Source of the DNA: Macrostomum lignano
Taxonomy: Eukaryota
Reading direction: 5' to 3'
DNA length: 64,000 nt
Assembly (NCBI GenBank): GCA_002269645.1
Contig: NIVC01000576.1
Location: 235,637-299,636, forward strand
Shown here: positions 1 through 64,000 of the stretch, piece after piece
How the letters are laid out: the number at the start of each line of letters is the position of its first letter
How positions within the stretch are numbered: position 1 is the first letter of the stretch
The notes under the pieces: model-generated
Seen by the model: only the letters and a program-made list of their open reading frames with translations
Databases searched by the model: none
What the model was told of the DNA's origin: nothing
Made by a program: the position numbers and the translations under genes

Positions 1-540
1 TTTTGTGGGTAGTTACTTTTAGTCAAGTATATTTTTTGCAATCATGATTTGAGAACGATATTGACTAAATTGGCGCCCATCAAGAAAGAGATTTATGCCC
101 TCATTTTCATGGTTAAAAATCTATTTACGTAACTATATAGCTGACGCGCGTTTAAAAAATGCTTCTATTATGCTTTTTCATACACGTTTAATCAGTGCAA
201 TAACGTTTGTTGTGTCAGATTTTTTCTAGTTATAATTTAAAACCCAAGCTTGCTTGCTTCTATTGTATTCCTTGTAAATACGGCGCATTGTACTTTTATA
301 ACCCGAACTTCAAAAGCTGTCGTCAGTCAAAAAAGTTGTGTAATCGTCCTCAGTGTGAAATTTTCCGGTGTACAAAGTCCGAAAGTAAAACAGAAACAGT
401 AAGCATTGTCTAGCACACCCTAGTTACAGATTTTGGCTGAACTTTTAGAGAAAGTCGCACGCTGATCGCATTGTAAAATTTAAATCGCGTGGCTTCTTTT
501 TTGTCTGTTTTTTTAATTCCTAGAGCTGAAAATCTTAAGA

Positions 541-720
541 ATGCATGTACACTGTACCTGGTTGCAAATCTTGAGCATGCATGTACACTGTACCTGGTTG
601 CAAATCTTGAGCATGCATGTACACTGTACCTGGTTGCAAATCTTGAGCATGCATGTACACTGTACCTGGTTGCAAATCTTGAGCATGCATGTACACTGTA
701 CCTGGTTGCAAATCTTGAGC
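541..720. repeat. 36-bp minisatellite, 5 identical copies
   Basis: Unit ATGCATGTACACTGTACCTGGTTGCAAATCTTGAGC is repeated exactly; it explains the 12-aa periodic ORFs in all frames. Confidence 0.95.
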
Positions 721-2823
721 AAACTTGGTAAATCTTGAGTAAACGAGCATCTGGTTTCACAATCTGAGAACATATTTACATGTATTAACTATTGAACTCT
801 GTTGGGAAATTTAAAGTGTAACCTTGTTGCTTATCTATAGGTGTCTGTTCTAGAAAATTGAGTATTCAAAAATACTAGTATATGCTCAAATTGCAAGTTA
901 GTAAATCTATACAGGGTGAGCAGCAGCATAGCTTGAGTCATACAGTCAGTTTTTTCATATAAAAATGCCTACCCGCAAAACTATGACAAAGAAATTAATA
1001 GTATTTCATTCTGACTGGAATTAATATTTTATTTATGAATGCGCCTATACATTCAATTTCAATCTCATATATTCCCAAAAACCCAAAAACATTCTGCAAA
1101 TCCATCCGCTTGAGTTGAAGTGGACGATAATGGAACAGAATAATCAGAAGTTTGTGTGAAGCAAATAGAGTGACTCTATAGTTTGAAAGTACATCAATTG
1201 TACAGTGCGAGGGCAGAGAGAGACATGCTTGACGTGGGCGAAGGCGGATTAAGCATGACCGGCAGTTAGCCCAAGTGCATTGCAGGCCAGGTATGGGCAA
1301 GTGCTGCACGACTGCAGGTTGTGAAGGAAATAACGGGGGGTGAGGACAGGAAAGGAGCTGTTGACATGCAGAGCGTTTCACGGGTGAGCGGTCATTAATA
1401 CGCACGCATATGAATGCTTGAGTTTGAACTAGCTATGAGAAAACTGCGCATGCAAGGGGCGCATTTGTAGCGAAGTAGCGCAGATGGAAGGAATCGATGC
1501 AGAAAAATGAGCAAGAAAAAGCGCAGATTAGAAGGAAGAAAAAGATCTGAAAGATATAAGAAAGAATGAAACGGGACAGTATTCGAATTAGGAGAATTAC
1601 GAGACAGATGGGCAAGCACTTCCGCGCCGGCGAAAAACGTCGCAGACACTGAGGCTGAGCATGGAAAACTATTTCCAGTGGAACTGGTTGAGAAGTATTC
1701 AAAAGTTTCAAAAAACGCCCCAATCTAACAAAAGCAAAGATGAAGAATCTTCAGACTGGGTTTCCGTCCCTAATTTTTTTCTTGCTTAGTCGGTTATGAA
1801 TGCACTTTTTTATTTGAGCGCGAAAATGCTCCGTTATGATTATTATAGCCATAAAGTCGAAAGAAGTGGCTGCGTCTGATTAAATCACGGATTGATAAGC
1901 AGGCCTAGATTCAAGTAATATTGCTCACCCACCCCCCTGTCACTTCGTGTCCAATCAAATCTTATTCTCGATTCTCGACGCTTCTCAGAGCCGCTGAGCA
2001 GGGCAAATATCTGAATTTCTGAGCAACGGAACCTCACGTTTGCCTGCCTGACTGCCTCCATGGTGACTTGCTGTCTCCCATTCAAAAAAAATTGGTCTCC
2101 GCAGGTTCGAAGTTGAGGCGTTCTCATAATTCTCCCACTCTCACATCCCACAAACTCTCGCACCTCCCACCCCTCAACTGCCCGTCTGCCGAAGCCGACA
2201 CCCCAAATCCCAATTACGGTCGCTTTCGCTCCTGGGACCCACGACGACGGGATCCGAATGCAGCTAAACCTCCCACCCCAACGCCCAACTCTGTCCCCTG
2301 GGGGGGGGGGAGGAGAAAAGGGACGAGAGGGACGCTGGAGTCTGGAGTGCCGGACACTCAGGGCCGGGCCTTGGGGTCCCCGTATACAGGCTGAAGGACT
2401 TAGAGAAGGTCCCCAGCCCCCTCCCCCACTGCAGCCACTCTTGACTCAAATGCAAGAAAAAACTCTCTGGGCGGATTGGGACAGGAGTGGATGGGGATTG
2501 GGTAGATGGGAGAATAGAACGTGCGAGAGAAGGGAAAAGAGACAGCGAGAAAGTATAGTTGCTAGGCTGTGCATGCGAATTGGGCGACTCAGGAGTCACA
2601 GGAGGCGACGCTTGGGGCTTGGGGATGGCCGCAAGCTGTGGTGCCAAGAATATCGATCTATGAAAGAAAGTGGCGCCCCGTCTGCCTCATTGTACTGCGC
2701 CTGTCTCCCTCAGGTTGGTCGCCTCCCTCTCATCTTGAAATATAATCTCTTGAGGAGCTTAAAACACCTCGTCTGATCTCCTTTTCACCCTACCTCCCCT
2801 CCCTATCTCACCTACCTCCCCTC

Positions 2824-3135
2824 CAGTGGCGGATCTAGAGTTTCATTTTGGGGGCGGGGGTGGTCCAAGTTTGGGGCGCCAACACGAGTATAAGGGCGCC
2901 AATTTTTAAGCTAGGGGGCGCAAAAAATGTATGCGTGTATGGGGCTAAAAATCAAGCTTAGGGGCGCTAAAAATGCGTTTAAAGGGCGAAAAGCCAAACT
3001 TAGGGGCGCAAAAAAGGAAGGCATTGGTTGGGGCGAAAAATCAAGTTTAGGGGGCGAAAACTCAGGTTTTTGGGGGGCGCAATATGTTATGTTCTGTCAA
3101 GCTATTTGACGCCCTCCCCCCTAAATCCGCCCCTG
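2824..3135. mobile_element. hAT-type MITE (312 bp)
   Basis: TIRs CAGTGGCGGATCTAG / CTAAATCCGCCCCTG (13/15 match); perfect 8-bp TSD CTCCCCTC at 2816-2823 and 3136-3143; many internal GGGGCG motifs. Confidence 0.85.
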
Positions 3136-3854
3136 CTCCCCTCTCTATCCCACCTACCTCCCCTCCTCTGTCTCTCCTTCCCTATCTCCCCTCCCCTATC
3201 TCCCCTCCCCTGTCTTCCCCCAACTAACCCCCTCACCTATCTACTATTTTTTCTCTTGCCTCTCCTTTATCTCTCCCCAATTCCTTCTCTCTCCACTTCG
3301 ATTCTAACCCCTTCTCCTTCCGTACCTTCCCGTGTTTACATCTCCCTATATTTACAGCCTGCAAGTCCATATATATAGATGGGTGTTTATAATTTAGCAT
3401 ACCTGCCTGTCCATCTATCTCTCTCGCTTCTTGTTGTCTCTTGTTCTTCAATTCAAACCTATACCAAGTTTCTGCGAAACAGAAAATAGCCAATGTAAGA
3501 AATGAGAGAAGTGAGAATAGGCGTGCTGATAGCCAGAAAGGAAGGACAATGAATGAGAAGAGAAATAAATAATTGGTTGCTAATAATCGACAGCGGACTA
3601 ATCCAATGTGTTTTTAAGCGGATGCCTCCTAATTATCAATGTTTTGGATATCCGAGATTGAAACCATCGCCAATAATATTGGGGTGAAAATACCGAGGTA
3701 TAAACACCAATTTTAGCAATAATTAATTGTTTGATAAAAGATTGATGCATTGAGTCCAGGCTTCTCAGTAAACATACATAAAATACAGATTTATGCTCAT
3801 TGATAGGTGAAGAAGGATGCTACACACGATTGTTGCATTAATATCGGTTATACC

Positions 3855-4597
3855 CAAAGAGTATTGAGGTCGCCTAGTATAGAGTGCCAATAAGGATGAA
3901 AATCTGAAGCCGATTTTTAGAATCCACCCACCCCCTCCGGTCACCAAGCTGTTTAGTCTATGGCACAAGTTGTGGCTAGAATGGTGTACAAAGCCGATGC
4001 TCAGAAATATAAGACATTTCACACTTAGAAAATGCATGTATCAAATAAGCAAGACAACATCACTCAGTCACCAGACTCAGTTGCCGTCGTCGATACACAA
4101 CTCCGTAACAGCCATGCCATATAGCCCTTACGTCTGAACGACAACAGCCATGCCACTAAAGTGCGCGGTAGCTAATTGCAATAACTGCGTTTCTGATGCA
4201 TCTGTATCCTTCTTTCGTCTGCCTTTCAAGGACCTTCACTCTGCCTGTTTATCACATATGTTCTTGTCTTTCCGACTCAGCTGCAAGAATCCTGCTCAAC
4301 TTCTTTTCTCCTTACACAATGCAATCAATGTACGTACGGTTACAGTATGGATACAGAAATAAAGTCTTGAGGACGTTTTAAGCATACATGGTATTCGTCC
4401 AGCTACATTAGCTACTTGTATTTTTCTCATGCACTCTATGTATATTTCTGAGCATCGGCTTTGTACACCATTCTAGCCACAACTTGTGCCATAGACTAAA
4501 CAGCTTGGTGACCGGAGGGGGTGGGTGGATTCTAAAAATCGGCTTCAGATTTTCATCCTTATTGGCACTCTATACTAGGCGACCTCAATACTCTTTG
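3855..4597. mobile_element. P-superfamily-like non-autonomous element with long TIRs (743 bp)
   Basis: About 157-bp inverted arms at 3855-4011 and 4441-4597, beginning CAAAG (fits the CANRG P-type terminus); 8-bp TSD GTTATACC / GTTATTCC (7/8); THAP-like start in the spacer. Confidence 0.8.
4150..4235 (+). pseudogene. THAP zinc-finger N-terminal remnant
   Basis: MPLKCAVANCNNCVSDASVSFFRLPFKD matches the THAP start pattern (M..C.V..C.N...SFF.LP); the downstream W and CxxH are not found. Confidence 0.6.
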
Positions 4598-4969
4598 GTT
4601 ATTCCCTTCTTAGACATTATGGCTTCGATGCAGTCAAATTATAGTTTTGCTCAAACAGCGCGAAAACCCCAGGATTCAGACCATAGACTGTAGCTTCTGC
4701 TACTCTCAGGCATTAGCAGCAGCAGCCCGGTGTCTGTGGCCCAAACCCTTAGCCAAATACACTCAGCAACATTTAAAATTGTCCACCCTTGCGCCAAGGG
4801 TCCATGGGCAGCACGATCGATGGTTTCGCCAGTTGGCTTTGGGCCATAGACAAATGAGCAAATAAGGGCAGTAAAGACCGAGAGAAAGTAAAGACCGATA
4901 TATGGTGTCACAGGGAAAAGCGTTACAGTAACGAGTGTACAGGGGTTTACTGGAGGCATCTGGACGCAG

Positions 4970-5220
4970 GTGACAATGATAATCCGTTGGCCATCCAGAT
5001 CACCGGATTTGAACTCGATTGAGCACGTGTGGGATTTCCTGAAGCGCACGATTCGGTGCAACAATCTCTATGCCCCCAGAACATGGTCCAGCTGCGCAAT
5101 GCGCTTTCAGTCAGTCGCGTGGCAACAGCTTCCACAAGACTTTCTGCGGCGCCTTGTTCGGGAATGCCTCTACGAGTGAGCGGTCTGTTTGACGCTCGTG
5201 GTTGCTATCTATACATGTAA
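4970..5220 (+). pseudogene. Tc1-like transposase C-terminal fragment, frameshifted
   Basis: WPSRSPDLNSIEHVWDFLKR, then across frameshifts PQNMVQLRNAL / WQQLPQDFLRRLV / MPLRV..LFDARG: the canonical Tc1 DDE C-terminus. Confidence 0.85.
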
Positions 5221-6630
5221 CTGACTGTGCTTTAGACTTGTACACAGCGTGGAAATGGGCATGAACTTGTTTCGCTGTTCATTCTTTGTTGCCTTATTTT
5301 GATTGTCTATGGCCCAAACATAGTTAAGAATAAGATATTCTATGGGTTTGAGGTCGGTATGTGGTTAAATCCCGAGAGCCGAGGTTGTCTATTCTTACCA
5401 TAGACAAAATTTCATTAAGAAATTTTCCGAGTCACGAAGGAAGAGAAGAGAGAAGCTCGCTTATTTAGAAAGCTCGTACATACAATAATCCTTGCAATAT
5501 GTCCGGGAAAGTGATCGATTAAATCCCGCAAAATATAAAATCTATGTCAATAACCTCCCTGAAAGTGAGCTTTAAAGTGGTTTAAATTAGAATTCACTAC
5601 TTGACTCTACTCTCCTCTTCTTTATACTCTCCTGGAGCTCTTCTCCCCGACCCAGTTTTCTTATTTTGTCTAAAGCCATTAATTTCCACATTCGACATAT
5701 CTTGGTTTGTTTCTCTCGGGAAAATTTGTTCGATAACATTCATCAGGCAACTAGCAAAAGCAGAAAATGAACAAAAACACGTCCCAAGGAATTAGCTCGC
5801 ATATAGTAAAAAATCGCGCCAACCATCAGATTAGGCTTGCAGAAACGAAGCGATTAACTTCAGGATAATCTTTTGAAGATTTTCACATTCGTTCCGGCCT
5901 CGCTTGCTTTCTCGGAAATTGTTTGCAAATCTTCCGGGCTGGGCTGGGACAGGGGGCGGTGCAGGAGTCACTAGGAGGGGAGGGGGGCGATTGACCTCAT
6001 CAGGGCCAGAGGGGGGCCTTTAAGCTTTCTAAGCTCTCTAGCAGCTGGGTTCGCAAGCAGTGGCCGCGACTGGGGCTTGACTTCACAGCTGGTGGCCTAA
6101 GCTAATGCTGCTGCTGCTGCTGCAGCCACCCTAAAGCTGCCTTCATAGCCAATGTTTGGAAAGAGAGGCGCAAAAGCAGATAGGAGCAGAGAGATTTAGT
6201 AGCGCGCTGCCTGCCTGGGCTTGGGAGATTTTGTTGGCAAACTATGCGGTTACGTAAGCGATGGACGAGAGGTGGAGACGCTGCAAGTGCATCGGGGGTG
6301 TTTGCGAAAATAAATCTCGGCTGCTGCTGCTGCTTGGGTTTACAGAAAGACTGAAATCCTCAATCTTATTCCAACCTTTTTGCCTCTTTTGCTGAAGTGG
6401 CCAATTGCGCCCCAACAGAGGCTTTGAGGTGCCTCCGTCACGTTTTATCATCGTGTGCTAAGTCAAGTTGCCTTGGGCTTTTAAGTCAGGTTTTGGTAAT
6501 TCAAAGTCAAGTTTTTGAGCTCGCTTGATGATCTAGTAATTAGTTGTCTCAGTCCCGTTTCAAGGTGTCTAAGTTCCGTTTTGATGTTTCTTCTACAAGT
6601 CCCGTTCTTGAACTGTCTAAGCATAGCCAA

Positions 6631-7187
6631 CGCGTTCAGGGTTGCCTAAGTCACGCGTTCAGGGTTGCCTAAGTCACGCGTTCAGGGTTGCCAAAGTCAC
6701 GCGTTCAGGGTTGCCAAAGTCACGTGTTCAGGGTTGCCTAAGTCACGCGTTCAGGGTTGCCTAAGTCACGTGTTCAGGGTTGCCAAAGTCACGCGTTCAG
6801 GGTTGCCAAAGTCACGCGTTCAGGGTTGCCTAAGTCACGCGTTCAGGGTTGCCAAAGTCACGTGTTCAGGGTTGCCTAAGTCACGTGTTCAGGGCTGCCT
6901 AAGTCACGTGTTCAGGATTGCCTAAGTCACGCGTTCAGGGCTGCCTAAGTCACGTGTTCAGGGTTGCCTAACTCACCTGTTCAGTGTTGCCATAGTCACG
7001 CGTTCAGGGTCGCCTAAGTCAAGCGTTCAGGTTTCCCCTAAGCCACGTGTTCAGGGCTGCCTAAGTCACGTGTTCAGGATTGCCTAAGTCACGCGTTCAG
7101 GGTTGCCTAAGTCACGTGTTCAGGGTTGCCAAAGTCACGTGTTCAGGATTGCCTAAGTCACGCGTTCAGGGCTGCCCAAGTCACGTG
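6631..7187. repeat. 23-bp minisatellite, about 24 copies
   Basis: Unit CGCGTTCAGGGTTGCCTAAGTCA with point variants. Confidence 0.95.
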
Positions 7188-9249
7188 TGGAAGATGTCTA
7201 AACAACGTGTTAAAAATGCCTACGCCACACCTAAAGTCACGTCTCGAATTAATAAAAGACTCCAGCACTGCCAGCAAAAATTCAAGTACCCCCTCGAAGC
7301 TGTTCTGCAAGCATAGAGAATGAGGAATCCCAGAAATCATCATTGCATGCCAACAAAACCGAATATCCAAGTCAATCTCCCCCATGCAGTCTTATTCTCT
7401 CAGGCGTCACAGCCGAGCGATCTTGCCAAGCCCCACTGCCGGATTTCAGGCCGCTGCAGGGTTGAAAGCCGTGCATTGGCTATAAGAGACGCACACATCA
7501 GGCTGACCTCCAGTGCGTGAATGTATGTATACACTCTAGATATATGGCATCATAGCCTTTGGTATAGCCTGCTTTGCATATACATAGCTTGCCTGAAGCT
7601 TCTTTTAGAAGCCTCTCCTATAGTCCTGGCATAAACATTCCGTCAGTATAGAAGGGAAAGCCAGAGAGGAGATCAAGCCCTGCATGGTCGGCTAAGCAAA
7701 AAAGGGAATCTATACCAGAACAGAATCGGAGAATGTCGGAAGGCGAGACGAAGAAGAGTGTATGTGTTTGTCTCCCAGCCTCTATGCTGGTGCAGCTTTT
7801 AGAAGCAGACTTCTTTCACTATCAAAGACTAATGGCTGCAGCTATAGCCTATTTGACTGTTGGTCGTGTTGGGATAAAAAATTTTCTCGTATAATTTTGT
7901 TTTTCCCCTCAGTTGCGCGCTGCACAATGCAATACACAATCATCCCGGATGCCAAATATCTTTGAACAGCTAAATATAGGCTAGAGATAATGCGATCAAG
8001 GATGTCGATTTCTGCTTGGGTTGATTCTGCCCGAAGCAACAAGAAAAGCCTCTCAACCTGATAGCATAGCAGCAGATAGGGAAATTTAATATTTTAAAGT
8101 ACACAAGTCAATATAAAGTTCAGGGAACCTTATTTAGCTTATACAGTTAAAAATAGGTTGAACTATTTCTATCAGCGAGACTGGGTTGCTAACAGCCTGC
8201 AGCATAGGCCAAATCTTCCGGGGGAAGTGCACCACACTGACCCATCGAAAATAAGCCCCCAACCCTCAACATCCTTATCTTCTTTGGAGGCTCGGCCGCC
8301 CTCTCTGTCTCTATTATCGAAAATCCAAGAATTCCATTCGAGGCCCAGCTGTTTTCAGTGTAAACCGTGTCGCAATCCAGAGAAGAGAGGCTTTCACTAC
8401 TGGCAAGTCCAATATGGTCTAGCGAAAAAAAGACTGCACCTTGTTGCTAATATCAGTCAGAAATAATCTTTCACCGGCTCCGCTTATCTCGTTCGTCGGG
8501 TACGTTAAGCCTGCGCCAACTCGAGGGGAAAATTCTCCACGCATCGAAATGCCCTTCCGAAATACGAACGATTAGGAAGAATTGGAGGAATTCATTGATT
8601 TTCGCATCGCCTATACTCGTAGTTGGGAAGATCTTGATGCTCGCTTCTCGCTCTCTTCCTTTCAGTTAAAGAAAAATAGTCAATTTCTTCTTTCTAAGGA
8701 AGAAAAGTGTTGCACCCAGAGCCATACTTAAAATCGCCACTGCACAGCTAGCTGAGAGAGCGCGCATTTCCTCACGCTCTGAGTTGAAGAAGAAGTTCCT
8801 GACCATTATTTCACAGAGAACACGGAGAGCAGACAGTAATTCTGCTGCACCCAAGGCTGAACTTGTTTTTTCTCTGCTTTTGCGTTGGAATTTCTTGAAA
8901 AGCGCCGAGAGGGTCCCGCGCAAGTGAAGCTCAAAGTGGGAAGACGGCTTGGAGTTTAAAGAGAATTTTCTATCGGTGCGCTCGAGTCACGGCGAATGCA
9001 CGGAGCTCCTTTTGCCATTCTATCCGCCGGCAAAAAGTTAAGGCAAATTTGCATCTTCTTCCACTCGATCAGCATACATCACTCCGAGCACACTGTCTAC
9101 GTCTGTGCTCAACTTGACCAAACAGACTTAGCGCTCAACTTCAAAGCTAAACAGATAAGATTCCGAATGTCTATTTGCTTAGTAGCCGGACAGGTCCTAA
9201 CAAGACTAAAAGGAGAGAATTCTTTTTAAAATTTTTAAGAACTAGCTCG

Positions 9250-9718
<469 letters not shown>

Positions 9719-10571
9719 ATGTTATCTCAGTTTCCAAGCGGATCTCTATCGCCCCAAAAGCCAGCTCTCCCGTGCCGTGACCTCATCCTCTCCTATGTCC
9801 CAGCCCCCAACACAATCCCCCACATCCGCAAACAGTTGGCAGCCAGCCATAGACCACAATTTTACAGCCGGCAAAGAGGCAATTTGTCACACTTCGATTC
9901 GAAATGCTTTCCCCTTTAAACAAAACGAACCTTCAAAAAACATTGCTTCACAGGCCCTCTCATTCTTCATCTCAACGGCTTGCATTTAGTAGCCAGAATT
10001 TCGGGACTTTAGCAGCCATGCAAACCAAACGCATGCATGACCCGAACTGAAGCTAACCTCAGACCAGAAAGGCAACAATAAACCATAGTTTATAGTTCAT
10101 AGCATTAATTCGTGTTAATCCAGAATTGGAATTTCCGATAAAAATTTAATATCAAACGCTCCGGTCGGTCCCATTATTTGCAGACATTTCAACCAGTACG
10201 GAGCAATAAAAACTTTGCGTTAGGAAATTATGGCTTTCTACTATATTGCTGTTGTTGCAGATTCTGCGCCATTTGCATAGCTGGACCCAGCGACACTCGC
10301 TACAAGCCAGGTTGCAGTGAAGGTGAAGCTGCAGGTGTTTTCACCACCACCGAGAGTTCAAAGTCGGTTTGAACTGCAAGGGAGACCATGCGGAATCACA
10401 GCAGTCTGTGCGTTCATCTGCTACGCAAATTATGGGAAATTCCTTGGAAACTTCGGTCTTGCGTTTGGCTGGGAAATACAAGGAATTTCCTGTTGAAATG
10501 TGTACTGCATGACCTTGCGGATTTCTTACCTGTCTCACGCATGTCATCTGTATTAGTGTGAGTCTGTCTTG

Positions 10572-10965
<394 letters not shown>

Positions 10966-11898
10966 GAATGTAGCTGTCTGTCTGTCTTATTGCAATAGGA
11001 TCAAAATGGAAGTAGTTCTTAGCTAAAATAGAAATTTACGCTCCCCTGAACTGATTTCAATGAGCAATACATATCGGCTACCAATTGCAGAATTGGACAT
11101 CGCAGGCCTCCCACAGAAGTGCAAATTTGTTATTATTTTCAGCCTACCAAAAATCCGGCACGGATCCCAACGGGGCGGAAATGCATCCATTTTTGACGCC
11201 CGCCTGGAGCGCGCGGACAGTCATAAATAACTGTCAAATATGGCGATACATTTCAGACTGCGGCATAGCTAAACATCGCTTATCGCTGTTAGGACACAGA
11301 GACAGAGAGAGAGTTCCTGGAATGTTTCCCACATTCGGCAAAGTCTCTCCCTACATGCATCCATCTCTCTGGCTGTGTTCCGCTATCTTTCACTGACTAG
11401 CAAAATGTACCGAATGAAGTGAGGCGCAAGTGAAAGCAGGACAAGTCAGTGTTTCGTGTTTGTACACGAACCCGTTTGCTAACTAAACGCTTCGATCTCT
11501 TTCTGTCTCTCGCCTCTTTTCATCTGTAGCTTTATTGATAAATCTGTGCAAATTTTAGGCCAACAAAGCCTATATCTAGAGGGGGAAATGGGGTGGCAAC
11601 TTCTGTAAGTGTCAGCTGGGCTGACTTGGACTGACTTGATAGTTATCAAGATGACAGATCCGTTAAGGTTGGGTCGGAGACCTGCAGATTGATGGCAGTG
11701 TGTCATGCAGCTTAGCTTTTAATTAGTGTGTATAGGCTATGGCAGGATAGCAGAGTGGCACATGTGTGGAGAGGGAGACAAGTGGTAGACAGGGGGAGAA
11801 GACAGATGGGTAGACAGGGGAGGGAGAGAGATGGGTAGACAGGGGGAGGGAGTGAAATTGGTAAACAAGCAGAGGGAGAGAGATGGGAACAGGGATGA

Positions 11899-12070
11899 AG
11901 GGAGAGAGATGGGAGACAGGGAGGGAGGAAGGGAGAGAGATGGGAGACAGGGAGGGAGGAAGGGAGAGAGATGGGAGACAGGGAGGGAGGAAGGGAGAGA
12001 GATGGGAGACAGGGAGGGAGGAAGGGAGAGAGATGGGAGACAGGGAGGGAGGAAGGGAGAGAGATGGGAG
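11899..12070. repeat. 31-bp purine-rich minisatellite, about 5.5 copies
   Basis: Unit AGGGAGAGAGATGGGAGACAGGGAGGGAGGA. Confidence 0.9.
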
Positions 12071-12600
12071 ACTCTTGAGACGGAAAGAAAAAAATAGGTC
12101 CATAGAGATCGACATGAAAGAGTCAGGGTTGAAAGCACCTTGCAACAAAAAGGGAATTTCAGCCCCCAGAAGCTGTTAGCAGCGCAAGTCTGTGAAGGCT
12201 GCGACACCCGAGACCCAACCGGAAAGAACAGAGAAATAGCGGAAGCAGCATATTTCAGGCATTGATATTCGAGCTCTTGCAATGCCACACACGGGGCCTG
12301 TGTATCTTGGCGGAATGCATTTTGGATATTCGGATACAGTTTACCCCTCTGAGGGTGGCGCGGACACTTGGATACTTTGCCTTTGATTGATGAATAATTT
12401 ATGAGTCGGAGGAGCTTAAGCTTCCAGAATCCACTAATCGATCTTCATAAAATTCTTTATCAAATGAGATCTAGAAACCTGAGTAATATGGAGTACTGTT
12501 ATGGAGTACCAAATTCAACTCAAACCCCTTGCAAAAATGTTTTCAATTTTAAGTTATTGCAATTTTTAATCAAGCTGATTTTTATCAGCTCTGTCGAATA

Positions 12601-12818
12601 AGGGGCGCCAGCACCAGGGGCTTTAGCACCAGGGGCTTTAGCACCAGGGGCTTTAGCACCAGGGGCTTTAGTCCAGGGGCTTTAGCACCAGGGGCTTTAG
12701 CACCAGGGGCTTTAGCACCAGGGGCTTTAGCACCAGGGGCTTTAGCACCAGGGGCGCCAGCACCAGGGGCGCCAGCACCAGGGGCGCCAGCACCAGGGGC
12801 GCCAGCACCAGGGGCGCA
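12601..12818. repeat. 15-bp minisatellite with two variant blocks
   Basis: A block of GGGGCTTTAGCACCA followed by a block of GGGGCGCCAGCACCA; it lies next to a hAT-like end (..CTACGCCCCTG, ending 12875). Confidence 0.92.
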
Positions 12819-12942
12819 AGGCCACCGGAAGTGGGAGCGCTAACCCCGATTTCCCCTCCTCTGTCTACGCCCCTGAGTTGACTGTAGCTGCAAGCCATAC
12901 AGTAAGGTTCTTAAAATCTTATAACTTTAATGTAGCACTTAC

Positions 12943-13054
12943 CGACGGAGTCAGAGTCCTCCGTGACCGCGGTGGCTCGAGAGGCCGGCGCCTGCCTCTG
13001 ACGCTGACTCGGCGGCGGGGCCGTCCAGGCTGCCTCAGCTTTTTTGGGATCGCG
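12943..13054 (-). CDS. Uncharacterised gene X, exon 4 (RDPKKAEAAWTAPPP...TEDSDSV)
   Basis: AG acceptor after a pyrimidine tract; strong G|GTAAGT donor; phase 0 start matches the end of exon 3; GC-rich. The terminal exon is not resolved. Confidence 0.55.
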
Positions 13055-13191
13055 CTGTTTTGTCCGTGGGAGAAAAGCAAAGACATCGATTGTTTCTCTT
13101 GGCGTGGCTATACTATAATTTCATTGTGCTGGTCTAGAGGGTCAGAGCACAAGTGCGATTGCAAGACCATGAATTTGATGTAGATTTTAGC

Positions 13192-13710
13192 TCTAGAGGC
13201 CATGTAGAGAATCTATAGGTCATTAAAAGAATCTAGAGGCCAGATGGAGAATCTAGAGGCCAGATGGAGAATCTAAAGGTCATTTAGAGAATCTAGAGGT
13301 CATTTAGAGAATCTAGAGGTCAACAAGAGAATCTAGAGATCAACAAGAGAATCTAGAGATCAATAAGAAAATCTAGAGATCAATAAGAGAATCTAGAGAT
13401 CAATAAGAGAATCTAGAGATCAATAAGAGAATCTAGAGATCAATAAGAGAATCTAGAGGCCACTGAGAGAATCTAGAGACCATTTAGAGAATCTAGAGAC
13501 CATTCAGAGAATCTAGAGGCCATTTAGAGAATCTAGAGACCATTCAGAGAATCTAGAGACCATTTAGAGAATCTAGAGACCATTTAGAGAATCTAGAGAC
13601 CATTTAGAGAATCTAGAGGCCATTTAGAGAATCTAGAGACCATTTAGAGAATCTAGAGACCATTTAGAGAATCTAGAGACCATTTAGAGAATCTAGAGGC
13701 CATTTAGATA
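13192..13710. repeat. 20-bp minisatellite, about 25 copies
   Basis: Unit CATTTAGAGAATCTAGAGAC, with CAATAAGAGAATCTAGAGAT variant blocks; lies in intron 3 of gene X. Confidence 0.93.
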
Positions 13711-13840
13711 GTCTACGTGCATCTCTCATGTCAAATTAAAAATCCGGTGAGTCAGTTAGAGGTTCTGAGGGAGATTTAGAAATTCTGAAGGTCATGAGTA
13801 CATATAAAGATCAAAAGGCCACCTAAGTTCGTAGAGCAGG

Positions 13841-14049
13841 CAGGGGTCGGCTAACTTGTTTACCTCAAGGGCCAGTTAAAGAATCTGCTCATGGCTGTGG
13901 GTCCGATGAGAGAGGAGAGAAGAGGAAAGAAGAGATAATAATTAAAGGAGAGAAGAGAGCTGAGAAGAGATATACAAACCTAGCTTGAGTGGGCCAGATT
14001 GCTATTGTAAAGTTTCAAAGGACCCGAGGGCCGGAGTTGCTGACCCCTG
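13841..14049. mobile_element. hAT/Charlie-like MITE
   Basis: Ends CAGGGGTCGGC.. / ..GTTGCTGACCCCTG, with GGGCC subterminal motifs; no TSD recovered. Confidence 0.55.
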
Positions 14050-14134
14050 ATCTAAAGGATCTCGAGATTAATGTTCAAATAGAATTTCTGAACCATTCCG
14101 GTTACAATAACGCTCGTACATGAGAAGCCCTCAC

Positions 14135-14231
14135 CATATAGTTAACTTGTCGCCTGTACAGCTCTTTGTCCAAGCCAGCAGTCACCAGCTGACCGCACTC
14201 GGTCTGAAACTGGCTGACAGCTTGAGAAGCC
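14135..14231 (-). CDS. Uncharacterised gene X, exon 3 (ASQAVSQFQTECGQLVTAGLDKELYRRQVNYM)
   Basis: TTTTTTCAG acceptor and ATG|GTGAG donor; 97 nt; phase 2 start matches the end of exon 2. Confidence 0.7.
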
Positions 14232-14694
14232 CTGAAAAAATAATTATTTACATTTGCTTATTGTTGTTGTAAGCCAGACGGAACCAACTGAAGGTCATTT
14301 CCTAATTCCTACTGCTCTTAATTATTATATATTAGCGTAATTAACGTTATCAGACGCACATATCTGGCTTTTATCCAAGGCTTGATTGATGCAAACGCCC
14401 CGACAGTAATTTGATTGATTGACACACGAGTTATCAGCAAGTAACTACATGTAATCTCTCCGATGTCAAAATCGAATAATGAAATCAGTAGCGGTGTCTC
14501 TGAAATCAAATAAAGATTCTAAATTAATTTATCCACTGGCACTGCTCATAGCTAATAAATAAAATGTACTTCAACCAATTCAATTCTGTCTGAATTTGAT
14601 ATATCAATTATCTGCATGGAGCGATCAAGGACTTTTATATAGTTAGTGTCTGGACTGGATATCCAAGTCAACAATAATGGACATCTTGCTGAAG

Positions 14695-14955
14695 TGGTGT
14701 TGTAGCCCAGTGGTTAGAGCGGAGCGGCCGACTCACGACTTGAGGGTCGGGGGTTCGATTCTCGATCCCACTGGAACAATTTGTGTCCTTGAGCTGTAAA
14801 ATGGGTGCCAGCATTAGCTGGGGTAATTGAGGGTGTGTGGGACTGAACAGCCGTACGCAGCCTTCAAATGCGCGGAGCAATAGCTACGGCTGAGCTGTCA
14901 GTTGCACATCTGGCCCAGTTGGGGCAGGTGTAATCAATTATTATTATTATTATTA
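14695..14955 (+). mobile_element. tRNA-derived SINE, copy 1
   Basis: A box TAGCCCAGTGG, B box GGTTCGATTC, CTGTAAAATGGG body motif, (ATT)n tail; 9-bp TSD TTGCTGAAG at 14686-14694 and 14956-14964. Confidence 0.88.
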
Positions 14956-17569
14956 TTGCTGAAGAATATTCTATTCCCAATTTCTAGATCCAAAAGCCCC
15001 TGGCTCAGGAAGCGAATGCCCCACTTAAGACACTCAACCATCGAGTCGAGTAGTTTTAGCGCATAGCCGAGTGTACTCAGGCTAACAACCCAGTGTCCAT
15101 GATGTCAGCATTATGCCGTAATTATGCTGACGCGTCAGCATATTTTTGACAAGCAAAAAAATTCCAAATTTGTGTTGCATTGATATCTGTTTGATATTTA
15201 TTGAAAGTGCTTCCAGTTTTGCCAGCAATTCTTTCTTTTTTAGGCGCAGCATCAAACTGGAATAAATTTGGCCTGTGCATGCCACGGCACAATTAAGGCA
15301 TTAAGTGCTAAAAATATGACTTTGAGAAACTTAGAAGGAAAAGATTTTATGCAGGTTCCTGAATAGTCCCAAATTTATAATAGTCTTCAAAGATACCCAT
15401 TGACAAATTTTACTGTCTTCATAATTTTTGCATATATACAGCATGCAAATGCTTGTTCATTTCGTCGATTTGATATAATTTGAATTGTACATGTTTCTTA
15501 TATATACTGAATGGACTACAAATAGTAGTCATACAAGTAATATTTAGATGGTTTATTTTAAGCTATGTTATCTTTTGGCTATAGTAGTTATACATGTTTT
15601 TATTTTTTGTTATAATACTAAATATTGAACAATATTGAACAAAAATATAGCACATTTTTAATTGATGCTTTTTACACTCATTTGTCTTAGGCCTAGTCTG
15701 TCTCGATCAATTGTACTGGCTTTTATATGTATGCGCAGAAAAATACCTTTTCTAACAAGGCATTTGTATATTAGTTTCTAGCAATAGTAGTGGGTGCAGT
15801 CTGACAATTTTCTAAGGCTGTATATGATATTACGAAGTTATATATGTTAATGTACTAGCCTAGGCTCTATAGGCATAGGCCTATGTGAAATATTGTACTT
15901 GTCATATTTTATATAGGGCCTACACCAGTTTTTAGTTGCTTTGTTGTATAAATTGCTGTTAAAATATGATATGATATAATACTGTTCCTTGTAGTTTATA
16001 TTGCAAATAGCAAACAATTACATATTCAGTTGTCAAAAAAGGATAAAACTAATTTTAAGTTTTATCTAAATCAATGAAACAAATGTTGAAATCAGACAAT
16101 AGGCTTTTTCCAGTTTCTTAACTATTTTATTTACTGGGACACTTAAGCCTTTAAGAGGTCTACTTATAGTAAAGTACTTATCTAAATATCTATAGACAGA
16201 ATAATAATTCATTGTAGGCCTAATTATAGGTTATAAACATAGCTAGGCCTATAGTATATTATTGTATAAGGCAAAAAAAGGTTTAACCTTTTATATTTAT
16301 AAGTTAGGCCTAATGAATAGGCCCTTAATTTACTCTGTATATATATAAAGCCTAGGTTTTTTTAAGGTTAGAAATCCAGTTGCCAATGGCTATTTTTGGT
16401 TGCCCACTGGCAACCTAACTACCCACATTCTTGAGGATCTAGATATTTCTAGGGCTCATTAAAACATGGATACACTATATGACTATGTGAATGAAACAGT
16501 TTGGGACTTGGTATTAAATTGACATTGAAATTATCCATTTTTGCAACTTTGTTTTTGCATCAACTTAGATTAATAGGCCTATAACATTTTTATTATACTT
16601 GTAAAATCATTTTCTGAAAGTGGCAACTGGCACAGCCCACAGGGAAATAAAGTTGCTAGATTGGCCTCTGATGCCAAAAATCCAATTGCCAATGAGATTT
16701 TCAAGGGGCCAAAAAATCCCATATGGCCAAAAAATAAACCTAGGCATTATATCTTATATTCTTGTTATTTAATTACTAATTTAACTATAAAGTGCCAATT
16801 TATTTTGATTTAATAGGATTTATTTGGTTACCTACAAAAAATAAATATAATATAATAATATATAAAAGCAAATTCTATAAACAAAAAATTTAAATTGAAT
16901 ATCAATTTTTTAGCAATATTAAAAATGTGATAAATATATTTTTTCCATCATAGTTTAAGACTTTATTATGGCTTTTTAAATTCTAATTTTTTATTTTTTA
17001 TATTGTAATGTTCATGATATTTTCATGATTAAATGTCTAAATACGATATATTGATACAATATTAAGTATAGCAAAAGCAGTTAATATGCAGTGTATTATG
17101 TTAATGTGTAGTTTAATATTTTTATATATTGCAAGTATAGCATGTTGTTAAAGAGGGACATTATTTTCATGGTATATATTGACAAAGATCAATCAATTTT
17201 ATTAGTTTACTATGTGGATAAGACTAGGACTAGGAGCAGCATTATCTACATAATTCTATGCCAATTGGGAAAATATTCTATAGTATATAATATTAAATAT
17301 TAAGTATTGAGTAGTATTAAGTATTTTCTTCCTTAATAGTCAGTTTATCTAAGATTCTAAGAGAAGGAAAGACAGGGATTGGAAAAGAATAATAGATATA
17401 TATTAGACAACTATATAAGTGGTAGAAAGGAGAGGAGAAGACTATGGGAATTGAAAAAAGAAAAGTTTGTAAGTGGGAGTTAAAAGCCAAATAAACATGT
17501 TATCTAAAGTCCAATTCATGCATTATTTCTTATTTCAGATGAGCATTCAATTTGAACAATGCAAATTCA

Positions 17570-18025
17570 AAGTCACATGCTTCGAAGCTGGGATGCAATT
17601 ACTGTCAAGGTTGAAGAAGTTTCGCTGAAGATAGGGTGGTTTACAAAACTTTTGTAGGCATTAAAAGAACAGATGCAGACTACAAATCTGGTCTTGAGAA
17701 TAACCAACTGCAGATTTCGCCACTCATTGACAATGCAAACTTGCAGTCTGGTTTCCCTGTTGATTACTAACATTCTGTTTGTTTGGGAGTTGTTCGCCAA
17801 TTGTTAAAGTTTTTTCTCCACTGTAAAGGGTTTTTGTCTTCGTTGTAAATTACACCCAACTGCTTTGGCTGAGCTGTCTGAAAAGTCGATTTCTTTGGCA
17901 AAATTTATACCAAATGAGTTTCAGTGACGGCCAAGGCGATTTGATACCAAGCTTTCTCATTTTAAGGCAACAGAATTCAGACTCTTTGCTGTATTTGGGA
18001 CCCTATCTTTTAAAGAAGTATCTGC
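17570..18025 (+). pseudogene. EnSpm/CMC-type transposase relic
   Basis: SHASKLGCNYC; RTDADY...SPL...FPVDY*HSVCLGVVRQLL; IPNEFQ*RPR...KATEFRLF/LLYLGPYLLK. These are the typical animal CMC motifs, interrupted by stops and frameshifts. Confidence 0.85.
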
Positions 18026-18329
18026 TTATAACTTTTGTATGTTGTTTTTGTTGCTATATTCTGTTTATATTTTTATGTTGTTATGTTTCTGTTTTCCCAT
18101 GCTATTTAAGTTACTATTTAAGTTAAATTATAAAAGAATTAAAGAACTAAAAACATGTTCCTACCATTGTTTTCGATGTTAAAAAAATACTTTTCTGCGC
18201 CGTCTTTTTTACAATACACTCGTATTTAGTTCTTTTGTACCATTTCCTAAAGCCTAATTAAAGCCTTGTGGAGTTCAAAAAGGGTTAAGTGCTTCATTGT
18301 AATAATTGGACAACAATTGCATTATTTAT

Positions 18330-18685
18330 GAGCCACAGAAAGCTACGGCGTACATTGGTTTACTATATAATTGAACAGGCATATCAGTCGCATATAGTTG
18401 GCATAAAAGCAGCATTACACTGGCATTTCATGCTAACATAATGCCTGGATCCCGTCGCGACATTCAGTCTGGCATGATATGCCAGCATTATTCCAACAAT
18501 GCAGCCACAATGCTACGAAGTACATTGGTTAACTACGTAATTGAACAGGCATATCAGTCGCATATAGTTGGCATAAAAGCAGCATTACACTGGCACTTCA
18601 TGCTAACATTATGCCTGGATCTCGTCGCGACATTCAGTCTGGCATGATGCTGGCATAATATTCCGGCATTATTCCGACAATGCGG
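18330..18685. repeat. 170-bp tandem duplication (2 copies) in the CMC right subterminal region
   Basis: TACATTGGTT at 18351 and 18521, followed by near-identical sequence. Confidence 0.9.
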
Positions 18686-19133
18686 ACACTGGGAAGCAGG
18701 GCAACAGTTCCAAATTAAATTTGTACTTTTTTTCGTTGAATTAGTTTCTCATATTTTATACTCGGCTAATATTTGCTCTGGCTGGAATCTCAGCTACCTC
18801 TCTTCTCTTTTCTATATGCAGGTAGAACCACCAATACAAAAACACACAATTTCCAGCTAAAATAAATTAATTTGCGGATTACACTACTAATTAGTTTATT
18901 TAAGTAGGATGTTTGACGCATTAACTTGAAATTCTAAGTAAATTATAAAATCAGTTATGGTGTTAATTAATTGTTAAGATTGTTATCTACTGAACCGGTT
19001 AATTTCTATTAGGAAAATAATTAAAATTGAAAGCAAAAACACGCGCGCAAAAGAATTATTGAGGTTATATCGAATGTTAATTTATGCTACAGGTGTTGCG
19101 TTTCTGACAATAAAAGCATGACAATATATTTAC

Positions 19134-19237
19134 TCAGGCGGTAGGGTTTCAATACAAGCCTGCAGCTTGGCATCAAGCCAAGCTCTGCAGTCTGTGTCCA
19201 GGGTGCGCCTGTCCTCCCAGGCTATGTTTGGAGGCGT
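19134..19237 (-). CDS. Uncharacterised gene X, exon 2 (TPPNIAWEDRRTLDTDCRAWLDAKLQACIETLPP)
   Basis: TTTGCAG acceptor and GA|GTAAAT donor; 104 nt, phase 0 to phase 2. Confidence 0.7.
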
Positions 19238-19470
19238 CTGCAAAGTGACGGCGTAACAGAATGAGCGGAGAGTGAGATTGCATGTCAGCGTACTGATTAG
19301 GACTATTAAATCAGTATTGCATAGTGTTCTAATAAATGAATAAGTTAACTTTGCAAACAAGTTTAATTAACATCTATAGTGCTAGTTCTAAAACGATAAA
19401 CACTATAAACATCCGTGAGAATAATGTTGAAAGTTAGATTAACAATCGAGGGAGTTTATTTCCCCATCTT

Positions 19471-19690
19471 ATAAACACCCATGACAGTTTATTATCCGAC
19501 TTTATAAACACCCATGAAAGTTTATCATCCGACCTTAAAACACCCATGAAAGTTTATCATCCGACCTTATAAACACCCATGAAAGTTTATTATCCGACCT
19601 TATAAACACCCATGAAAGTTTATCATCCGACCTTATAAACACCCATGAAAATTTATTATCCGACCTTAAAACACCCATGAGATTTCACTA
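19471..19690. repeat. 33-bp minisatellite, about 6.5 copies
   Basis: Unit ATAAACACCCATGAAAGTTTATTATCCGACCTT; lies in intron 1 of gene X. Confidence 0.9.
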
Positions 19691-19923
19691 CCCGACAAGC
19701 ACCTAAGCAAGTTTCAACCCTGATTTAATAAACATCCGTGGAAGTTTACTTGCTAGAATACGCAATTGCTAGAAAACAAACAGATTCAATGTAGACATGT
19801 CAAAGCTGTACAAGCAAACTATGTACAAGGTTAAAGAGAGGCAAAGTGCTTCTAGAAGTTGATTCAAGCTCAACAATTGATCAAACAGTTTTATCTCAGA
19901 CCAGCAGTTGAGCAGTGACTCAC

Positions 19924-20160
19924 TATTACGCCCGGGTCAATGCTGTCGTGTGGAAAATAATTTCTAACAAACACTTCGCCTAACAATTGAAACGTCATCT
20001 GTTTGAACCGATCCGATTGGCTGAACGCTGGCTCAGCTTCGATGCTATTGGCTAGCCGCTCAGCCAATAGGTGAGAGGCGCGCTGCCATTGGCTGGTTGG
20101 CTGCAGGCTGTCCTGATAGGCGTTGTTCAACCAACGCTGGGCGAACGGCTTCTCAGACAT
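19924..20160 (-). CDS. Uncharacterised gene X, exon 1 (MSEKPFAQRW...HDSIDPGVI, 79 aa)
   Basis: First in-frame ATG at 20160, with an in-frame stop upstream; ATA|GTGAGT donor; GC-rich coding-like composition; phases chain through exons 2-4 (183 aa). Confidence 0.7.
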
Positions 20161-20218
20161 GCTCGCCGGGTGTTGCAATGTTGCAGCTGTGTGTGAGTGT
20201 TTTGTTAGCGATTAGCGA

Positions 20219-20282
20219 TTAACGATTGGCTAATCTCAGAGTTGGCGGCTGCAGACCAAAGCAGTGCTTGTTCACCGGGTCT
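20219..20282 (-). CDS. SPRING1: SPRING1/C12orf49 homologue, exon 4 (R-DPVNKHCFGLQPPTLRLANR*)
   Basis: CCCGCAG acceptor, phase 2; matches the YRDP..KYCYG..PP C-terminus of the family. Confidence 0.88.
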
Positions 20283-20574
20283 CTGCGGGTTGAGACAGGG
20301 AAACGATTGAAATTTGTCTATCTAACATCAGCTCAGCAGCTTTAATGCACGAGATTTAATATGCAACATTTTCTGTTGAATTGAGATCCTAGATACGCCA
20401 GATCGCAGACCCTCCGATCCACTGACAGCTTTTCATACCCAGAAAACAGATCCCCAAATTATTGATTAATTATAGATTCTCAATTCTAGATTTAATATTC
20501 GCTTTAAAAATATTGGAGCTCTATAAACCTAAATCCTCAAATCCTTGAATTTCGGATTCTAAAACGCCAAATCC

Positions 20575-21890
20575 TCAGATATCAGATCTCCGATCTTCAG
20601 ATCCCAGATTCTTTGATTTTTTAGATCCCAGATACTCAGATCCTCAGATCCAGATCCTTAGACCCTCAGATCCTCAAATCTAGATCCTCAGATCCTCAAA
20701 TCTAGATCCTCAGATCCTCAGATCCCAGATTCTCAGATCCTCAGATCCCAGATTCTCAGATCCTCAGATCCCAGATTCTCATATCCAGATCCTCATATCC
20801 AGATCCTCAGATCCCAGATTCAGATCCTTAGACCCTCAGATCCTCAAATCTAGATCCTCAGATCCCAGATTCTCAGATCCTCAGATCCCAGATTCTCAGA
20901 TGCTCAGATCCCAGATTCTCATATCCAGATCCTCATATCCAGATCCTCAGATCCCAGATTCTCATATCCAGATCTTCAGATCCCAGATCCTGATCCTCAG
21001 ATCCCCAGATCCTGATCCTCAGATCCCAGATTCTCAGATCCTGATCCTCAGATCCCAGATTCTCAGATCCTCAGATCCCAGATCTTCAGATCCCAGATCT
21101 TCAGATCCCAGATCTTTAGATCCCAGATCTTCAGATCCCAGATCTTCAGATCCCAGATCTTCAGATCCCAGATCTTCAGATCCCAGATCTTCAGATCCCA
21201 GATCTTCAGATCCCAGATCTTCAGATCCCAGATCTTCAGATCCCAGATCCTCAGATCACAGATCTTCAGATCCCAGATCTTCAGATCCCAGATCCTCAGA
21301 TCCCAGATATTCAGATCCCAGATCTTCAGATCCCAGATCTTCAGATCCTCAGATCCCAGATATTCAGATCCCAGATCCTCATATCCTCAGATCCCAGATC
21401 TTCAGATCCCAGATCTTCAGATCCCAGATCCTCAGATCCCAGATCTTCAGATCCCAGATCTTCAGATCCCAGATCTTCAGATCCTCAGATCCCAGATATT
21501 CAGATCCCAGATCCTCATATCCTCAGATCCCAGATCTTCAGATCCCAGATCTTCAGATCCCAGATCCTCAGATCCAGATCCTCAGATCCCAGATCCTCAG
21601 ATCCAGATCCTCAGATCCAGATTCTCAGATCCTAAGATCCAGATCCTCAGATCCCAGATCCTCAGATCCAGATCCTCAGATCCCAGATCCTCAGATCCAG
21701 ATCCTCAGATCCCAGATCCTCAGATCCAGATCCTCAGATCCAGATCCTCAGATCCAGATTCTCAGATCCTCAGATCCAGATCCTCAGATCCCAGATCCTC
21801 AGATCCAGATCCTCAGATCCAGATTCTCAGATCCTAAGATCCCAGGTCCTCAGATCTCATATCCTCAGATCCCAGATCCTCAGATCCCAG
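20575..21890. repeat. AGATCC-based low-complexity satellite filling SPRING1 intron 3
   Basis: Mixtures of CAGATCC, CAGATCTT and CAGATCCT subunits forming 15-bp-type repeats. Confidence 0.93.
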
Positions 21891-21928
21891 AGCCGAAAGT
21901 GTACTCTGCAGTATATAATCAAGCCAAC

Positions 21929-22279
21929 CTATAAGCGTTCTCGTGCTGCACGCTCTCAGAGCTGGTCCGGCAGCGGGCCAGGCACAACTGAAACGGATCG
22001 GCCACCCGCAGTAAAACTTTGTCACCGAGTGCTCGCGCTCTGAGCAGCACCGCCTCTAGGATCGGTCGCTGATTCGGCTGCAGACAGCACGAGACGCAGG
22101 ACTCGAAGCTTTTGCAGCACAGACTAAACTGATTACAAGCGGAGCAGTGGTACCTCACGGACCGCTGGCTGGGGTAGGGGCAGCAGCCGCCGGTCAGGAG
22201 ATCCGCGCGAGAACAGACCACGCCTCGCTCGTCGACTAGGGAGTCTCGGCCGCCGACTGAATTGCGGCACGTGTATTGC
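21929..22279 (-). CDS. SPRING1: SPRING1/C12orf49 homologue, exon 3 (Cys-rich domain)
   Basis: [24 protein letters not shown]...GCC...[13 protein letters not shown]...[22 protein letters not shown]; CTCCGCAG acceptor and AG|GTTGG donor. Confidence 0.95.
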
Positions 22280-22309
22280 CTGCGGAGCAGCGAGCGATCG
22301 GCTGAGGAT

Positions 22310-22412
22310 GTCTGTCTGTGTGTCTGTCTGTCTGTGTATGTGTCTGTCTGTGTCTGTCTGTCTGTCTGTGTCTGTCTGTCTGTCTGTCTGTCTGTGTCTG
22401 TCTGTCTGTCTG

Positions 22413-22443
<31 letters not shown>

Positions 22444-22446
22444 ATG

Positions 22447-22507
<61 letters not shown>

Positions 22508-22774
22508 ATGTGTCTGTCTGTCTGTCTGTGTATGTGTCTGTCTGTCTGTCTTTCTGTGTATGTCTGTCTGTCTGTCTGTCTGTCTCTCTGTGTATGTCTG
22601 TCTGTCTGTCTGTCTGTCTCTCTGTGTATGTCTGTCTGTCTGTCTGTCTGTCTCTCTGTGTATGTGTCTGTCTGTCTATCTGTGTATGTGTCTGTCTGTC
22701 TGTCTGTCTCTCTGTGTATGTGTCTGTCTGTCTGTCTTTCTGTGTATGTGTCTGTCTGTCTGTCTCTCTGTGTA

Positions 22775-22811
<37 letters not shown>

Positions 22812-23184
22812 GTGTATGTCTGTCTGTCTGTCTTTCTGTGTATGTCTGTCTGTCTGTCTGTCTCTCTGTGTATGTGTCTGTCTGTCTCTCTGTGTATGTG
22901 TCTGTCTGTCTGTCTGTCTGTCTTTCTGTGTATGTCTGTCTGTCTGTCTGTCTGTCTATCTGTGTATCTGTCTGTCTGTCTTTCTTTCTGTGTATGTCTG
23001 TCTGTCTGTCTCTCTGTGTATGTGTCTGTCTGTTTCTCTGTGTATGTGTCTGTCTGTCTCTCTGTGTATGTGTCTGTCTGTCTCTCTGTGTATGTGTCTG
23101 TCTGTCTATCTGTGTATGTGTCTGTCTGTCTGTCTCTCTGTGTATGTGTCTGTCTGTCTGTCTCTCTGTGTATGTGTCTGTCTG

Positions 23185-23215
<31 letters not shown>

Positions 23216-23566
23216 ATGTGTCTGTCTGTCTGTCTGTCTGTGTATGTGTCTGTCTGTCTGTCTGTCTGTCTCTCTGTGTATGTGTCTGTCTGTCTGTCTG
23301 TCTGTGTATGTGTCTGTCTGTGTCTGTCTGTCTGACTGTCTGTCTGTCTGTATGTGTCTGTCTGTCTGTCTATATGTGTATGTGTCTGTCTGTCTGTCTT
23401 TCTGTGTATGTCTGTCTGTCTGTCTGTCTCTCTGTGTATGTGTCTGTCTGTCTCTCTGTGTATGTGTCTGTCTGTCTATCTGTGTATGTGTCTGTCTGTC
23501 TGTGTCTGTCTGTCTGTCTCTCTGTGTATGTGTCTGTCTGTGTCTGTCTGACTGTCTGTCTGTATG

Positions 23567-23597
<31 letters not shown>

Positions 23598-24015
23598 GTA
23601 TGTGTCTGTCTGTCTGTCTTTCTGTGTATGTCTGTCTGTCTGTCTGTGCATGTGTCTGTCTGTGTATGTCTGTCTGTCTGTCTGTCTGTCTTTCTGTGTA
23701 TGTCTGTCTGTCTGTCTGTCTGTCTATCTGTGTATGTGTCTGTCTGTCTGTCTTTCTGTGTATGTCTGTCTGTGTATGTGTCTGTCTGTCTTTCTGTGTA
23801 TGTTTGTCTGTCTATCTGTGTATGTGTCTGTCTGTCTTTCTGTGTATGTCTGTCTGTCTGTCTGTCTATCTCTTTGTGCGTCTCTGCCTCCTGTGTCTGT
23901 TCCTGTGCCTGTATATCTGTCTGTCTGTCTGTCTATCTCTCTGTGCGTCTCTGCCTCCTGTGTCTGTTCCTGTGCCTGTATATCTGTCTGTCTGTACCAG
24001 TGTGTCTGTCTGTCC
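22310..24015. repeat. Compound (TCTG)n/(TGTA) microsatellite filling SPRING1 intron 2
   Basis: About 1.7 kb of TCTG interspersed with TGTGTATG; the source of the 357-579 aa SVCL ORFs. Confidence 0.97.
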
Positions 24016-24257
24016 GCCCTTCTGTGTGGAAATCTCTGACTGCCTGAAGGTAGCCTCCAACAGTGCAGTGTCCGGCTGCCCGTCTCTGTGTCTGCCTTGC
24101 CGTGGTTTTCAGCGTTCGTCTGTACTGTACCAATTTGACTGCCTGTCCGCCCATAAAGTTCAGTGTGTCTGGCAGTGTGTCTGTCTGACAGACACATATC
24201 TGGCTGCATTATTTCATAGTTAGTGCCAACTCTACGGAAGATTTAAACAAAACCAAC

Positions 24258-24430
24258 CTGAGCCTCAGCTGCGGTGAAGAGAAGTTTTTGCTGGCAGCAG
24301 CGGAGGAATCTGCAGCACTGGAAGTGTTGCCGGTCCCAGAGCCCACCTGATCGAGATCGAGCGGATGCCGCGACTGCCACTTGAAGGCGAGCAGTTGTTC
24401 GGTGCTGTCTTGCGAGCCGCTGCTAAAACT
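24258..24430 (-). CDS. SPRING1: SPRING1/C12orf49 homologue, exon 2 (stem region)
   Basis: SFSSGSQDSTEQLLAFKW...SPQLRL; 173 nt, phase 0 to phase 2; AG|GTTGG donor joins exon 3 in frame. Confidence 0.75.
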
Positions 24431-25095
24431 CTGTTATAAATGAGTAAAAAGGCGAAGTGACGAGCCTGCAATCCACCGACTAAGTCGATCAAATTTATCC
24501 TAATTTCTATTGTAAAAAAAACTTATAAATGTTTTTGGTATTCTTTCCAAACTCTATACAAAAACAATTAAACAAAAAAATGTTTGATTTTTAAATCAAA
24601 CATAAATCTCAAATTTAACCTTGAGATTGTGTAATTTCTTGGAAAGAAAAACAGTGGAGGAAAGAGGACAAAACTTTTTATCATATACATACAATCAATG
24701 CCTATGCCACATTCAAATCTGTTATACAGAATGCTAGACAAAGTGACCCCCTATATCATAAATTCAAGTTTATGTCAGAAAAACAAATTTACTTGTGATA
24801 TTAACGGCTGGATATTATCAGAAAGATGTTGCAACAATAAAGGACCTCTAGCATATATGTAAGATTCTGGAGTGGGGTACCCATGCCTGCAGCCCAGATG
24901 ATACAACCAGTCCTCAACAAGTTTGGACCCAGACCCAAGTAGGCATGAAGGGATTGTTACTTTTAACTTTTACTATTCTCTTTTAAATTTTTAAGGCAAA
25001 AGCTTGTCACCCTTTTGTTTACTTATATCTCATTACTTTTAACATTTTTTATTTGTAACTATTTTATTCATTTATAAAGAATGGCTAGGCCCTAG

Positions 25096-25978
25096 TATTG
25101 GTTTTGTTAGCCTAACTGAGAATAAAGCCATGCTCCAATAGTTTAAGCCATTTTTGCAGGTTTAGGAGTAACTCCTCACTCGGACCACTTTCAGTAGTAA
25201 TCCAAGCACTCTCCAATTTTTCTGCGCACTCCCAAAGACTTGCTAGCTGCGGGGATGGTCTGGGTGGATTCAGTCCTAGTACCATATCTGATTCCACTAA
25301 TATTGGGTTGGCGGTGTCTTGTACCATAGGCTTGGGTCAACTTCGCCCACCCTTTGAGCCGGGTTCAATTCCCATGTCTCTCGGGGTATCTCGGGCTCTG
25401 AACAGCCCCTGGTAGTGCCCTTCGCAGCAGAGCCCTTCCCTAGGCTGATTCGCGGGTCCCCCTAGGACTCTTCGTTTAACAACAACAACAAAGCCATCCA
25501 AAGTGAGAATCCTGCCTACGCTGACTATGAAGGGCCTGGCTGCGTGCAGCCTTAGTCTATGGGCCATAGACTATAAAGGACAAGCAAAGTGATAAAAAGC
25601 CATTCAATGTGAGAATCCTGCCTATACTGAATACGAAGGGCCTAGCTGCGTCCAGCCTAGTCTATGAGCCATATGAGTCTAGGATTTTAACTCTTTACTT
25701 TACTGTCCTGTATCATCCAGTGTGTTCCTGTTTCTGTTATTCTGTTCAAGCTATTGGCTAGTCATATGGCTCAGAAGGTATAAAAATAAAAGAATTCGAC
25801 ACATAAACCAATTGATTCTCACATTGGATGGCTTTTTATCACTTTGCTTGTCCTTTATTGTCTATGGCCCATAGACTAAGGCTGCATGCAGCCAGGCCCT
25901 TTGCAGTCAGCGTAGGCAGGATTCTCATTTTGGATGGCTTTATTCTCTTTATTCTCAATTAGGCTGACAAAACCAATA
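25096..25978. mobile_element. Foldback/MITE-like inverted-repeat element in SPRING1 intron 1
   Basis: Left arm 25096-25131 plus 25498-25617; right arm 25814-25978 in inverse orientation; the arms are built from a unit of about 107 bp; no TSD seen. Confidence 0.65.
25132..25489 (+). mobile_element. Non-LTR retroposon-type insertion (SINE or truncated LINE end)
   Basis: (AAC)n tail; 8-bp TSD AAAGCCAT at 25124-25131 and 25490-25497; B-box-like GGTTCAATTCC at 25362; interrupts the left foldback arm. Confidence 0.7.
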
Positions 25979-26396
25979 ATGATTTATAAGGTAAGGTAGA
26001 AGCTTGTTTCCTATTTGTTATTTGACCTCTTATTTTGTTTTTTTATTTGTTTTACTTTTAATACTTTGTTTAAATATAATCACAATCTCTGTGTGAAATG
26101 ATACAATCATTTGCTGTCAAAACATTACATTGTGATTAGCAAAAATGTCGCATAGCCAACCAAAACAACAAGACCTTGCACCCAAACCAAAGTATGGTCT
26201 ATAAATTAATTTTATATCTATCTAACCTGTTTAAGTTACTATAACTAGTCATTATCATAAAAAAATTAAAATAGGCCTAGGCACTGAAAGCATTTTAAAA
26301 CTTGTCAAAAGCAAAATAGTAAAAGTACATCATTTGCATTTTAGCACAATTTAAAATTTAGCACAAATTTAGTCAAGGCGTAGGTACACCACTTGC

Positions 26397-26507
26397 CTCT
26401 GGGTTGCGATAGAAGACAAAAATCAATCCAAAAAGAAGCAAAATTGGAAAGATAATATAAATGCGCCGTAATCTGTTTAAAATCCAACGCAGCACACGCA
26501 GTTGCAT
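26397..26507 (-). CDS. SPRING1: SPRING1/C12orf49 homologue, exon 1 (type II signal anchor)
   Basis: MQLRVLRWILNRLRRIYIIFPILLLFGLIFVFYRNPE: a basic N-tail plus hydrophobic anchor; GAG|GCAAGT GC-type donor in phase 0. Full model is about 232 aa. Confidence 0.8.
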
Positions 26508-26866
26508 TCAATTCGACTGAAGCAGATCGTTTTATCTGGCACCAATAACGAGAACGGAAAACATGGACAAATAATTCTGATGTTTTCGTATATATAATAA
26601 AGTGAATAGAGCGAGAATATATGCACAACAATTGCGCTTGCTACTTGACACAATGACCCTTATTTAATAGCGGCAAATTTAATATTAGGCGTAAAATATC
26701 AATTAAAAGTAAGGAAAAAACAACTTAAAAAATCAAAACTTGAGACACTCATAAAAGCTTTTAAATAATCAACTATACTTGATACTTTCGTGAAGGCTAT
26801 TTTCATAACTGTATTTACTAAGAGAAAAAAGATTTGATAATTTGTTTTTCTGTTATCACTCTGGAA

Positions 26867-27657
26867 CACGTACAAGTGACAGATAACTTGGAGAAAAATG
26901 CAGCTAAGGACTGTTTTATTTAGTAGTGGGGTTAATTTGGTCATATTCAGTACCTTGTACACCCGACCGTATTCTGTAGGCCAAAGAGTTACGGATCTAA
27001 CAAAATTATAATGTTACGTTTGGCTGCACATGCGTACATACATGTACTTTAAACCTCAACTCATTACGATTTTACTATACTCGACTACTAAGGTTTAATA
27101 GAGTAGGGTGTGGCATGTTGTTGTCTAATCCATCTCTATCATTTAGCTTTTTTACTCGATTTTAAATATCTAATTATAACCAATATTTAATTTATTGTCT
27201 GCCAATGTACCAATTGGCGTAAGCCATAAGTAACGGCAGTAAGCTAATTTACAATTACAAAACTGACCGCTCATCGATGAATCGGGTTGAAAGTGCAGAA
27301 ACAATACAACTTTAAGCGTCTTTCAGGTTAATACATGTATTTGGATCTAAAATTTGTGCTTGCGCCTTGCCGGGCTTGGCAATCTCTTTGGAGTTAAAGA
27401 GGCCGGCCCATACATGTGTAAATGATACACGTACAAGTAGTACAGATAACTTGGAGAAAAATGCAGCTAAGGACTATTTTATACCGTAGTGGGGTTAATT
27501 AGGTCAATATTCAGTACCTTGTACACCCGACCGTATTCTGTAGGACAAAGAGTTACGCGGATCTAACAAAATTATAATGTTTCGTTTGGCTGCACATGCG
27601 TACATACATGTACTTTAAACCTCAACTCATTACGATTTTATTATACTCGACTATTAA
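26867..27657. repeat. Pair of ~225-bp direct repeats (26867-27091 and 27428-27657)
   Basis: High-identity copies separated by about 335 bp of unique sequence. Confidence 0.88.
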
Positions 27658-28068
27658 AATGGAGATAAACGACAGTGCGAGACTAATATAAGGAGAAGAC
27701 GCAAAAATTACACGAAAAAAATATGACGACAAAAAACTGCAATCTTGATTAATTCAGCTACATTCGTTTACACATGCAGTGTAAGTCCGACAAGCCAAGA
27801 CTACGTGACAAGCACGTGACACAAGTACGTGACAAGACTATGATGAATCAGACTAAGCGAGACATTGCTTAGTAGAACAAATCAGCAATAAACCCAAGCA
27901 GATTTACACTTACAATGTCATGTAAAATAAACATTCGACATACAATACAAAAGTGGAGACTTTTTTAAAAATTACCCAACTGTTTGATCCTTTACACAAA
28001 ATTTATTATCAATAGAGTAAAATAAATCAAGATTCACTGTTGCCTTTCTTAAAACCATAATACGTTTG

Positions 28069-28524
28069 TTAAGCCACAGTGGCACATATGGCGCCATTGT
28101 TGTAGTGCTTGGCATCGTCGGACTTATTGAACACAACGGCGTAGACCTTGGACAGTAACAGGATGCTCACCGCGAACAGGTTGGTGAAAAGCAGAACGAA
28201 GATCAGCAGAGCGCCTGCTGACGTCAGAGAGGCCATCGTGACGAGGCTGGGAATGAAGGCGATCCACACGAAGGTGGCGCACGCGGTGAAGGCCAGGATG
28301 CACTTGCTGTCGTGGAAATTGTCCGGCAGGCTGCGAACTCGCACGGCCAGCGAGCACGTGACCAGCATGAGCAGCAGGTTGAGCGCGTAGGGAATCCACA
28401 GGCTGCTGGAGAAGTAGTCGCACTGGAACTCCACGACGGGTCTGGCGTCGGATCGGAGGCCGTTGAGCAGCTGCTTGACGGGGCGGATCGGACGCGCGCT
28501 GAGAACGCTGCACAGTAGCACCAC
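28069..28524 (-). CDS. Class C GPCR-1, exon 2 (TM4 end to C-terminus)
   Basis: CTTCAG acceptor; VRSLPDNFHDSKCI..FVWIAFIP...LLLSKVYAVVF, matching class C TM6-TM7 motifs. Confidence 0.92.
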   Translation of the reverse strand: MVLLCSVLSARPIRPVKQLLNGLRSDARPVVEFQCDYFSSSLWIPYALNLLLMLVTCSLAVRVRSLPDNFHDSKCILAFTACATFVWIAFIPSLVTMASLTSAGALLIFVLLFTNLFAVSILLLSKVYAVVFNKSDDAKHYNNGAICATVA

Positions 28525-28677
28525 CTGAAGAGATGGATCGTCCAATATTGAATATTAAATAACCCTTATTTACAATATATTTTCTAGGTAAACTTCAGTT
28601 TTAGAGTAACATAGGAAAAGTAAAATACGAAAAAATGCGGGAGTTCTTCTGAAGCAAAAAAACCAAGAACGAGTTAC

Positions 28678-30750
28678 CTGCAACATACAAACTGCAATTG
28701 TCATGACTATTACGGCCCTCCGCCCTGTGAATTTCAGTCCAGATGTGCCGCGCATGGAGCCCACGAACACGCGGTAGATCCGAGCGCTCTTGGTCAGCAG
28801 AGCCGCGTACACTATCGTGAGGCTGAAGTGGTACAGAAACGCCTGCACGTTGCACACGGTGAGCGACGGCTCGCCGAAGAACAGCGCCACGTCGAAGAGT
28901 CCGAGCTGGATGCCGACCTGTTGGAACACGCTCAGCTCTAGCGAGGACGCCTTCAGCAGCGGCACGTTCGACCTGGCCAAGAAGAACACTCCGGTCGCCA
29001 TGGTGACCGCAGAGCCGAGCGCCGACACGCCGATGAACACGATGCCGCTAGTGTCACTCGGTCGGAGGACGGTCAGCGCGAGCGGCTCGCAGCGAGAGTA
29101 GTTCGAGCTCGGCCAGGTAAGCGAGGCGCACTTCTCGCACAACGTACCGTTCGACCCTACGATCTCGTCGGAGCTGCACGGTCTGCACACCCAGCAGCAC
29201 TTGCTCACCTGCACTCGGTACTCGCGATTGCCGCACGGTAGAGAGCACACACTCGTTGGTACCGAGCGTTGGTCGCTCGCATCTCCAGGCCACGAGATCA
29301 GGCTTCGATTCATGCTGAGACCGTGCTCAGAGCTCCACACACCGACAGTCACTCTCGAGCTCACCTGTTTGCTGCTCTGGTAGAGCACAACATAGGAAGC
29401 GGGACCGTTTCCATTGCTGTCGAGCTTCACCTCTCCCGTGTAGCCGGTGAAGTTCGTTCGGTACAGCTGCCTCAGCAGCAGCGGTCCGGTCACGCACTGC
29501 AGCAGTGCCGACTTGTTCAGCCTCGGCTCCAGGCTGGTCGCGCACTCCGACCTGGCCACCGCGTCGATCGCGTGGGCGAATAAGAGAAACGCGTCCAGCA
29601 TCCGAGCGACTGGAGCGACAATGCTGGACGGGGTGAAGCTGCTCGACTCGGACACTCGACGAGACGAGTTCGTAGTGCAACAGGCACACGTTGAGCAGTT
29701 CATCAGCTGATCAAACATGATTGCACCGTTGTACATCTTAGAGAGGTCAGAGTAGGTAAGGTTCAGGTACCACTGCATCAAGTCGGGTGTTGGGAACATA
29801 TTGAAGTAGACGGTGAATGAGTTGTTTGTATAGATATTTTTATTGTAGTTCCCATCAACCATAATGAGATACACGCCAGCTTTTCCCAATGCTTGAAGAA
29901 GTTGAATAGTCTCCAAATTATTGTCGATACTTTTTAGCCAAATCAGTGCTCGTAAATTTGGTTGGGTTTGATATTGTTCTATTATAGCTGCTGCTACATT
30001 TGCACTTGTCAGTGGCATTAGAAAGGCTAGACAGGCAAGGGGGAATCGAGTTGGCAGAATTGAGGTTAGCTGCGTTACTATGTTTGTGTTGTAGACACTT
30101 CCTGGATCGTAGAGCAGACCGATGTACGTCCAGTTGAACTCGCGGAGCAGGTCGATGATCACCATCGCTTGATATGAGTCCGGACTCACCAGTCGTACAA
30201 AGTTGGGGAACCGAACTCGATCGCTGAGCGAGTCGCTGCTGCACTCGGTTCCGACTGTGGGCAGAGCTTCGTTCTGCAATGGGAATAACAAAGTCTGAGT
30301 GACGGTGCTGGACCAGCCGCCAACGACACCGTGCACCAAATACACCGGGTCGGGATCGATGCCATTGAGCATACTGCACCGGTCTCCAGTTTCCAAAAGA
30401 GCCGGACGTCTCCAAGCAGCTCGAACTCGACTCGCAGCAGCGGCACCTTTAGCCTCGGAGTAGCAGGTGTCGAGAAAAACGACTCCTAAAGTGAAGTTTT
30501 CACTCTGGCTGAATATTGTGCCCGGCTTCGCTGCCACTTTCTCGAGCACGAAGCGAGGCACCAACTGTCGCAGGAATTCCTCCTCTTTGAGACTATTTCT
30601 ACAGTAGCTGGTACTGTGCAGCATTGCTAGTGTGAAGTCTCCAGCCACACAGTAGCTATTTGTCCTTGGCTGTGCAGCTGCGACTTTAATAAACGATGAT
30701 GCTGGAGTCTGAGTCATTAGAACAATTGCAATTATCTGTTGTACTTGCAT
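28678..30750 (-). CDS. Class C (mGluR-like) GPCR-1, exon 1 (VFT, nine-Cys domain, TM1-4)
   Basis: GGWSS, LSDRVRFPNFVRLVSPDSYQA, NWTYIG, SVCSLPC..KCCWVCRPC, LLTKSARIYRVF; CAG|GTAACT donor. Likely ATG is 30750; the spliced model is about 842 aa. Confidence 0.93.
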
Positions 30751-31356
30751 AGTTATAACTATCCGATCGAAATTGACTCTCAGCTCGTCAAATATTATGT
30801 GAGCTTCTGTTTTCAATTTTTTTCTTCAGAATGACAAATGCTGACAGCTTCTAAGCAGAATCAAAACGAAGTTTTCATCCTGAGTAAAAGGGGCTCCAGC
30901 CAATTTGGTTTTGTGAATTCAATTGGCCATGAGTGGCATAGAGAAGCTTGATTGCTTAACCAATCGGCGCTAAAAACATTTTTTCACATCCAGCTACGAA
31001 TTAGCTATCGATAAAAATGTTTTTGATAAAAGTGCATTTTTTGGAGATGCTAGTGATCTTCAGAAAGCCACTTGACTGTGATATTCTCCGCCGAGGCACC
31101 GAGACAGAGGTAAATATTTTACGAATGACCGACAAAGTTGTAGGTCGGTACGTTGGTGAAACATTCGCTCGTAGCTACGTCTAGATTTACCTGAGGCTTT
31201 ACCCGAACGTTTTAGTTGGCTAAACCAAATAAAGCTTAGTTTGCACTGTGCATAACTTAAAAAAATATATTTTAAGCTCACAGTTTAGGGGCCTATAGCG
31301 ATTGACAGTAGGCATAAAGAGCCTGTTTGAGAATCTGTAGATGCTGCAATTGATAG

Positions 31357-32360
31357 TGTCGTGCCGTAGTTCGGTTAATATTCACGACTTGTTAACCGTC
31401 AAGTCTCATAAACATGCATTTATATTGTAACAAAACAAAATCTTATTTAAGTGCAATAGGCGGCATTCGTGGCAGGCCTCCATGCTGAGTACAGTACTTG
31501 TACATTAAACTCATAGAGCCAGTCAGTAATAGAAATGCGTAGATCGTTAGCTCATCAAAAGTGACGCAACCCAGCGGCGCCACATCCGCCTCACCACTGA
31601 GGCGTAAGCCGCTGGGGATGGACTCTTTTGTTGCAGCGCTCGCAACGTCTCGGAAGGTGCGTTGGTCTCCTGAGTTCTTGCGGTCGAGCTCTCGGACTCG
31701 GACTCATCAGCAGTCTCTCCAGCCGCCTGCTCCATTTCGCCTCCGGTCCCTTGCTGCTGGAGGGGCGTGGACGCCGTGTCCGCTGGAAGCTTTGGTCTCG
31801 ATGGGCGAGCACCGACCGGTTGTTGTCTCGAATGACCACTGCAGCCGTGTTACTGCCTGCCTGAACGCCGAAACATGGCTATCTCGGTAGATGCACCGGA
31901 GACAGGCTGATACGAGCGTAAATTATCGGTGCGTCGGTCTCGAATGTCATAGTCAGAGGGCTCCTCAGCTGTCGGCCCATTTTTAGCGCTGATGGACTGC
32001 CTCGGCCGTCCCACCGTGCCATCGACCGGTAGTTGAGCAGCAACTTGGCCAGGTTGGCCTCTAAGGAGCCGCGGTGCACCATGCACTTTGAGAAGTAGTC
32101 TGACCATGCACTCTGAGCAGCCGTTGAACTGAGGATGGTACGATGAACAGTGCCCCAGGTTACACTCAATGCCCCGTAGCCGCTGCTGAAGCTCGCCGTC
32201 GCAGAACTCCGATGCGTTGTCTGACACCATGGGTTCTGGGCACGCCTTGTCTTGAAAAGATCGATCGTAGAATTTGAAGTGTCTTTCTGCTGGCCGTCTT
32301 GTCTGGCACCAGAATGCGTCTACGGGGACGAGGATGGGGTTCCCCTATTTCCCCTTTCTG
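31357..32360 (-). mobile_element. Truncated Gypsy/Ty3 LTR retrotransposon (integrase end plus 3' LTR)
   Basis: Integrase relic, then a purine-rich PPT-like tract (31585-31598), then a TG..CA bounded LTR candidate at 31357-31584. Confidence 0.7.
31900..32300 (-). pseudogene. Gypsy-type integrase core relic
   Basis: LRSIFSRQGVP/MVSDNASEF...SSYHPQFNGCSECMVR/LAKLLLNYRS...SPSALKMGRQLRSPL, with frameshifts. Confidence 0.88.
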
Positions 32361-34675
32361 CATATTTCATTTGCAAAAAGCCCTCAATAACTATTACATA
32401 TTAGAGGTTGCATGGTATCCACAACATTAGACCAATAGCAAAGGATCAGCAAGCATGCGTTATGCTTGATAAGCTACTGAAGAGACCTTTAAACTAGCAA
32501 ATGGATGTCAATTTAAGCTACTAAATGGAGCCAGAGAAGTGAACTAGAAGCAATAGGAGCTCCAGGAAGTGACCTGGAAAAGGGGGTCGCGGCATTGCTA
32601 ATCGTATACTTGACGAGTTTCGAGTCGAGTTAATCTGAGATAGTGGAGCCTTGTCTCGACCTGAGTCGACTTGTTAAATTTATGATTCAGACAGCAGAAG
32701 CATATATTTGCTGCTGTTTTCTCCATTAAGCACTATGCTGTTTAGAGAGGGTGGAGTCAGTTTTTAGTCATGTCGAAGCTTTTTAGAGCAGCGTAACTTG
32801 CGTATTTATTTAAATTTACTATACAATTTATTGTGCAAATGTATGGTTGTCTGTAGCTATGCATTCTATATTTTGCAAAGCAATGCATTAACGAAACATA
32901 TTTTAACTCGTTCTGATAAGTTCCTTCATTTTCTTAGAAAAATGTTAAGAAGACTCTCGAATTTCTAAAAGCGAAAACGAAGCGGAACGGTAAATTAATA
33001 TGTTAAATTGGTGATTTCAGGAATAATCCATATACTAAAAATGGTTTGTAGGTAGGTAGGTAGGTATTACTAGAGTCTAAATTATGTTTTAATGATAAAA
33101 AGTGCTATTGTAAAGCGAAATTGATTACTTTGAAGTGAAATTTCGCATTTTCGGTATTACTTAACTAACTGCTCGACCAAACTCAACTCGAAGCTTCAAA
33201 TCTTGAAGATGGAGTCTAGTACTTCGGGCTCCATTCCATTGACTAAGCCCCAAAAGCTACTGACGAACCAAACGCTGTGCACTAGTGCACCTTCCATTTG
33301 GCCAAGCACAAATAATAAAATCGTAGATTTTACGATTTTATCTACGATTTTATTGGAAAAGCAGCAAGAGAAAAGCTTTGAAAATCTGAATAGGAATTTG
33401 CTGAGCGATAAATTGATTGTTTGACACTTCTGAAACTTGTTTGGCTTTCTTTAACTTGAAGCCAGGTAAACGCAGCGACCTCCATAACATGCATAAGTTT
33501 GACTTAGAAACAGAATTGCATCAAAGAGCGATTCACTAATTGCTATTTGCTATGCGAAAACCTTCTTAGAGACATTGGATTTCTTGGGCTGTCAGGATTA
33601 AAAATGCTATTGAAGCTACACTCGATGCCAATTCTCGATCTGCTTGCTTTTCAGTTCAGATCCACGACAGACTAATAAATGTAATTTCGTTGTTAGACAC
33701 GAAAAAAGAGAAAATCAAACTTTGAACTTAAATCCATGTTGGGGCACTGATTCAATGTCGCTGATTTATTCAACTATGATTTTCTTTCACGTCTGGTAGT
33801 CTCCAGTAGTGAATTGACCTGACTACTTAGAGTAGAACAATTCAACTGAATCTGAATATTCAGAACCGTTTACTGAACAGCCGCTTGTACTTATTGTTGC
33901 AAACATCAGTATTTTCACTGAAGTGTTTGGGCAATAAAATAATTTCTTAACACCAGAAAAGCCTTTATCTGGATCTGTCAATTACATTATCATAAACCCA
34001 CATGTCGTTATATAGGTATATCTGTGTCAAGCAAAGTTCCCTGCAGTTTCTCATACAGTTATCGCAAGTACACTGTAAATTTTTCTTACAAATAAATATT
34101 GCTCTTCGCAGTAACCCCTGGTGTAAACAGCTTATTTAATTAATTACAATAGATGTAACGGAAATAGAGGAAATTACGCGTCTTTTCGTGAATGTCTCAT
34201 AAAAGTAGGGCCAGTAATGTCGGAAGCGATGCACAACCCATGCAATCCAATTGACTGACGTCTAAAGATTTAGCTATCTACAGTAGATGCGAGTATCCAA
34301 TAGATTCAAGCATCTAATAGTATCTCTGCCATAGAACTATTGTTGTATCCCCCAGGTAACGGCCCAGAGAGACACGCAAGCAGCTGCGTGGGGTATAGGG
34401 GCCTAAGCGCCGCCGAAGAGGAAACGCTCGATGCTATTCAAGTTCGCAGCGCTTCCCGAGCCTAGCACCGCCGCAACGGGCTGGTACCACTACTGCGAGA
34501 GTTCACAGGTGCCCCAAAGAGAAAGAGAACTCGTACTATTTGCACACAAAACTTTGGTCACAACAGAAGTGCGCAACAGACCGCGGTCTACTGGCCACGA
34601 TGTGTGAAGTATTAAACTGAGTTGCACTGTTTTCGCACGGCCACACGAGAGCAGGTGGTTTGGAACAGGGATAGC

Positions 34676-35103
34676 GACGTTTGCCTGCGGGACGTTTGCC
34701 AGCCGACGTTTGCCTGCGGGACGTTTGCCAGCCGACGTTTGCCTGCGGGACGTTTGCCAGCCGACGTTTGCCTGCGGGACGTTTGCCAGCCGACGTTTGC
34801 CTGCGGGACGTTTGCCAGCCGACGTTTGCCAGCCGACGTTTGCCAGCCGACGTTTGCCTGCGGGACGTTTGCCAGCCGAAGTTTGCCAGCCGACGTTTGC
34901 CGGCGGGACGTTTGCCGGCCGACGTTTGCCTGCGGGACGTTTGCCAGCCGACGTTTGCCAGCCGACGTTTGCCTGCGGGACGTTTGCCAGCCGAAGTTTG
35001 CCAGCCGACATTTGCCAGCCGACGTTTGCCAGCCGACGTTTGCCTGCGGGACGTTTGCCAGCCGACATTTGCCAGCCGATGTTTGCCTGCTGGAAGTTTG
35101 CCA
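34676..35103. repeat. 29-bp (15+14) subterminal tandem array, left foldback arm
   Basis: GACGTTTGCCTGCGG plus GACGTTTGCCAGCC units; a shorter inverted array lies at 49210-49320. Confidence 0.93.
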
Positions 35104-35512
35104 GCTGTAATTTGCTAGCCAATATAAAGCCAGTCAGTGAAAAATTTGATACTGAAATATTCGCAGTTTAGCGGTTTGACAAAAACCGTTTTTGCTCAAA
35201 CTTTTTGACGGTTATTTGCATATATACAAGTTCGAAAGCAAAATCTATATAAACTATGCAGTTCATTAGTCTAACGCAATACCTAGTTTAACAACGATTT
35301 TGGCACAACATATCAAAAGATGAACATTCATGAGTTTGCCTCGTATGAAAGCAATAACAATTGTTGTGCTGAAAAGATGAAAACTTCCTATCTCCCTATG
35401 GCCTTCAAAACATTTTCCATAGATTTCGAGTGCTGCGCGTCCTTCTACTTTAGTAGTCGTTGGGGTGACTAAGCTTTGTATACGAAGTGTCTAGCGCTTG
35501 CCATCCTACTAG

Positions 35513-38500
35513 TCCTATATACTAAAAATGAGTTGTCTGTGGGTATGTGGGTATGTGGGTATGCGATAGATTTCAGAAAAATTGGCTCAACCGATTTTCT
35601 TCAAACTTGCACCATTCGATCAGAAATTTTCCTGGGACGGTACATGCATCTTGGCTAAGAAATTGCTCAATTTTAAAGGGATTAAATATTCGAAAAACAT
35701 GCTTTTTTGCAAAGGTCAAGCAGCTCTTTCGACCTGAAATGCATTGTAAGAATGCTAGAGAAAAAACTGACTGACTGAATTCTGATTCTGACAAAGATTG
35801 CATCACAACAAGTTGAAAACAGTGCCGAAGAAATGCACACACGACTTGAATGAAATTGCGTAACCATATTGGCAACTTAAATTGAGACTGATTCTGGCTG
35901 ACTGAGAAATTGATTATGTCATAACTTTTTACTCCAATTGACTTGCTGTAAGAATTGAATTATAAGGGCCACAATTTATGTTCTCCAATTGAAAAAGATA
36001 GCCCAGATGCGAACAGACTGGAATGCTAATGTAGCGACTTGGGTTCGAATCTTAGTAGGGCAAAAAAGATTTTTTTTTATTAAAACACCTTAAAAACACA
36101 AAACTTCTAAACATAAAAGAAGCGCAATGTCAAACATAGAAGAGCCACCATGTCGAACATAAAAGAGCTAACATATCGAATATTAAAGAGCCACCATGTC
36201 AAACCTAAACGAGCCACCATGTCTAATATTTAAGAGGCACCATATAAAACATATAAGTGACTTTATGTCAAACATAAAAGAGCCACCATTTCTAACATTA
36301 AACAGCCACCATTTCGAACATTAAAGAGCCACCATGTCGAAAATAAAAGAGTCACTATTTCGAACATCAAAGAGCCACTATGTCAAACATTTAGGAGCCA
36401 CTTTTTCGAACATTAAAGAGCCACCATGTCAAACATAAAAGAGCCAACATGTCAAACATAAAAGAGCCAACATGTCAAACATAAGGGCCACCATGTCAAA
36501 CATTTAAGAGCCACCATGTCAAACATATATGTGACTTTGTGTTAAACATTAAAGAGCCACCATTTCGAACATTAAAGAGCCACCATGTCAAACATGAAAG
36601 AGCTATAACATGAAGAATATTAAAGAGCCACCATGTCGAACATAAAAGAGCTGCCATGTAAAATAACAAAGAGCTACCAAGTTAAACATAAAAGAGCCAC
36701 CATGTAAAACATTAAAGAGCCACCATGTGAAACATTAAAGAGCCACATTGTCAAACCTAGAAGAGCCACCATGTCGAACATAACAGAGCTACCATGTCAA
36801 ACATTAAAGAGCCACCATGTCAAACATTCAAAAGTTACATTGTCAAACATTGAAGAGCCACTATGTCAAACATTTAGGAGCCACTTTGTCGAACATTAAA
36901 GAGCCAACATGTCAGACATTAAAAAAGCCACCGTATCAAATAAAAAGAGTTAACATGTAGAACAAAAAAGAGCCACCATATCGAACATAAAAGAGCCAAC
37001 ATGTCAAACATAAAGAGCCACCATGTCAAACATTTAAGAGCCACCATGTCAAACATATATGTGACTTTATGTCAAACATTAAAGAGCCACCATTTCGGAC
37101 ATAACAGAGCTACCATGTAAAACATTAAAGAGCCACCATGTCAAACATTAAAGAGCCACCATGTCGAACATAAAAGAGCCACCATGTCAAACCTAAAAGA
37201 GCCACCATGTCGAAAATAAAAGAGCCACTATTTCGAACATTAAAGAGCCACCATTTCGAACATTAAAGAGCCACCATGTCGACCATAAAAGAGCCACTAT
37301 TTCGAACATTAAATATCCACCATGTCAAACATTAAAGAGCCACCATGTCAAACATGAAAGAGCTATAACATGAAGAATATTAAAGAGCCACCATGTCGAA
37401 CATAACAGAGCTACCATGTCAAACATTAAAGAGCCACCATGTCAAACATTCAAAAGTTACATTGTCAAACATTGAAGAGCCACTATGTCAAACATTTAGG
37501 AGCCACTTTGTCGAACATTAAAGAGCCAACATGTCAGACATTAAAAAAGCCACCATTTCAAACATTAAAGAGGCACCATGTCGAACATTAAAAAGCCACC
37601 ATGTCGAACATTAAAGAGCCACCATGTTAAACATTAAAGAGCCACCATGTGAAACATTAAAGAGCCACCATGTCAAACATTAAAGAGCCATCATTACATT
37701 AAAGTGCCACCAGGTCAAAAATTAAAGAGCCACCATGTCAAACATTAACGAGTCACCATGTCAAGTATATTCGTGACTCCATGTCAACCATAAAAGAGCC
37801 ACCATGTCAAACATAAAAGAGCCACCACGTCAAACATTAAAGAGCCACCATGTCAAACATAAAAGAGCCACCATGTCAAACATAAAAGAGCCATCATGTT
37901 AAACATTAAAGAGCCACCATGTCAAACATAAAAGAGCCACCATGTCAAAAATAAAAGAGCAACCATGTCAAACATATATGTGACTCCATGTCAAGCAGTA
38001 AAGAGCCACCATGTCAAGCATAAAAAAGCCACCATGTCGAACATAAAAGAGCCCCATGTCAAACATTAAAAAGCCACAATGTCAAACATTAAAGAGACAC
38101 CATGTCGAACATGTCAAACATTAACGAGTCACCATGTCAAGTATATTCGTGACTCCATGTCAACCATAAAAGAGCCATGTCAAAGCCACATGTCAAACAC
38201 TAAAGAGCCACCATGTCAAACATAAAAGAGCCACTATGTCAAACATTAAGGAGACACCATGTTAGACATTAAAAAACCCCGAATCAAACATAAAAGAGCC
38301 ACCATGTAGAACATAAAAGAGCCATCATGTCAAACATTAAAGAGGCACCATGTCGAACATTAAAAAGCCACCATGTCAAACATTAAAGAGCCACCATGTC
38401 GAACATAAAAAAACCACCATGTCGAACATAAAAGAGCCACCATGTCGAACATAAAAGAACCACCATGTCGAACATTAAAGAGCCACCATGTCGAACATTA

Positions 38501-39989
38501 AAAAGCCACCATGTCGAACATAAAAGAACCACCATGTCGAACATAAAAGAGCCACCATGTCAAACATTAAAGAGGCACCATGTCGAACATAAAAAAGCCA
38601 CCATGTCGAACATTATAGAGCCACCATGTCGAACATAAAAGAGCCACCATGTCAAACATTAAAGAGCCACCATGTCAAACATAAAAAAGCCACCATGTCG
38701 AACATTATAGAGCCGCCATGTCGAACATAAAAGAAACACCATGTCGAACATAAAAGAGCCACTATGTCAAACATTAAAAAGCCATTATGTCGAACATTAA
38801 AGAGCCACCATGTCCAACATATATGTGACTCCATGTTAAACATTAAAGAGCCGTCATGTCAAACATAACAGAGCCAGCATGTCAAACATAAAAGGACCAC
38901 CATGTCAAACAATAAAGAGGCACCATGTCGAACATTAAAAAGCCACCATGTTTAACATTAAAGAGCCACCATGTCGAACATTAAAGAGCTGCCATGTTGA
39001 AAATAAAAAAGCCACCATGTAGAACATTAAAGAGCCATCATGTCAAACATAAAAGAGCCACTATTTCAAACATTAAAGATCCATCATTACATTAAGGTGC
39101 CACCATGTCAAACATTAAAGAGCCACCATGTCAAACATTAACGAGTCACCATGTCAAGTATTTTCGTGACTCCATGTCAACCATAAAAGAGCCACCATGT
39201 CAAACATAAAAGAGCCACCACGTCAAACATTAAAGAGCCACCATGTCAAACATTAAAGAGCCACCATGTCAAACATAAAAGAGCCATCATGTTAAACATA
39301 AAAGAGCCATCATGTTAAACATTAAAGAGCCACCATGTCAAACATAAAAGAGCCACCATGTCAAAAATAAAAGAGCAACCATGTCAAACATATATGTGAC
39401 TCCATGTCAAGCAGTAAAGAGCCACCATGTCAAGCATAAAAAAGCCACCATATCGAACATAAAAGAGCCCCATGTCAAACATTAAAGAGCCACAATGTCA
39501 AACATTAAAGAGACACCATGTCGAACATAAAAGAGCCACTATGTCAAACATTAAAGAGACACCATGTTAGACATTAAAAAACCCCGAATAAAACATAAAA
39601 GAGCCACCATGTAGAACATAAAAGAGCCACCATGTCAAACATTAAAGAGCCACCATAAAAGATACACAATTTCAAACGTAAAAGTAAGCGTCATGCCAAT
39701 TTTAAAGGAACCACTGTAGAGCTTAGGAAATTGTTGCACTAGCTACTTATTTTCTGGGGGATGCTTGCCATTTGGGGGATGCTTGCTATCTGGGGGATGC
39801 TTGCTATCTGAGGGATGCTTGCCATCTGGGGGATGCTTGTTGTCTTGGGATAATTTCTTTTTGCATTACACTTTATTTGAGCAGTTTGTCTGTTGTCTTT
39901 GTGAAGGCTTTATTTGGCTGTCTTTTTGTTACTTGAAGAGAACAGAGATTCTATCCAGATTTCCCCCAACGGGGGGCGAAGATTGCTAG
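35513..39989 (+). mobile_element. Helitron-like non-autonomous unit A
   Basis: 5' TC(C)TATATACTAAAAATG, short microsatellite, ..GGCTCAACCGATTTT head; 3' CCCCCAACGGGGG hairpin followed by GATTGCTAG. Confidence 0.7.
36120..39660. repeat. 23-bp satellite inside unit A (about 150 copies)
   Basis: Unit CAT(A/T)AAAGAGCCACCATGTC(A/G)AA, with higher-order duplicated blocks. Confidence 0.96.
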
Positions 39990-42900
39990 TCCATATACTA
40001 AAAATGGTCTGTCGGTATATGTGTGTGTGTGTGATCGATTTTAGCAAAAACGGCTCAACCGATTTTCTTCGAACTTGCACTGTTCGATCAGAAATTTTTC
40101 CGTGACGGTACATGCATCTTGGCTAAGAAATTGCTCAATATTAAAGGGATTAAATATTCGAAAAACATGCTTTTTTGCAAAGGTCAAGCAGCGCTTTCGA
40201 CTTGAAATGCATTGTAAGAATGCTAGCAGAAAAACTGACTGGTTGAATTCTGATTCTGAAATAGATTGCATCACAATACACTTTATTTATCGTCTGTGTA
40301 CTGGCTGAATTTGACACTCAATTGAATTGCGTCACAGCTTTGAGTGTGAAAGCATAGCGCAGTACTGAATTTATATTACGTAACCATATTGTAAACTTTC
40401 ATAGACACTGGTACTGACTTGCCAAGAAATTGATTATGTCATAACTGCTTCGTGAGACTTTTTACTCTACCTGACTTGGTGTGAGTGTTGAATTATATAA
40501 GTGGTACAACATCACTGATAACTTCGATGAGAGCTAGCCTAGAGCTGAACAGACCAGACTGCTAATGCAGCGACCTGGGTTCGAATCTAAGTAGTTTAAA
40601 AGTAGTAGTGTAAATTTTTTTATTAAAAGGTTTTATTAAAGGACTAAATAAAAACACTTAGATTACTGCACTCGATAAGCCAAGGATTATTGCTATTAAT
40701 AAACCAAAGACTACTGCACTCGATAAACCAAGGACTATTGCTCTTGGCAAACCAAGGATTACTGCACTCAAGAAGCCAAGGATTATTGCTATTAATAAAC
40801 CAAGGATTACTGCACTTGGAAAACCAAGGATTACTGCTCTCGATAAACCAAGGACTATTGCTCTTGGCAAACCAAGGATTACTGCACTCAAGAAGCCAAG
40901 GATTATTGCACTTGGAAAACCAAGGATTACTGCACTTGATAGGCCAAGGATTACTGCACTTGATAAACCAAGGATTATTGCACTTGATAAGCCAAGGATT
41001 ACTGCGCTTGATAAACCAAGGATTATTGCACTTGATAAACAAAGGATTATTGCACTTGATAAACAAAGGATTATTGCACTTGATAAACCAAGGATTATTG
41101 CACTTGATAAGCCAAGGATTATTGCACTTGATAAACCAAGGATTATTGCACTTGATAAACCAAGGATTATTTCACTTGATAAACCAAGGATTATTAAATT
41201 TGATAAACCAAGGATTATTTCACTTGATAAACCAAGGATTATTGCACTTGATAAGCCAAGGATTATTGCACTCGATAAGCCAAGGATTATTGCTCTTAAT
41301 AAACCAAGGATTACTGCACTTGGAAAACTAAGGATTACTGCACTCGATAAACCAAGGACTATTGCACTTGATAAACCAAGGATTATTGCACTTGATAGGC
41401 CAAGGATTACTGCACTTGATAAACCAAGGATTATTGCACTTGATAGGCCAAGGATTATTGCACTTGATAAACCAAGGATTATTGCACTTGATAAGCCAAG
41501 GATTATTGCACTTGATAGGCCAAGGATTACTGCTCTTGATAAACCAAGGATTATTGCACTTGATAAACCAAGGATTATTGCACTTGATAAGCCAAGGATT
41601 ATTGCACTTGATAAACCAAGGATTATTTCACTTGATAAACCAAGGATTATTGCACTTAATAAACCAAGGATTATTTCTCTTAATAAACCAAGGATTACTG
41701 CACTTGGAAAACTAAGGATTACTGCACTCGATAAACCAAGGACTATTGCACTTGATAAACCAAGGATTATTGCACTTGATAGGCCAAGGATTACTGCACT
41801 TGACAGGCCAAGGATTATTGCACTTGATAGACCAAAGATTACTGCGCTTGATAAACCAAGGATTATTGCACTTGATAAACCAAGGATTATTGCACTTGAT
41901 AAGCCAAGGATTATTGCACTTGATAAACCAAGGATTATTTCACTTGATAAGCCAAGGATTATTGCACTTGATAAACCAAGGATTATTGCACTTGATAAAC
42001 AAATATTGCACTTGATAAACCAAGGATTATTGCACTTGATAAACCAAGGATTATTGCACTTGATAAGCCAAGGATTACTGCGCTTGATAAACCAAGGATT
42101 ATTTCACTTGATAAGCCAAGGATTATTGCACTTGATAAACCAAGGATTATTGCACTCGATAAACCAAGGATTATTTCACTTGATAAACCAAGGATTATTG
42201 CACTTGATAAACCAAGGATTATTGCACTTGATAAGCCAAGGATTATTGCACTTGATAGGCCAAGGATTACTGCGCTTAATAAACCAAGGATTATTGCACT
42301 TGATAAACCAAGGATTATTGCAGTTGATAAGCCAAGGATTATTGCACTTGATAAACCAAGGATTATTGCACTTGATAAACCAAGGATTATTGCACTTGAT
42401 AAACCAAGGATTATTGCACTTGATAAACAAATATTGCACTTGATAAACCAAGGATTATTGCACTTGATAAGCCAAGGATTACTGCGCTAGATAAACCAAG
42501 GATTATTGCACTTAATAAACCAAGGATTTTTGCACCTAATAAACCAAAAATTATTGCACTTGATAAACCAAGGATTATTGCACTTGATACTGGTAGGCCA
42601 AGGATTACTGCACTTGATAAACCAAGGATTATTGCACTTGATAGGCCAAGGAATTCTGCACTTGATAAACCAAGGATTATTGCACTTGATAAACCAAGGA
42701 TTATTACACTTGATAAGCCAAGGATTATTGCACTTGATAGGCCAAGGATTACTGCGCTTGATAAACCAAGGATTATTGCACTTGATAAACCAAGGATTAT
42801 TGCACCTAATAAACCAAAAATTATTGCACTTGATAAACCAAGGATTATTGCACTTGATACTGGTAGGCCAAGGATTACTGCACTTGATAAACCAAGGATT

Positions 42901-44351
42901 ATTGCACTTGATAGGCCAAGGAATTCTGCACTTGATAAACCAAGGATTATTGCACTTGATAGGCCAAAGATTACTGCGCTTGATAAACCAAGGATTATTG
43001 CACATGATAAACCAAGGATTATTGCACTTGTTAAGCCAAGGATTATTGCACTTGATAGGCCAAGGATTACTGCGCTTGATAAACCAAGGATTATTGCACT
43101 TGATAAACCAAGGATTATTGCAGTTGATAAGCAAAGGATTATTGCACTTGATAAACCAAGGATTATTGCACTTGATAAACAAATATTGCACTTGATAAAC
43201 CAAGGATTATTGCACTTGATAAGCCAAGGATTATTGCACTTGATAGGCCAAGGATTACTGCGCTTGATAAACCAAGGATTATTGCACTTGATAAACCAAG
43301 GATTATTGCAGTTGATAAGCCAAGGATTATTGCACTTGATAAACCAAGGATTATTTCACTTGATAAACCAAGGATTATTGCACTTAATAAACCAAGGAAT
43401 ATTTCACTTGATAAACCAAGGATTATTGCACTTGATAAGCCAAGGATTACTGCGCTAGATAAACCAAGGAATATTGCACTTAATAAACCAAGGATTATTG
43501 CACTTGATAAACAAAGGATTATTGCACTTAATAAACCAAGGATTATTGCACTTGATAAACAAAGGATTATTGCACTTGATAAACCAAGGATTATTTCACT
43601 TGAAAAACCAAGGATTATTGCTCTTGATAAACAAATATTGCACTTGATAAACCAAGGATTATTGCATTAGCTGAGAAGCTGATTACTGCGCTGTCTAAAA
43701 AAGAGAATTTTGCGCTCGCTGAGACGTGGATTGTTGCACAACCTGAGAAAGCGATTATTGCATTAGCGGAAGTAACATTTGCACTAGCTACTTGCTGTCT
43801 CGTGGATGCTTGCTCTCGAGGGGAGATACTTGCTATTTGGGAGAGGGGGTGCTGGCTACATGCATGGGATTCTTTCTATCCAGGGATGCTTGCTATTTAG
43901 GGATTCTTGCTATCTGCAGGATGCTTGCTATCTGGGTGGATGCTTGCTATCTGGGTGGATGCTTGCTATCTGGGTGGATGCTTCTATAATATCTGGGGGG
44001 TGCTTGCTAATCTGCAGATGCTTGCTATCTGCGGTGATTCTTGCTATGAGCCTTAGAGGATGCTTGCTATCTGCGATTGTTCACTTTTGGAGGGGGTTGC
44101 TTGCTGTCTTGGGAATATTTTCTATTTAGGGAAACGATATTTTGTTGACTGTTTGTTAATTTTAGAGAAAAAGTGATTTTTTAATTTTGCAAACATCTTA
44201 GTCCGTGACAATTTTACACGAATAAGGTGATTTTTAAAATGTGAAGAAGGAATTAGTGTTTAAGAAAATGTGTTTTTTTATTGTTTTCCATGAACTATTT
44301 TTGCTCCTTTCTTATTGGGCGCCCCGAAGGGGGGCCGCACTAGATTGCTAG
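39990..44351 (+). mobile_element. Helitron-like non-autonomous unit B
   Basis: 5' TCCATATACTAAAAATG head of about 640 bp; 3' GCCCCGAAGGGGG(G)C hairpin followed by GATTGCTAG. Confidence 0.75.
40650..43670. repeat. 24-bp satellite inside unit B
   Basis: Unit AACCAAGGATTATTGCACTTGATA; the source of the LINQGLLH ORFs. Confidence 0.96.
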
Positions 44352-45024
44352 TCTTATATACTAAAAATGGTCTGTTTGTGTGTGTGTGTGTGATCGATTT
44401 TAGCAAAAACGGCTCAACCGATTTTCTTCGAATTTGCACTGTTCGATCAGAAATTTTTCCGTGACGGTACATGCATCTTGGCTAAGAAATTGCTCAATAT
44501 TAAAGGGATTAAATATTCGAAAAACATGCTTTTTTGCAAAGGTCAAGCAGCGCTTTCGACTTGAAATGCATTGTAAGAATGCTAGCAGAAAAACTGACTG
44601 GTTGAATTCTGATTCTGAAATAGATTGCATCACAATACACTTTATTTATCGTCTGTGTACTGGCTGAATTTGACACTCAATTGAATTGCGTCACAGCTTT
44701 GAGTGTGAAAGCATAGCGCAGTACTGAATTTATATTACGTAACCATATTGTAAACTTTCATAGACACTGGTACTGACTTGCCAAGAAATTGATTATGTCA
44801 TAACTGCTTCGTGAGACTTTTTACTCTACCTGACTTGGTGTGAGTGTTGAATTATATAAGTGGTACAACATCACTGATAACTTCGATGAGAGCTAGCCTA
44901 GAGCTGAACAGACCAGACTGCTAATGCAGCGACCTGGGTTCGAATCTAAGTAGTTCAAAAGTAGTAGTGTAAAATTTTTTATTAAAAGGTTTTATTAATT
45001 AAAGGACTAAATAAAAACACTTAG

Positions 45025-47630
45025 ATTACTGCACTCGATAAGCCAAGGATTATTGCTATTAATAAACCAAGGACTACTGCACTCGATAAACCAAGGACTA
45101 TTGCTCTTGGCAAACCAAGGATTACTGCACTCAAGAAGCCAAGGATTATTGCTATTAATAAACCAAGGATTACTGCACTTGGAAAACCAAGGATTACTGC
45201 ACTCGATAAACCAAGGACTATTGCTCTTGGCAAACCAAGGATTACTGCACTCAAGAAGCCAAGGATTATTGCACTTGGAAAACCAAGGATTACTGCACTC
45301 GATAAACCAAGGACTATTGCACTTGATAAACCAAGGATTATTGCACTTGATAGGCCAAGGATTATTGCACTTGATAAGCCAAGGATTACTGCGCTTGATA
45401 AACCAAGGATTATTGCACTTGATAAACCAAGGATTATTGCACTTGATAAACCAAGGATTATTGCAGTTGATAAACCAAGCATTATTGCACTTGGAAAACC
45501 AAGGATTACTGCACTCGATAAACCAAGGACTATTGCACTTGATAAACCAAGGATTATTGCACTTGATAGGCCAAGGATTACTGCACTTGATAAACCAAGG
45601 ATTATTGCTCTTGGAAAACCAAGGATTACTGCACTCAAGAAGCCAAGGATTATTGCACTTGGAAAACCAAGGATTACTGCACTGGATAAACCAAGGACTA
45701 TTGCACTTGATAAACCAAGGATTATTGCACTTGATAGGCCAAGGATTACTGCACTTGATAAACCAAGGATTATTGCACTTGATAGGCCAAAGATTACTGC
45801 GCTTGATAAACCAAGGATTATTGCACTTGATAAACCAAGGATTATTGCACTTGATAAACCAAGGATTATTGCACTTGATAAGCCAAGGATTACTGCGCTT
45901 GATAAACCAAGGATTATTGCACTTGATAAACCAAGGATTATTGCAGTTGATAAGCCAAGGATTATTGCACTTGATAAACCAAGGATTATTGCACTTGATA
46001 AACCAAGGATTTTTGCACCTAATAAACCAAGGATTATTGCACTTGATAAACCAAGGATTATTGCACTTGATAAACCAAGGATTATTGCACTTGATAAGCC
46101 AAGGATTACTGCGCTAGATAAACCAAGGATTATTGCACTTGATAAACCAAGGATTATTGCACTTGATAAACCAAGGATTATTGCAGTTGATAAGCCAAGG
46201 ATTATTGCACTTGGAAAACTAAGGATTACTGCACTCAATAAACCAAGGATTATTGCTCTTGGCAAACCAAGGATTACTGCACTCGATAAGCCAAGGATTA
46301 TTGCTCTTAATAAACCAAGGATTACTGCACTTGGAAAACTAAGGATTACTGCACTCGATAAACCAAGGATTATTGCTCTTGGCAAACCAAGGATTACTGC
46401 ACTCGATAAGCCAAGGATTATTGCTCTTAATAAACCAAGGATTACTGCACTTGGAAAACTAAGGATTACTGCACTCGATAAACCAAGGATTATTGCTCTT
46501 GGCAAACCAAGGATTACTGCACTTGATAAACCAAGGAATTTTGCACTTGATAGGCCAAAGATTACTGCGCTTGATAAACCAAGGATTATTGCACTTGATA
46601 AACCAAGGATTATTGCACTTGATAAACCAAGGATTATTGCACTTGATAAGCCAAGGATTACTGTGCTTGATAAACCAAGGATTATTGCACTTGATAAACC
46701 AAGGATTATTGCACTTGATAAACCAAGGATTATTGCAGTTGATAAGCCAAGGATTATTGCACTTGATAAACCAAGGATTATTGCACTTGATAAACCAAGG
46801 ATTATTGCACTTGATAAACCAAGGATTATTGCACTTGATAAACCAAGGATTATTGCACTTGATAAACCAAGGATTATTGCACTTGATAAGCCAAGGATTA
46901 CTGCGCTAGATAAACCAAGGATTATTGCACTTGATAGGCCAAGGATTACTGCGCTTGATAAACCAAGGATTATTGCACTTAATAAACCAAGGATTATTGC
47001 GCCTAATAAAGCAAAAATTATTGCACTTGATAAACCAAGGATTATTGCACTTGATACTGGTAGGCCAAGGATTACTGCACTTGATAAACCAAGGATTATT
47101 GCACTTGATAGGCCAAGGAATTCTGCACTTGATAAGCCAAGGATTATTGCACTTGATAGGCCAAGGATTACTGCGCTTGATAAACCAAGGATTATTGCAC
47201 TTGATAAACCAAGGATTATTGCAGTTGATAAGCCAAGGATTATTGCACTTGATAAACCAAGGATTATTGCACTTGATAAACAAATATTGCACTTGATAAA
47301 CCAAGGATTTTTGCACTTGATAAGCCAAGGATTACTGCGCTAGATAAACCAAGGATTATTGCACTTGATAAACCAAGGATTATTGCACTTAATAAACCAA
47401 GGATTATTGCACTTGATAAACAAAGGATTATTGCACTTGATAAACCAAGGATTATTGCACTTGATAAACAAAGGATTATTGCACTTGATAAACTAAGGAT
47501 TATTGCACTTTATAAGCCAAAGATTACTGCACTTGATAAACCAAGGATTATTGCACTTGATAAACCAAGGATTATTGCACTTGATTAATCAAGGATTATT
47601 GCTATTAATAAACCAAGGATTATTGCACTA
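45025..47630. repeat. 24-bp satellite inside unit C
   Basis: Same unit as in B, with different variant order and length. Confidence 0.96.
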
Positions 47631-47849
47631 GCTGAGAAGCTGATTACGTCGCTGTCTAAAAAAGAGATTATTGCGCTCGCTGAGACGTGGATTGTTGCAC
47701 AACCTGAGAAAGCGATTATTGCATTAGCGGAAGTAACATTTGCACTAGCTACTTGCTGTCTCGTGGATGCTTGCTCTCGAGGGGAGATACTTGCTATTTG
47801 GGAGAGGGGGTGCTGGCTACATGCATGGGATTCTTTCTATCCAGGGATG

Positions 47850-48170
47850 CTTGCTATTTAGGGATTCTTGCTATCTGCAGGATGCTTGCTATCTGGGTGG
47901 ATGCTTGCTATCTGGGTGGATGCTTCTATAATATCTGGGGGGTGCTTGCTATCTGCAGGATGCTTCTATAATATCTGGGGGGTGCTTGCTATCTGCAGGA
48001 TGCTTCTATAATATCTGGGGATTCTTGCTATCTGCAGGATGCTTGCTATCTGGGTGGATGCTTGCTATCTGGGTGGATGCTTCTATAATATCTGGGGGGT
48101 GCTTGCTAATCTGCAGATGCTTGCTATCTGTGGTGATTCTTGCTATGAGCATTAGAAAATGCTTGCTATC
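47850..48170. repeat. GGATGCTTGCTATCTGGG(T/G)-type short array before the Helitron-like 3' end
   Basis: Related arrays occur at about 39755-39845 (unit A) and 43890-44090 (unit B). Confidence 0.8.
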
Positions 48171-50804
48171 TGCGATTGTTCACTTTTGGAGGGGGTTGCT
48201 TGCTGTCTTGGGAATATTTTCTATTTAGGGAAACGATATTTTGTTGACTGTTTGTTAATTTTAGAGAAAAAGTGATTTTTTAATTTTGCAAACATCTTAG
48301 TCCGTGACAATTTTACACGAATAAGGTGATTTTTAAAATGTGAAGAAGGAATTAGTGTTTAAGAAAATGTGTTTTTTTATTGTTTTCCATGAACTATTTT
48401 TGCTCCTTTCTTATTGGGCGCCCCGAAGGGGGGCCGCACTAGATTGCTAGTTCTTGCTATTGGCGGCTTGTCTGGCTATTCAGCTATATAGCTTATGTAG
48501 TGTACGCTCTGCGCGGTAATAATGTACTTGGCTTGGTCGATGAACTAACTCGTAGCAATACTCTTATTACGCAATGCTCTCGTGCCTATAAATATATTGA
48601 ATTGAGCAGTCGGCTCATTTAAGTGCATCGTTTCTCTCGCCAAACTAAATAGCTAGTCTGAGTCATTACAGCTTACTATACAAACGTACCGCATTCGACT
48701 CGTCTACACATGTACGTTGAGATCGCGGTTTCCTGGCTTACTTGAGTAGTAATACAACAGCATTGGAATCAATTTGCTTACTTTCGGATCTCCCAATGAA
48801 CTGAGAAATAGATAACCCAGAATTACCGCTCAGCAGCTCTTTTTGTTTGCTTCATACCTTAAATCGCTGGAGATTCCCGTTTTAATCTGCGCGTCTTCTT
48901 TCGCACATCAAAAATCAAACATCTCAAACTAGAAAAAAAGGATACACAATTGTCAAAACTTAAGTAAACTATATTTTCACATTAAAAGAAAATCGTTATT
49001 AAACTAGATATTAGATGTTAGACTAATAAATTGCATAATTTATATAGATTTTGCTTTCGAACTTGTATATATGCAAATAACCGTCAAAAAGTTGGAGTAA
49101 AAACGGTTTTTGTCAAACCGCTAAACTGCGAATATTTCAGTATCAAATTTTTCACTGACTGGCTTTATACTCGTACTTTATACGCTTTATTGGCTAGCAA
49201 ATTTTAGCTGGCAAACTTTCGGCAGGCAAACGTCGGCTGGCCAAACGTCGGCTGGCAAACGTCGGCTGGCAAACTTCGGCTGGCAAACGTCGGCTGGCAA
49301 ACGTCCCGCAGGCAAACGTCGTAGACCCTTGGAACACGGGTTGGGTCAAGGCGCGCTCTTTAAATAGCAGAGGGGGAGGGGCCAGGGGGACGGGCAGCAA
49401 GCGGACAGCCACTCCCACACTCCCACCCCACCAGACAGCCAATCACAAGCCGCCGCGGCACAGGGCAGAGAAGAAAACTGAACAGAACGTAGGTCAGGCC
49501 GGGGTGAGACGTGCGCCCCAAAACCCCGGCCTGGCCCATCGGCCAACCAGAGCCAAGGGGAAAGAGAGCGACGCAGCATTTACAACACCTACAATTATCT
49601 GACAGTGTCTGTCGAAACGTTCAAATTTAATATTGCAATAACAAAATTTACATTTCATACGAATTTCAATCCATCAAATTTTAAGACGTACATTGACATT
49701 GAAATAAATTCGCTTCGATTGCTCAAAAAAGATCTGAATGTGCTATAAAAGTTTGCCTTAATGAACACTATATTGGAGAAATGAAGCAGCCAAGTCAAAG
49801 AATTAGCGACGGGAAATGCCTTCTTGGGGATGCATTTTATATTTAGAGACGTCAGCTAAAGTTCTTGTGCGTTAAAGTGCATCGCTATCAACTTCGAAGC
49901 TTATCGAACAGGAAAAAAAATTCTTCGAACAGTTAACAACTTGTGCATGCCTAAATTTTGTGCGTTTAACAAAGATGAAATTTACTTTCCATTTCGATCC
50001 TGTGCATGTGTGTGTGTGTGTGTGCGCAAACGCATGCTCTAATATGCTGTCGGGTTTTTTCAAAACAATTTGTGCACTTGTAGCAAATGGTAGATTGGGA
50101 GCACGACAATTGACTGCCGACGATTTAGGTTAGGGTTAAGGTTTAGATTGGGTTTTAGCCTACGGTTTATGTTAGGGATAATGAATTAGGATTTAGATTA
50201 TGGTTATGTTTATGCTTTTTAGGTCCTTTAGATTATACAATACTCTAAATAATATGTCAAATTATTAGGCATACAATACGTCGTATATGGACCAGACGTT
50301 TTTAAGGCTCTTTGGGCAGACAATTTAGGACTTAACTGGAAAATTCAAAAGTGCGTGAGAATAAAGGGTAGGGTGTGTCCTTGGTGGTGTCTCCTTAAAT
50401 ATGGGGTCTAATAACGGAAAATAGTTTTCTTATAATCCAAGAGATTGTGACTTGCAGATTTTGTAATGATATAATGGGGTTGCGTTAGCGTGGTGTCGGT
50501 GTCGAAATCCAAATTTCCATTTCTCTGGTTAACTTTCTGTGTTAAACAGGCACTCTGCACCAAATTATACAAGTAGAATCTAACCATCGAGTCTTGTTTC
50601 TATAGAAGTACTTTCGATTCAGCCGTCTGATACCATCTTGGCATCACGGCAATGTCAGTGTAGTCTTCACTCGCCAGTTAACGTAATACGCACCTAATCT
50701 TTCAAGTGTTTAAACAGTAAATAATAATAAGGACAACTAAAAGTGTTAATATGATAACTATAGTGTGCAAGATCAAAGCCATTAATTGCAATCCAGCGTT
50801 TCTT

Positions 50805-51263
50805 CTACTGTGTCCCTGTGGCGTCCAATACACTGTTGTTGTAGTGCTTGGCGTTGTCGGACTTATCGAACACAACGGCGTAGACCTTGGGCAGGAACAG
50901 GATGCTCACCGCGAACAGGTTGGTGAACAGCAGAACGAAGATCAGCAGAGCGCCTGCTGACGTCAGCGAGGCCATCGTGACGAGGCTGGGAATGAAGGCG
51001 ATCCACACGAAGGTGGCGCACGCCGTGAAGGCCAGGATGCACTTGCTGTCGTGGAAATTGTCCGGCAGGCTGCGAACTCGCACGGCCAGCGAGCACGTGA
51101 CCAGCATGAGCAGCAGGTTGAGCGCGTAGGGAATCCACAGGCTGCTGGAGAAGTAGTCGCACTGGAACTCCACGACGGGTCTGGCGTCGGATCGGAGGCC
51201 GTTGAGCAGCTGCTTGACGGGGCGGATTGGACGCGTACTGAGAACGCTGCACAGAAGCACCAC
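50805..51263 (-). CDS. Class C GPCR-2, exon 2
   Basis: ACTCAG acceptor; near-identical to GPCR-1 exon 2 except for the last residues. Confidence 0.92.
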   Translation of the reverse strand: MVLLCSVLSTRPIRPVKQLLNGLRSDARPVVEFQCDYFSSSLWIPYALNLLLMLVTCSLAVRVRSLPDNFHDSKCILAFTACATFVWIAFIPSLVTMASLTSAGALLIFVLLFTNLFAVSILFLPKVYAVVFDKSDNAKHYNNSVLDATGTQ

Positions 51264-52331
51264 CTGAGTGTCGTGAAGGTTCAGGTAGATGCTACAGAGT
51301 GATGTGTTATGCAGTGCGTTCAGTATGATCGCACAGTGCTGTGTTGGATTATGAGACAGAAGCACTTGGAAAATACTTTTTTGCAATTTTAAAAATAAGG
51401 CTTAAGCAAACGACGTTGTACTCCTGGAAATAGATTCTTAAAGAACAAGTTCCGGCTTAAAAAGGTTGTAAAATTTTTCATCGTCCAGGTTTTTGACGAT
51501 CAGGTTCTGGTTTATCCGGTTAAATTAGGAGGCTGAAACAGCATCCTTTGCCACTCAATTTGGAGCTAGGACAAGGCCTAAACTCTTGCCTAGTAAAGTA
51601 GCACGGAGTCATTATCCTCTGCTTTATTAATCCCTTAATCCCAAAGCACTACTTAGCTCGTATCACGTTTCCAACCTCCAAAAAGTGAACCATGGACCCC
51701 GCACCTCGATAAGTAAGCTGCCAAGTTTGCTCCCGGGTTCACCTAGCAGACTCTTTGGCTGACGAAGCCTTTCCCTACTCAATATGGAACTTCTTAAATT
51801 TACAACCGTATTGAGCAGCAAAACAAACGAAAAAGGAGGAAGAAGTTAGGATACTTATTAGGAAGTACGAGCAAAGACTGAATTTAGGCAGTTCTAATTG
51901 AGTATTGAGCTTTCTAGCAAAACTTTCAACCGAAAACGTACTTTATCGTTATGCATTGGAAGGCGATATGACACGTTTGAGCTGCTTGTAGTCGGCAATT
52001 GCTTGAAGACTCGGACTTTGTCAGCTTTGAAAAAACTGCCACGAACTGCCTAATGTGATTGCTCAATTCGATCGATAAAAAACAGCAGCAGCAGCAGCAG
52101 CTCCTTTTTCATTTGTATACTCAGTCAATAGTAATCTTGTCAGCGACTTCATCCAAGATTTGCCGATTACAAAGATATTAACGCTCCCTTGCAACCAAGC
52201 AGAGAACGGAAGTTTGCCTTCAGACGGCTTCTGTGTCTGTATCATACCACTGTTGACGTAACTTGAAAAAGACTATTCAATTTAAAAAAAAATATTTTTC
52301 AAAATAGAATTGCGTTTCATAAATGTCTCAC

Positions 52332-54386
52332 CTGCAACATACAAACTGCAATTGTCAAGACTATTACGGCCCTTCGCCCTGTGAATTTCAGTCCAGATGT
52401 GCCGCGCATGGAGCCCACGAACACGCGGTAGATCCGAGCGCTCTTGGTCAGCAGAGCCGCGTACACCATCGTGAGGCTGAAGTGGTACAGAAACGCCTGC
52501 ACGTTGCACACGGTGAGCGACGGCTCGCCGAAGAACAGCGCCACGTCGACGAGTCCGAGCTGGATGCCGACCTGTTGGAACACGCTCAGCTCTAGCGAGG
52601 ACGCCTTCAGCAGCGGCACGTTCGACCTGGCCAAGAAGAACACTCCGGTCGCCATGGTGACCGCAGAGCCGAGCGCCGACACGCCGATGAACACGACGCC
52701 GCTAGTGTCACTCGGTCGGAGGACGGTCAGCGCGAGCGGCTCGCAGCGAGAGTAGTTCGAGCTCGGCCAGGTAAGCGAGGCGCACTTCTCGCACAACGTA
52801 CCGTTCGACCCTACGATCTCGTCGGAGCTGCACGGTCTGCACACCCAGCAGCACTTGCTCACCTGCACTCGGTACTCGCGATTGCCGCACGGTAGAGAGC
52901 ACACACTCGTTGGTACCGAGCGTTGGTCGCTCGCGTCTCCAGGCCACGAGATCAGGCTTCGATTCATGCTGAGACCGTGCTCAGAGCTCCACACACCGAC
53001 AGTCACTCTCGAGCTCACCTGTTTGCTGCTCTGGTAGAGCACAACATAGGAAGCGGGACCGTTTCCATTGCTGTCGAGTTTCACCTCTCCCGTGTAGCCG
53101 GTGAAGTTCGTTCGGTACAGCTGCCTCAGCAGCAGCGGTCCGGTCACGCACTGCAGCAGCGCCGACTTGTTCAGCCTCGGCTCCAGGCTGGTCGCGCACT
53201 CCGACCTGGCCACCGCGTCGATCGCGTGGGCGAATAAGAGAAACGCGTCCAGCATCCGAGCGACTGGAGCGACAATGCTGGACGGGGTGAAGCTGCTCGA
53301 CTCGGACACTCGACGAGACGAGTTCGTAGTGCAACAGGCACACGTTGAGCAGTTCATCAGCTGATCAAACATGATTGCACCGTTGTACATCTTAGAGAGG
53401 TCAGAGTAGGTAAGGTTCAGGTACCACTGCATCAAGTCGGGTGTTGGGAACATATTGAAGTAGACGGTGAATGAGTTGTTTGTATAGATATTTTGATTGT
53501 AGTTCTCATCCGCCATTATGACAAACACTCCAGTCCTTTCAACTGCTTGTAGTAAGTCGACGCTTTTCAAGTTGTCATTAACGTCCTTCAGCCAAATCAG
53601 AGCTCGCAAGTTTGGCTTCTGTTTTATAGCCTCTTTTAATTCCATTGGTTCTGTGTTGCTAGTCATCGGAATAATGAACGCAAAACAGGCGCTAGGAAAT
53701 CGGCCTGGAAGACTGGATGACAACTGAAGAGCGATGTTTGTATTGTAGACACTTCCTGGATCGTAGAGCAGACCGATGTACGTCCAGTTGAACTCGCGGA
53801 GCAGGTCAATGATCACCATCGCTTGATATGAGTCCGGACTCACCAGTCGTACAAAGTTGGGAAACCGAACTCGATCGCTGAGCGAGTCGCTGCTGCACTC
53901 GGTTCCGACTGTGGGCAGAGCTTCATTCTGCAACGGGAACAGCATCGTCTGTGTGACAGCGCTGGACCAGCCGCCGATCACGCCGTGCACTAAATACACC
54001 GGGTCGGGATCGATGCCATTGAGCATACTGCACCGGTCTCCAGTTTCCAACAGAGCTGGACGTCTCCAAGCAGCTCGAACTCGACTCGCAACAGCGGCAC
54101 CTTTAGCCTCGGAGTAGCAGGTGTCGAGAAAAACGACTCCTAAAGTGAGGTTTTCACTCTGGCTGAATATTGTGCCCGGCTTCTCTGCCAACTTTCTTCG
54201 TAAGAAATGGGGCGCAACCTGACGCAGGTACTCGGACTCCGTTGGGTGGCCAGTGCAATAGCTCGATCCGTGCAGTCCGACCAGCATGAAGTCTCCTGCT
54301 TGGCAGTAGCCGTCTGCTTTCGGCGTGTCGTCTGCCGTCGCTACTGAGAACCAAATTAGCAGCACCCATAGGACAGAGGAAAGCAT
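52332..54386 (-). CDS. Class C (mGluR-like) GPCR-2, exon 1
   Basis: Signal peptide MLSSVLWVLLIWFSVATA, then VFT, CRD and TM1-4; CAG|GTGAGA donor; the spliced model is about 837 aa. Confidence 0.95.
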
Positions 54387-55154
54387 CCGAGTCGTTGGTA
54401 TTTTTGACGCTTTGAAGTTGCCTGATTAATGGTGGTAACCTATTCGACCGTTGAAGTTTCAGAAGTCCAATTTCTTTGCCTTTGTAATGGGGAGGAAAGT
54501 AAGAAAACCGTAATTAGTGAGACTCCTTCCTCATCATAGTGCCAGATCTTAAAGCGAATTCAAGCGGGCATAAATTTTCACTCAGATTTTTTATTTATGC
54601 TAATTATAAACTTTGGACTTAGTTTTCTTTCGACGATAGCTAAAGTATGTACGAGTGTTTCATATCTGACTTAAATCTTAATAGTGTCGAGGAGTATGAC
54701 GCTTAAGGCAGCTAGTTGTCATGAAATATTGAACAAGTGTAATAAGCATTGACAGACAAATTTGCCTTGTTAGCAGGGACCACCATGTCCTGCTTTCTCG
54801 CTGTTCCATTTCATCGATCATTTTTTAGCTTCCATCAAAATCTCAGTTCCATTTTGAAGTTATTTGTTAGCCAGAGGCATCCAGAGACAGCAGCCATGCG
54901 CAGCAGTTTCCTCCGGGCTAAAAGCTAATTAGCCCTAAAATCAAGGCATCCATTTAATTGCCTGTGCCAAAATGCTGGGTGCTAATTGCAAAATCTTTCG
55001 TTTCATTTCATCCTCAAATTGCCTGTGGCATCTTCAGCTGCCCCGGTGAATTTTAATCGACATGGCACGAAGATTATATTACTTGAGCAATTAAAAATTC
55101 TTCATTTCATGACAAAAATATGATATTTCCATCTGGATCACAAGGTCGAATCCG

Positions 55155-56056
55155 TCAGCTACAGTGGGGGTGCCAGCTACAGAGGGGGCGCCAGCTACAA
55201 AGGGGGTGCCAGCTACAGAGGGGGTGCCAGCTACAGAGGGGGCGCCAGCTACAAAGGGGGTGCCAGCTACAGAGGGGGCGCCAGCTACAAAGGGGGTGCC
55301 AGCTACAGAGGGGGTGCCAGCTACAGAGGGGGTGCCAGCTACAGAGGGGGTGCCAGCTACAGAAAGGGTGCCAGTTACAGAGGGGGTGCCAGCTACAGAG
55401 GGGACGCCAGCTACAGAGGGGACGCAAGCTAAAGGGGGGACGCCAGCTACAGAGGGGGTGCCACCTACAGAGGGGGTGCCAGCTACAAAGGGGGCGCCAG
55501 CTACAGAGGGGGCGCCAGCTACAGAGGGGACGCCAGCTACAGAGGGGCGCCAGCTACAGAGGGGGCGCCAGCTACAGAGGGGGCGCAAGCTAAAGGGGGG
55601 ACGCCAGCTACAGGGGGGCGCCAGCTACAGAGGGGGTGCCAGCTACAGAGGGGGTGCCAGCTACAGAGGGGGTGCCAGCTACAGAGGGGGCGCCAGCTAC
55701 AGAGGGGGTGCCAGCTACAAAGGGGGCGCCAGCTACAGAGGGGGCGCCAGCTACAGAGGGGGTGCCAGCTACAGAGGGGGTGCCAGCTACAGAGGGGGTG
55801 CCAGCTACAGAGGGGGCGCCAGCTACAGAGGGGGTGCCAGCTACAAAGGGGGCGCCAGCTACAGAGGGGGCGCCAGCTACAGAGGGGGTGCCAGCTACAG
55901 AGGGGGCGCCAGCTACAGAGGGGGCGCAAGCTACAAAGGGGGCGCCAGCTACAGAGGGGGCGCCAGCTACAGAGGGGGCGCAAGCTACAGAGGGGGCGCC
56001 AGCTACAAAGGGGGCGCCAGCTACAGAGGGGGCGCCAGCTAAAGGGGGGACGCAAG
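55155..56056. repeat. 18-bp minisatellite, about 50 copies
   Basis: Unit GCCAGCTACAGAGGGGG(T/C); the source of the PATEGV / GGASYR ORFs. Confidence 0.96.
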
Positions 56057-56464
56057 CTATCTCTGAATTGCTTTTAGAAACAGACCTATGTAGCAGAAGC
56101 CAAGGTTACGCAATCTATAACCTTGGTAAAACCTTTTCATGTTAAGTTTCATACAAATCCACTTTCTAAGTAAAAGTCACGGTAGAGTTCCTACGAGAAT
56201 CACTGTAGTACGTGTCTGAAAAATTGGACTATAATTTTAGCAACGATTTAGGAGCGAAGTAATTACTCCAGATTGACAGTACACTTACGCAGTTATCGTG
56301 TGGCCTAGTAAGCGTCCTCATCCAGCAATTAGCTTCAATCTGATGCGACATCAGCAGGTCCATTTTAATTGTATGCATGCTAGTGCGTGTTTGCTAGTGC
56401 GGTCTCGACATTTACCTGATTGGTTGAGCAATGGCCATACACAGCGTTCCTTAGCCGGGGCTTT

Positions 56465-56675
56465 TCAGTCACAGGGATTTGAGTCTTTGGGATTTCAATC
56501 ACCAGGATTTCAATGATGGGATTTCAGTCACGGGGATTTCAGTCACGGGGAGTTCAGTCACGGGGATTTCAGTCACGGGGAGTTCAGTCACGGGGAGTTC
56601 AGTCACGGGGATTTCAGTCACGGGATTCCAGTCACGGGGAGTTCAGTCACGGGGATTTCAGTCATGGGGATTTCA
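56465..56675. repeat. 15-bp minisatellite, about 14 copies
   Basis: Unit TTCAGTCACGGGGA(T/G). Confidence 0.9.
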
Positions 56676-57197
56676 AGGATATCAAGACAAATTATTGTTT
56701 AGTAGCCAGAGTCAATTCCTAATCTTTGATTTAGGCTGAGAGGGTGGAGGTTATGAGATCTCTGTTGAGATCTGAAAGGAGATTATAGATTTAATCATTC
56801 CGAGAGTGCCATTAACTCGATAATGTACTTATGCTAATTTTCGTTGAGATCTCGTCAAGGTTTCTTAGTGTACATTATTGTATTACTATGGTATGCTACC
56901 GAAGAAATACAGTAATGAACAAGAATTTAAACAAATAAAGATCATTGTGCAAAACACAAATGTACAGTAAAAGTACATAGAAAGAAAGGCACCGAGCTTG
57001 GTTTGAAAATCGATATCGATTATAACAACCACAACAATAGAATACGCGTTCAGCGTCACAGGGTGCACCTCAAGGCCAGTTCGCGAATGAACGCCTCGCG
57101 GCCGGCCCAATCCGTGGCGCCGGATATCCATATCGGTTATATAAGAGAGTAGGATGAGATCTCACCGTCGGATCTCTGAGATTTTTTGAAGTACACT

Positions 57198-57436
57198 TTT
57201 ATTATTATACCTGCCCTAGTGGGCAGATGTGCAACCGACAGCTCAGCCGCAGCTATTGCGCGGCGCATCTGAAGGCTGCGTACGGCTGTTCAGTCCAAGG
57301 ACTGGGGGGTCGCCACACACACCCTCGACTACCCCAGCTAATGCTGGCACTCAGTTTACAGATGGGTGAACTGAAGCTCTCAGTCGTGAGTCCGACACTC
57401 CAACCACTAGGCTTACAACCCCTTAAGCAACACTAA
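57198..57436 (-). mobile_element. tRNA-derived SINE, copy 2 (same family as 14695, B box deleted)
   Basis: Shares the body GCCAGCATTAGCTGGGGTA..GGACTGAACAGCCGTACGCAGCCTTCA; 9-bp TSD AAGTACACT at 57189-57197 and 57437-57445. Confidence 0.85.
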
Positions 57437-58179
57437 AAGTACACTAACTGTAGCTACGAGAGTAATGTAAGTTCAAAGCTCTTCTGATATCTCGTGTGAG
57501 TTCTCATCCAATCAGTAAAATCATGCAAAAATAAATGTAAAAATGCTATACCTATTACTACCAACAGATTCAAAAAGAGAGGAATGCTAGCTACTACATC
57601 AACCATTGACAACTAAAGCAGAAGGCTGCATTAGCTACACTCTTGCACTGTGCGATCTTCACTGAAAACACATCGCTTTATTTGTCGATTTGTCGCATCC
57701 TGGACTTCTGGATTGCAATTGGAGCGAAAAGTACGTTTAATAGCAAATAATATTCCCAGGAGGGCTGCGGACACCCTCGCGCAACGACCCACAGCCAGAG
57801 CTACAAACAATTCTGCCCCATTCCTCTGACTCCTGAGCACACGCAAGCGCGCCAATACTCCAACACGCAGGCACGCACGCTCACACGGGGTGTACACATG
57901 CCATGATCGTCAGGCATGTGCACTCTCTGTGCCTTGGAGCTGGCCCTCATGATATGGCTGTGGATTGTACGGCAAACCCCTAGTCAGTTTACAAGCCTGT
58001 ACCAATCTTAAATTCACACGAGCTGGGTGAGGTACGAGCGTATCAATGATTGCATCGCATGTTTGCCGAACTAATTTTTATGAAATGCTACCGGGGAGCA
58101 GGAAGCAAACAACGTTTGCAAACAAAATTTGGTATCACTTTAGTATAATGCTTCTAGACAGATCTAGAAACAGTTTGTC

Positions 58180-58533
58180 AATGAAGCCCTACATGTATAT
58201 CACATCATGGAAAAGCGAAACGAGATCACATCAAGAGTTTGTGTCACAATGAATCGGCACTTTTATCGCGAAGTCCTCGAGAGGTTGATGTTGAGCATGC
58301 GGCGGGTTTGACGTTAACAGTAGGAGCACAATGCCCTGGTTGCTGCATCACGACAATGCACCAGCGCACGAAGCACGTTCAATGCCGCAATGTTAGGCTG
58401 AAACATCATTTCCTAAGACTGGTAAGACTGGTACGCGTATTAGGAGACATATCGACGGAGGGCTTCCAGGAGTGCATTTAAAACTGACATCAGAAGTAAA
58501 ATTCTGGTTATTTTTTGGCCACACCTCCATATA
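58180..58533 (+). pseudogene. Mariner-like transposase relic with right-TIR-like end
   Basis: HQEFV, TMNRHFYREVLERL, WLLHHDNAPAH; ends TTTTTTGGCCACACCTCCATATA. Confidence 0.78.
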
Positions 58534-60060
58534 CAATTCGGAAGTCCATAAACTGCTATTGACTGCCAAAGTTGAAATAAGAAATCTCGTTAATGCATAT
58601 TTTGTCAGCCGAAAACCGACTCCTCCAAGGAAATCTGCAGAGTCCTTCTACTTTGATGGCCGATTGCGTTAATGTTGACAAGTATACAAATCAATACGTG
58701 CTAAGCCCAACCTTGCTAAGGCTACCGCCAGCTAGCTTACGAAAGTTAAAGAGAGCTCTTGAGCTCGAATCCTTGTCTTGCGAATTCGAGACTCAAGCAT
58801 CATTAGTTTGATTAGTCTTAGCGTTCGATCGTAAAGAGAGCTCATTTACTCAATGATATCCTTGTGTTTGAAAGCAATCTCTCTGCGAATGGAATCGATG
58901 CATTCGATAGACATCGACTTTTGAGAGATTAACGACACCAAGTTGTATCAAATTCGCATCTCAATACCCGAGGTGAAGACTTGCATACATGCAGGCCGTA
59001 TGCTAACGATTTCATCGGATGTTTCAGAGCTCAGCTTTCACGACTCCGCATGGCATTTGAGAGTTCAGTTTAGGCAGGTTTTTCTGTTTGCTTAATCTGC
59101 TCTCCCAACCCTCAAGAGTAAAGAGCAAATGCTTACTACGATTTAGTTACTTTTCCGGCTTGGAAATAACTAAACTGTAACAAGCAAAAACTCAAAGAAA
59201 TCGATACATTCTACGAGAAGTGAGATACACTAGACAATAGACGTTTGTACAATGTAGACTTGGATGGAATTATCGTACACCCATCACCTGCTCAAATGTT
59301 TTTCAATTAAATTCAGATTTTGAAAGAAAGCAAAGCTAGAAGACTGTAATATATATATATTAAATCTGGCTTAAAGGTATTCGAAAAGATTTCAATAATC
59401 TGAACATGGGTTTTTTCTGGCCAAGAGCGGATTAAAATCTGAGAAGGTAAAATAATAAACTGTTAGTCTCGAAACAGACTTTGAGACGTCATTACACATT
59501 CCTTCGCCAGCCAATGAGTTCACCCGGCAAGTGAGTGGGGCAAGGCCCATTTGCTGCCTCCATCTCCCGAACAAGAGATTAGTCAGGTATAACACTAAAT
59601 CCCACAGGATTTCCCAACCAGTGAGGGATTCGCCTGGGTTCGAGTCATGCAGTCCGCTGCGTTTTTTTTGCTAACAACAATCGGTAAGTCTCTCTGTGGC
59701 AGACAGCCTTGCTTTTTGCCTGACAGTTTTTGCATGAGTAACAAGCCTTTTTTAAATTCAATGTAATCACGTATGATATCTTCGAATATAAATAGCCATA
59801 CGAGTATCCATTGTAATCTATCCTCTCGTGTATACCGCAATCTACACAAAAAATTGAGCAGATGCAGACCCTGCACCCCGATTTTGGCTCAAGACTCCAC
59901 CCTTTTGGACGGGGACGAAACAATCACAATAGAAAGTGGCGCTACCAGTCTTTCTTTGCGAAGAATGAGTTCCCATCGAGAAAAAGGAGCGGATTATGGC
60001 AGTGATTATTGCGCTTAATAAAAAGGTGATTCGCGTGACAAAGTGGATAAAACGCTCTAG

Positions 60061-60068
60061 ATATAAAA
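60061..60068 (+). promoter_or_regulatory. Candidate TATA box upstream of GPCR-3
   Basis: ATATAAAA about 100 bp before the ATG at 60167; motif match only. Confidence 0.3.
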
Positions 60069-60166
60069 CGTGACGCCTTGACTTTGAGCCGGGGCTTTCT
60101 CATGACGCATTTATCTTCGTCATAACTAAGTGTAAAAACTAACCGCTCAAAAAAACAGGTAAAAGC

Positions 60167-62218
60167 ATGCGATCAAAAGGTGTGATTATCCTGTCACTTC
60201 TACTGCTGGGACTACAGCGTACACCAGTTTGCCAGGCTGTCGATGGATACTGCATGCCCGGTGACATCACAATCGGCCTTCTGCACGGCACCGGCCAGTG
60301 TCCGAGCAGCCTCACTGAAGCAGCCTTACTGAGACAGATTCTACCCTGGTTCATTCGGGAGAAAATTCAAACTCGGCCGGATCTGCTGTTCGGTGCAAAC
60401 AACATTAGTCTGGGCTTGGCCTTTCTGGAGACCTGCTACAAGGAGACGGTGGCCATTGAGGCCGCCAATCGAGTATCCCCGGCCTGGAAAAGTCACTCGC
60501 CTGATACCGGCATTCCTAGCGGCTGCAACGGCACCTCATGGCCTGCCAGCAGCTCGAAGAGGCCTTTGCACGGAGTTGTAGGAGGCTGGTCAAGCGCGGA
60601 GACGCAGGTTCTTTCGTTCGCTTTGCAGCCATTCAAAGTGCCCATGGTCGGCACGGAGTGCAGCAGCGACTCGCTTAGCGACCGCACACGATTTCCCAAT
60701 GTGGTCAGGCTGGTGAGTCCGGACTCCTACCAGGCCGTCGTCATGATAGACCTGGCTCGCGAGTTCGACTGGACCTACATCGGCGTAGTGTATGACGCCA
60801 GCAACTTATACTTCACCAACATAGCCCTACAGTTTTCGTCAAGCCTGCCAATTAGATTTCCAGAGGCCTGCTTGGCCTTCATCATACCAATCACTGGCGC
60901 AACACAGGACAGCGAGATCCTGGAAACAGTGGAGTCTCAGCAGAATATGAAAGCTGTGGTGTGGCTCAACTCGGTCAGCAGAACCTCGGAGAATATTTTT
61001 AGTGTTCTTGGCAAGGCTGGCATTATTCTGATCTTTAGCGATACGGGTTATAACACCAATGCCTATGCGAACGCATCTTTTACTGTCTACTTCAGCCTGT
61101 TCCCAACACCCGACTTGATGCAGTGGTACCTGAACCTTACCTACTCTGACCTCTCTAAGATGTACAACGGTGCAATCATGTTTGATCAGCTGATGAACTG
61201 CTCAACGTGTGCTTGTTGCACTACGAACTCGTCTCGTCGAGTGTCCGAGTCGAGCAGCTTCACCCCGTCCAGCATTGTCGCTCCAGTCGCTCGGATGCTG
61301 GACGCGTTTCTCTTGTTCGCCCACGCGATCGACGCGGTGGCCAGGTCGGAGTGCGCGACCAGCCTGGAGCCGAGGCTGAACAAGTCGGCGCTGCTGCAGT
61401 GCGTGACCGGACCGCTGCTGCTGAGGCAGCTGTACCGAACGAACTTCACCGGCTACACGGGAGAGGTGAAGCTCGACAGCAACGGAAACGGTCCCGCTTC
61501 CTATGTTGTGCTCTACCAGAGCAGCAAACAGGTGAGCTCGAGAGTGACTGTCGGTGTGTGGAGCTCTGAGCACGGTCTCAGCATGAATCGAAGCCTGATC
61601 TCGTGGCTTGGAGACGCGACTTACCAACGCTCGGTACCAACGAGTGTGTGCTCTCTACCGTGCGGCAATCGCGAGTACCGAGTGCAGGTGAGCAAGTGCT
61701 GCTGGGTGTGCAGACCGTGCAGCTCCGACGAGATCGTAGGGTCGAACGGTACGTTGTGCGAGAAGTGCGCCTCGCTTACCTGGCCGAGCTCGAACTACTC
61801 TCGCTGCGAGCCGCTCGCGCTGACCGTCCTCCGACCGAGCGACACTAGCGGCATCGTGTTCATCGGCGTGTCGGCGCTCGGCTCTGCGGTCACCATGGCG
61901 ACCGGAGTGTTCTTCTTGGCCAGGTCGAACGTGCCGCTGCTGAAGGCGTCCTCGCTAGAGCTGAGCGTGTTCCAACAGGTCGGCATCCAGCTCGGACTCG
62001 TCGACGTGGCGCTGTTCTTCGGCGAGCCGTCGCTCACCGTGTGCAACGTGCAGGCGTTTCTGTACCACTTCAGCCTCACGATGGTGTACGCGGCTCTGCT
62101 GACCAAGAGCGCTCGGATCTACCGCGTGTTCGTGGGCTCCATGCGCGGCGCATCTGGACTCAGCTTTACCGGGCGTAAAGCTGTGGTTGTGATGACAATC
62201 GTAGTTTGCCTGTTGCAG
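60167..62218 (+). CDS. Class C (mGluR-like) GPCR-3, exon 1
   Basis: Signal peptide MRSKGVIILSLLLLGL.., then VFT, CRD and TM1-4; CAG|GTGAGT donor. Confidence 0.95.
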
Positions 62219-62652
62219 GTGAGTTTTTTTCTGCTAAAGCATCGATCCAAATGCTTATCTAGTTTTTTGTCCACAGACTTCGACAGTATCAATATTGATG
62301 GTATATTAGAGTACATGAAAAACTCTCCTTTCTTTCTGCAATAATCTGTCTACCCGTTGTGCCGTTCAATTTTTTGTCAGTGGGATCCAGTTGCAATTAG
62401 GAATTCAATCGGCTGCGCGGAGTAATGATCAGTCAGAAAACATTTGGACTTTTTACATCTCGATTGTTATACGATAGTTTAGGCTTAGATCTTGGCTTTA
62501 TATGTAATGACTCGATATATGCAGCTCTGCAGTATAGCATCTCTACTAGTGATACGAAATTGAAAGTCTAGCCCACGAGATCGCTGAGGGATAGACAATA
62601 GTTACTTTTTTATCATTGCAGCTTTATTTCCAACTAACGGTTATTAAAGAAC

Positions 62653-62923
62653 CAGGGGGTTGCAATTGATTTCATATTGGGGGCAAAAAACAAAAATTTT
62701 ACATGTAGATGCACATGACTAAATAAAATCGTGTTGTCAGCGCTCATTTTGGCGACACAGGAACTCATTTTAGCGCCGCAGGCACTTATTTTGGTGCCGC
62801 ATGTGCTACTCGTATATTTTAGCACCCTGAAACACTATTATTGCAATATTTATTTTCACAACAGGTCAAAAGACTGCTTTTACTAGGGGGACATGTCCTG
62901 CCTGTCCCCCCTGTACGCCCCTG
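62653..62923. mobile_element. Old hAT-type MITE in the GPCR-3 intron
   Basis: CAGGGG.. / ..TACGCCCCTG ends; flanks TAAAGAAC / TGCAGAAC (6/8). Confidence 0.45.
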
Positions 62924-63697
62924 TGCAGAACTACCTACATTTCCCGGGTCACTGAGACGGTCTGGGTGACAGTATTCTGTGGTCTCGGTTGAATTTATAG
63001 TAGGAGAGCTTGCCAATGTTTCAGCAACAATGTAGTCAGAAACCAAAGTCAGTTGTTCTTTCTGACAACCTACACTCTGTTGTGCTCAAATACTGCTAAA
63101 GCTAAGTAGCACGAGCGACTTTGTGAGGCTTACGAGTATTTTGCTTGTTTCGTAGTTTAATTTGAATGGGAATAAAAAGGTCGATATAGAGGATAGCAAC
63201 CTCCCAACGTCATTCATTCCAATGCATCCACGGTAGAGAGGACGGAGCACAAAGGCGGCACAATGTACAGCGCAATGGCTAACACCCATTTTCACGAGGC
63301 TCACAAAAGAGCCTAAGAGAAATGGAGGCAAACACAAAAGACTAAACAAGTGCATTGCATTTGCAGTTTGCCCAGCACAGATGCCATTATACTACACCTA
63401 GTTCACGCTAATGCAAAGATGAGACGGGCATTAATCCAACCTCTTAGCCATAACTCTCCATTCTCTCCTCAACAGCGGAAGCTGGGGCCAATTGTGGCGC
63501 AAATTGCCTCATCCACAGTTGAGTCGAGAGCCGCGGGAGTGGCGTGAATTGCGTCACTTGGGGCTGAGATCTGAGAGAAGTTTAATCGCTGGTTTTGGAG
63601 CGGGAATTCTCTAACATGTTGCTGAGTGTGTGTGCTGAGATCGGAATGAATCGAGCTGCTCTAAAACATTGATGTAGCTTTCTTCTCTAAACCTCAG

Positions 63698-64000
63698 GTG
63701 GTGCTCCTGTGCAGCGTTCTCAGTACGCGTCCGATCCGCCCCATCAAGCTGCTGCTCAACGGCCTCCGATCCGACGCCAGACCCGTCGTGGAGTTCCAGT
63801 GCGACTACTTCTCCAGCAGCCTGTGGATTCCCTACGCGCTCAACCTGCTGCTCATGCTGGTCACGTGCTCGCTGGCCGTGCGAGTTCGCAGCCTGCCGGA
63901 CAATTTCCACGACAGCAAGTGCATCCTGGCCTTCACGGCGTGCGCCACCTTCGTGTGGATCGCCTTCATTCCCAGCCTCGTCACGATGGCCTCGCTGACG
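63698..64000 (+). CDS. Class C GPCR-3, exon 2 (runs off the window)
   Basis: ACCTCAG acceptor; VVLLCSVLSTRPIRPIKLLLNG..., near-identical to the other two copies. Confidence 0.92.
   Translation, partial: MVLLCSVLSTRPIRPIKLLLNGLRSDARPVVEFQCDYFSSSLWIPYALNLLLMLVTCSLAVRVRSLPDNFHDSKCILAFTACATFVWIAFIPSLVTMASLT

What the first reader, a model, noticed from the sequence alone, without database searches (positions are those of the whole stretch)
12943..26507. Operon-like pair: an unknown gene starts 58 bp after the SPRING1 stop codon
Seen: the SPRING1 TAA ends at 20219 and the next same-strand ATG is at 20160. The 58-bp gap has no AATAAA and no room for a promoter, but holds an AG acceptor (CACACACAG|CTGC) 26 nt before the ATG. 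The two ORFs are in different frames, and this acceptor does not fuse them in frame. This compactness is striking because both genes have multi-kb repeat-filled introns. Established: spliced-leader trans-splicing resolves polycistronic pre-mRNAs in flatworms, nematodes and tunicates. Inference: a dicistronic unit that links the SREBP/site-1-protease cofactor SPRING1 to an uncharacterised partner.
Basis: partly seen in the sequence, partly recalled or inferred. Interest (0 to 1): 0.8.

Follow-up and report, generated by a model that had tools for sequence, protein, structure and literature searches.

The report
Flatworm SPRING1 operon-like pair, anciently linked
In the flatworm Macrostomum lignano, a real and conserved gene starts 58 bases after the SPRING1 stop codon; this is most likely an ordinary spliced-leader operon, but the same two genes also sit next to each other from corals to amphioxus.

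Summary
The window is Macrostomum lignano scaffold NIVC01000576.1. SPRING1 (minus strand, 4 coding exons) ends with TAA at 20221-20219. The next ATG is at 20160, 58 nt later. The gap has no AATAAA and has an AG at 20188-20187.

"Gene X" is real. Exons 1-3 encode the N-terminal helical domain of a conserved, uncharacterised metazoan protein of about 1,200-1,650 aa, some members with RabGAP-TBC hits. Exon 1 scores E=8e-18 against the family profile, and hits stop exactly at the predicted donor. The rest of that protein is not in the window.

M. lignano has about 30% SL trans-spliced genes and about 15% of genes in operons, with an intergenic mode near 100 bp. The best reading is therefore a dicistronic, SL-resolved unit: one more member of a known kind. 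This is unproven, because no RNA data could be reached.

- A 37-nt GT..AG interval (20223-20187) does fuse the two ORFs in frame. UniProt holds such chimeras.
- 12943 is an exon end, not the gene end.

New finding: SPRING1 followed by gene X on the same strand, 0.3-3 kb apart, in a coral, annelid, mussel, two echinoderms and amphioxus.

The parts
26397..26507 (-). SPRING1 coding exon 1 (ATG at 26507). It is followed by a GC-AG intron with donor GAG|GCAAGT.
   Evidence: The spliced translation equals PAA80530.1 (P0017) exactly.
24258..24430 (-). SPRING1 coding exon 2
21929..22279 (-). SPRING1 coding exon 3 (cysteine-rich core, PF10218)
20219..20282 (-). SPRING1 coding exon 4, ending in TAA at 20221-20219
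20161..20218 (-). 58-nt stop-to-start spacer: TCGCTAATCGCTAACAAAACACTCACACACAGCTGCAACATTGCAACACCCGGCGAGC. It has no AATAAA or ATTAAA.
20205..20221 (-). TAATCGCTAATCGCTAA, which places TAA stops in all three frames. It includes CTAAT and CTAAC (20208-20204), branch-point-like motifs 17-24 nt upstream of the AG.
   Evidence: Read directly from the sequence. Branch-point function is inferred.
20187..20188 (-). Candidate SL trans-splice acceptor AG (CACACACAG|CTGC). The exon would start at 20186, 26 nt before the ATG.
   Evidence: The sequence does not match the enriched [T/C]TNCAG motif of PMC8629364. Use of this site is not shown.
20249..20255 (-). Alternative candidate acceptor TCTGCAG| inside SPRING1 exon 4. 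It matches [T/C]TNCAG.
   Evidence: Sequence and motif from PMC8629364. Use of this site is not shown.
20187..20223 (-). 37-nt GT..AG interval (GTTAAT...CACAG). Its removal fuses SPRING1 and gene X in frame. UniProt chimeras A0A1I8H574 and A0A1I8JF41 use it.
   Evidence: The donor GTTAAT departs from the M. lignano consensus GT[G/A]AG.
19924..20160 (-). Gene X exon 1 (79 codons, donor ATA|GTGAGT)
   Evidence: Family HMM E=8e-18. 22 homologues hit by tblastn, and many of the hits end exactly at 19924. phmmer finds 25 hits, the best at 6e-12.
19134..19237 (-). Gene X exon 2 (acceptor ctttgcag|, donor TGA|GTAAAT, phase 2)
   Evidence: The HMM hit is collinear (profile positions 81-114, E=0.08). 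phmmer alignments run across the exon 1/2 junction. The same junction is used in P0002 and P0019.
14135..14231 (-). Gene X exon 3 (acceptor ttattttttcag|, donor ATG|GTGAGG)
   Evidence: Weak collinear HMM hit (profile positions 131-160), with AGLDKELY against the family's TGLDRELY. It lies inside the confidently folded helical model.
12943..13054 (-). Gene X exon 4 (low-complexity linker, donor G|GTAAGT, phase 1). The ORF is still open here, so the gene is not finished.
   Evidence: The A6 run in the window is A7 in loci L001 and L003, which gives RDPKKS* there.
20016..20231 (.). Cluster of five AGCCAAT/ATTGGCT (CCAAT-box-like) 7-mers. Four lie within 79 bp inside gene X exon 1, in different reading frames.
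   Evidence: The window has 15 copies in total. Simulated 64-kb sequences never exceeded 3 copies in any 220 bp. The function is unexplained.
19468..19680 (-). 33-bp tandem repeat in gene X intron 1. It carries the first minus-strand AATAAA copies after the SPRING1 stop (19657, 19591, 19493), so it may hold the SPRING1 poly(A) signal.
   Evidence: Use as a poly(A) signal is inferred.
15089..18693 (.). 3.6-kb AT-rich insertion in gene X intron 2. It is present in this copy only.
   Evidence: It is absent from the allelic or duplicate loci L001 and L003.

Best explanation
SPRING1 and the gene 58 nt downstream form a two-gene transcription unit in Macrostomum lignano.

Proposed mechanism (all steps inferred):
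- RNA polymerase II starts at the SPRING1 promoter and reads through both genes.
- The downstream mRNA is released and capped by trans-splicing of the 35-nt spliced leader. The acceptor is either the AG at 20188-20187 (CTAAC branch-like motif 17 nt upstream) or TCTGCAG| at 20249.
- SPRING1 mRNA is cleaved and polyadenylated either directly at that site, as in operons with no intercistronic spacer, or further downstream. In the second case its 3'UTR overlaps gene X exon 1.

The downstream gene is the flatworm orthologue of a conserved but uncharacterised metazoan protein. At least the N-terminal helical domain is present. Full-length relatives are 1,200-1,650 aa, and some carry weak RabGAP-TBC and C2 signatures.

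Shown here: organism identity, both gene models, the 58-nt spacing, homology of gene X, and conserved adjacency in other phyla.
For: - Organism: the window is 100% identical to M. lignano NIVC01000576.1 over 26,289 nt.
- Gene X is genuine. phmmer against 1.8 billion representatives gives 25 hits, the best at 6e-12, all at the N-termini of long metazoan proteins. The family HMM hits exon 1 at E=8e-18, and exons 2 and 3 match collinearly. tblastn hits end at the predicted donor. The AlphaFold model of exons 1-4 is confident and helical, with mean pLDDT 82.8 and above 90 over residues 31-120.
- The start codon is fixed. The conserved PFxxxWLN motif begins 4 residues after the ATG at 20160, and no ATG lies upstream in frame.
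- A 58-nt gap cannot hold both a 3'UTR with a poly(A) signal and an independent promoter with a 5'UTR.
- UniProt models A0A1I8H574 and A0A1I8JF41 join SPRING1 to gene X exons 1-4 across multi-kb introns. That suggests a transcript spanning both genes. Such chimeras are usually mis-annotated operons in flatworms (PMC12582326).
Against: - No RNA evidence was reachable: no SL reads, no spanning reads, no poly(A) sites.
- The NCBI annotation of Mlig_3_7 was built with SL-read and poly(A) mapping. It lists no gene within 10 kb downstream of SPRING1 in any of three copies.
- The gap acceptor ACACAG does not fit the enriched [T/C]TNCAG motif.
- There is no canonical poly(A) signal between the stop and the acceptor; only 32 nt are available.
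- The SL ends in AUG. Joined at 20186, it would open a 20-codon out-of-frame uORF overlapping the gene X start (sequence).
- The same tight adjacency exists in animals not known to trans-splice, so closeness alone does not prove an operon.
- Only about 180 codons of gene X are in the window. The rest of the roughly 1,400-aa family protein is not found in the 12.9 kb downstream. Exon 4 carries a frame-breaking A6/A7 difference between copies.
Confidence: 0.55

Rival explanations
1. The two genes are overlapping but independent transcription units. Gene X has its own promoter inside SPRING1 (intron 3 or exon 4). The SPRING1 3'UTR runs through gene X exon 1 to a poly(A) signal in gene X intron 1. 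This is the arrangement the same gene pair must have in non-trans-splicing animals, only more compact.
For: - SPRING1->geneX is adjacent with 315-780-bp gaps in Owenia, Porites, Acanthaster and Branchiostoma, where no SL operons are known.
- In those gaps, an AATAAA lies only 19-240 nt before the gene X ATG. The gene X promoter must therefore overlap the SPRING1 3' end there too.
- The first AATAAA after the M. lignano stop is 562 nt downstream, similar to the stop-to-AATAAA distance in Acanthaster (564) and Branchiostoma (543).
- A significant cluster of CCAAT-box-like motifs sits at this junction.
Against: - The CCAAT cluster lies mostly downstream of the gene X start codon, so it cannot be the core promoter of the full-length mRNA.
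- SPRING1 intron 3 is almost entirely microsatellite.
- M. lignano resolves thousands of such tight pairs by SL trans-splicing.
- An internal promoter and SL trans-splicing are not mutually exclusive.
Confidence: 0.2
2. Gene X at this locus is a truncated remnant, either a recent pseudogene or a short N-terminal-only form. It has little or no independent expression, and its first exon is simply part of the SPRING1 3'UTR.
For: - No CDS is annotated there in three NCBI-annotated copies.
- Family profile positions above 160 (the RabGAP-TBC-like and C2 regions) are missing from the window.
- Exon 4 differs by one A between copies, giving a premature stop in L001 and L003.
Against: - Exons 1-3 keep an intact ORF, canonical splice sites and the family's conserved residues in all three copies. 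This is despite more than 500 My of divergence from the other phyla (estimated from general knowledge). A dead gene would have decayed.
- The only substitution in exon 1 between copies is synonymous, but that is a single site.
- The product folds confidently.
- The missing part may lie beyond the window edge. The A6/A7 difference could be a homopolymer assembly error.
Confidence: 0.15
3. A single gene makes a SPRING1-geneX fusion protein. It does so by removing the 37-nt interval 20223-20187, which contains the stop codon, as in UniProt A0A1I8H574 and A0A1I8JF41.
For: - The interval is GT..AG, carries CTAAC 17 nt before the AG, and restores the frame exactly.
- Two independent public models use it.
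- A mussel model (CAG2205966.1) is also a SPRING1+geneX chimera.
- From memory: very short introns (about 30-40 nt) are common in some flatworms.
Against: - The donor GTTAAT departs from the M. lignano consensus GT[G/A]AG at positions +3 and +5.
- The same chimeric models also mis-splice SPRING1 exon 3: P0002 lacks 37 conserved residues.
- In starfish, crinoid, amphioxus, annelid and coral, the two are annotated as separate genes with separate stop and start codons.
- NCBI's transcript-based SPRING1 protein ends at the TAA.
- From memory: SPRING1 is a lumenal or type-II membrane protein, so a C-terminal cytosolic RabGAP-like fusion is topologically awkward.
Confidence: 0.05

Closest known systems
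Macrostomum lignano SL-resolved operons (Wudarski et al. 2017, PMC5730564; Ustyantsev & Berezikov 2021, PMC8629364)
   Same: Same species. Two same-strand genes with a sub-100-bp spacer. An AG acceptor lies just upstream of the second start codon. Two-gene units are the commonest size.
   Different: SL addition and co-transcription are not shown for this pair. The acceptor lacks the enriched [T/C]TNCAG motif. The stop-to-acceptor distance (32 nt) is shorter than a normal 3'UTR plus spacer.
Operons without an intercistronic spacer: C. elegans SL1-type operons and Ciona operons (as summarised in PMC12582326)
   Same: The poly(A) site of the upstream gene would have to abut or overlap the trans-splice acceptor of the downstream gene, because only 32 nt with no AAUAAA are available.
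   Different: This type has not been demonstrated in flatworms. In S. mansoni all 45 analysed pairs had at least 5 bp of spacer, with a median of 99 bp.
Chimeric gene models of flatworm operons (Calvelo et al., PMC12582326)
   Same: UniProt A0A1I8H574 and A0A1I8JF41 fuse two unrelated conserved proteins that are separate genes in other species. This is the diagnostic those authors used for mis-annotated operons.
   Different: Their diagnostic also requires an SL acceptor site between the two halves, and that could not be checked here.
Ancient conserved microsyntenic gene pairs in Metazoa (a general concept, e.g. Irimia et al. 2012; cited from memory and not checked here)
   Same: The same neighbour pair, in the same orientation, is kept in Cnidaria, Annelida, Mollusca, Platyhelminthes, Echinodermata and Cephalochordata.
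   Different: Most described blocks are explained by regulatory elements of one gene lying inside a bystander gene. Here the two genes are in tandem, with only 0.06-3 kb between the coding sequences. No report of this pair turned up; the one search run was for 'C12orf49' plus 'microsynteny'.

Membership tests
SL trans-splicing operon (flatworm type) | The organism carries out SL trans-splicing and has operons. | tested here: met
   The window is 100% identical to M. lignano Mlig_3_7 scaffold NIVC01000576.1. SL trans-splicing and operons in this species are documented in PMC8629364 and PMC5730564.
SL trans-splicing operon (flatworm type) | At least two genes lie on the same strand, separated by a short distance (<=1 kb repeat-adjusted in PMC8629364; <=300 bp in PMC12582326). 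| tested here: met
   There are 58 nt between the stop and start codons, and both genes are on the minus strand.
SL trans-splicing operon (flatworm type) | The downstream mRNA carries the spliced leader at an acceptor upstream of its start codon. | not testable with these tools
   Candidate acceptors exist at 20187 and 20249. No RNA-seq or SL-read data were reachable.
SL trans-splicing operon (flatworm type) | One promoter drives a polycistronic pre-mRNA that spans both genes. | tested here: inconclusive
   The evidence is only indirect. Public chimeric models join the two genes. The NCBI annotation shows no second gene.
SL trans-splicing operon (flatworm type) | The upstream gene has a 3'-end formation signal before the acceptor. 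| tested here: not met
   None of 13 hexamer variants, including AATAAA and ATTAAA, occurs in 20218-20161. The nearest are GATAAA at 19895 and AATAAA at 19657.
SPRING1 / SREBP-regulating gene protein (Pfam PF10218) | Sequence membership in PF10218 with the conserved cysteine-rich core. | tested here: met
   The spliced CDS equals PAA80530.1. Homologues from insects, platypus, starfish and tapeworm all carry PF10218.
Uncharacterised metazoan RabGAP-TBC/C2-like protein family (e.g. Biomphalaria LOC106068297, Acanthaster LOC110981999) | The N-terminal helical domain (PFxxxWLxS...LLPxxPW...LLG..FV). | tested here: met
   Family HMM E=8e-18 on exon 1, with exons 2-3 collinear. phmmer best hit 6e-12. 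Confident helical model.
Uncharacterised metazoan RabGAP-TBC/C2-like protein family | The central TBC-like region (PF00566 in some members) and the C-terminal C2-like region. | tested here: not met
   No hit to profile positions above 160 anywhere in the window on either strand. These regions may lie beyond the window or may have been lost.
Uncharacterised metazoan RabGAP-TBC/C2-like protein family | Genomic position immediately downstream of SPRING1 on the same strand. | tested here: met
   This holds in Macrostomum (58 nt), Owenia (315), Porites (756), Acanthaster (766), Branchiostoma (780), Anneissia (2998) and Mytilus (chimeric model, under about 0.5 kb). It does not hold in the shark Heptranchias.
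SPRING1-geneX fusion protein (UniProt A0A1I8H574 type) | A spliceable intron removes the SPRING1 stop codon. | tested here: inconclusive
   A 37-nt GT..AG interval restores the frame, but its donor GTTAAT is off-consensus. No junction reads were available.

The most novel reading that the evidence does not exclude
SPRING1 and the uncharacterised RabGAP-TBC/C2-like gene are an ancient, obligately linked tandem unit. The unit predates the cnidarian-bilaterian split and is kept together because the downstream gene is transcribed from, or regulated through, the 3' end of SPRING1. This would imply a functional link between the SREBP/site-1-protease cofactor and a membrane-traffic regulator. On this reading, the Macrostomum operon is the compacted, trans-splicing version of that ancestral unit. 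Operons would then arise preferentially from gene pairs that were already co-regulated and tightly linked.
Probability: 0.3. Interest if true: 0.65.

Novelty: new member of a known kind. Interest (0 to 1): 0.42.

Why it matters
As an operon candidate, this pair is one of roughly five thousand in M. lignano, so it is ordinary. What adds value is what the second look uncovered.

1. The "unknown gene" belongs to a conserved but unnamed and unstudied animal protein family. The family was found from coral to reptiles; no mammal or bird was among the hits listed.
2. That gene has sat directly behind SPRING1, on the same strand and usually less than 1 kb away, in every invertebrate phylum checked. 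This gives a concrete, testable hypothesis for its function: Golgi/ER traffic connected with SPRING1, S1P and SREBP.
3. It is a natural test case for how a tightly linked ancestral pair becomes an SL-resolved operon.

The work also flags two UniProt SPRING1 entries for M. lignano, and one for Mytilus edulis, as chimeric models.

Tried and rejected
- The word-indexed protein search with gene X returned nothing. This was a false negative, because P0002 and P0019 contain the identical 114 residues. That null result is disregarded.
- Rfam at gathering thresholds found nothing in the window. The 35-nt SL sequence is not in the window with up to 3 mismatches, so there is no SL RNA gene here.
- dN/dS between copies was not usable. 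L001 and L003 are about 99% identical to the window, with only one (synonymous) difference in exon 1.
- I searched for the remainder of gene X with tblastn, a family HMM at E<=1000 and motif regexes on both strands. Nothing was found beyond exon 4.
- I searched for the RNFT-like RING gene that flanks SPRING1 in other phyla. It is not in the window.
- An Arf-GAP zinc-finger pattern was sought because UniProt names the exon 3-4 fragment A0A1I8H4N0 an "Arf-GAP domain-containing protein". None was found, and the name remains unexplained.
- Paper text and supplements were searched for Mlig001994 and Mlig028967. Nothing was found.
- The Xenopus orthologues were not on record for locus look-up.
- The family profile gave no hit against PDB sequences.
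- The gene names Mlig001994.g1 and .g3 are both SPRING1. This could mean g2 and g4 are second genes in each transcriptional unit, but that is too weak to use as evidence.

Full report
**1. What is in the sequence**

Both genes lie on the minus strand. The SPRING1 stop TAA is at 20221-20219. The next ATG is at 20160-20158, and the spacer 20218-20161 is 58 nt.

The spacer reads TCGCTAATCGCTAACAAAACACTCACACACAG|CTGCAACATTGCAACACCCGGCGAGC. Three points about it:
- It contains none of 13 poly(A) hexamer variants.
- Its (TAATCGC) repeat places TAA in all three frames.
- It has CTAAT and CTAAC branch-like motifs 17-24 nt before the AG at 20188-20187.

The two ORFs are in different frames. A GT at 20223 paired with that AG defines a 37-nt interval, and its removal deletes the stop codon and joins the ORFs in frame.

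**2. Organism and SPRING1**

The four-exon SPRING1 model is 26507-26397, 24430-24258, 22279-21929 and 20282-20219. Intron 1 is a GC-AG intron. The model translates exactly to Macrostomum lignano PAA80530.1, which carries PF10218.

Locus L002 (NIVC01000576.1, assembly Mlig_3_7) is 100% identical to the window over 26,289 nt. Two further copies, L001 and L003, are about 99% identical.

**3. Gene X is real**

My own exon model matched public models that I had not seen when I built it. The exons are E1 20160-19924, E2 19237-19134, E3 14231-14135 and E4 13054-12943. All have good splice sites and consistent phases. UniProt chimeras P0002 and P0019 use exactly these junctions.

Homology evidence:
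- An exhaustive phmmer search of 1.8 billion representatives gave 25 hits at E<1e-3, the best at 6e-12. Most alignments covered nearly the whole 114-residue query, and so the E1/E2 junction. All hits lay at the N-termini of proteins of up to 1,658 aa.
- A family HMM hits E1 at E=8e-18. E2 and E3 match weakly but collinearly.
- tblastn hits from 22 homologues stop at or within a few codons of the donor at 19924.
- An AlphaFold model of E1-E4 is a confident helical domain, with mean pLDDT 82.8.

The family is annotated only as "uncharacterized protein LOC...". It occurs in a coral, a brachiopod, molluscs, nemerteans, an annelid, rotifers, echinoderms, a hemichordate, amphioxus, sharks, amphibians, turtles and an alligator. 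Several members carry PF00566 (RabGAP-TBC), and one carries a C2-type hit. The family profile has no relative in the PDB by sequence.

Only the first 183 or so codons of gene X are in the window. Nothing matches profile positions above 160 on either strand. Exon 4 differs between copies: the window has a run of six A, while L001 and L003 have seven, which gives RDPKKS*. So the flatworm gene either continues beyond the window edge or is a short form.

**4. The pair is ancient**

SPRING1 is immediately followed by the gene X orthologue, on the same strand, in each of these species:

| Species | Group | Gap between coding sequences |
|---|---|---|
| Owenia fusiformis | annelid | 315 bp |
| Porites lutea | coral | 756 bp |
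| Acanthaster planci | starfish | 766 bp |
| Branchiostoma lanceolatum | amphioxus | 780 bp |
| Anneissia japonica | crinoid | 2,998 bp |
| Mytilus edulis | mussel | under about 0.5 kb; the annotation fuses the two genes |

- A divergent RING-finger gene lies upstream of SPRING1 in the mussel, amphioxus and crinoid.
- In the shark Heptranchias, that RING gene sits next to gene X with no SPRING1 exons between them. From memory, this fits differential loss after vertebrate genome duplication; it was not tested.
- In the non-flatworm gaps, an AATAAA lies 19-240 nt before the gene X ATG. Even there, the downstream promoter must overlap the SPRING1 3' end.
- One search, for 'C12orf49' plus 'microsynteny', found no paper mentioning this pair.

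**5. How it most likely works in Macrostomum**

M. lignano trans-splices about 30% of its genes to a single 35-nt leader. About 15% of its genes lie in operons. The spacing between trans-spliced neighbours peaks near 100 bp, and most operons have two genes (PMC8629364; PMC5730564).

A 58-nt stop-to-start gap cannot hold both a 3'UTR with a poly(A) signal and a separate promoter with a 5'UTR. Chimeric models of two unrelated conserved proteins are a recognised symptom of flatworm operons (PMC12582326).

I therefore favour a dicistronic precursor resolved by SL addition. The acceptor would be at 20187|20186, or at TCTGCAG| (20249), which fits the published acceptor motif.

Only 32 nt with no poly(A) signal separate the stop from the first acceptor. 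So the SPRING1 3' end must form in one of two ways:
- directly at the acceptor, as in operons without a spacer, or
- downstream, at GATAAA 19895 or AATAAA 19657, overlapping gene X exon 1.

All of this is inference, and I put it at about 0.55.

**6. What weighs against it, and the rivals**

- No RNA data were reachable.
- NCBI's transcript-based annotation shows no gene within 10 kb downstream of SPRING1 in three copies.
- The gap acceptor lacks the enriched motif.
- The SL's terminal AUG would create an out-of-frame uORF over the gene X start.
- Tight adjacency exists without trans-splicing in other phyla.

The rivals are:
- overlapping independent units with an internal promoter (0.2);
- a truncated or silent remnant lying in the SPRING1 3'UTR (0.15);
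- a true fusion protein through the 37-nt interval (0.05), whose donor GTTAAT is off-consensus.

**7. Unexplained extra**

Five AGCCAAT/ATTGGCT motifs cluster at 20016-20231. Four of them lie within 79 bp inside gene X exon 1, and they fall in different reading frames. In 200 simulated 64-kb sequences, the largest cluster in any 220 bp was 3.

The cluster looks like a CCAAT-box (NF-Y-type) array, or a repeated RNA motif. It lies mostly downstream of the gene X start codon, so it is not the obvious gene X promoter.

**8. Verdict**

- As an operon, the pair is an ordinary new member of a well-described class.
- The added interest is the deep conservation of the SPRING1->geneX tandem, and the functional hypothesis this gives for an unstudied protein family.

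Noticed in passing
window 20016-20231: There is a cluster of five AGCCAAT/ATTGGCT (CCAAT-box-like) 7-mers, four within 79 bp inside gene X exon 1 and in different codon phases. This is far denser than chance: the window has 15 in total, and simulations never exceeded 3 in any 220 bp. It could be an internal or antisense promoter, or a repeated RNA motif.
   Followed up: partly
window 13031-13036 (exon 4); L001 about 22373; L003 about 20350: A homopolymer run differs between copies. The window has A6, which keeps the gene X ORF open. The other two genomic copies have A7, which gives RDPKKS* after exon 3. This is either a real truncating polymorphism or an assembly error.
   Followed up: partly
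window 15089-18693: A 3.6-kb, roughly 30% GC insertion sits in gene X intron 2. It is absent from the two other copies of the locus and is probably a transposable-element insertion.
   Followed up: partly
window 26391-26396: SPRING1 intron 1 uses a GC donor (GAG|GCAAGT). The exact match of the spliced product to PAA80530.1 confirms this.
   Followed up: yes
window 52320-54425 (-) and 60143-62341 (+): Two long ORFs (702 and 733 codons) lie in inverted orientation. The minus-strand ORF was searched against PDB sequences and is class C GPCR-like, with best matches to metabotropic glutamate receptors 4 and 6 at E about 1e-51. The plus-strand ORF was not searched. The two copies share about 94-97% identical DNA with each other and with part of L001.
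   Followed up: partly
UniProt A0A1I8H574 (P0002), A0A1I8JF41 (P0019), A0A1I8H4N0 (P0018); Mytilus CAG2205966.1 (P0026): Public protein models fuse SPRING1 with the downstream gene in M. lignano and in Mytilus edulis. P0002 also lacks 37 conserved SPRING1 residues. The 74-aa exon 3-4 fragment is named "Arf-GAP domain-containing protein" although no Arf-GAP motif is present.
   Followed up: partly
L007 (Owenia) 9686-10000; L009 (Porites) 9245-10000: In the annelid and the coral, an AATAAA lies only about 19-30 nt before the start codon of the gene X orthologue. The SPRING1 3' end and the gene X start would therefore almost touch in non-trans-splicing animals too.
   Followed up: no
L010 (shark Heptranchias perlo) 1-10126: An RNFT-like RING gene lies head-to-head 5 kb from the gene X orthologue, with no SPRING1 exons in the locus. 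This suggests that paralogous blocks lost different genes after vertebrate genome duplication.
   Followed up: partly
The word-indexed protein search returned no hit for a query that is 100% contained in two database proteins. Null results from that tool should not be read as absence.
   Followed up: yes
window 19468-19680: A 33-bp tandem repeat (6.5 copies) in gene X intron 1 carries AATAAA in several units. These are the first canonical poly(A) hexamers after the SPRING1 stop codon.
   Followed up: no

What the first reader, a model, noticed from the sequence alone, without database searches (positions are those of the whole stretch)
28069..64000. Class C GPCR trio with a shared signalling chassis and swappable Venus-flytrap sensor segments
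Seen: from FPTPDLMQWYL through the CRD and 7TM the three genes are almost identical even at silent sites (I count about 8 differences over about 1150 bp between copies 1 and 2). The ligand-binding region is diverged. Copy 3 differs across its first ~300 aa. Copies 1 and 2 differ in the signal peptide and first ~45 aa, share a 445-bp block, then differ again over ~85 aa of lobe II. Established: in class C GPCRs the VFT sets ligand specificity, and the CRD and 7TM transmit the signal. Inference: this is a lineage-specific chemosensory receptor family, analogous to V2R/OlfC/T1R, in which concerted evolution fixes the effector half while the sensor half diversifies.
Basis: partly seen in the sequence, partly recalled or inferred. 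Interest (0 to 1): 0.85.

Follow-up and report, generated by a model that had tools for sequence, protein, structure and literature searches.

The report
Gene-converted trio of glutamate-receptor-like GPCRs
Three neighbouring receptor genes of an unidentified invertebrate are old duplicates whose signalling two-thirds has been kept almost identical, most likely by repeated copying between the genes, while most of their ligand-binding domains have drifted far apart; this is a clean new example of a known evolutionary process rather than a new kind of system.

Summary
The window holds three two-exon class C GPCR genes: copy 1 at 30750-28069 (-), copy 2 at 54386-50805 (-), and copy 3 at 60167-64000+ (+, cut by the window end).

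- **Shared core.** From FPTPDLMQWYL onward the copies are about 99% identical, with dS 0.012-0.028. I count exactly 8 differences between copies 1 and 2 up to the intron.
- **Diverged N-terminal blocks.** These differ at 42-49% of bases and dS is saturated.
- **Where similarity stops.** It stops within 2-5 bp of the exon borders. The introns (153, 1068 and 1479 bp) and the flanks cannot be aligned.
- **GC3.** It is 0.79-0.90 in the homogenised parts and 0.36-0.64 in the diverged parts.
- **Edge effect.** The few differences between copies 1 and 2 cluster around the intron (p = 2.6e-4).

Together these point to ancient tandem paralogues under long-running, DNA-level, GC-biased interlocus gene conversion.

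An unrelated tail-to-tail pair of class C GPCR genes from another organism (L002) shows the same mosaic.

- The boundary lies inside the Venus-flytrap domain, near the lobe 2 to lobe 1 crossover, not at the VFT/CRD border.
- The proteins are closest to mGluRs, not to V2R/OlfC/T1R.
- Neither a chemosensory role nor segment "swapping" has been shown.

The closest precedent is regional gene conversion in teleost protocadherin clusters. I rate the interest as moderate.

The parts
28069..30750 (-). Copy 1, class C GPCR gene, 842 aa. Exon 1 is 30750-28678, the intron is 28677-28525 (153 bp), and exon 2 is 28524-28069 including the stop.
   Evidence: ORFs and splice junctions; Pfam ANF_receptor 83-456, NCD3G 497-547, 7tm_3 564-817
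30526..30750 (-). Copy 1 variable block V1 (alignment columns 1-75): weak signal peptide, first strand and first helix of lobe 1
   Evidence: 49% base differences from copy 2, dS saturated; informative sites are star-like at 34/33/24
30082..30525 (-). Copy 1 block shared with copy 2 only (columns 76-225): rest of the first lobe-1 segment and the start of lobe 2, including the GGWSS and TECSSDSLSD motifs
   Evidence: 21 differences in 450 nt, dS 0.167; informative sites c1=c2 161 against 5 and 3
29839..30081 (-). Copy 1 variable block V2 (columns 226-306): core of lobe 2
   Evidence: 43% differences from copy 2, dS saturated; mapped to lobe 2 by alignment to mGluR1/4
28678..29796 (-). Copy 1 homogenised core of exon 1, from FPTPDLMQWYL: second lobe-1 segment, CRD, TM1 to mid-TM4
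   Evidence: 8 differences from copy 2; dS 0.012; GC3 0.79
28129..28524 (-). Copy 1 homogenised part of exon 2 (TM4-TM7); the last 20 codons (28128-28072) are diverged
   Evidence: dS 0.04-0.07 against dS about 1.9 in the tail; GC3 0.89
50805..54386 (-). Copy 2, class C GPCR gene, 837 aa. Exon 1 is 54386-52332, the intron is 52331-51264 (1068 bp), and exon 2 is 51263-50805 including the stop.
52332..53450 (-). Copy 2 homogenised core of exon 1
53493..53735 (-). Copy 2 variable block V2 (lobe 2)
54180..54386 (-). Copy 2 variable block V1, with a classical signal peptide MLSSVLWVLLIWFSVATA
60167..64000 (+). Copy 3, class C GPCR gene, head-to-head with copy 2. Exon 1 is 60167-62218, the intron is 62219-63697 (1479 bp), and exon 2 runs from 63698 and is cut by the window end at residue 785.
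60167..61099 (+). Copy 3 variable region (first 311 residues): first lobe-1 segment plus lobe 2
   Evidence: about 42% differences from both other copies, dS 1.7 to infinite
61100..62149 (+). Copy 3 homogenised core
   Evidence: 10-12 differences in 1044 nt, dS 0.024-0.028, GC3 0.80
62150..62218 (+). Copy 3 diverged end of exon 1 (23 codons before the intron)
   Evidence: 18-19 differences, dS about 1.1; an edge effect at the limit of homology

Best explanation
The three genes are ancient tandem paralogues of a lineage-specific, mGluR-like class C GPCR family.

Since the duplication, interlocus (non-allelic) gene conversion at the DNA level has repeatedly copied the 3' two-thirds of the coding sequence between them. 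That part covers the second lobe-1 segment of the Venus flytrap, the cysteine-rich domain and the 7TM. It happens in two separate homology blocks, exon 1 and exon 2, because the introns no longer share any homology.

The 5' third escaped conversion early and diverged to saturation. It covers the signal peptide, the first lobe-1 segment and lobe 2. Copies 1 and 2 exchanged one further tract (columns 76-225) longer ago.

Once a block exceeds the divergence that recombination tolerates, the boundary maintains itself. Selection for different ligand specificities may have started the escape, and may still reinforce it, but this is inferred and not shown.

The functional consequence, also inferred, is receptors with near-identical CRD/7TM/G-protein-coupling surfaces and different binding pockets. 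The residues that hold the amino-acid backbone in mGluR1 (S165, T188, D208) are kept as S, S and D. K409 is replaced by Pro, so the ligand is probably an amino-acid-like molecule other than glutamate.
For: 1. dS is 0.012-0.028 in the core but saturated (1.7 to infinite) in the N-terminal blocks of the same exon. Selection on the protein cannot do this.
2. The boundaries are sharp and the long identical runs were never reached in permutations. Tree signal along the gene is discordant: star-like in columns 1-75 and 226-306, c1=c2 in 76-225 and 671-693, and all three identical in 321-670.
3. blastn with word size 9 finds no similarity in the introns, upstream or downstream. Similarity stops 2-5 bp from the splice sites. 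The duplication is therefore old.
4. GC3 is 0.79-0.90 in the homogenised parts against 0.36-0.64 in the diverged blocks. This is the signature used to infer repeated conversion in fugu protocadherins (PMC1852091). Dispersed relatives (L003-L007) show no such N-versus-C contrast in GC3.
5. Six of the 17 copy 1/copy 2 differences in columns 307-825 lie within 15 codons of the intron (binomial p = 2.6e-4). Copy 3 is diverged over the last 23 codons of exon 1. This is the edge effect expected for DNA-level tracts bounded by non-homology.
6. An independent tail-to-tail pair in L002 has dS 0.25-0.92 in codons 1-445, 0.008 in codons 446-825, a saturated tail, and GC3 0.53 against 0.41.
7. The window has no N and contains an assembled 7-kb satellite array, so short-read collapse is unlikely.
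Against: - No other paralogues and no orthologous cluster from a sister species could be obtained. The classic test (paralogues more alike than orthologues in the core, the reverse in the VFT) was therefore not done.
- The direction, number and age of the conversion events are unknown.
- dN/dS in the diverged blocks (0.16-0.48) gives no sign of positive selection, but dS is saturated, so the test is uninformative.
- A patch inside the block shared by copies 1 and 2 (columns 140-162) holds 13 of its 21 differences and is not explained by copy 3.
Confidence: 0.8

Rival explanations
1. The whole genes duplicated recently. Afterwards, divergent 5' segments (V1, V2, and the whole N-terminal third of copy 3) were imported by conversion from more distant paralogues elsewhere in the genome. 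This would be true 'sensor swapping' onto a young chassis.
For: The mosaic V1 / shared / V2 pattern between copies 1 and 2 is what patchwise import would give. The patch at columns 140-162 differs in all three copies, which hints at an unseen donor.
Against: A recent duplication should leave introns and flanks about as similar as the core, yet nothing aligns at word size 9. The strong GC3 enrichment of the core points to long-running rather than recent homogenisation. The intron position is ancient: it is shared with L001 and L003-L005, so the introns were not newly gained.
Confidence: 0.1
2. Conversion through spliced cDNA (RNA-mediated gene conversion). This would explain why identity ends exactly at the exon borders on both sides of unrelated introns.
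For: Similarity ends within 2-5 bp of the splice junctions in all three copies.
Against: Differences pile up on both sides of the junction. For copies 1 and 2 this is 6 of 17 within 15 codons (p = 2.6e-4). Copy 3 is diverged over the last 23 codons of exon 1. A cDNA template would carry a tract straight across the junction, leaving no such edge effect. The intronless L002 pair shows the same mosaic without any need for cDNA.
Confidence: 0.05
3. Assembly or polishing artefact: paralogous reads were mis-assigned, so the consensus of the C-terminal halves was artificially homogenised or chimeric.
For: Near-identical 1.1-kb segments in three nearby copies are the kind of sequence where polishing with multi-mapping short reads can homogenise paralogues. 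No read data are available here.
Against: - Each copy keeps private differences inside the core.
- The boundaries jump from about 1% to about 45% divergence within a few codons, and they fall at different positions in different pairs.
- GC3 is biologically coherent with conversion.
- The window is gap-free through 7 kb of satellite DNA.
- The same pattern occurs in an unrelated assembly, L002.
Confidence: 0.03
4. Nucleotide-level purifying selection on the C-terminal coding DNA (an overlapping functional RNA or a regulatory element) keeps silent sites identical, with no recombination involved.
For: Many antisense ORFs overlap the GC-rich core.
Against: Such ORFs are expected in GC3-rich sequence. 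There are no Rfam hits in the window. Constraint would have to cover more than 1.4 kb at every silent site yet stop at the introns. The closest relative, L001, is only 74-82% identical in the same region, so the nucleotide sequence is not conserved between lineages.
Confidence: 0.02

Closest known systems
Regional gene conversion in teleost clustered protocadherin genes (fugu: PMC1852091, read; zebrafish: Noonan et al. 2004, cited there)
   Same: - Tandem receptor paralogues with divergent 5' ligand/recognition-domain sequence and a 3' part more than 99% identical at the nucleotide level.
- A discrete boundary inside the ectodomain.
- Higher GC3 in the homogenised part.
- The interpretation: repeated gene conversion.
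   Different: - A different protein family (cadherin ectodomains, single-pass membrane proteins) from vertebrates.
- The variable exons there are spliced to shared constant exons.
- Here each gene carries its own full 7TM, an intron splits the homogenised part into two blocks, and the C-terminal tail escapes conversion.
Gene conversion among fish OlfC (V2R-like) class C chemoreceptor genes (channel catfish subfamily 9, GENECONV; PMC6588630)
   Same: Class C GPCR paralogues in clusters with statistically detected conversion events.
   Different: - That paper, as far as I read it, reports no domain-restricted pattern of constant signalling half and variable VFT.
- By my own knowledge, OlfC/V2R genes have six exons and belong to the CaSR/T1R branch.
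- The proteins here are closer to mGluRs and have two exons.
Models of 'escape from concerted evolution' under selection against homogenisation (reviewed in PMC3924837 and PMC3966226, listed; abstracts only were read)
   Same: Duplicates exchange DNA for a long time while particular segments stay different.
   Different: Those are general models and examples from other gene families. Whether selection is what maintains V1 and V2 here is untested.
Invertebrate mGluR-like receptors that lack glutamate-specific residues (mGluR class IV; PMC6307864)
   Same: VFT + CRD + 7TM architecture. The residues that contact the amino-acid backbone are kept, while a residue critical for glutamate (K409) is replaced.
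   Different: Class IV receptors lose both R78 and K409, whereas R78 is kept here. Identity to any named relative is only 27-34%. Phylogenetic placement was not tested.

Membership tests
Class C (family 3) GPCR | N-terminal Venus-flytrap / periplasmic-binding-protein-like domain | tested here: met
   Pfam ANF_receptor, E 1e-30 to 2e-33, all three copies
Class C (family 3) GPCR | Cysteine-rich domain (NCD3G) between the VFT and the 7TM | tested here: met
   NCD3G covers positions 1-54 of 54 at E 5e-9. The score of 36.3 bits is just under the curated cut-off of 38.9. The cysteines are invariant in alignment A1 with mGluRs.
Class C (family 3) GPCR | 7tm_3 heptahelical domain | tested here: met
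   7tm_3 covers positions 3-251 of 251 at E 5e-39 to 8e-41 in copies 1 and 2. Copy 3 is cut by the window end.
Metabotropic glutamate receptors (glutamate-binding classes I-III) | Closest solved and annotated relatives are mGluRs | tested here: met
   PDB: mGluR4/6/3/7/8/2/5/1 at E 1e-66 to 1e-50, against CaSR at 1e-34 and T1R2 at 1e-21. Named relatives are annotated 'mGluR-like', but identity is only 27-34%.
Metabotropic glutamate receptors (glutamate-binding classes I-III) | Glutamate-contacting residues, especially R78 and K409 (mGluR1 numbering), plus the backbone binders S165, T188 and D208 | tested here: not met
   In alignment A1 with Esox mGluR1, R78 is kept (the LRQ motif), S165 is S, T188 is S and D208 is D, but K409 aligns with Pro. 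The importance of these residues is taken from PMC6307864. The motif positions in mGluR1 rest partly on my own knowledge.
Metabotropic glutamate receptors (glutamate-binding classes I-III) | Phylogenetic placement inside classes I-IV | not tested
   No tree was built.
V2R / OlfC / T1R / CaSR chemosensory branch | Closest sequence relatives lie in that branch, and the vertebrate-type multi-exon gene structure with the 7TM in one exon is present | tested here: not met
   The CaSR and T1R matches are far weaker than the mGluR matches. The genes here have two exons with the intron inside TM4. The six-exon V2R/OlfC structure is from my own knowledge.
V2R / OlfC / T1R / CaSR chemosensory branch | Expression in chemosensory cells and response to external chemical cues | not testable with these tools
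   No expression or functional data are available.
Concerted evolution by interlocus gene conversion | Silent-site identity in tracts, next to saturated silent-site divergence in the same genes | tested here: met
   dS 0.012-0.028 against 1.7 to infinite
Concerted evolution by interlocus gene conversion | Tracts longer than chance, with discordant relationships along the gene | tested here: met
   Permutations 0/2000 and 0/10000; informative-site tallies by segment
Concerted evolution by interlocus gene conversion | The paralogues are old: non-coding DNA around the tracts is unrelated | tested here: met
   No intron or flank similarity at word size 9
Concerted evolution by interlocus gene conversion | GC-biased composition of the converted tracts | tested here: met
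   GC3 0.79-0.90 against 0.36-0.64; there is no such contrast in the dispersed relatives L003-L007
Concerted evolution by interlocus gene conversion | Paralogues more similar to each other than to their orthologues in a sister species; polymorphisms shared between paralogues | not testable with these tools
   The organism is unidentified. The only close relative is a 1.7-kb Logan contig (L001, 74-82% nt identity) that lacks the N-terminal part.

The most novel reading that the evidence does not exclude
Homogenisation of the end of the VFT plus CRD plus 7TM, with divergence of lobe 1a and lobe 2, may be a recurrent, selection-maintained design principle of clustered invertebrate class C GPCRs. 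It was seen here and, independently, in L002. Because class C receptors work as dimers, conversion would keep neighbouring paralogues compatible for dimerisation and G-protein coupling. Different sensor lobes could then be combined in heterodimers, giving a combinatorial ligand code.
Probability: 0.12. Interest if true: 0.7.

Novelty: new member of a known kind. Interest (0 to 1): 0.42.

Why it matters
- **A clean example in a new family.** It shows domain-restricted concerted evolution in a receptor family where, as far as my literature searches reached, this has not been described. It recurs in a second, unrelated locus.
- **Phylogenetics and gene counts.** Trees built from the 7TM of such clusters will wrongly suggest very recent duplications. 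Only the N-terminal VFT blocks carry the true history.
- **Receptor biology.** The three genes are natural chimeras that hold CRD, 7TM and part of lobe 1 constant while varying the first lobe-1 segment and lobe 2. That makes them a ready-made panel for mapping which VFT segments set ligand specificity.
- **Limits.** It does not open a new mechanism or settle a long-standing question.

Tried and rejected
- **The repeat finder on the whole window.** The output was swamped by the 24-bp satellite, so I replaced it with a self-BLAST.
- **Word-indexed protein searches.** The full copy 2 protein gave only 13 distant hits. The core segment gave none. The species itself is not in the collection, so no further paralogues, orthologues or possible donors of V1 and V2 could be found.
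- **Organism identification.** The full HMMER scan found relatives at no more than 34% identity, plus one 78% exon-2 fragment (P0029/L001). The organism could not be identified. Named relatives are nemertean, annelid, mollusc, hemichordate and priapulid 'mGluR-like' proteins.
- **Look-up of the Nucella protein.** It failed.
- **Loci L003-L007.** Each has a single gene within 10 kb on either side, so they served only as negative controls: no homogenised segments and no GC3 contrast.
- **Rfam and tRNA scans of the window.** Both were empty.
- **Structure prediction.** I did not run it, because the tool returns no coordinates from which lobes could be assigned. Lobes were mapped by alignment to mGluRs instead.
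- **Positive selection in V1 and V2.** This could not be assessed because dS is saturated.
- **Explanations rejected.** Recent whole-gene duplication (introns unalignable), cDNA-mediated conversion (edge effect at the intron), nucleotide-level constraint (L001 is only 74-82% identical) and simple collapse (private differences, gap-free satellites).

Full report
**What is there**

A self-BLAST of the window and ORF listings show three related genes.
- Copy 1 is on the minus strand: ATG at 30750, stop at 28069.
- Copy 2 is on the minus strand: ATG at 54386, stop at 50805.
- Copy 3 is on the plus strand: ATG at 60167, running off the window end at 64000.

Each gene has one large exon (2073, 2055 and 2052 nt), a phase-0 GT/AG intron after '...CMLQ', and a second exon beginning 'VVLLCS'. 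The introns are 153, 1068 and 1479 bp.

All three proteins carry ANF_receptor, NCD3G and 7tm_3, so they are class C GPCRs. The intron lies in TM4, judged from the alignment to mGluR4. No other class C fragment occurs in the window (tblastn).

Copies 1 and 2 lie in tandem about 20 kb apart. More than 10 kb of that gap is satellite DNA. Copies 2 and 3 are head-to-head, 5.8 kb apart.

**Checking the observation**

I built a codon alignment of the spliced CDSs and computed Nei-Gojobori estimates.

- From FPTPDLMQWYL (alignment column 321) to the end of exon 1, copies 1 and 2 differ at exactly 8 sites.
- In columns 323-670 the three pairs differ at 6, 12 and 10 sites, with dS 0.012, 0.028 and 0.024.
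- Copy 3 differs from the others at about 42% of bases over columns 1-320. dS there is 1.7 to infinite.
- Copies 1 and 2 differ at 49% of bases in columns 1-75. They share columns 76-225 (21 differences, dS 0.167). They differ again at 43% in columns 226-306.

The longest identical runs (217-334 nt) were never reached in 2000 permutations.

Informative-site tallies show discordant history along the gene:

| Columns | c1=c2 | c1=c3 | c2=c3 | Pattern |
|---|---|---|---|---|
| 1-75 | 34 | 33 | 24 | star-like |
| 76-225 | 161 | 5 | 3 | c1 = c2 |
| 226-306 | 47 | 33 | 29 | near star-like |
| 321-670 | 8 | 2 | 4 | all three almost identical |
| 671-693 | 17 | 1 | 0 | c1 = c2 |

- Copy 3 is diverged again in the last 23 codons of exon 1 (dS about 1.1).
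- The last ~20 codons of copies 1 and 2 are diverged (dS about 1.9).
- Similarity stops 2-5 bp from the splice sites.

**Why this is gene conversion between old paralogues**

*The non-coding DNA is unrelated.* With blastn at word size 9, nothing aligns in the introns, upstream or downstream of any pair. A recent whole-gene duplication would leave introns as similar as the core. The intron position itself is old. It is shared by the nearest relative L001, which has a 68-bp intron, and by three paralogues of another organism, L003-L005.

*GC3 is raised in the homogenised parts.*

| Region | GC3 |
|---|---|
| Core of exon 1 | 0.79-0.80 |
| Exon 2 | 0.88-0.90 |
| Diverged blocks | 0.36-0.64 |

The same contrast was used to argue for repeated conversion in fugu protocadherins (PMC1852091). 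It is not an intrinsic property of CRD/7TM coding sequence in this family, because the dispersed relatives L003-L007 show no consistent N-versus-C difference.

*There is an edge effect at the intron.* The few differences between copies 1 and 2 cluster around the intron: 6 of 17 lie within 15 codons of it (p = 2.6e-4). Copy 3 has lost identity over the last 23 codons of exon 1. This is what DNA-level tracts confined by non-homologous introns should produce. It argues against a cDNA template, which would carry tracts across the junction.

*Nucleotide-level constraint is excluded.* L001 is only 74% identical in the core and 82% in exon 2.

**An independent replicate**

The best hit of the first protein search (P0001, 25% identity to copy 2) lies in an ENA contig, next to a second intronless class C GPCR in tail-to-tail orientation (L002). 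That pair shows the same mosaic:

| Codons | dS | GC3 |
|---|---|---|
| 1-445 | 0.25-0.92 | 0.39-0.44 |
| 446-825 (end of VFT, CRD, 7TM) | 0.008 | 0.53 |
| C-terminal tail | saturated | 0.41 / 0.51 |

The pattern is therefore not peculiar to this window or to this assembly.

**Where the boundaries fall in the protein**

I aligned the proteins to solved mGluRs and to fish mGluR1/5 and invertebrate relatives (alignment A1). The lobe limits of mGluR1 are from my own knowledge.

- V1 (columns 1-75) holds the signal peptide, the first strand and the first lobe-1 helix. The R78 equivalent is conserved there, in 'LRQ'.
- The block shared by copies 1 and 2 (columns 76-225) holds the rest of the first lobe-1 segment. 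It includes the GGWSS and TECSSDSLSD motifs (S165, T188 and D208 equivalents: S, S, D) and the start of lobe 2.
- V2 (columns 226-306) is the core of lobe 2.
- The three-way core starts close to the lobe 2 to lobe 1 crossover.

So the 'chassis' includes roughly the last third of the VFT, not just CRD + 7TM.

K409 aligns with Pro. Following the logic of PMC6307864, the receptors probably bind an amino-acid-like ligand other than glutamate. This is inference.

**What the family is**

- Solved relatives: mGluR4/6/3/7 at E 1e-66 to 1e-57, CaSR at 1e-34, T1R2 at 1e-21.
- A full HMMER scan of 1.84 billion representatives found nothing above 34% identity, apart from a 78% exon-2 fragment.
- Named relatives are 'mGluR-like' proteins of nemerteans, annelids, molluscs, a hemichordate and a priapulid.

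The organism remains unidentified. The family is a divergent, lineage-specific offshoot of mGluR-like receptors, not a V2R/OlfC/T1R relative. Nothing here bears on chemosensory expression.

**Mechanism and its uncertainty**

What is shown:
- recombinational homogenisation of two exon-bounded blocks among old paralogues;
- an older tract shared only by copies 1 and 2;
- GC-biased composition of the converted DNA.

What is inferred:
- The core has been in concerted evolution since the duplication, while V1, V2 and the N-terminal third of copy 3 escaped early.
- The boundary is now self-maintaining, because 40-50% divergence blocks heteroduplex formation.
- Selection for different ligand specificity may have started the escape.

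The data do not distinguish selection from a neutral ratchet. dN/dS cannot be used because dS is saturated.

**Artefact?**

This is unlikely, for these reasons:
- Each copy has private differences inside the core.
- The boundaries differ between pairs.
- The window has no N and contains an assembled 7-kb satellite array.
- L002 comes from another assembly.

Read-level confirmation is still the formal test.

**Comparison with what is known**

Regional conversion that homogenises the 3' part of tandem receptor genes, while the 5' recognition domains stay diverse, is well documented for teleost protocadherins. That includes the GC3 signature and a discrete boundary inside the ectodomain. Conversion events have also been detected among fish OlfC genes.

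My searches found no description of a domain-restricted pattern in class C GPCRs, nor of this invertebrate family.

I therefore rate it a new member of a known kind, of moderate interest. It is useful as a caution for receptor phylogenies and as a natural chimera series, but it is not a new mechanism.

Noticed in passing
window 40661-47629 (and 39963-43261 / 44322-47626): A 24-bp satellite (GATTATTGCACTTGATAAACCAAG, about 288 copies). It is organised as two ~3.3-kb blocks that are 91% identical to each other. A ~300-bp unit recurs at 35509-35808, 39986-40276 and 44348-44635, at the edges of the satellite arrays.
   Followed up: partly
window 36109-39656: A 23/46-bp satellite (AAACATTAAAGAGCCACCATGTC, about 154 copies, about 79% matches) with strong AT and GC skew. 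It lies between copies 1 and 2.
   Followed up: no
window 55156-56059: An 18-bp tandem repeat (CAGCTACAGAGGGGGCGC, 50 copies, 91% matches). It starts about 770 bp upstream of the copy 2 start codon, in the head-to-head spacer shared with copy 3. A possible promoter-proximal role was not examined.
   Followed up: no
window 30672-30750 (copy 1 N-terminus): Copy 1 has a weak signal peptide (MQVQQIIAIVLMTQTPASS: no basic n-region, a 7-residue hydrophobic core). Copies 2 and 3 have classical ones. Copy 1 may use another first exon, or it may be decaying at its 5' end (by eye).
   Followed up: no
window 31853-32344 (-) and 4892-5176 (+): Decayed mobile-element remnants. An integrase-like ORF lies 1.1 kb upstream of copy 1 (rve, E 0.031, below threshold). 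A Tc1/mariner-type transposase tail '[20 protein letters not shown]' is also present (DDE_3, E 3e-6, 27.4 bits against a cut-off of 28.6).
   Followed up: partly
window 30270-30338 (copy 1) / 53924-53992 (copy 2), alignment columns 140-162: Inside the block that copies 1 and 2 otherwise share, a 23-codon patch around the GGWSS motif holds 13 of the 21 differences. At 9 sites all three copies differ, so the patch was not copied from copy 3. It could be a micro-tract from an unseen paralogue or local divergence.
   Followed up: partly
window 9250-9718, 10562-10987, 20571-21891, 22309-24014, 13192-13708, 6630-7185, 34675-35105: The 28 kb upstream of copy 1 contains no recognisable gene. It is dominated by long microsatellites, (TATC)n, (GTCT)n and (TGTC)n of up to 1.7 kb, and by minisatellites of 14-23 bp. 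The window has no tRNA and no Rfam match.
   Followed up: partly
L002 10001-12610 (+) and 14199-16781 (-): A tail-to-tail pair of intronless class C GPCR genes from another organism (ENA ERZ21788738). It shows the same mosaic of diverged VFT, homogenised CRD and 7TM, and diverged tail.
   Followed up: yes
L003, L004, L005 (ENA ERZ26222911): Three dispersed paralogues in one assembly share the two-exon structure, with the intron at the same TM4 position and variable intron length (about 0.5 to 4.4 kb). They have no homogenised segments between them. This is consistent with conversion needing physical proximity.
   Followed up: partly
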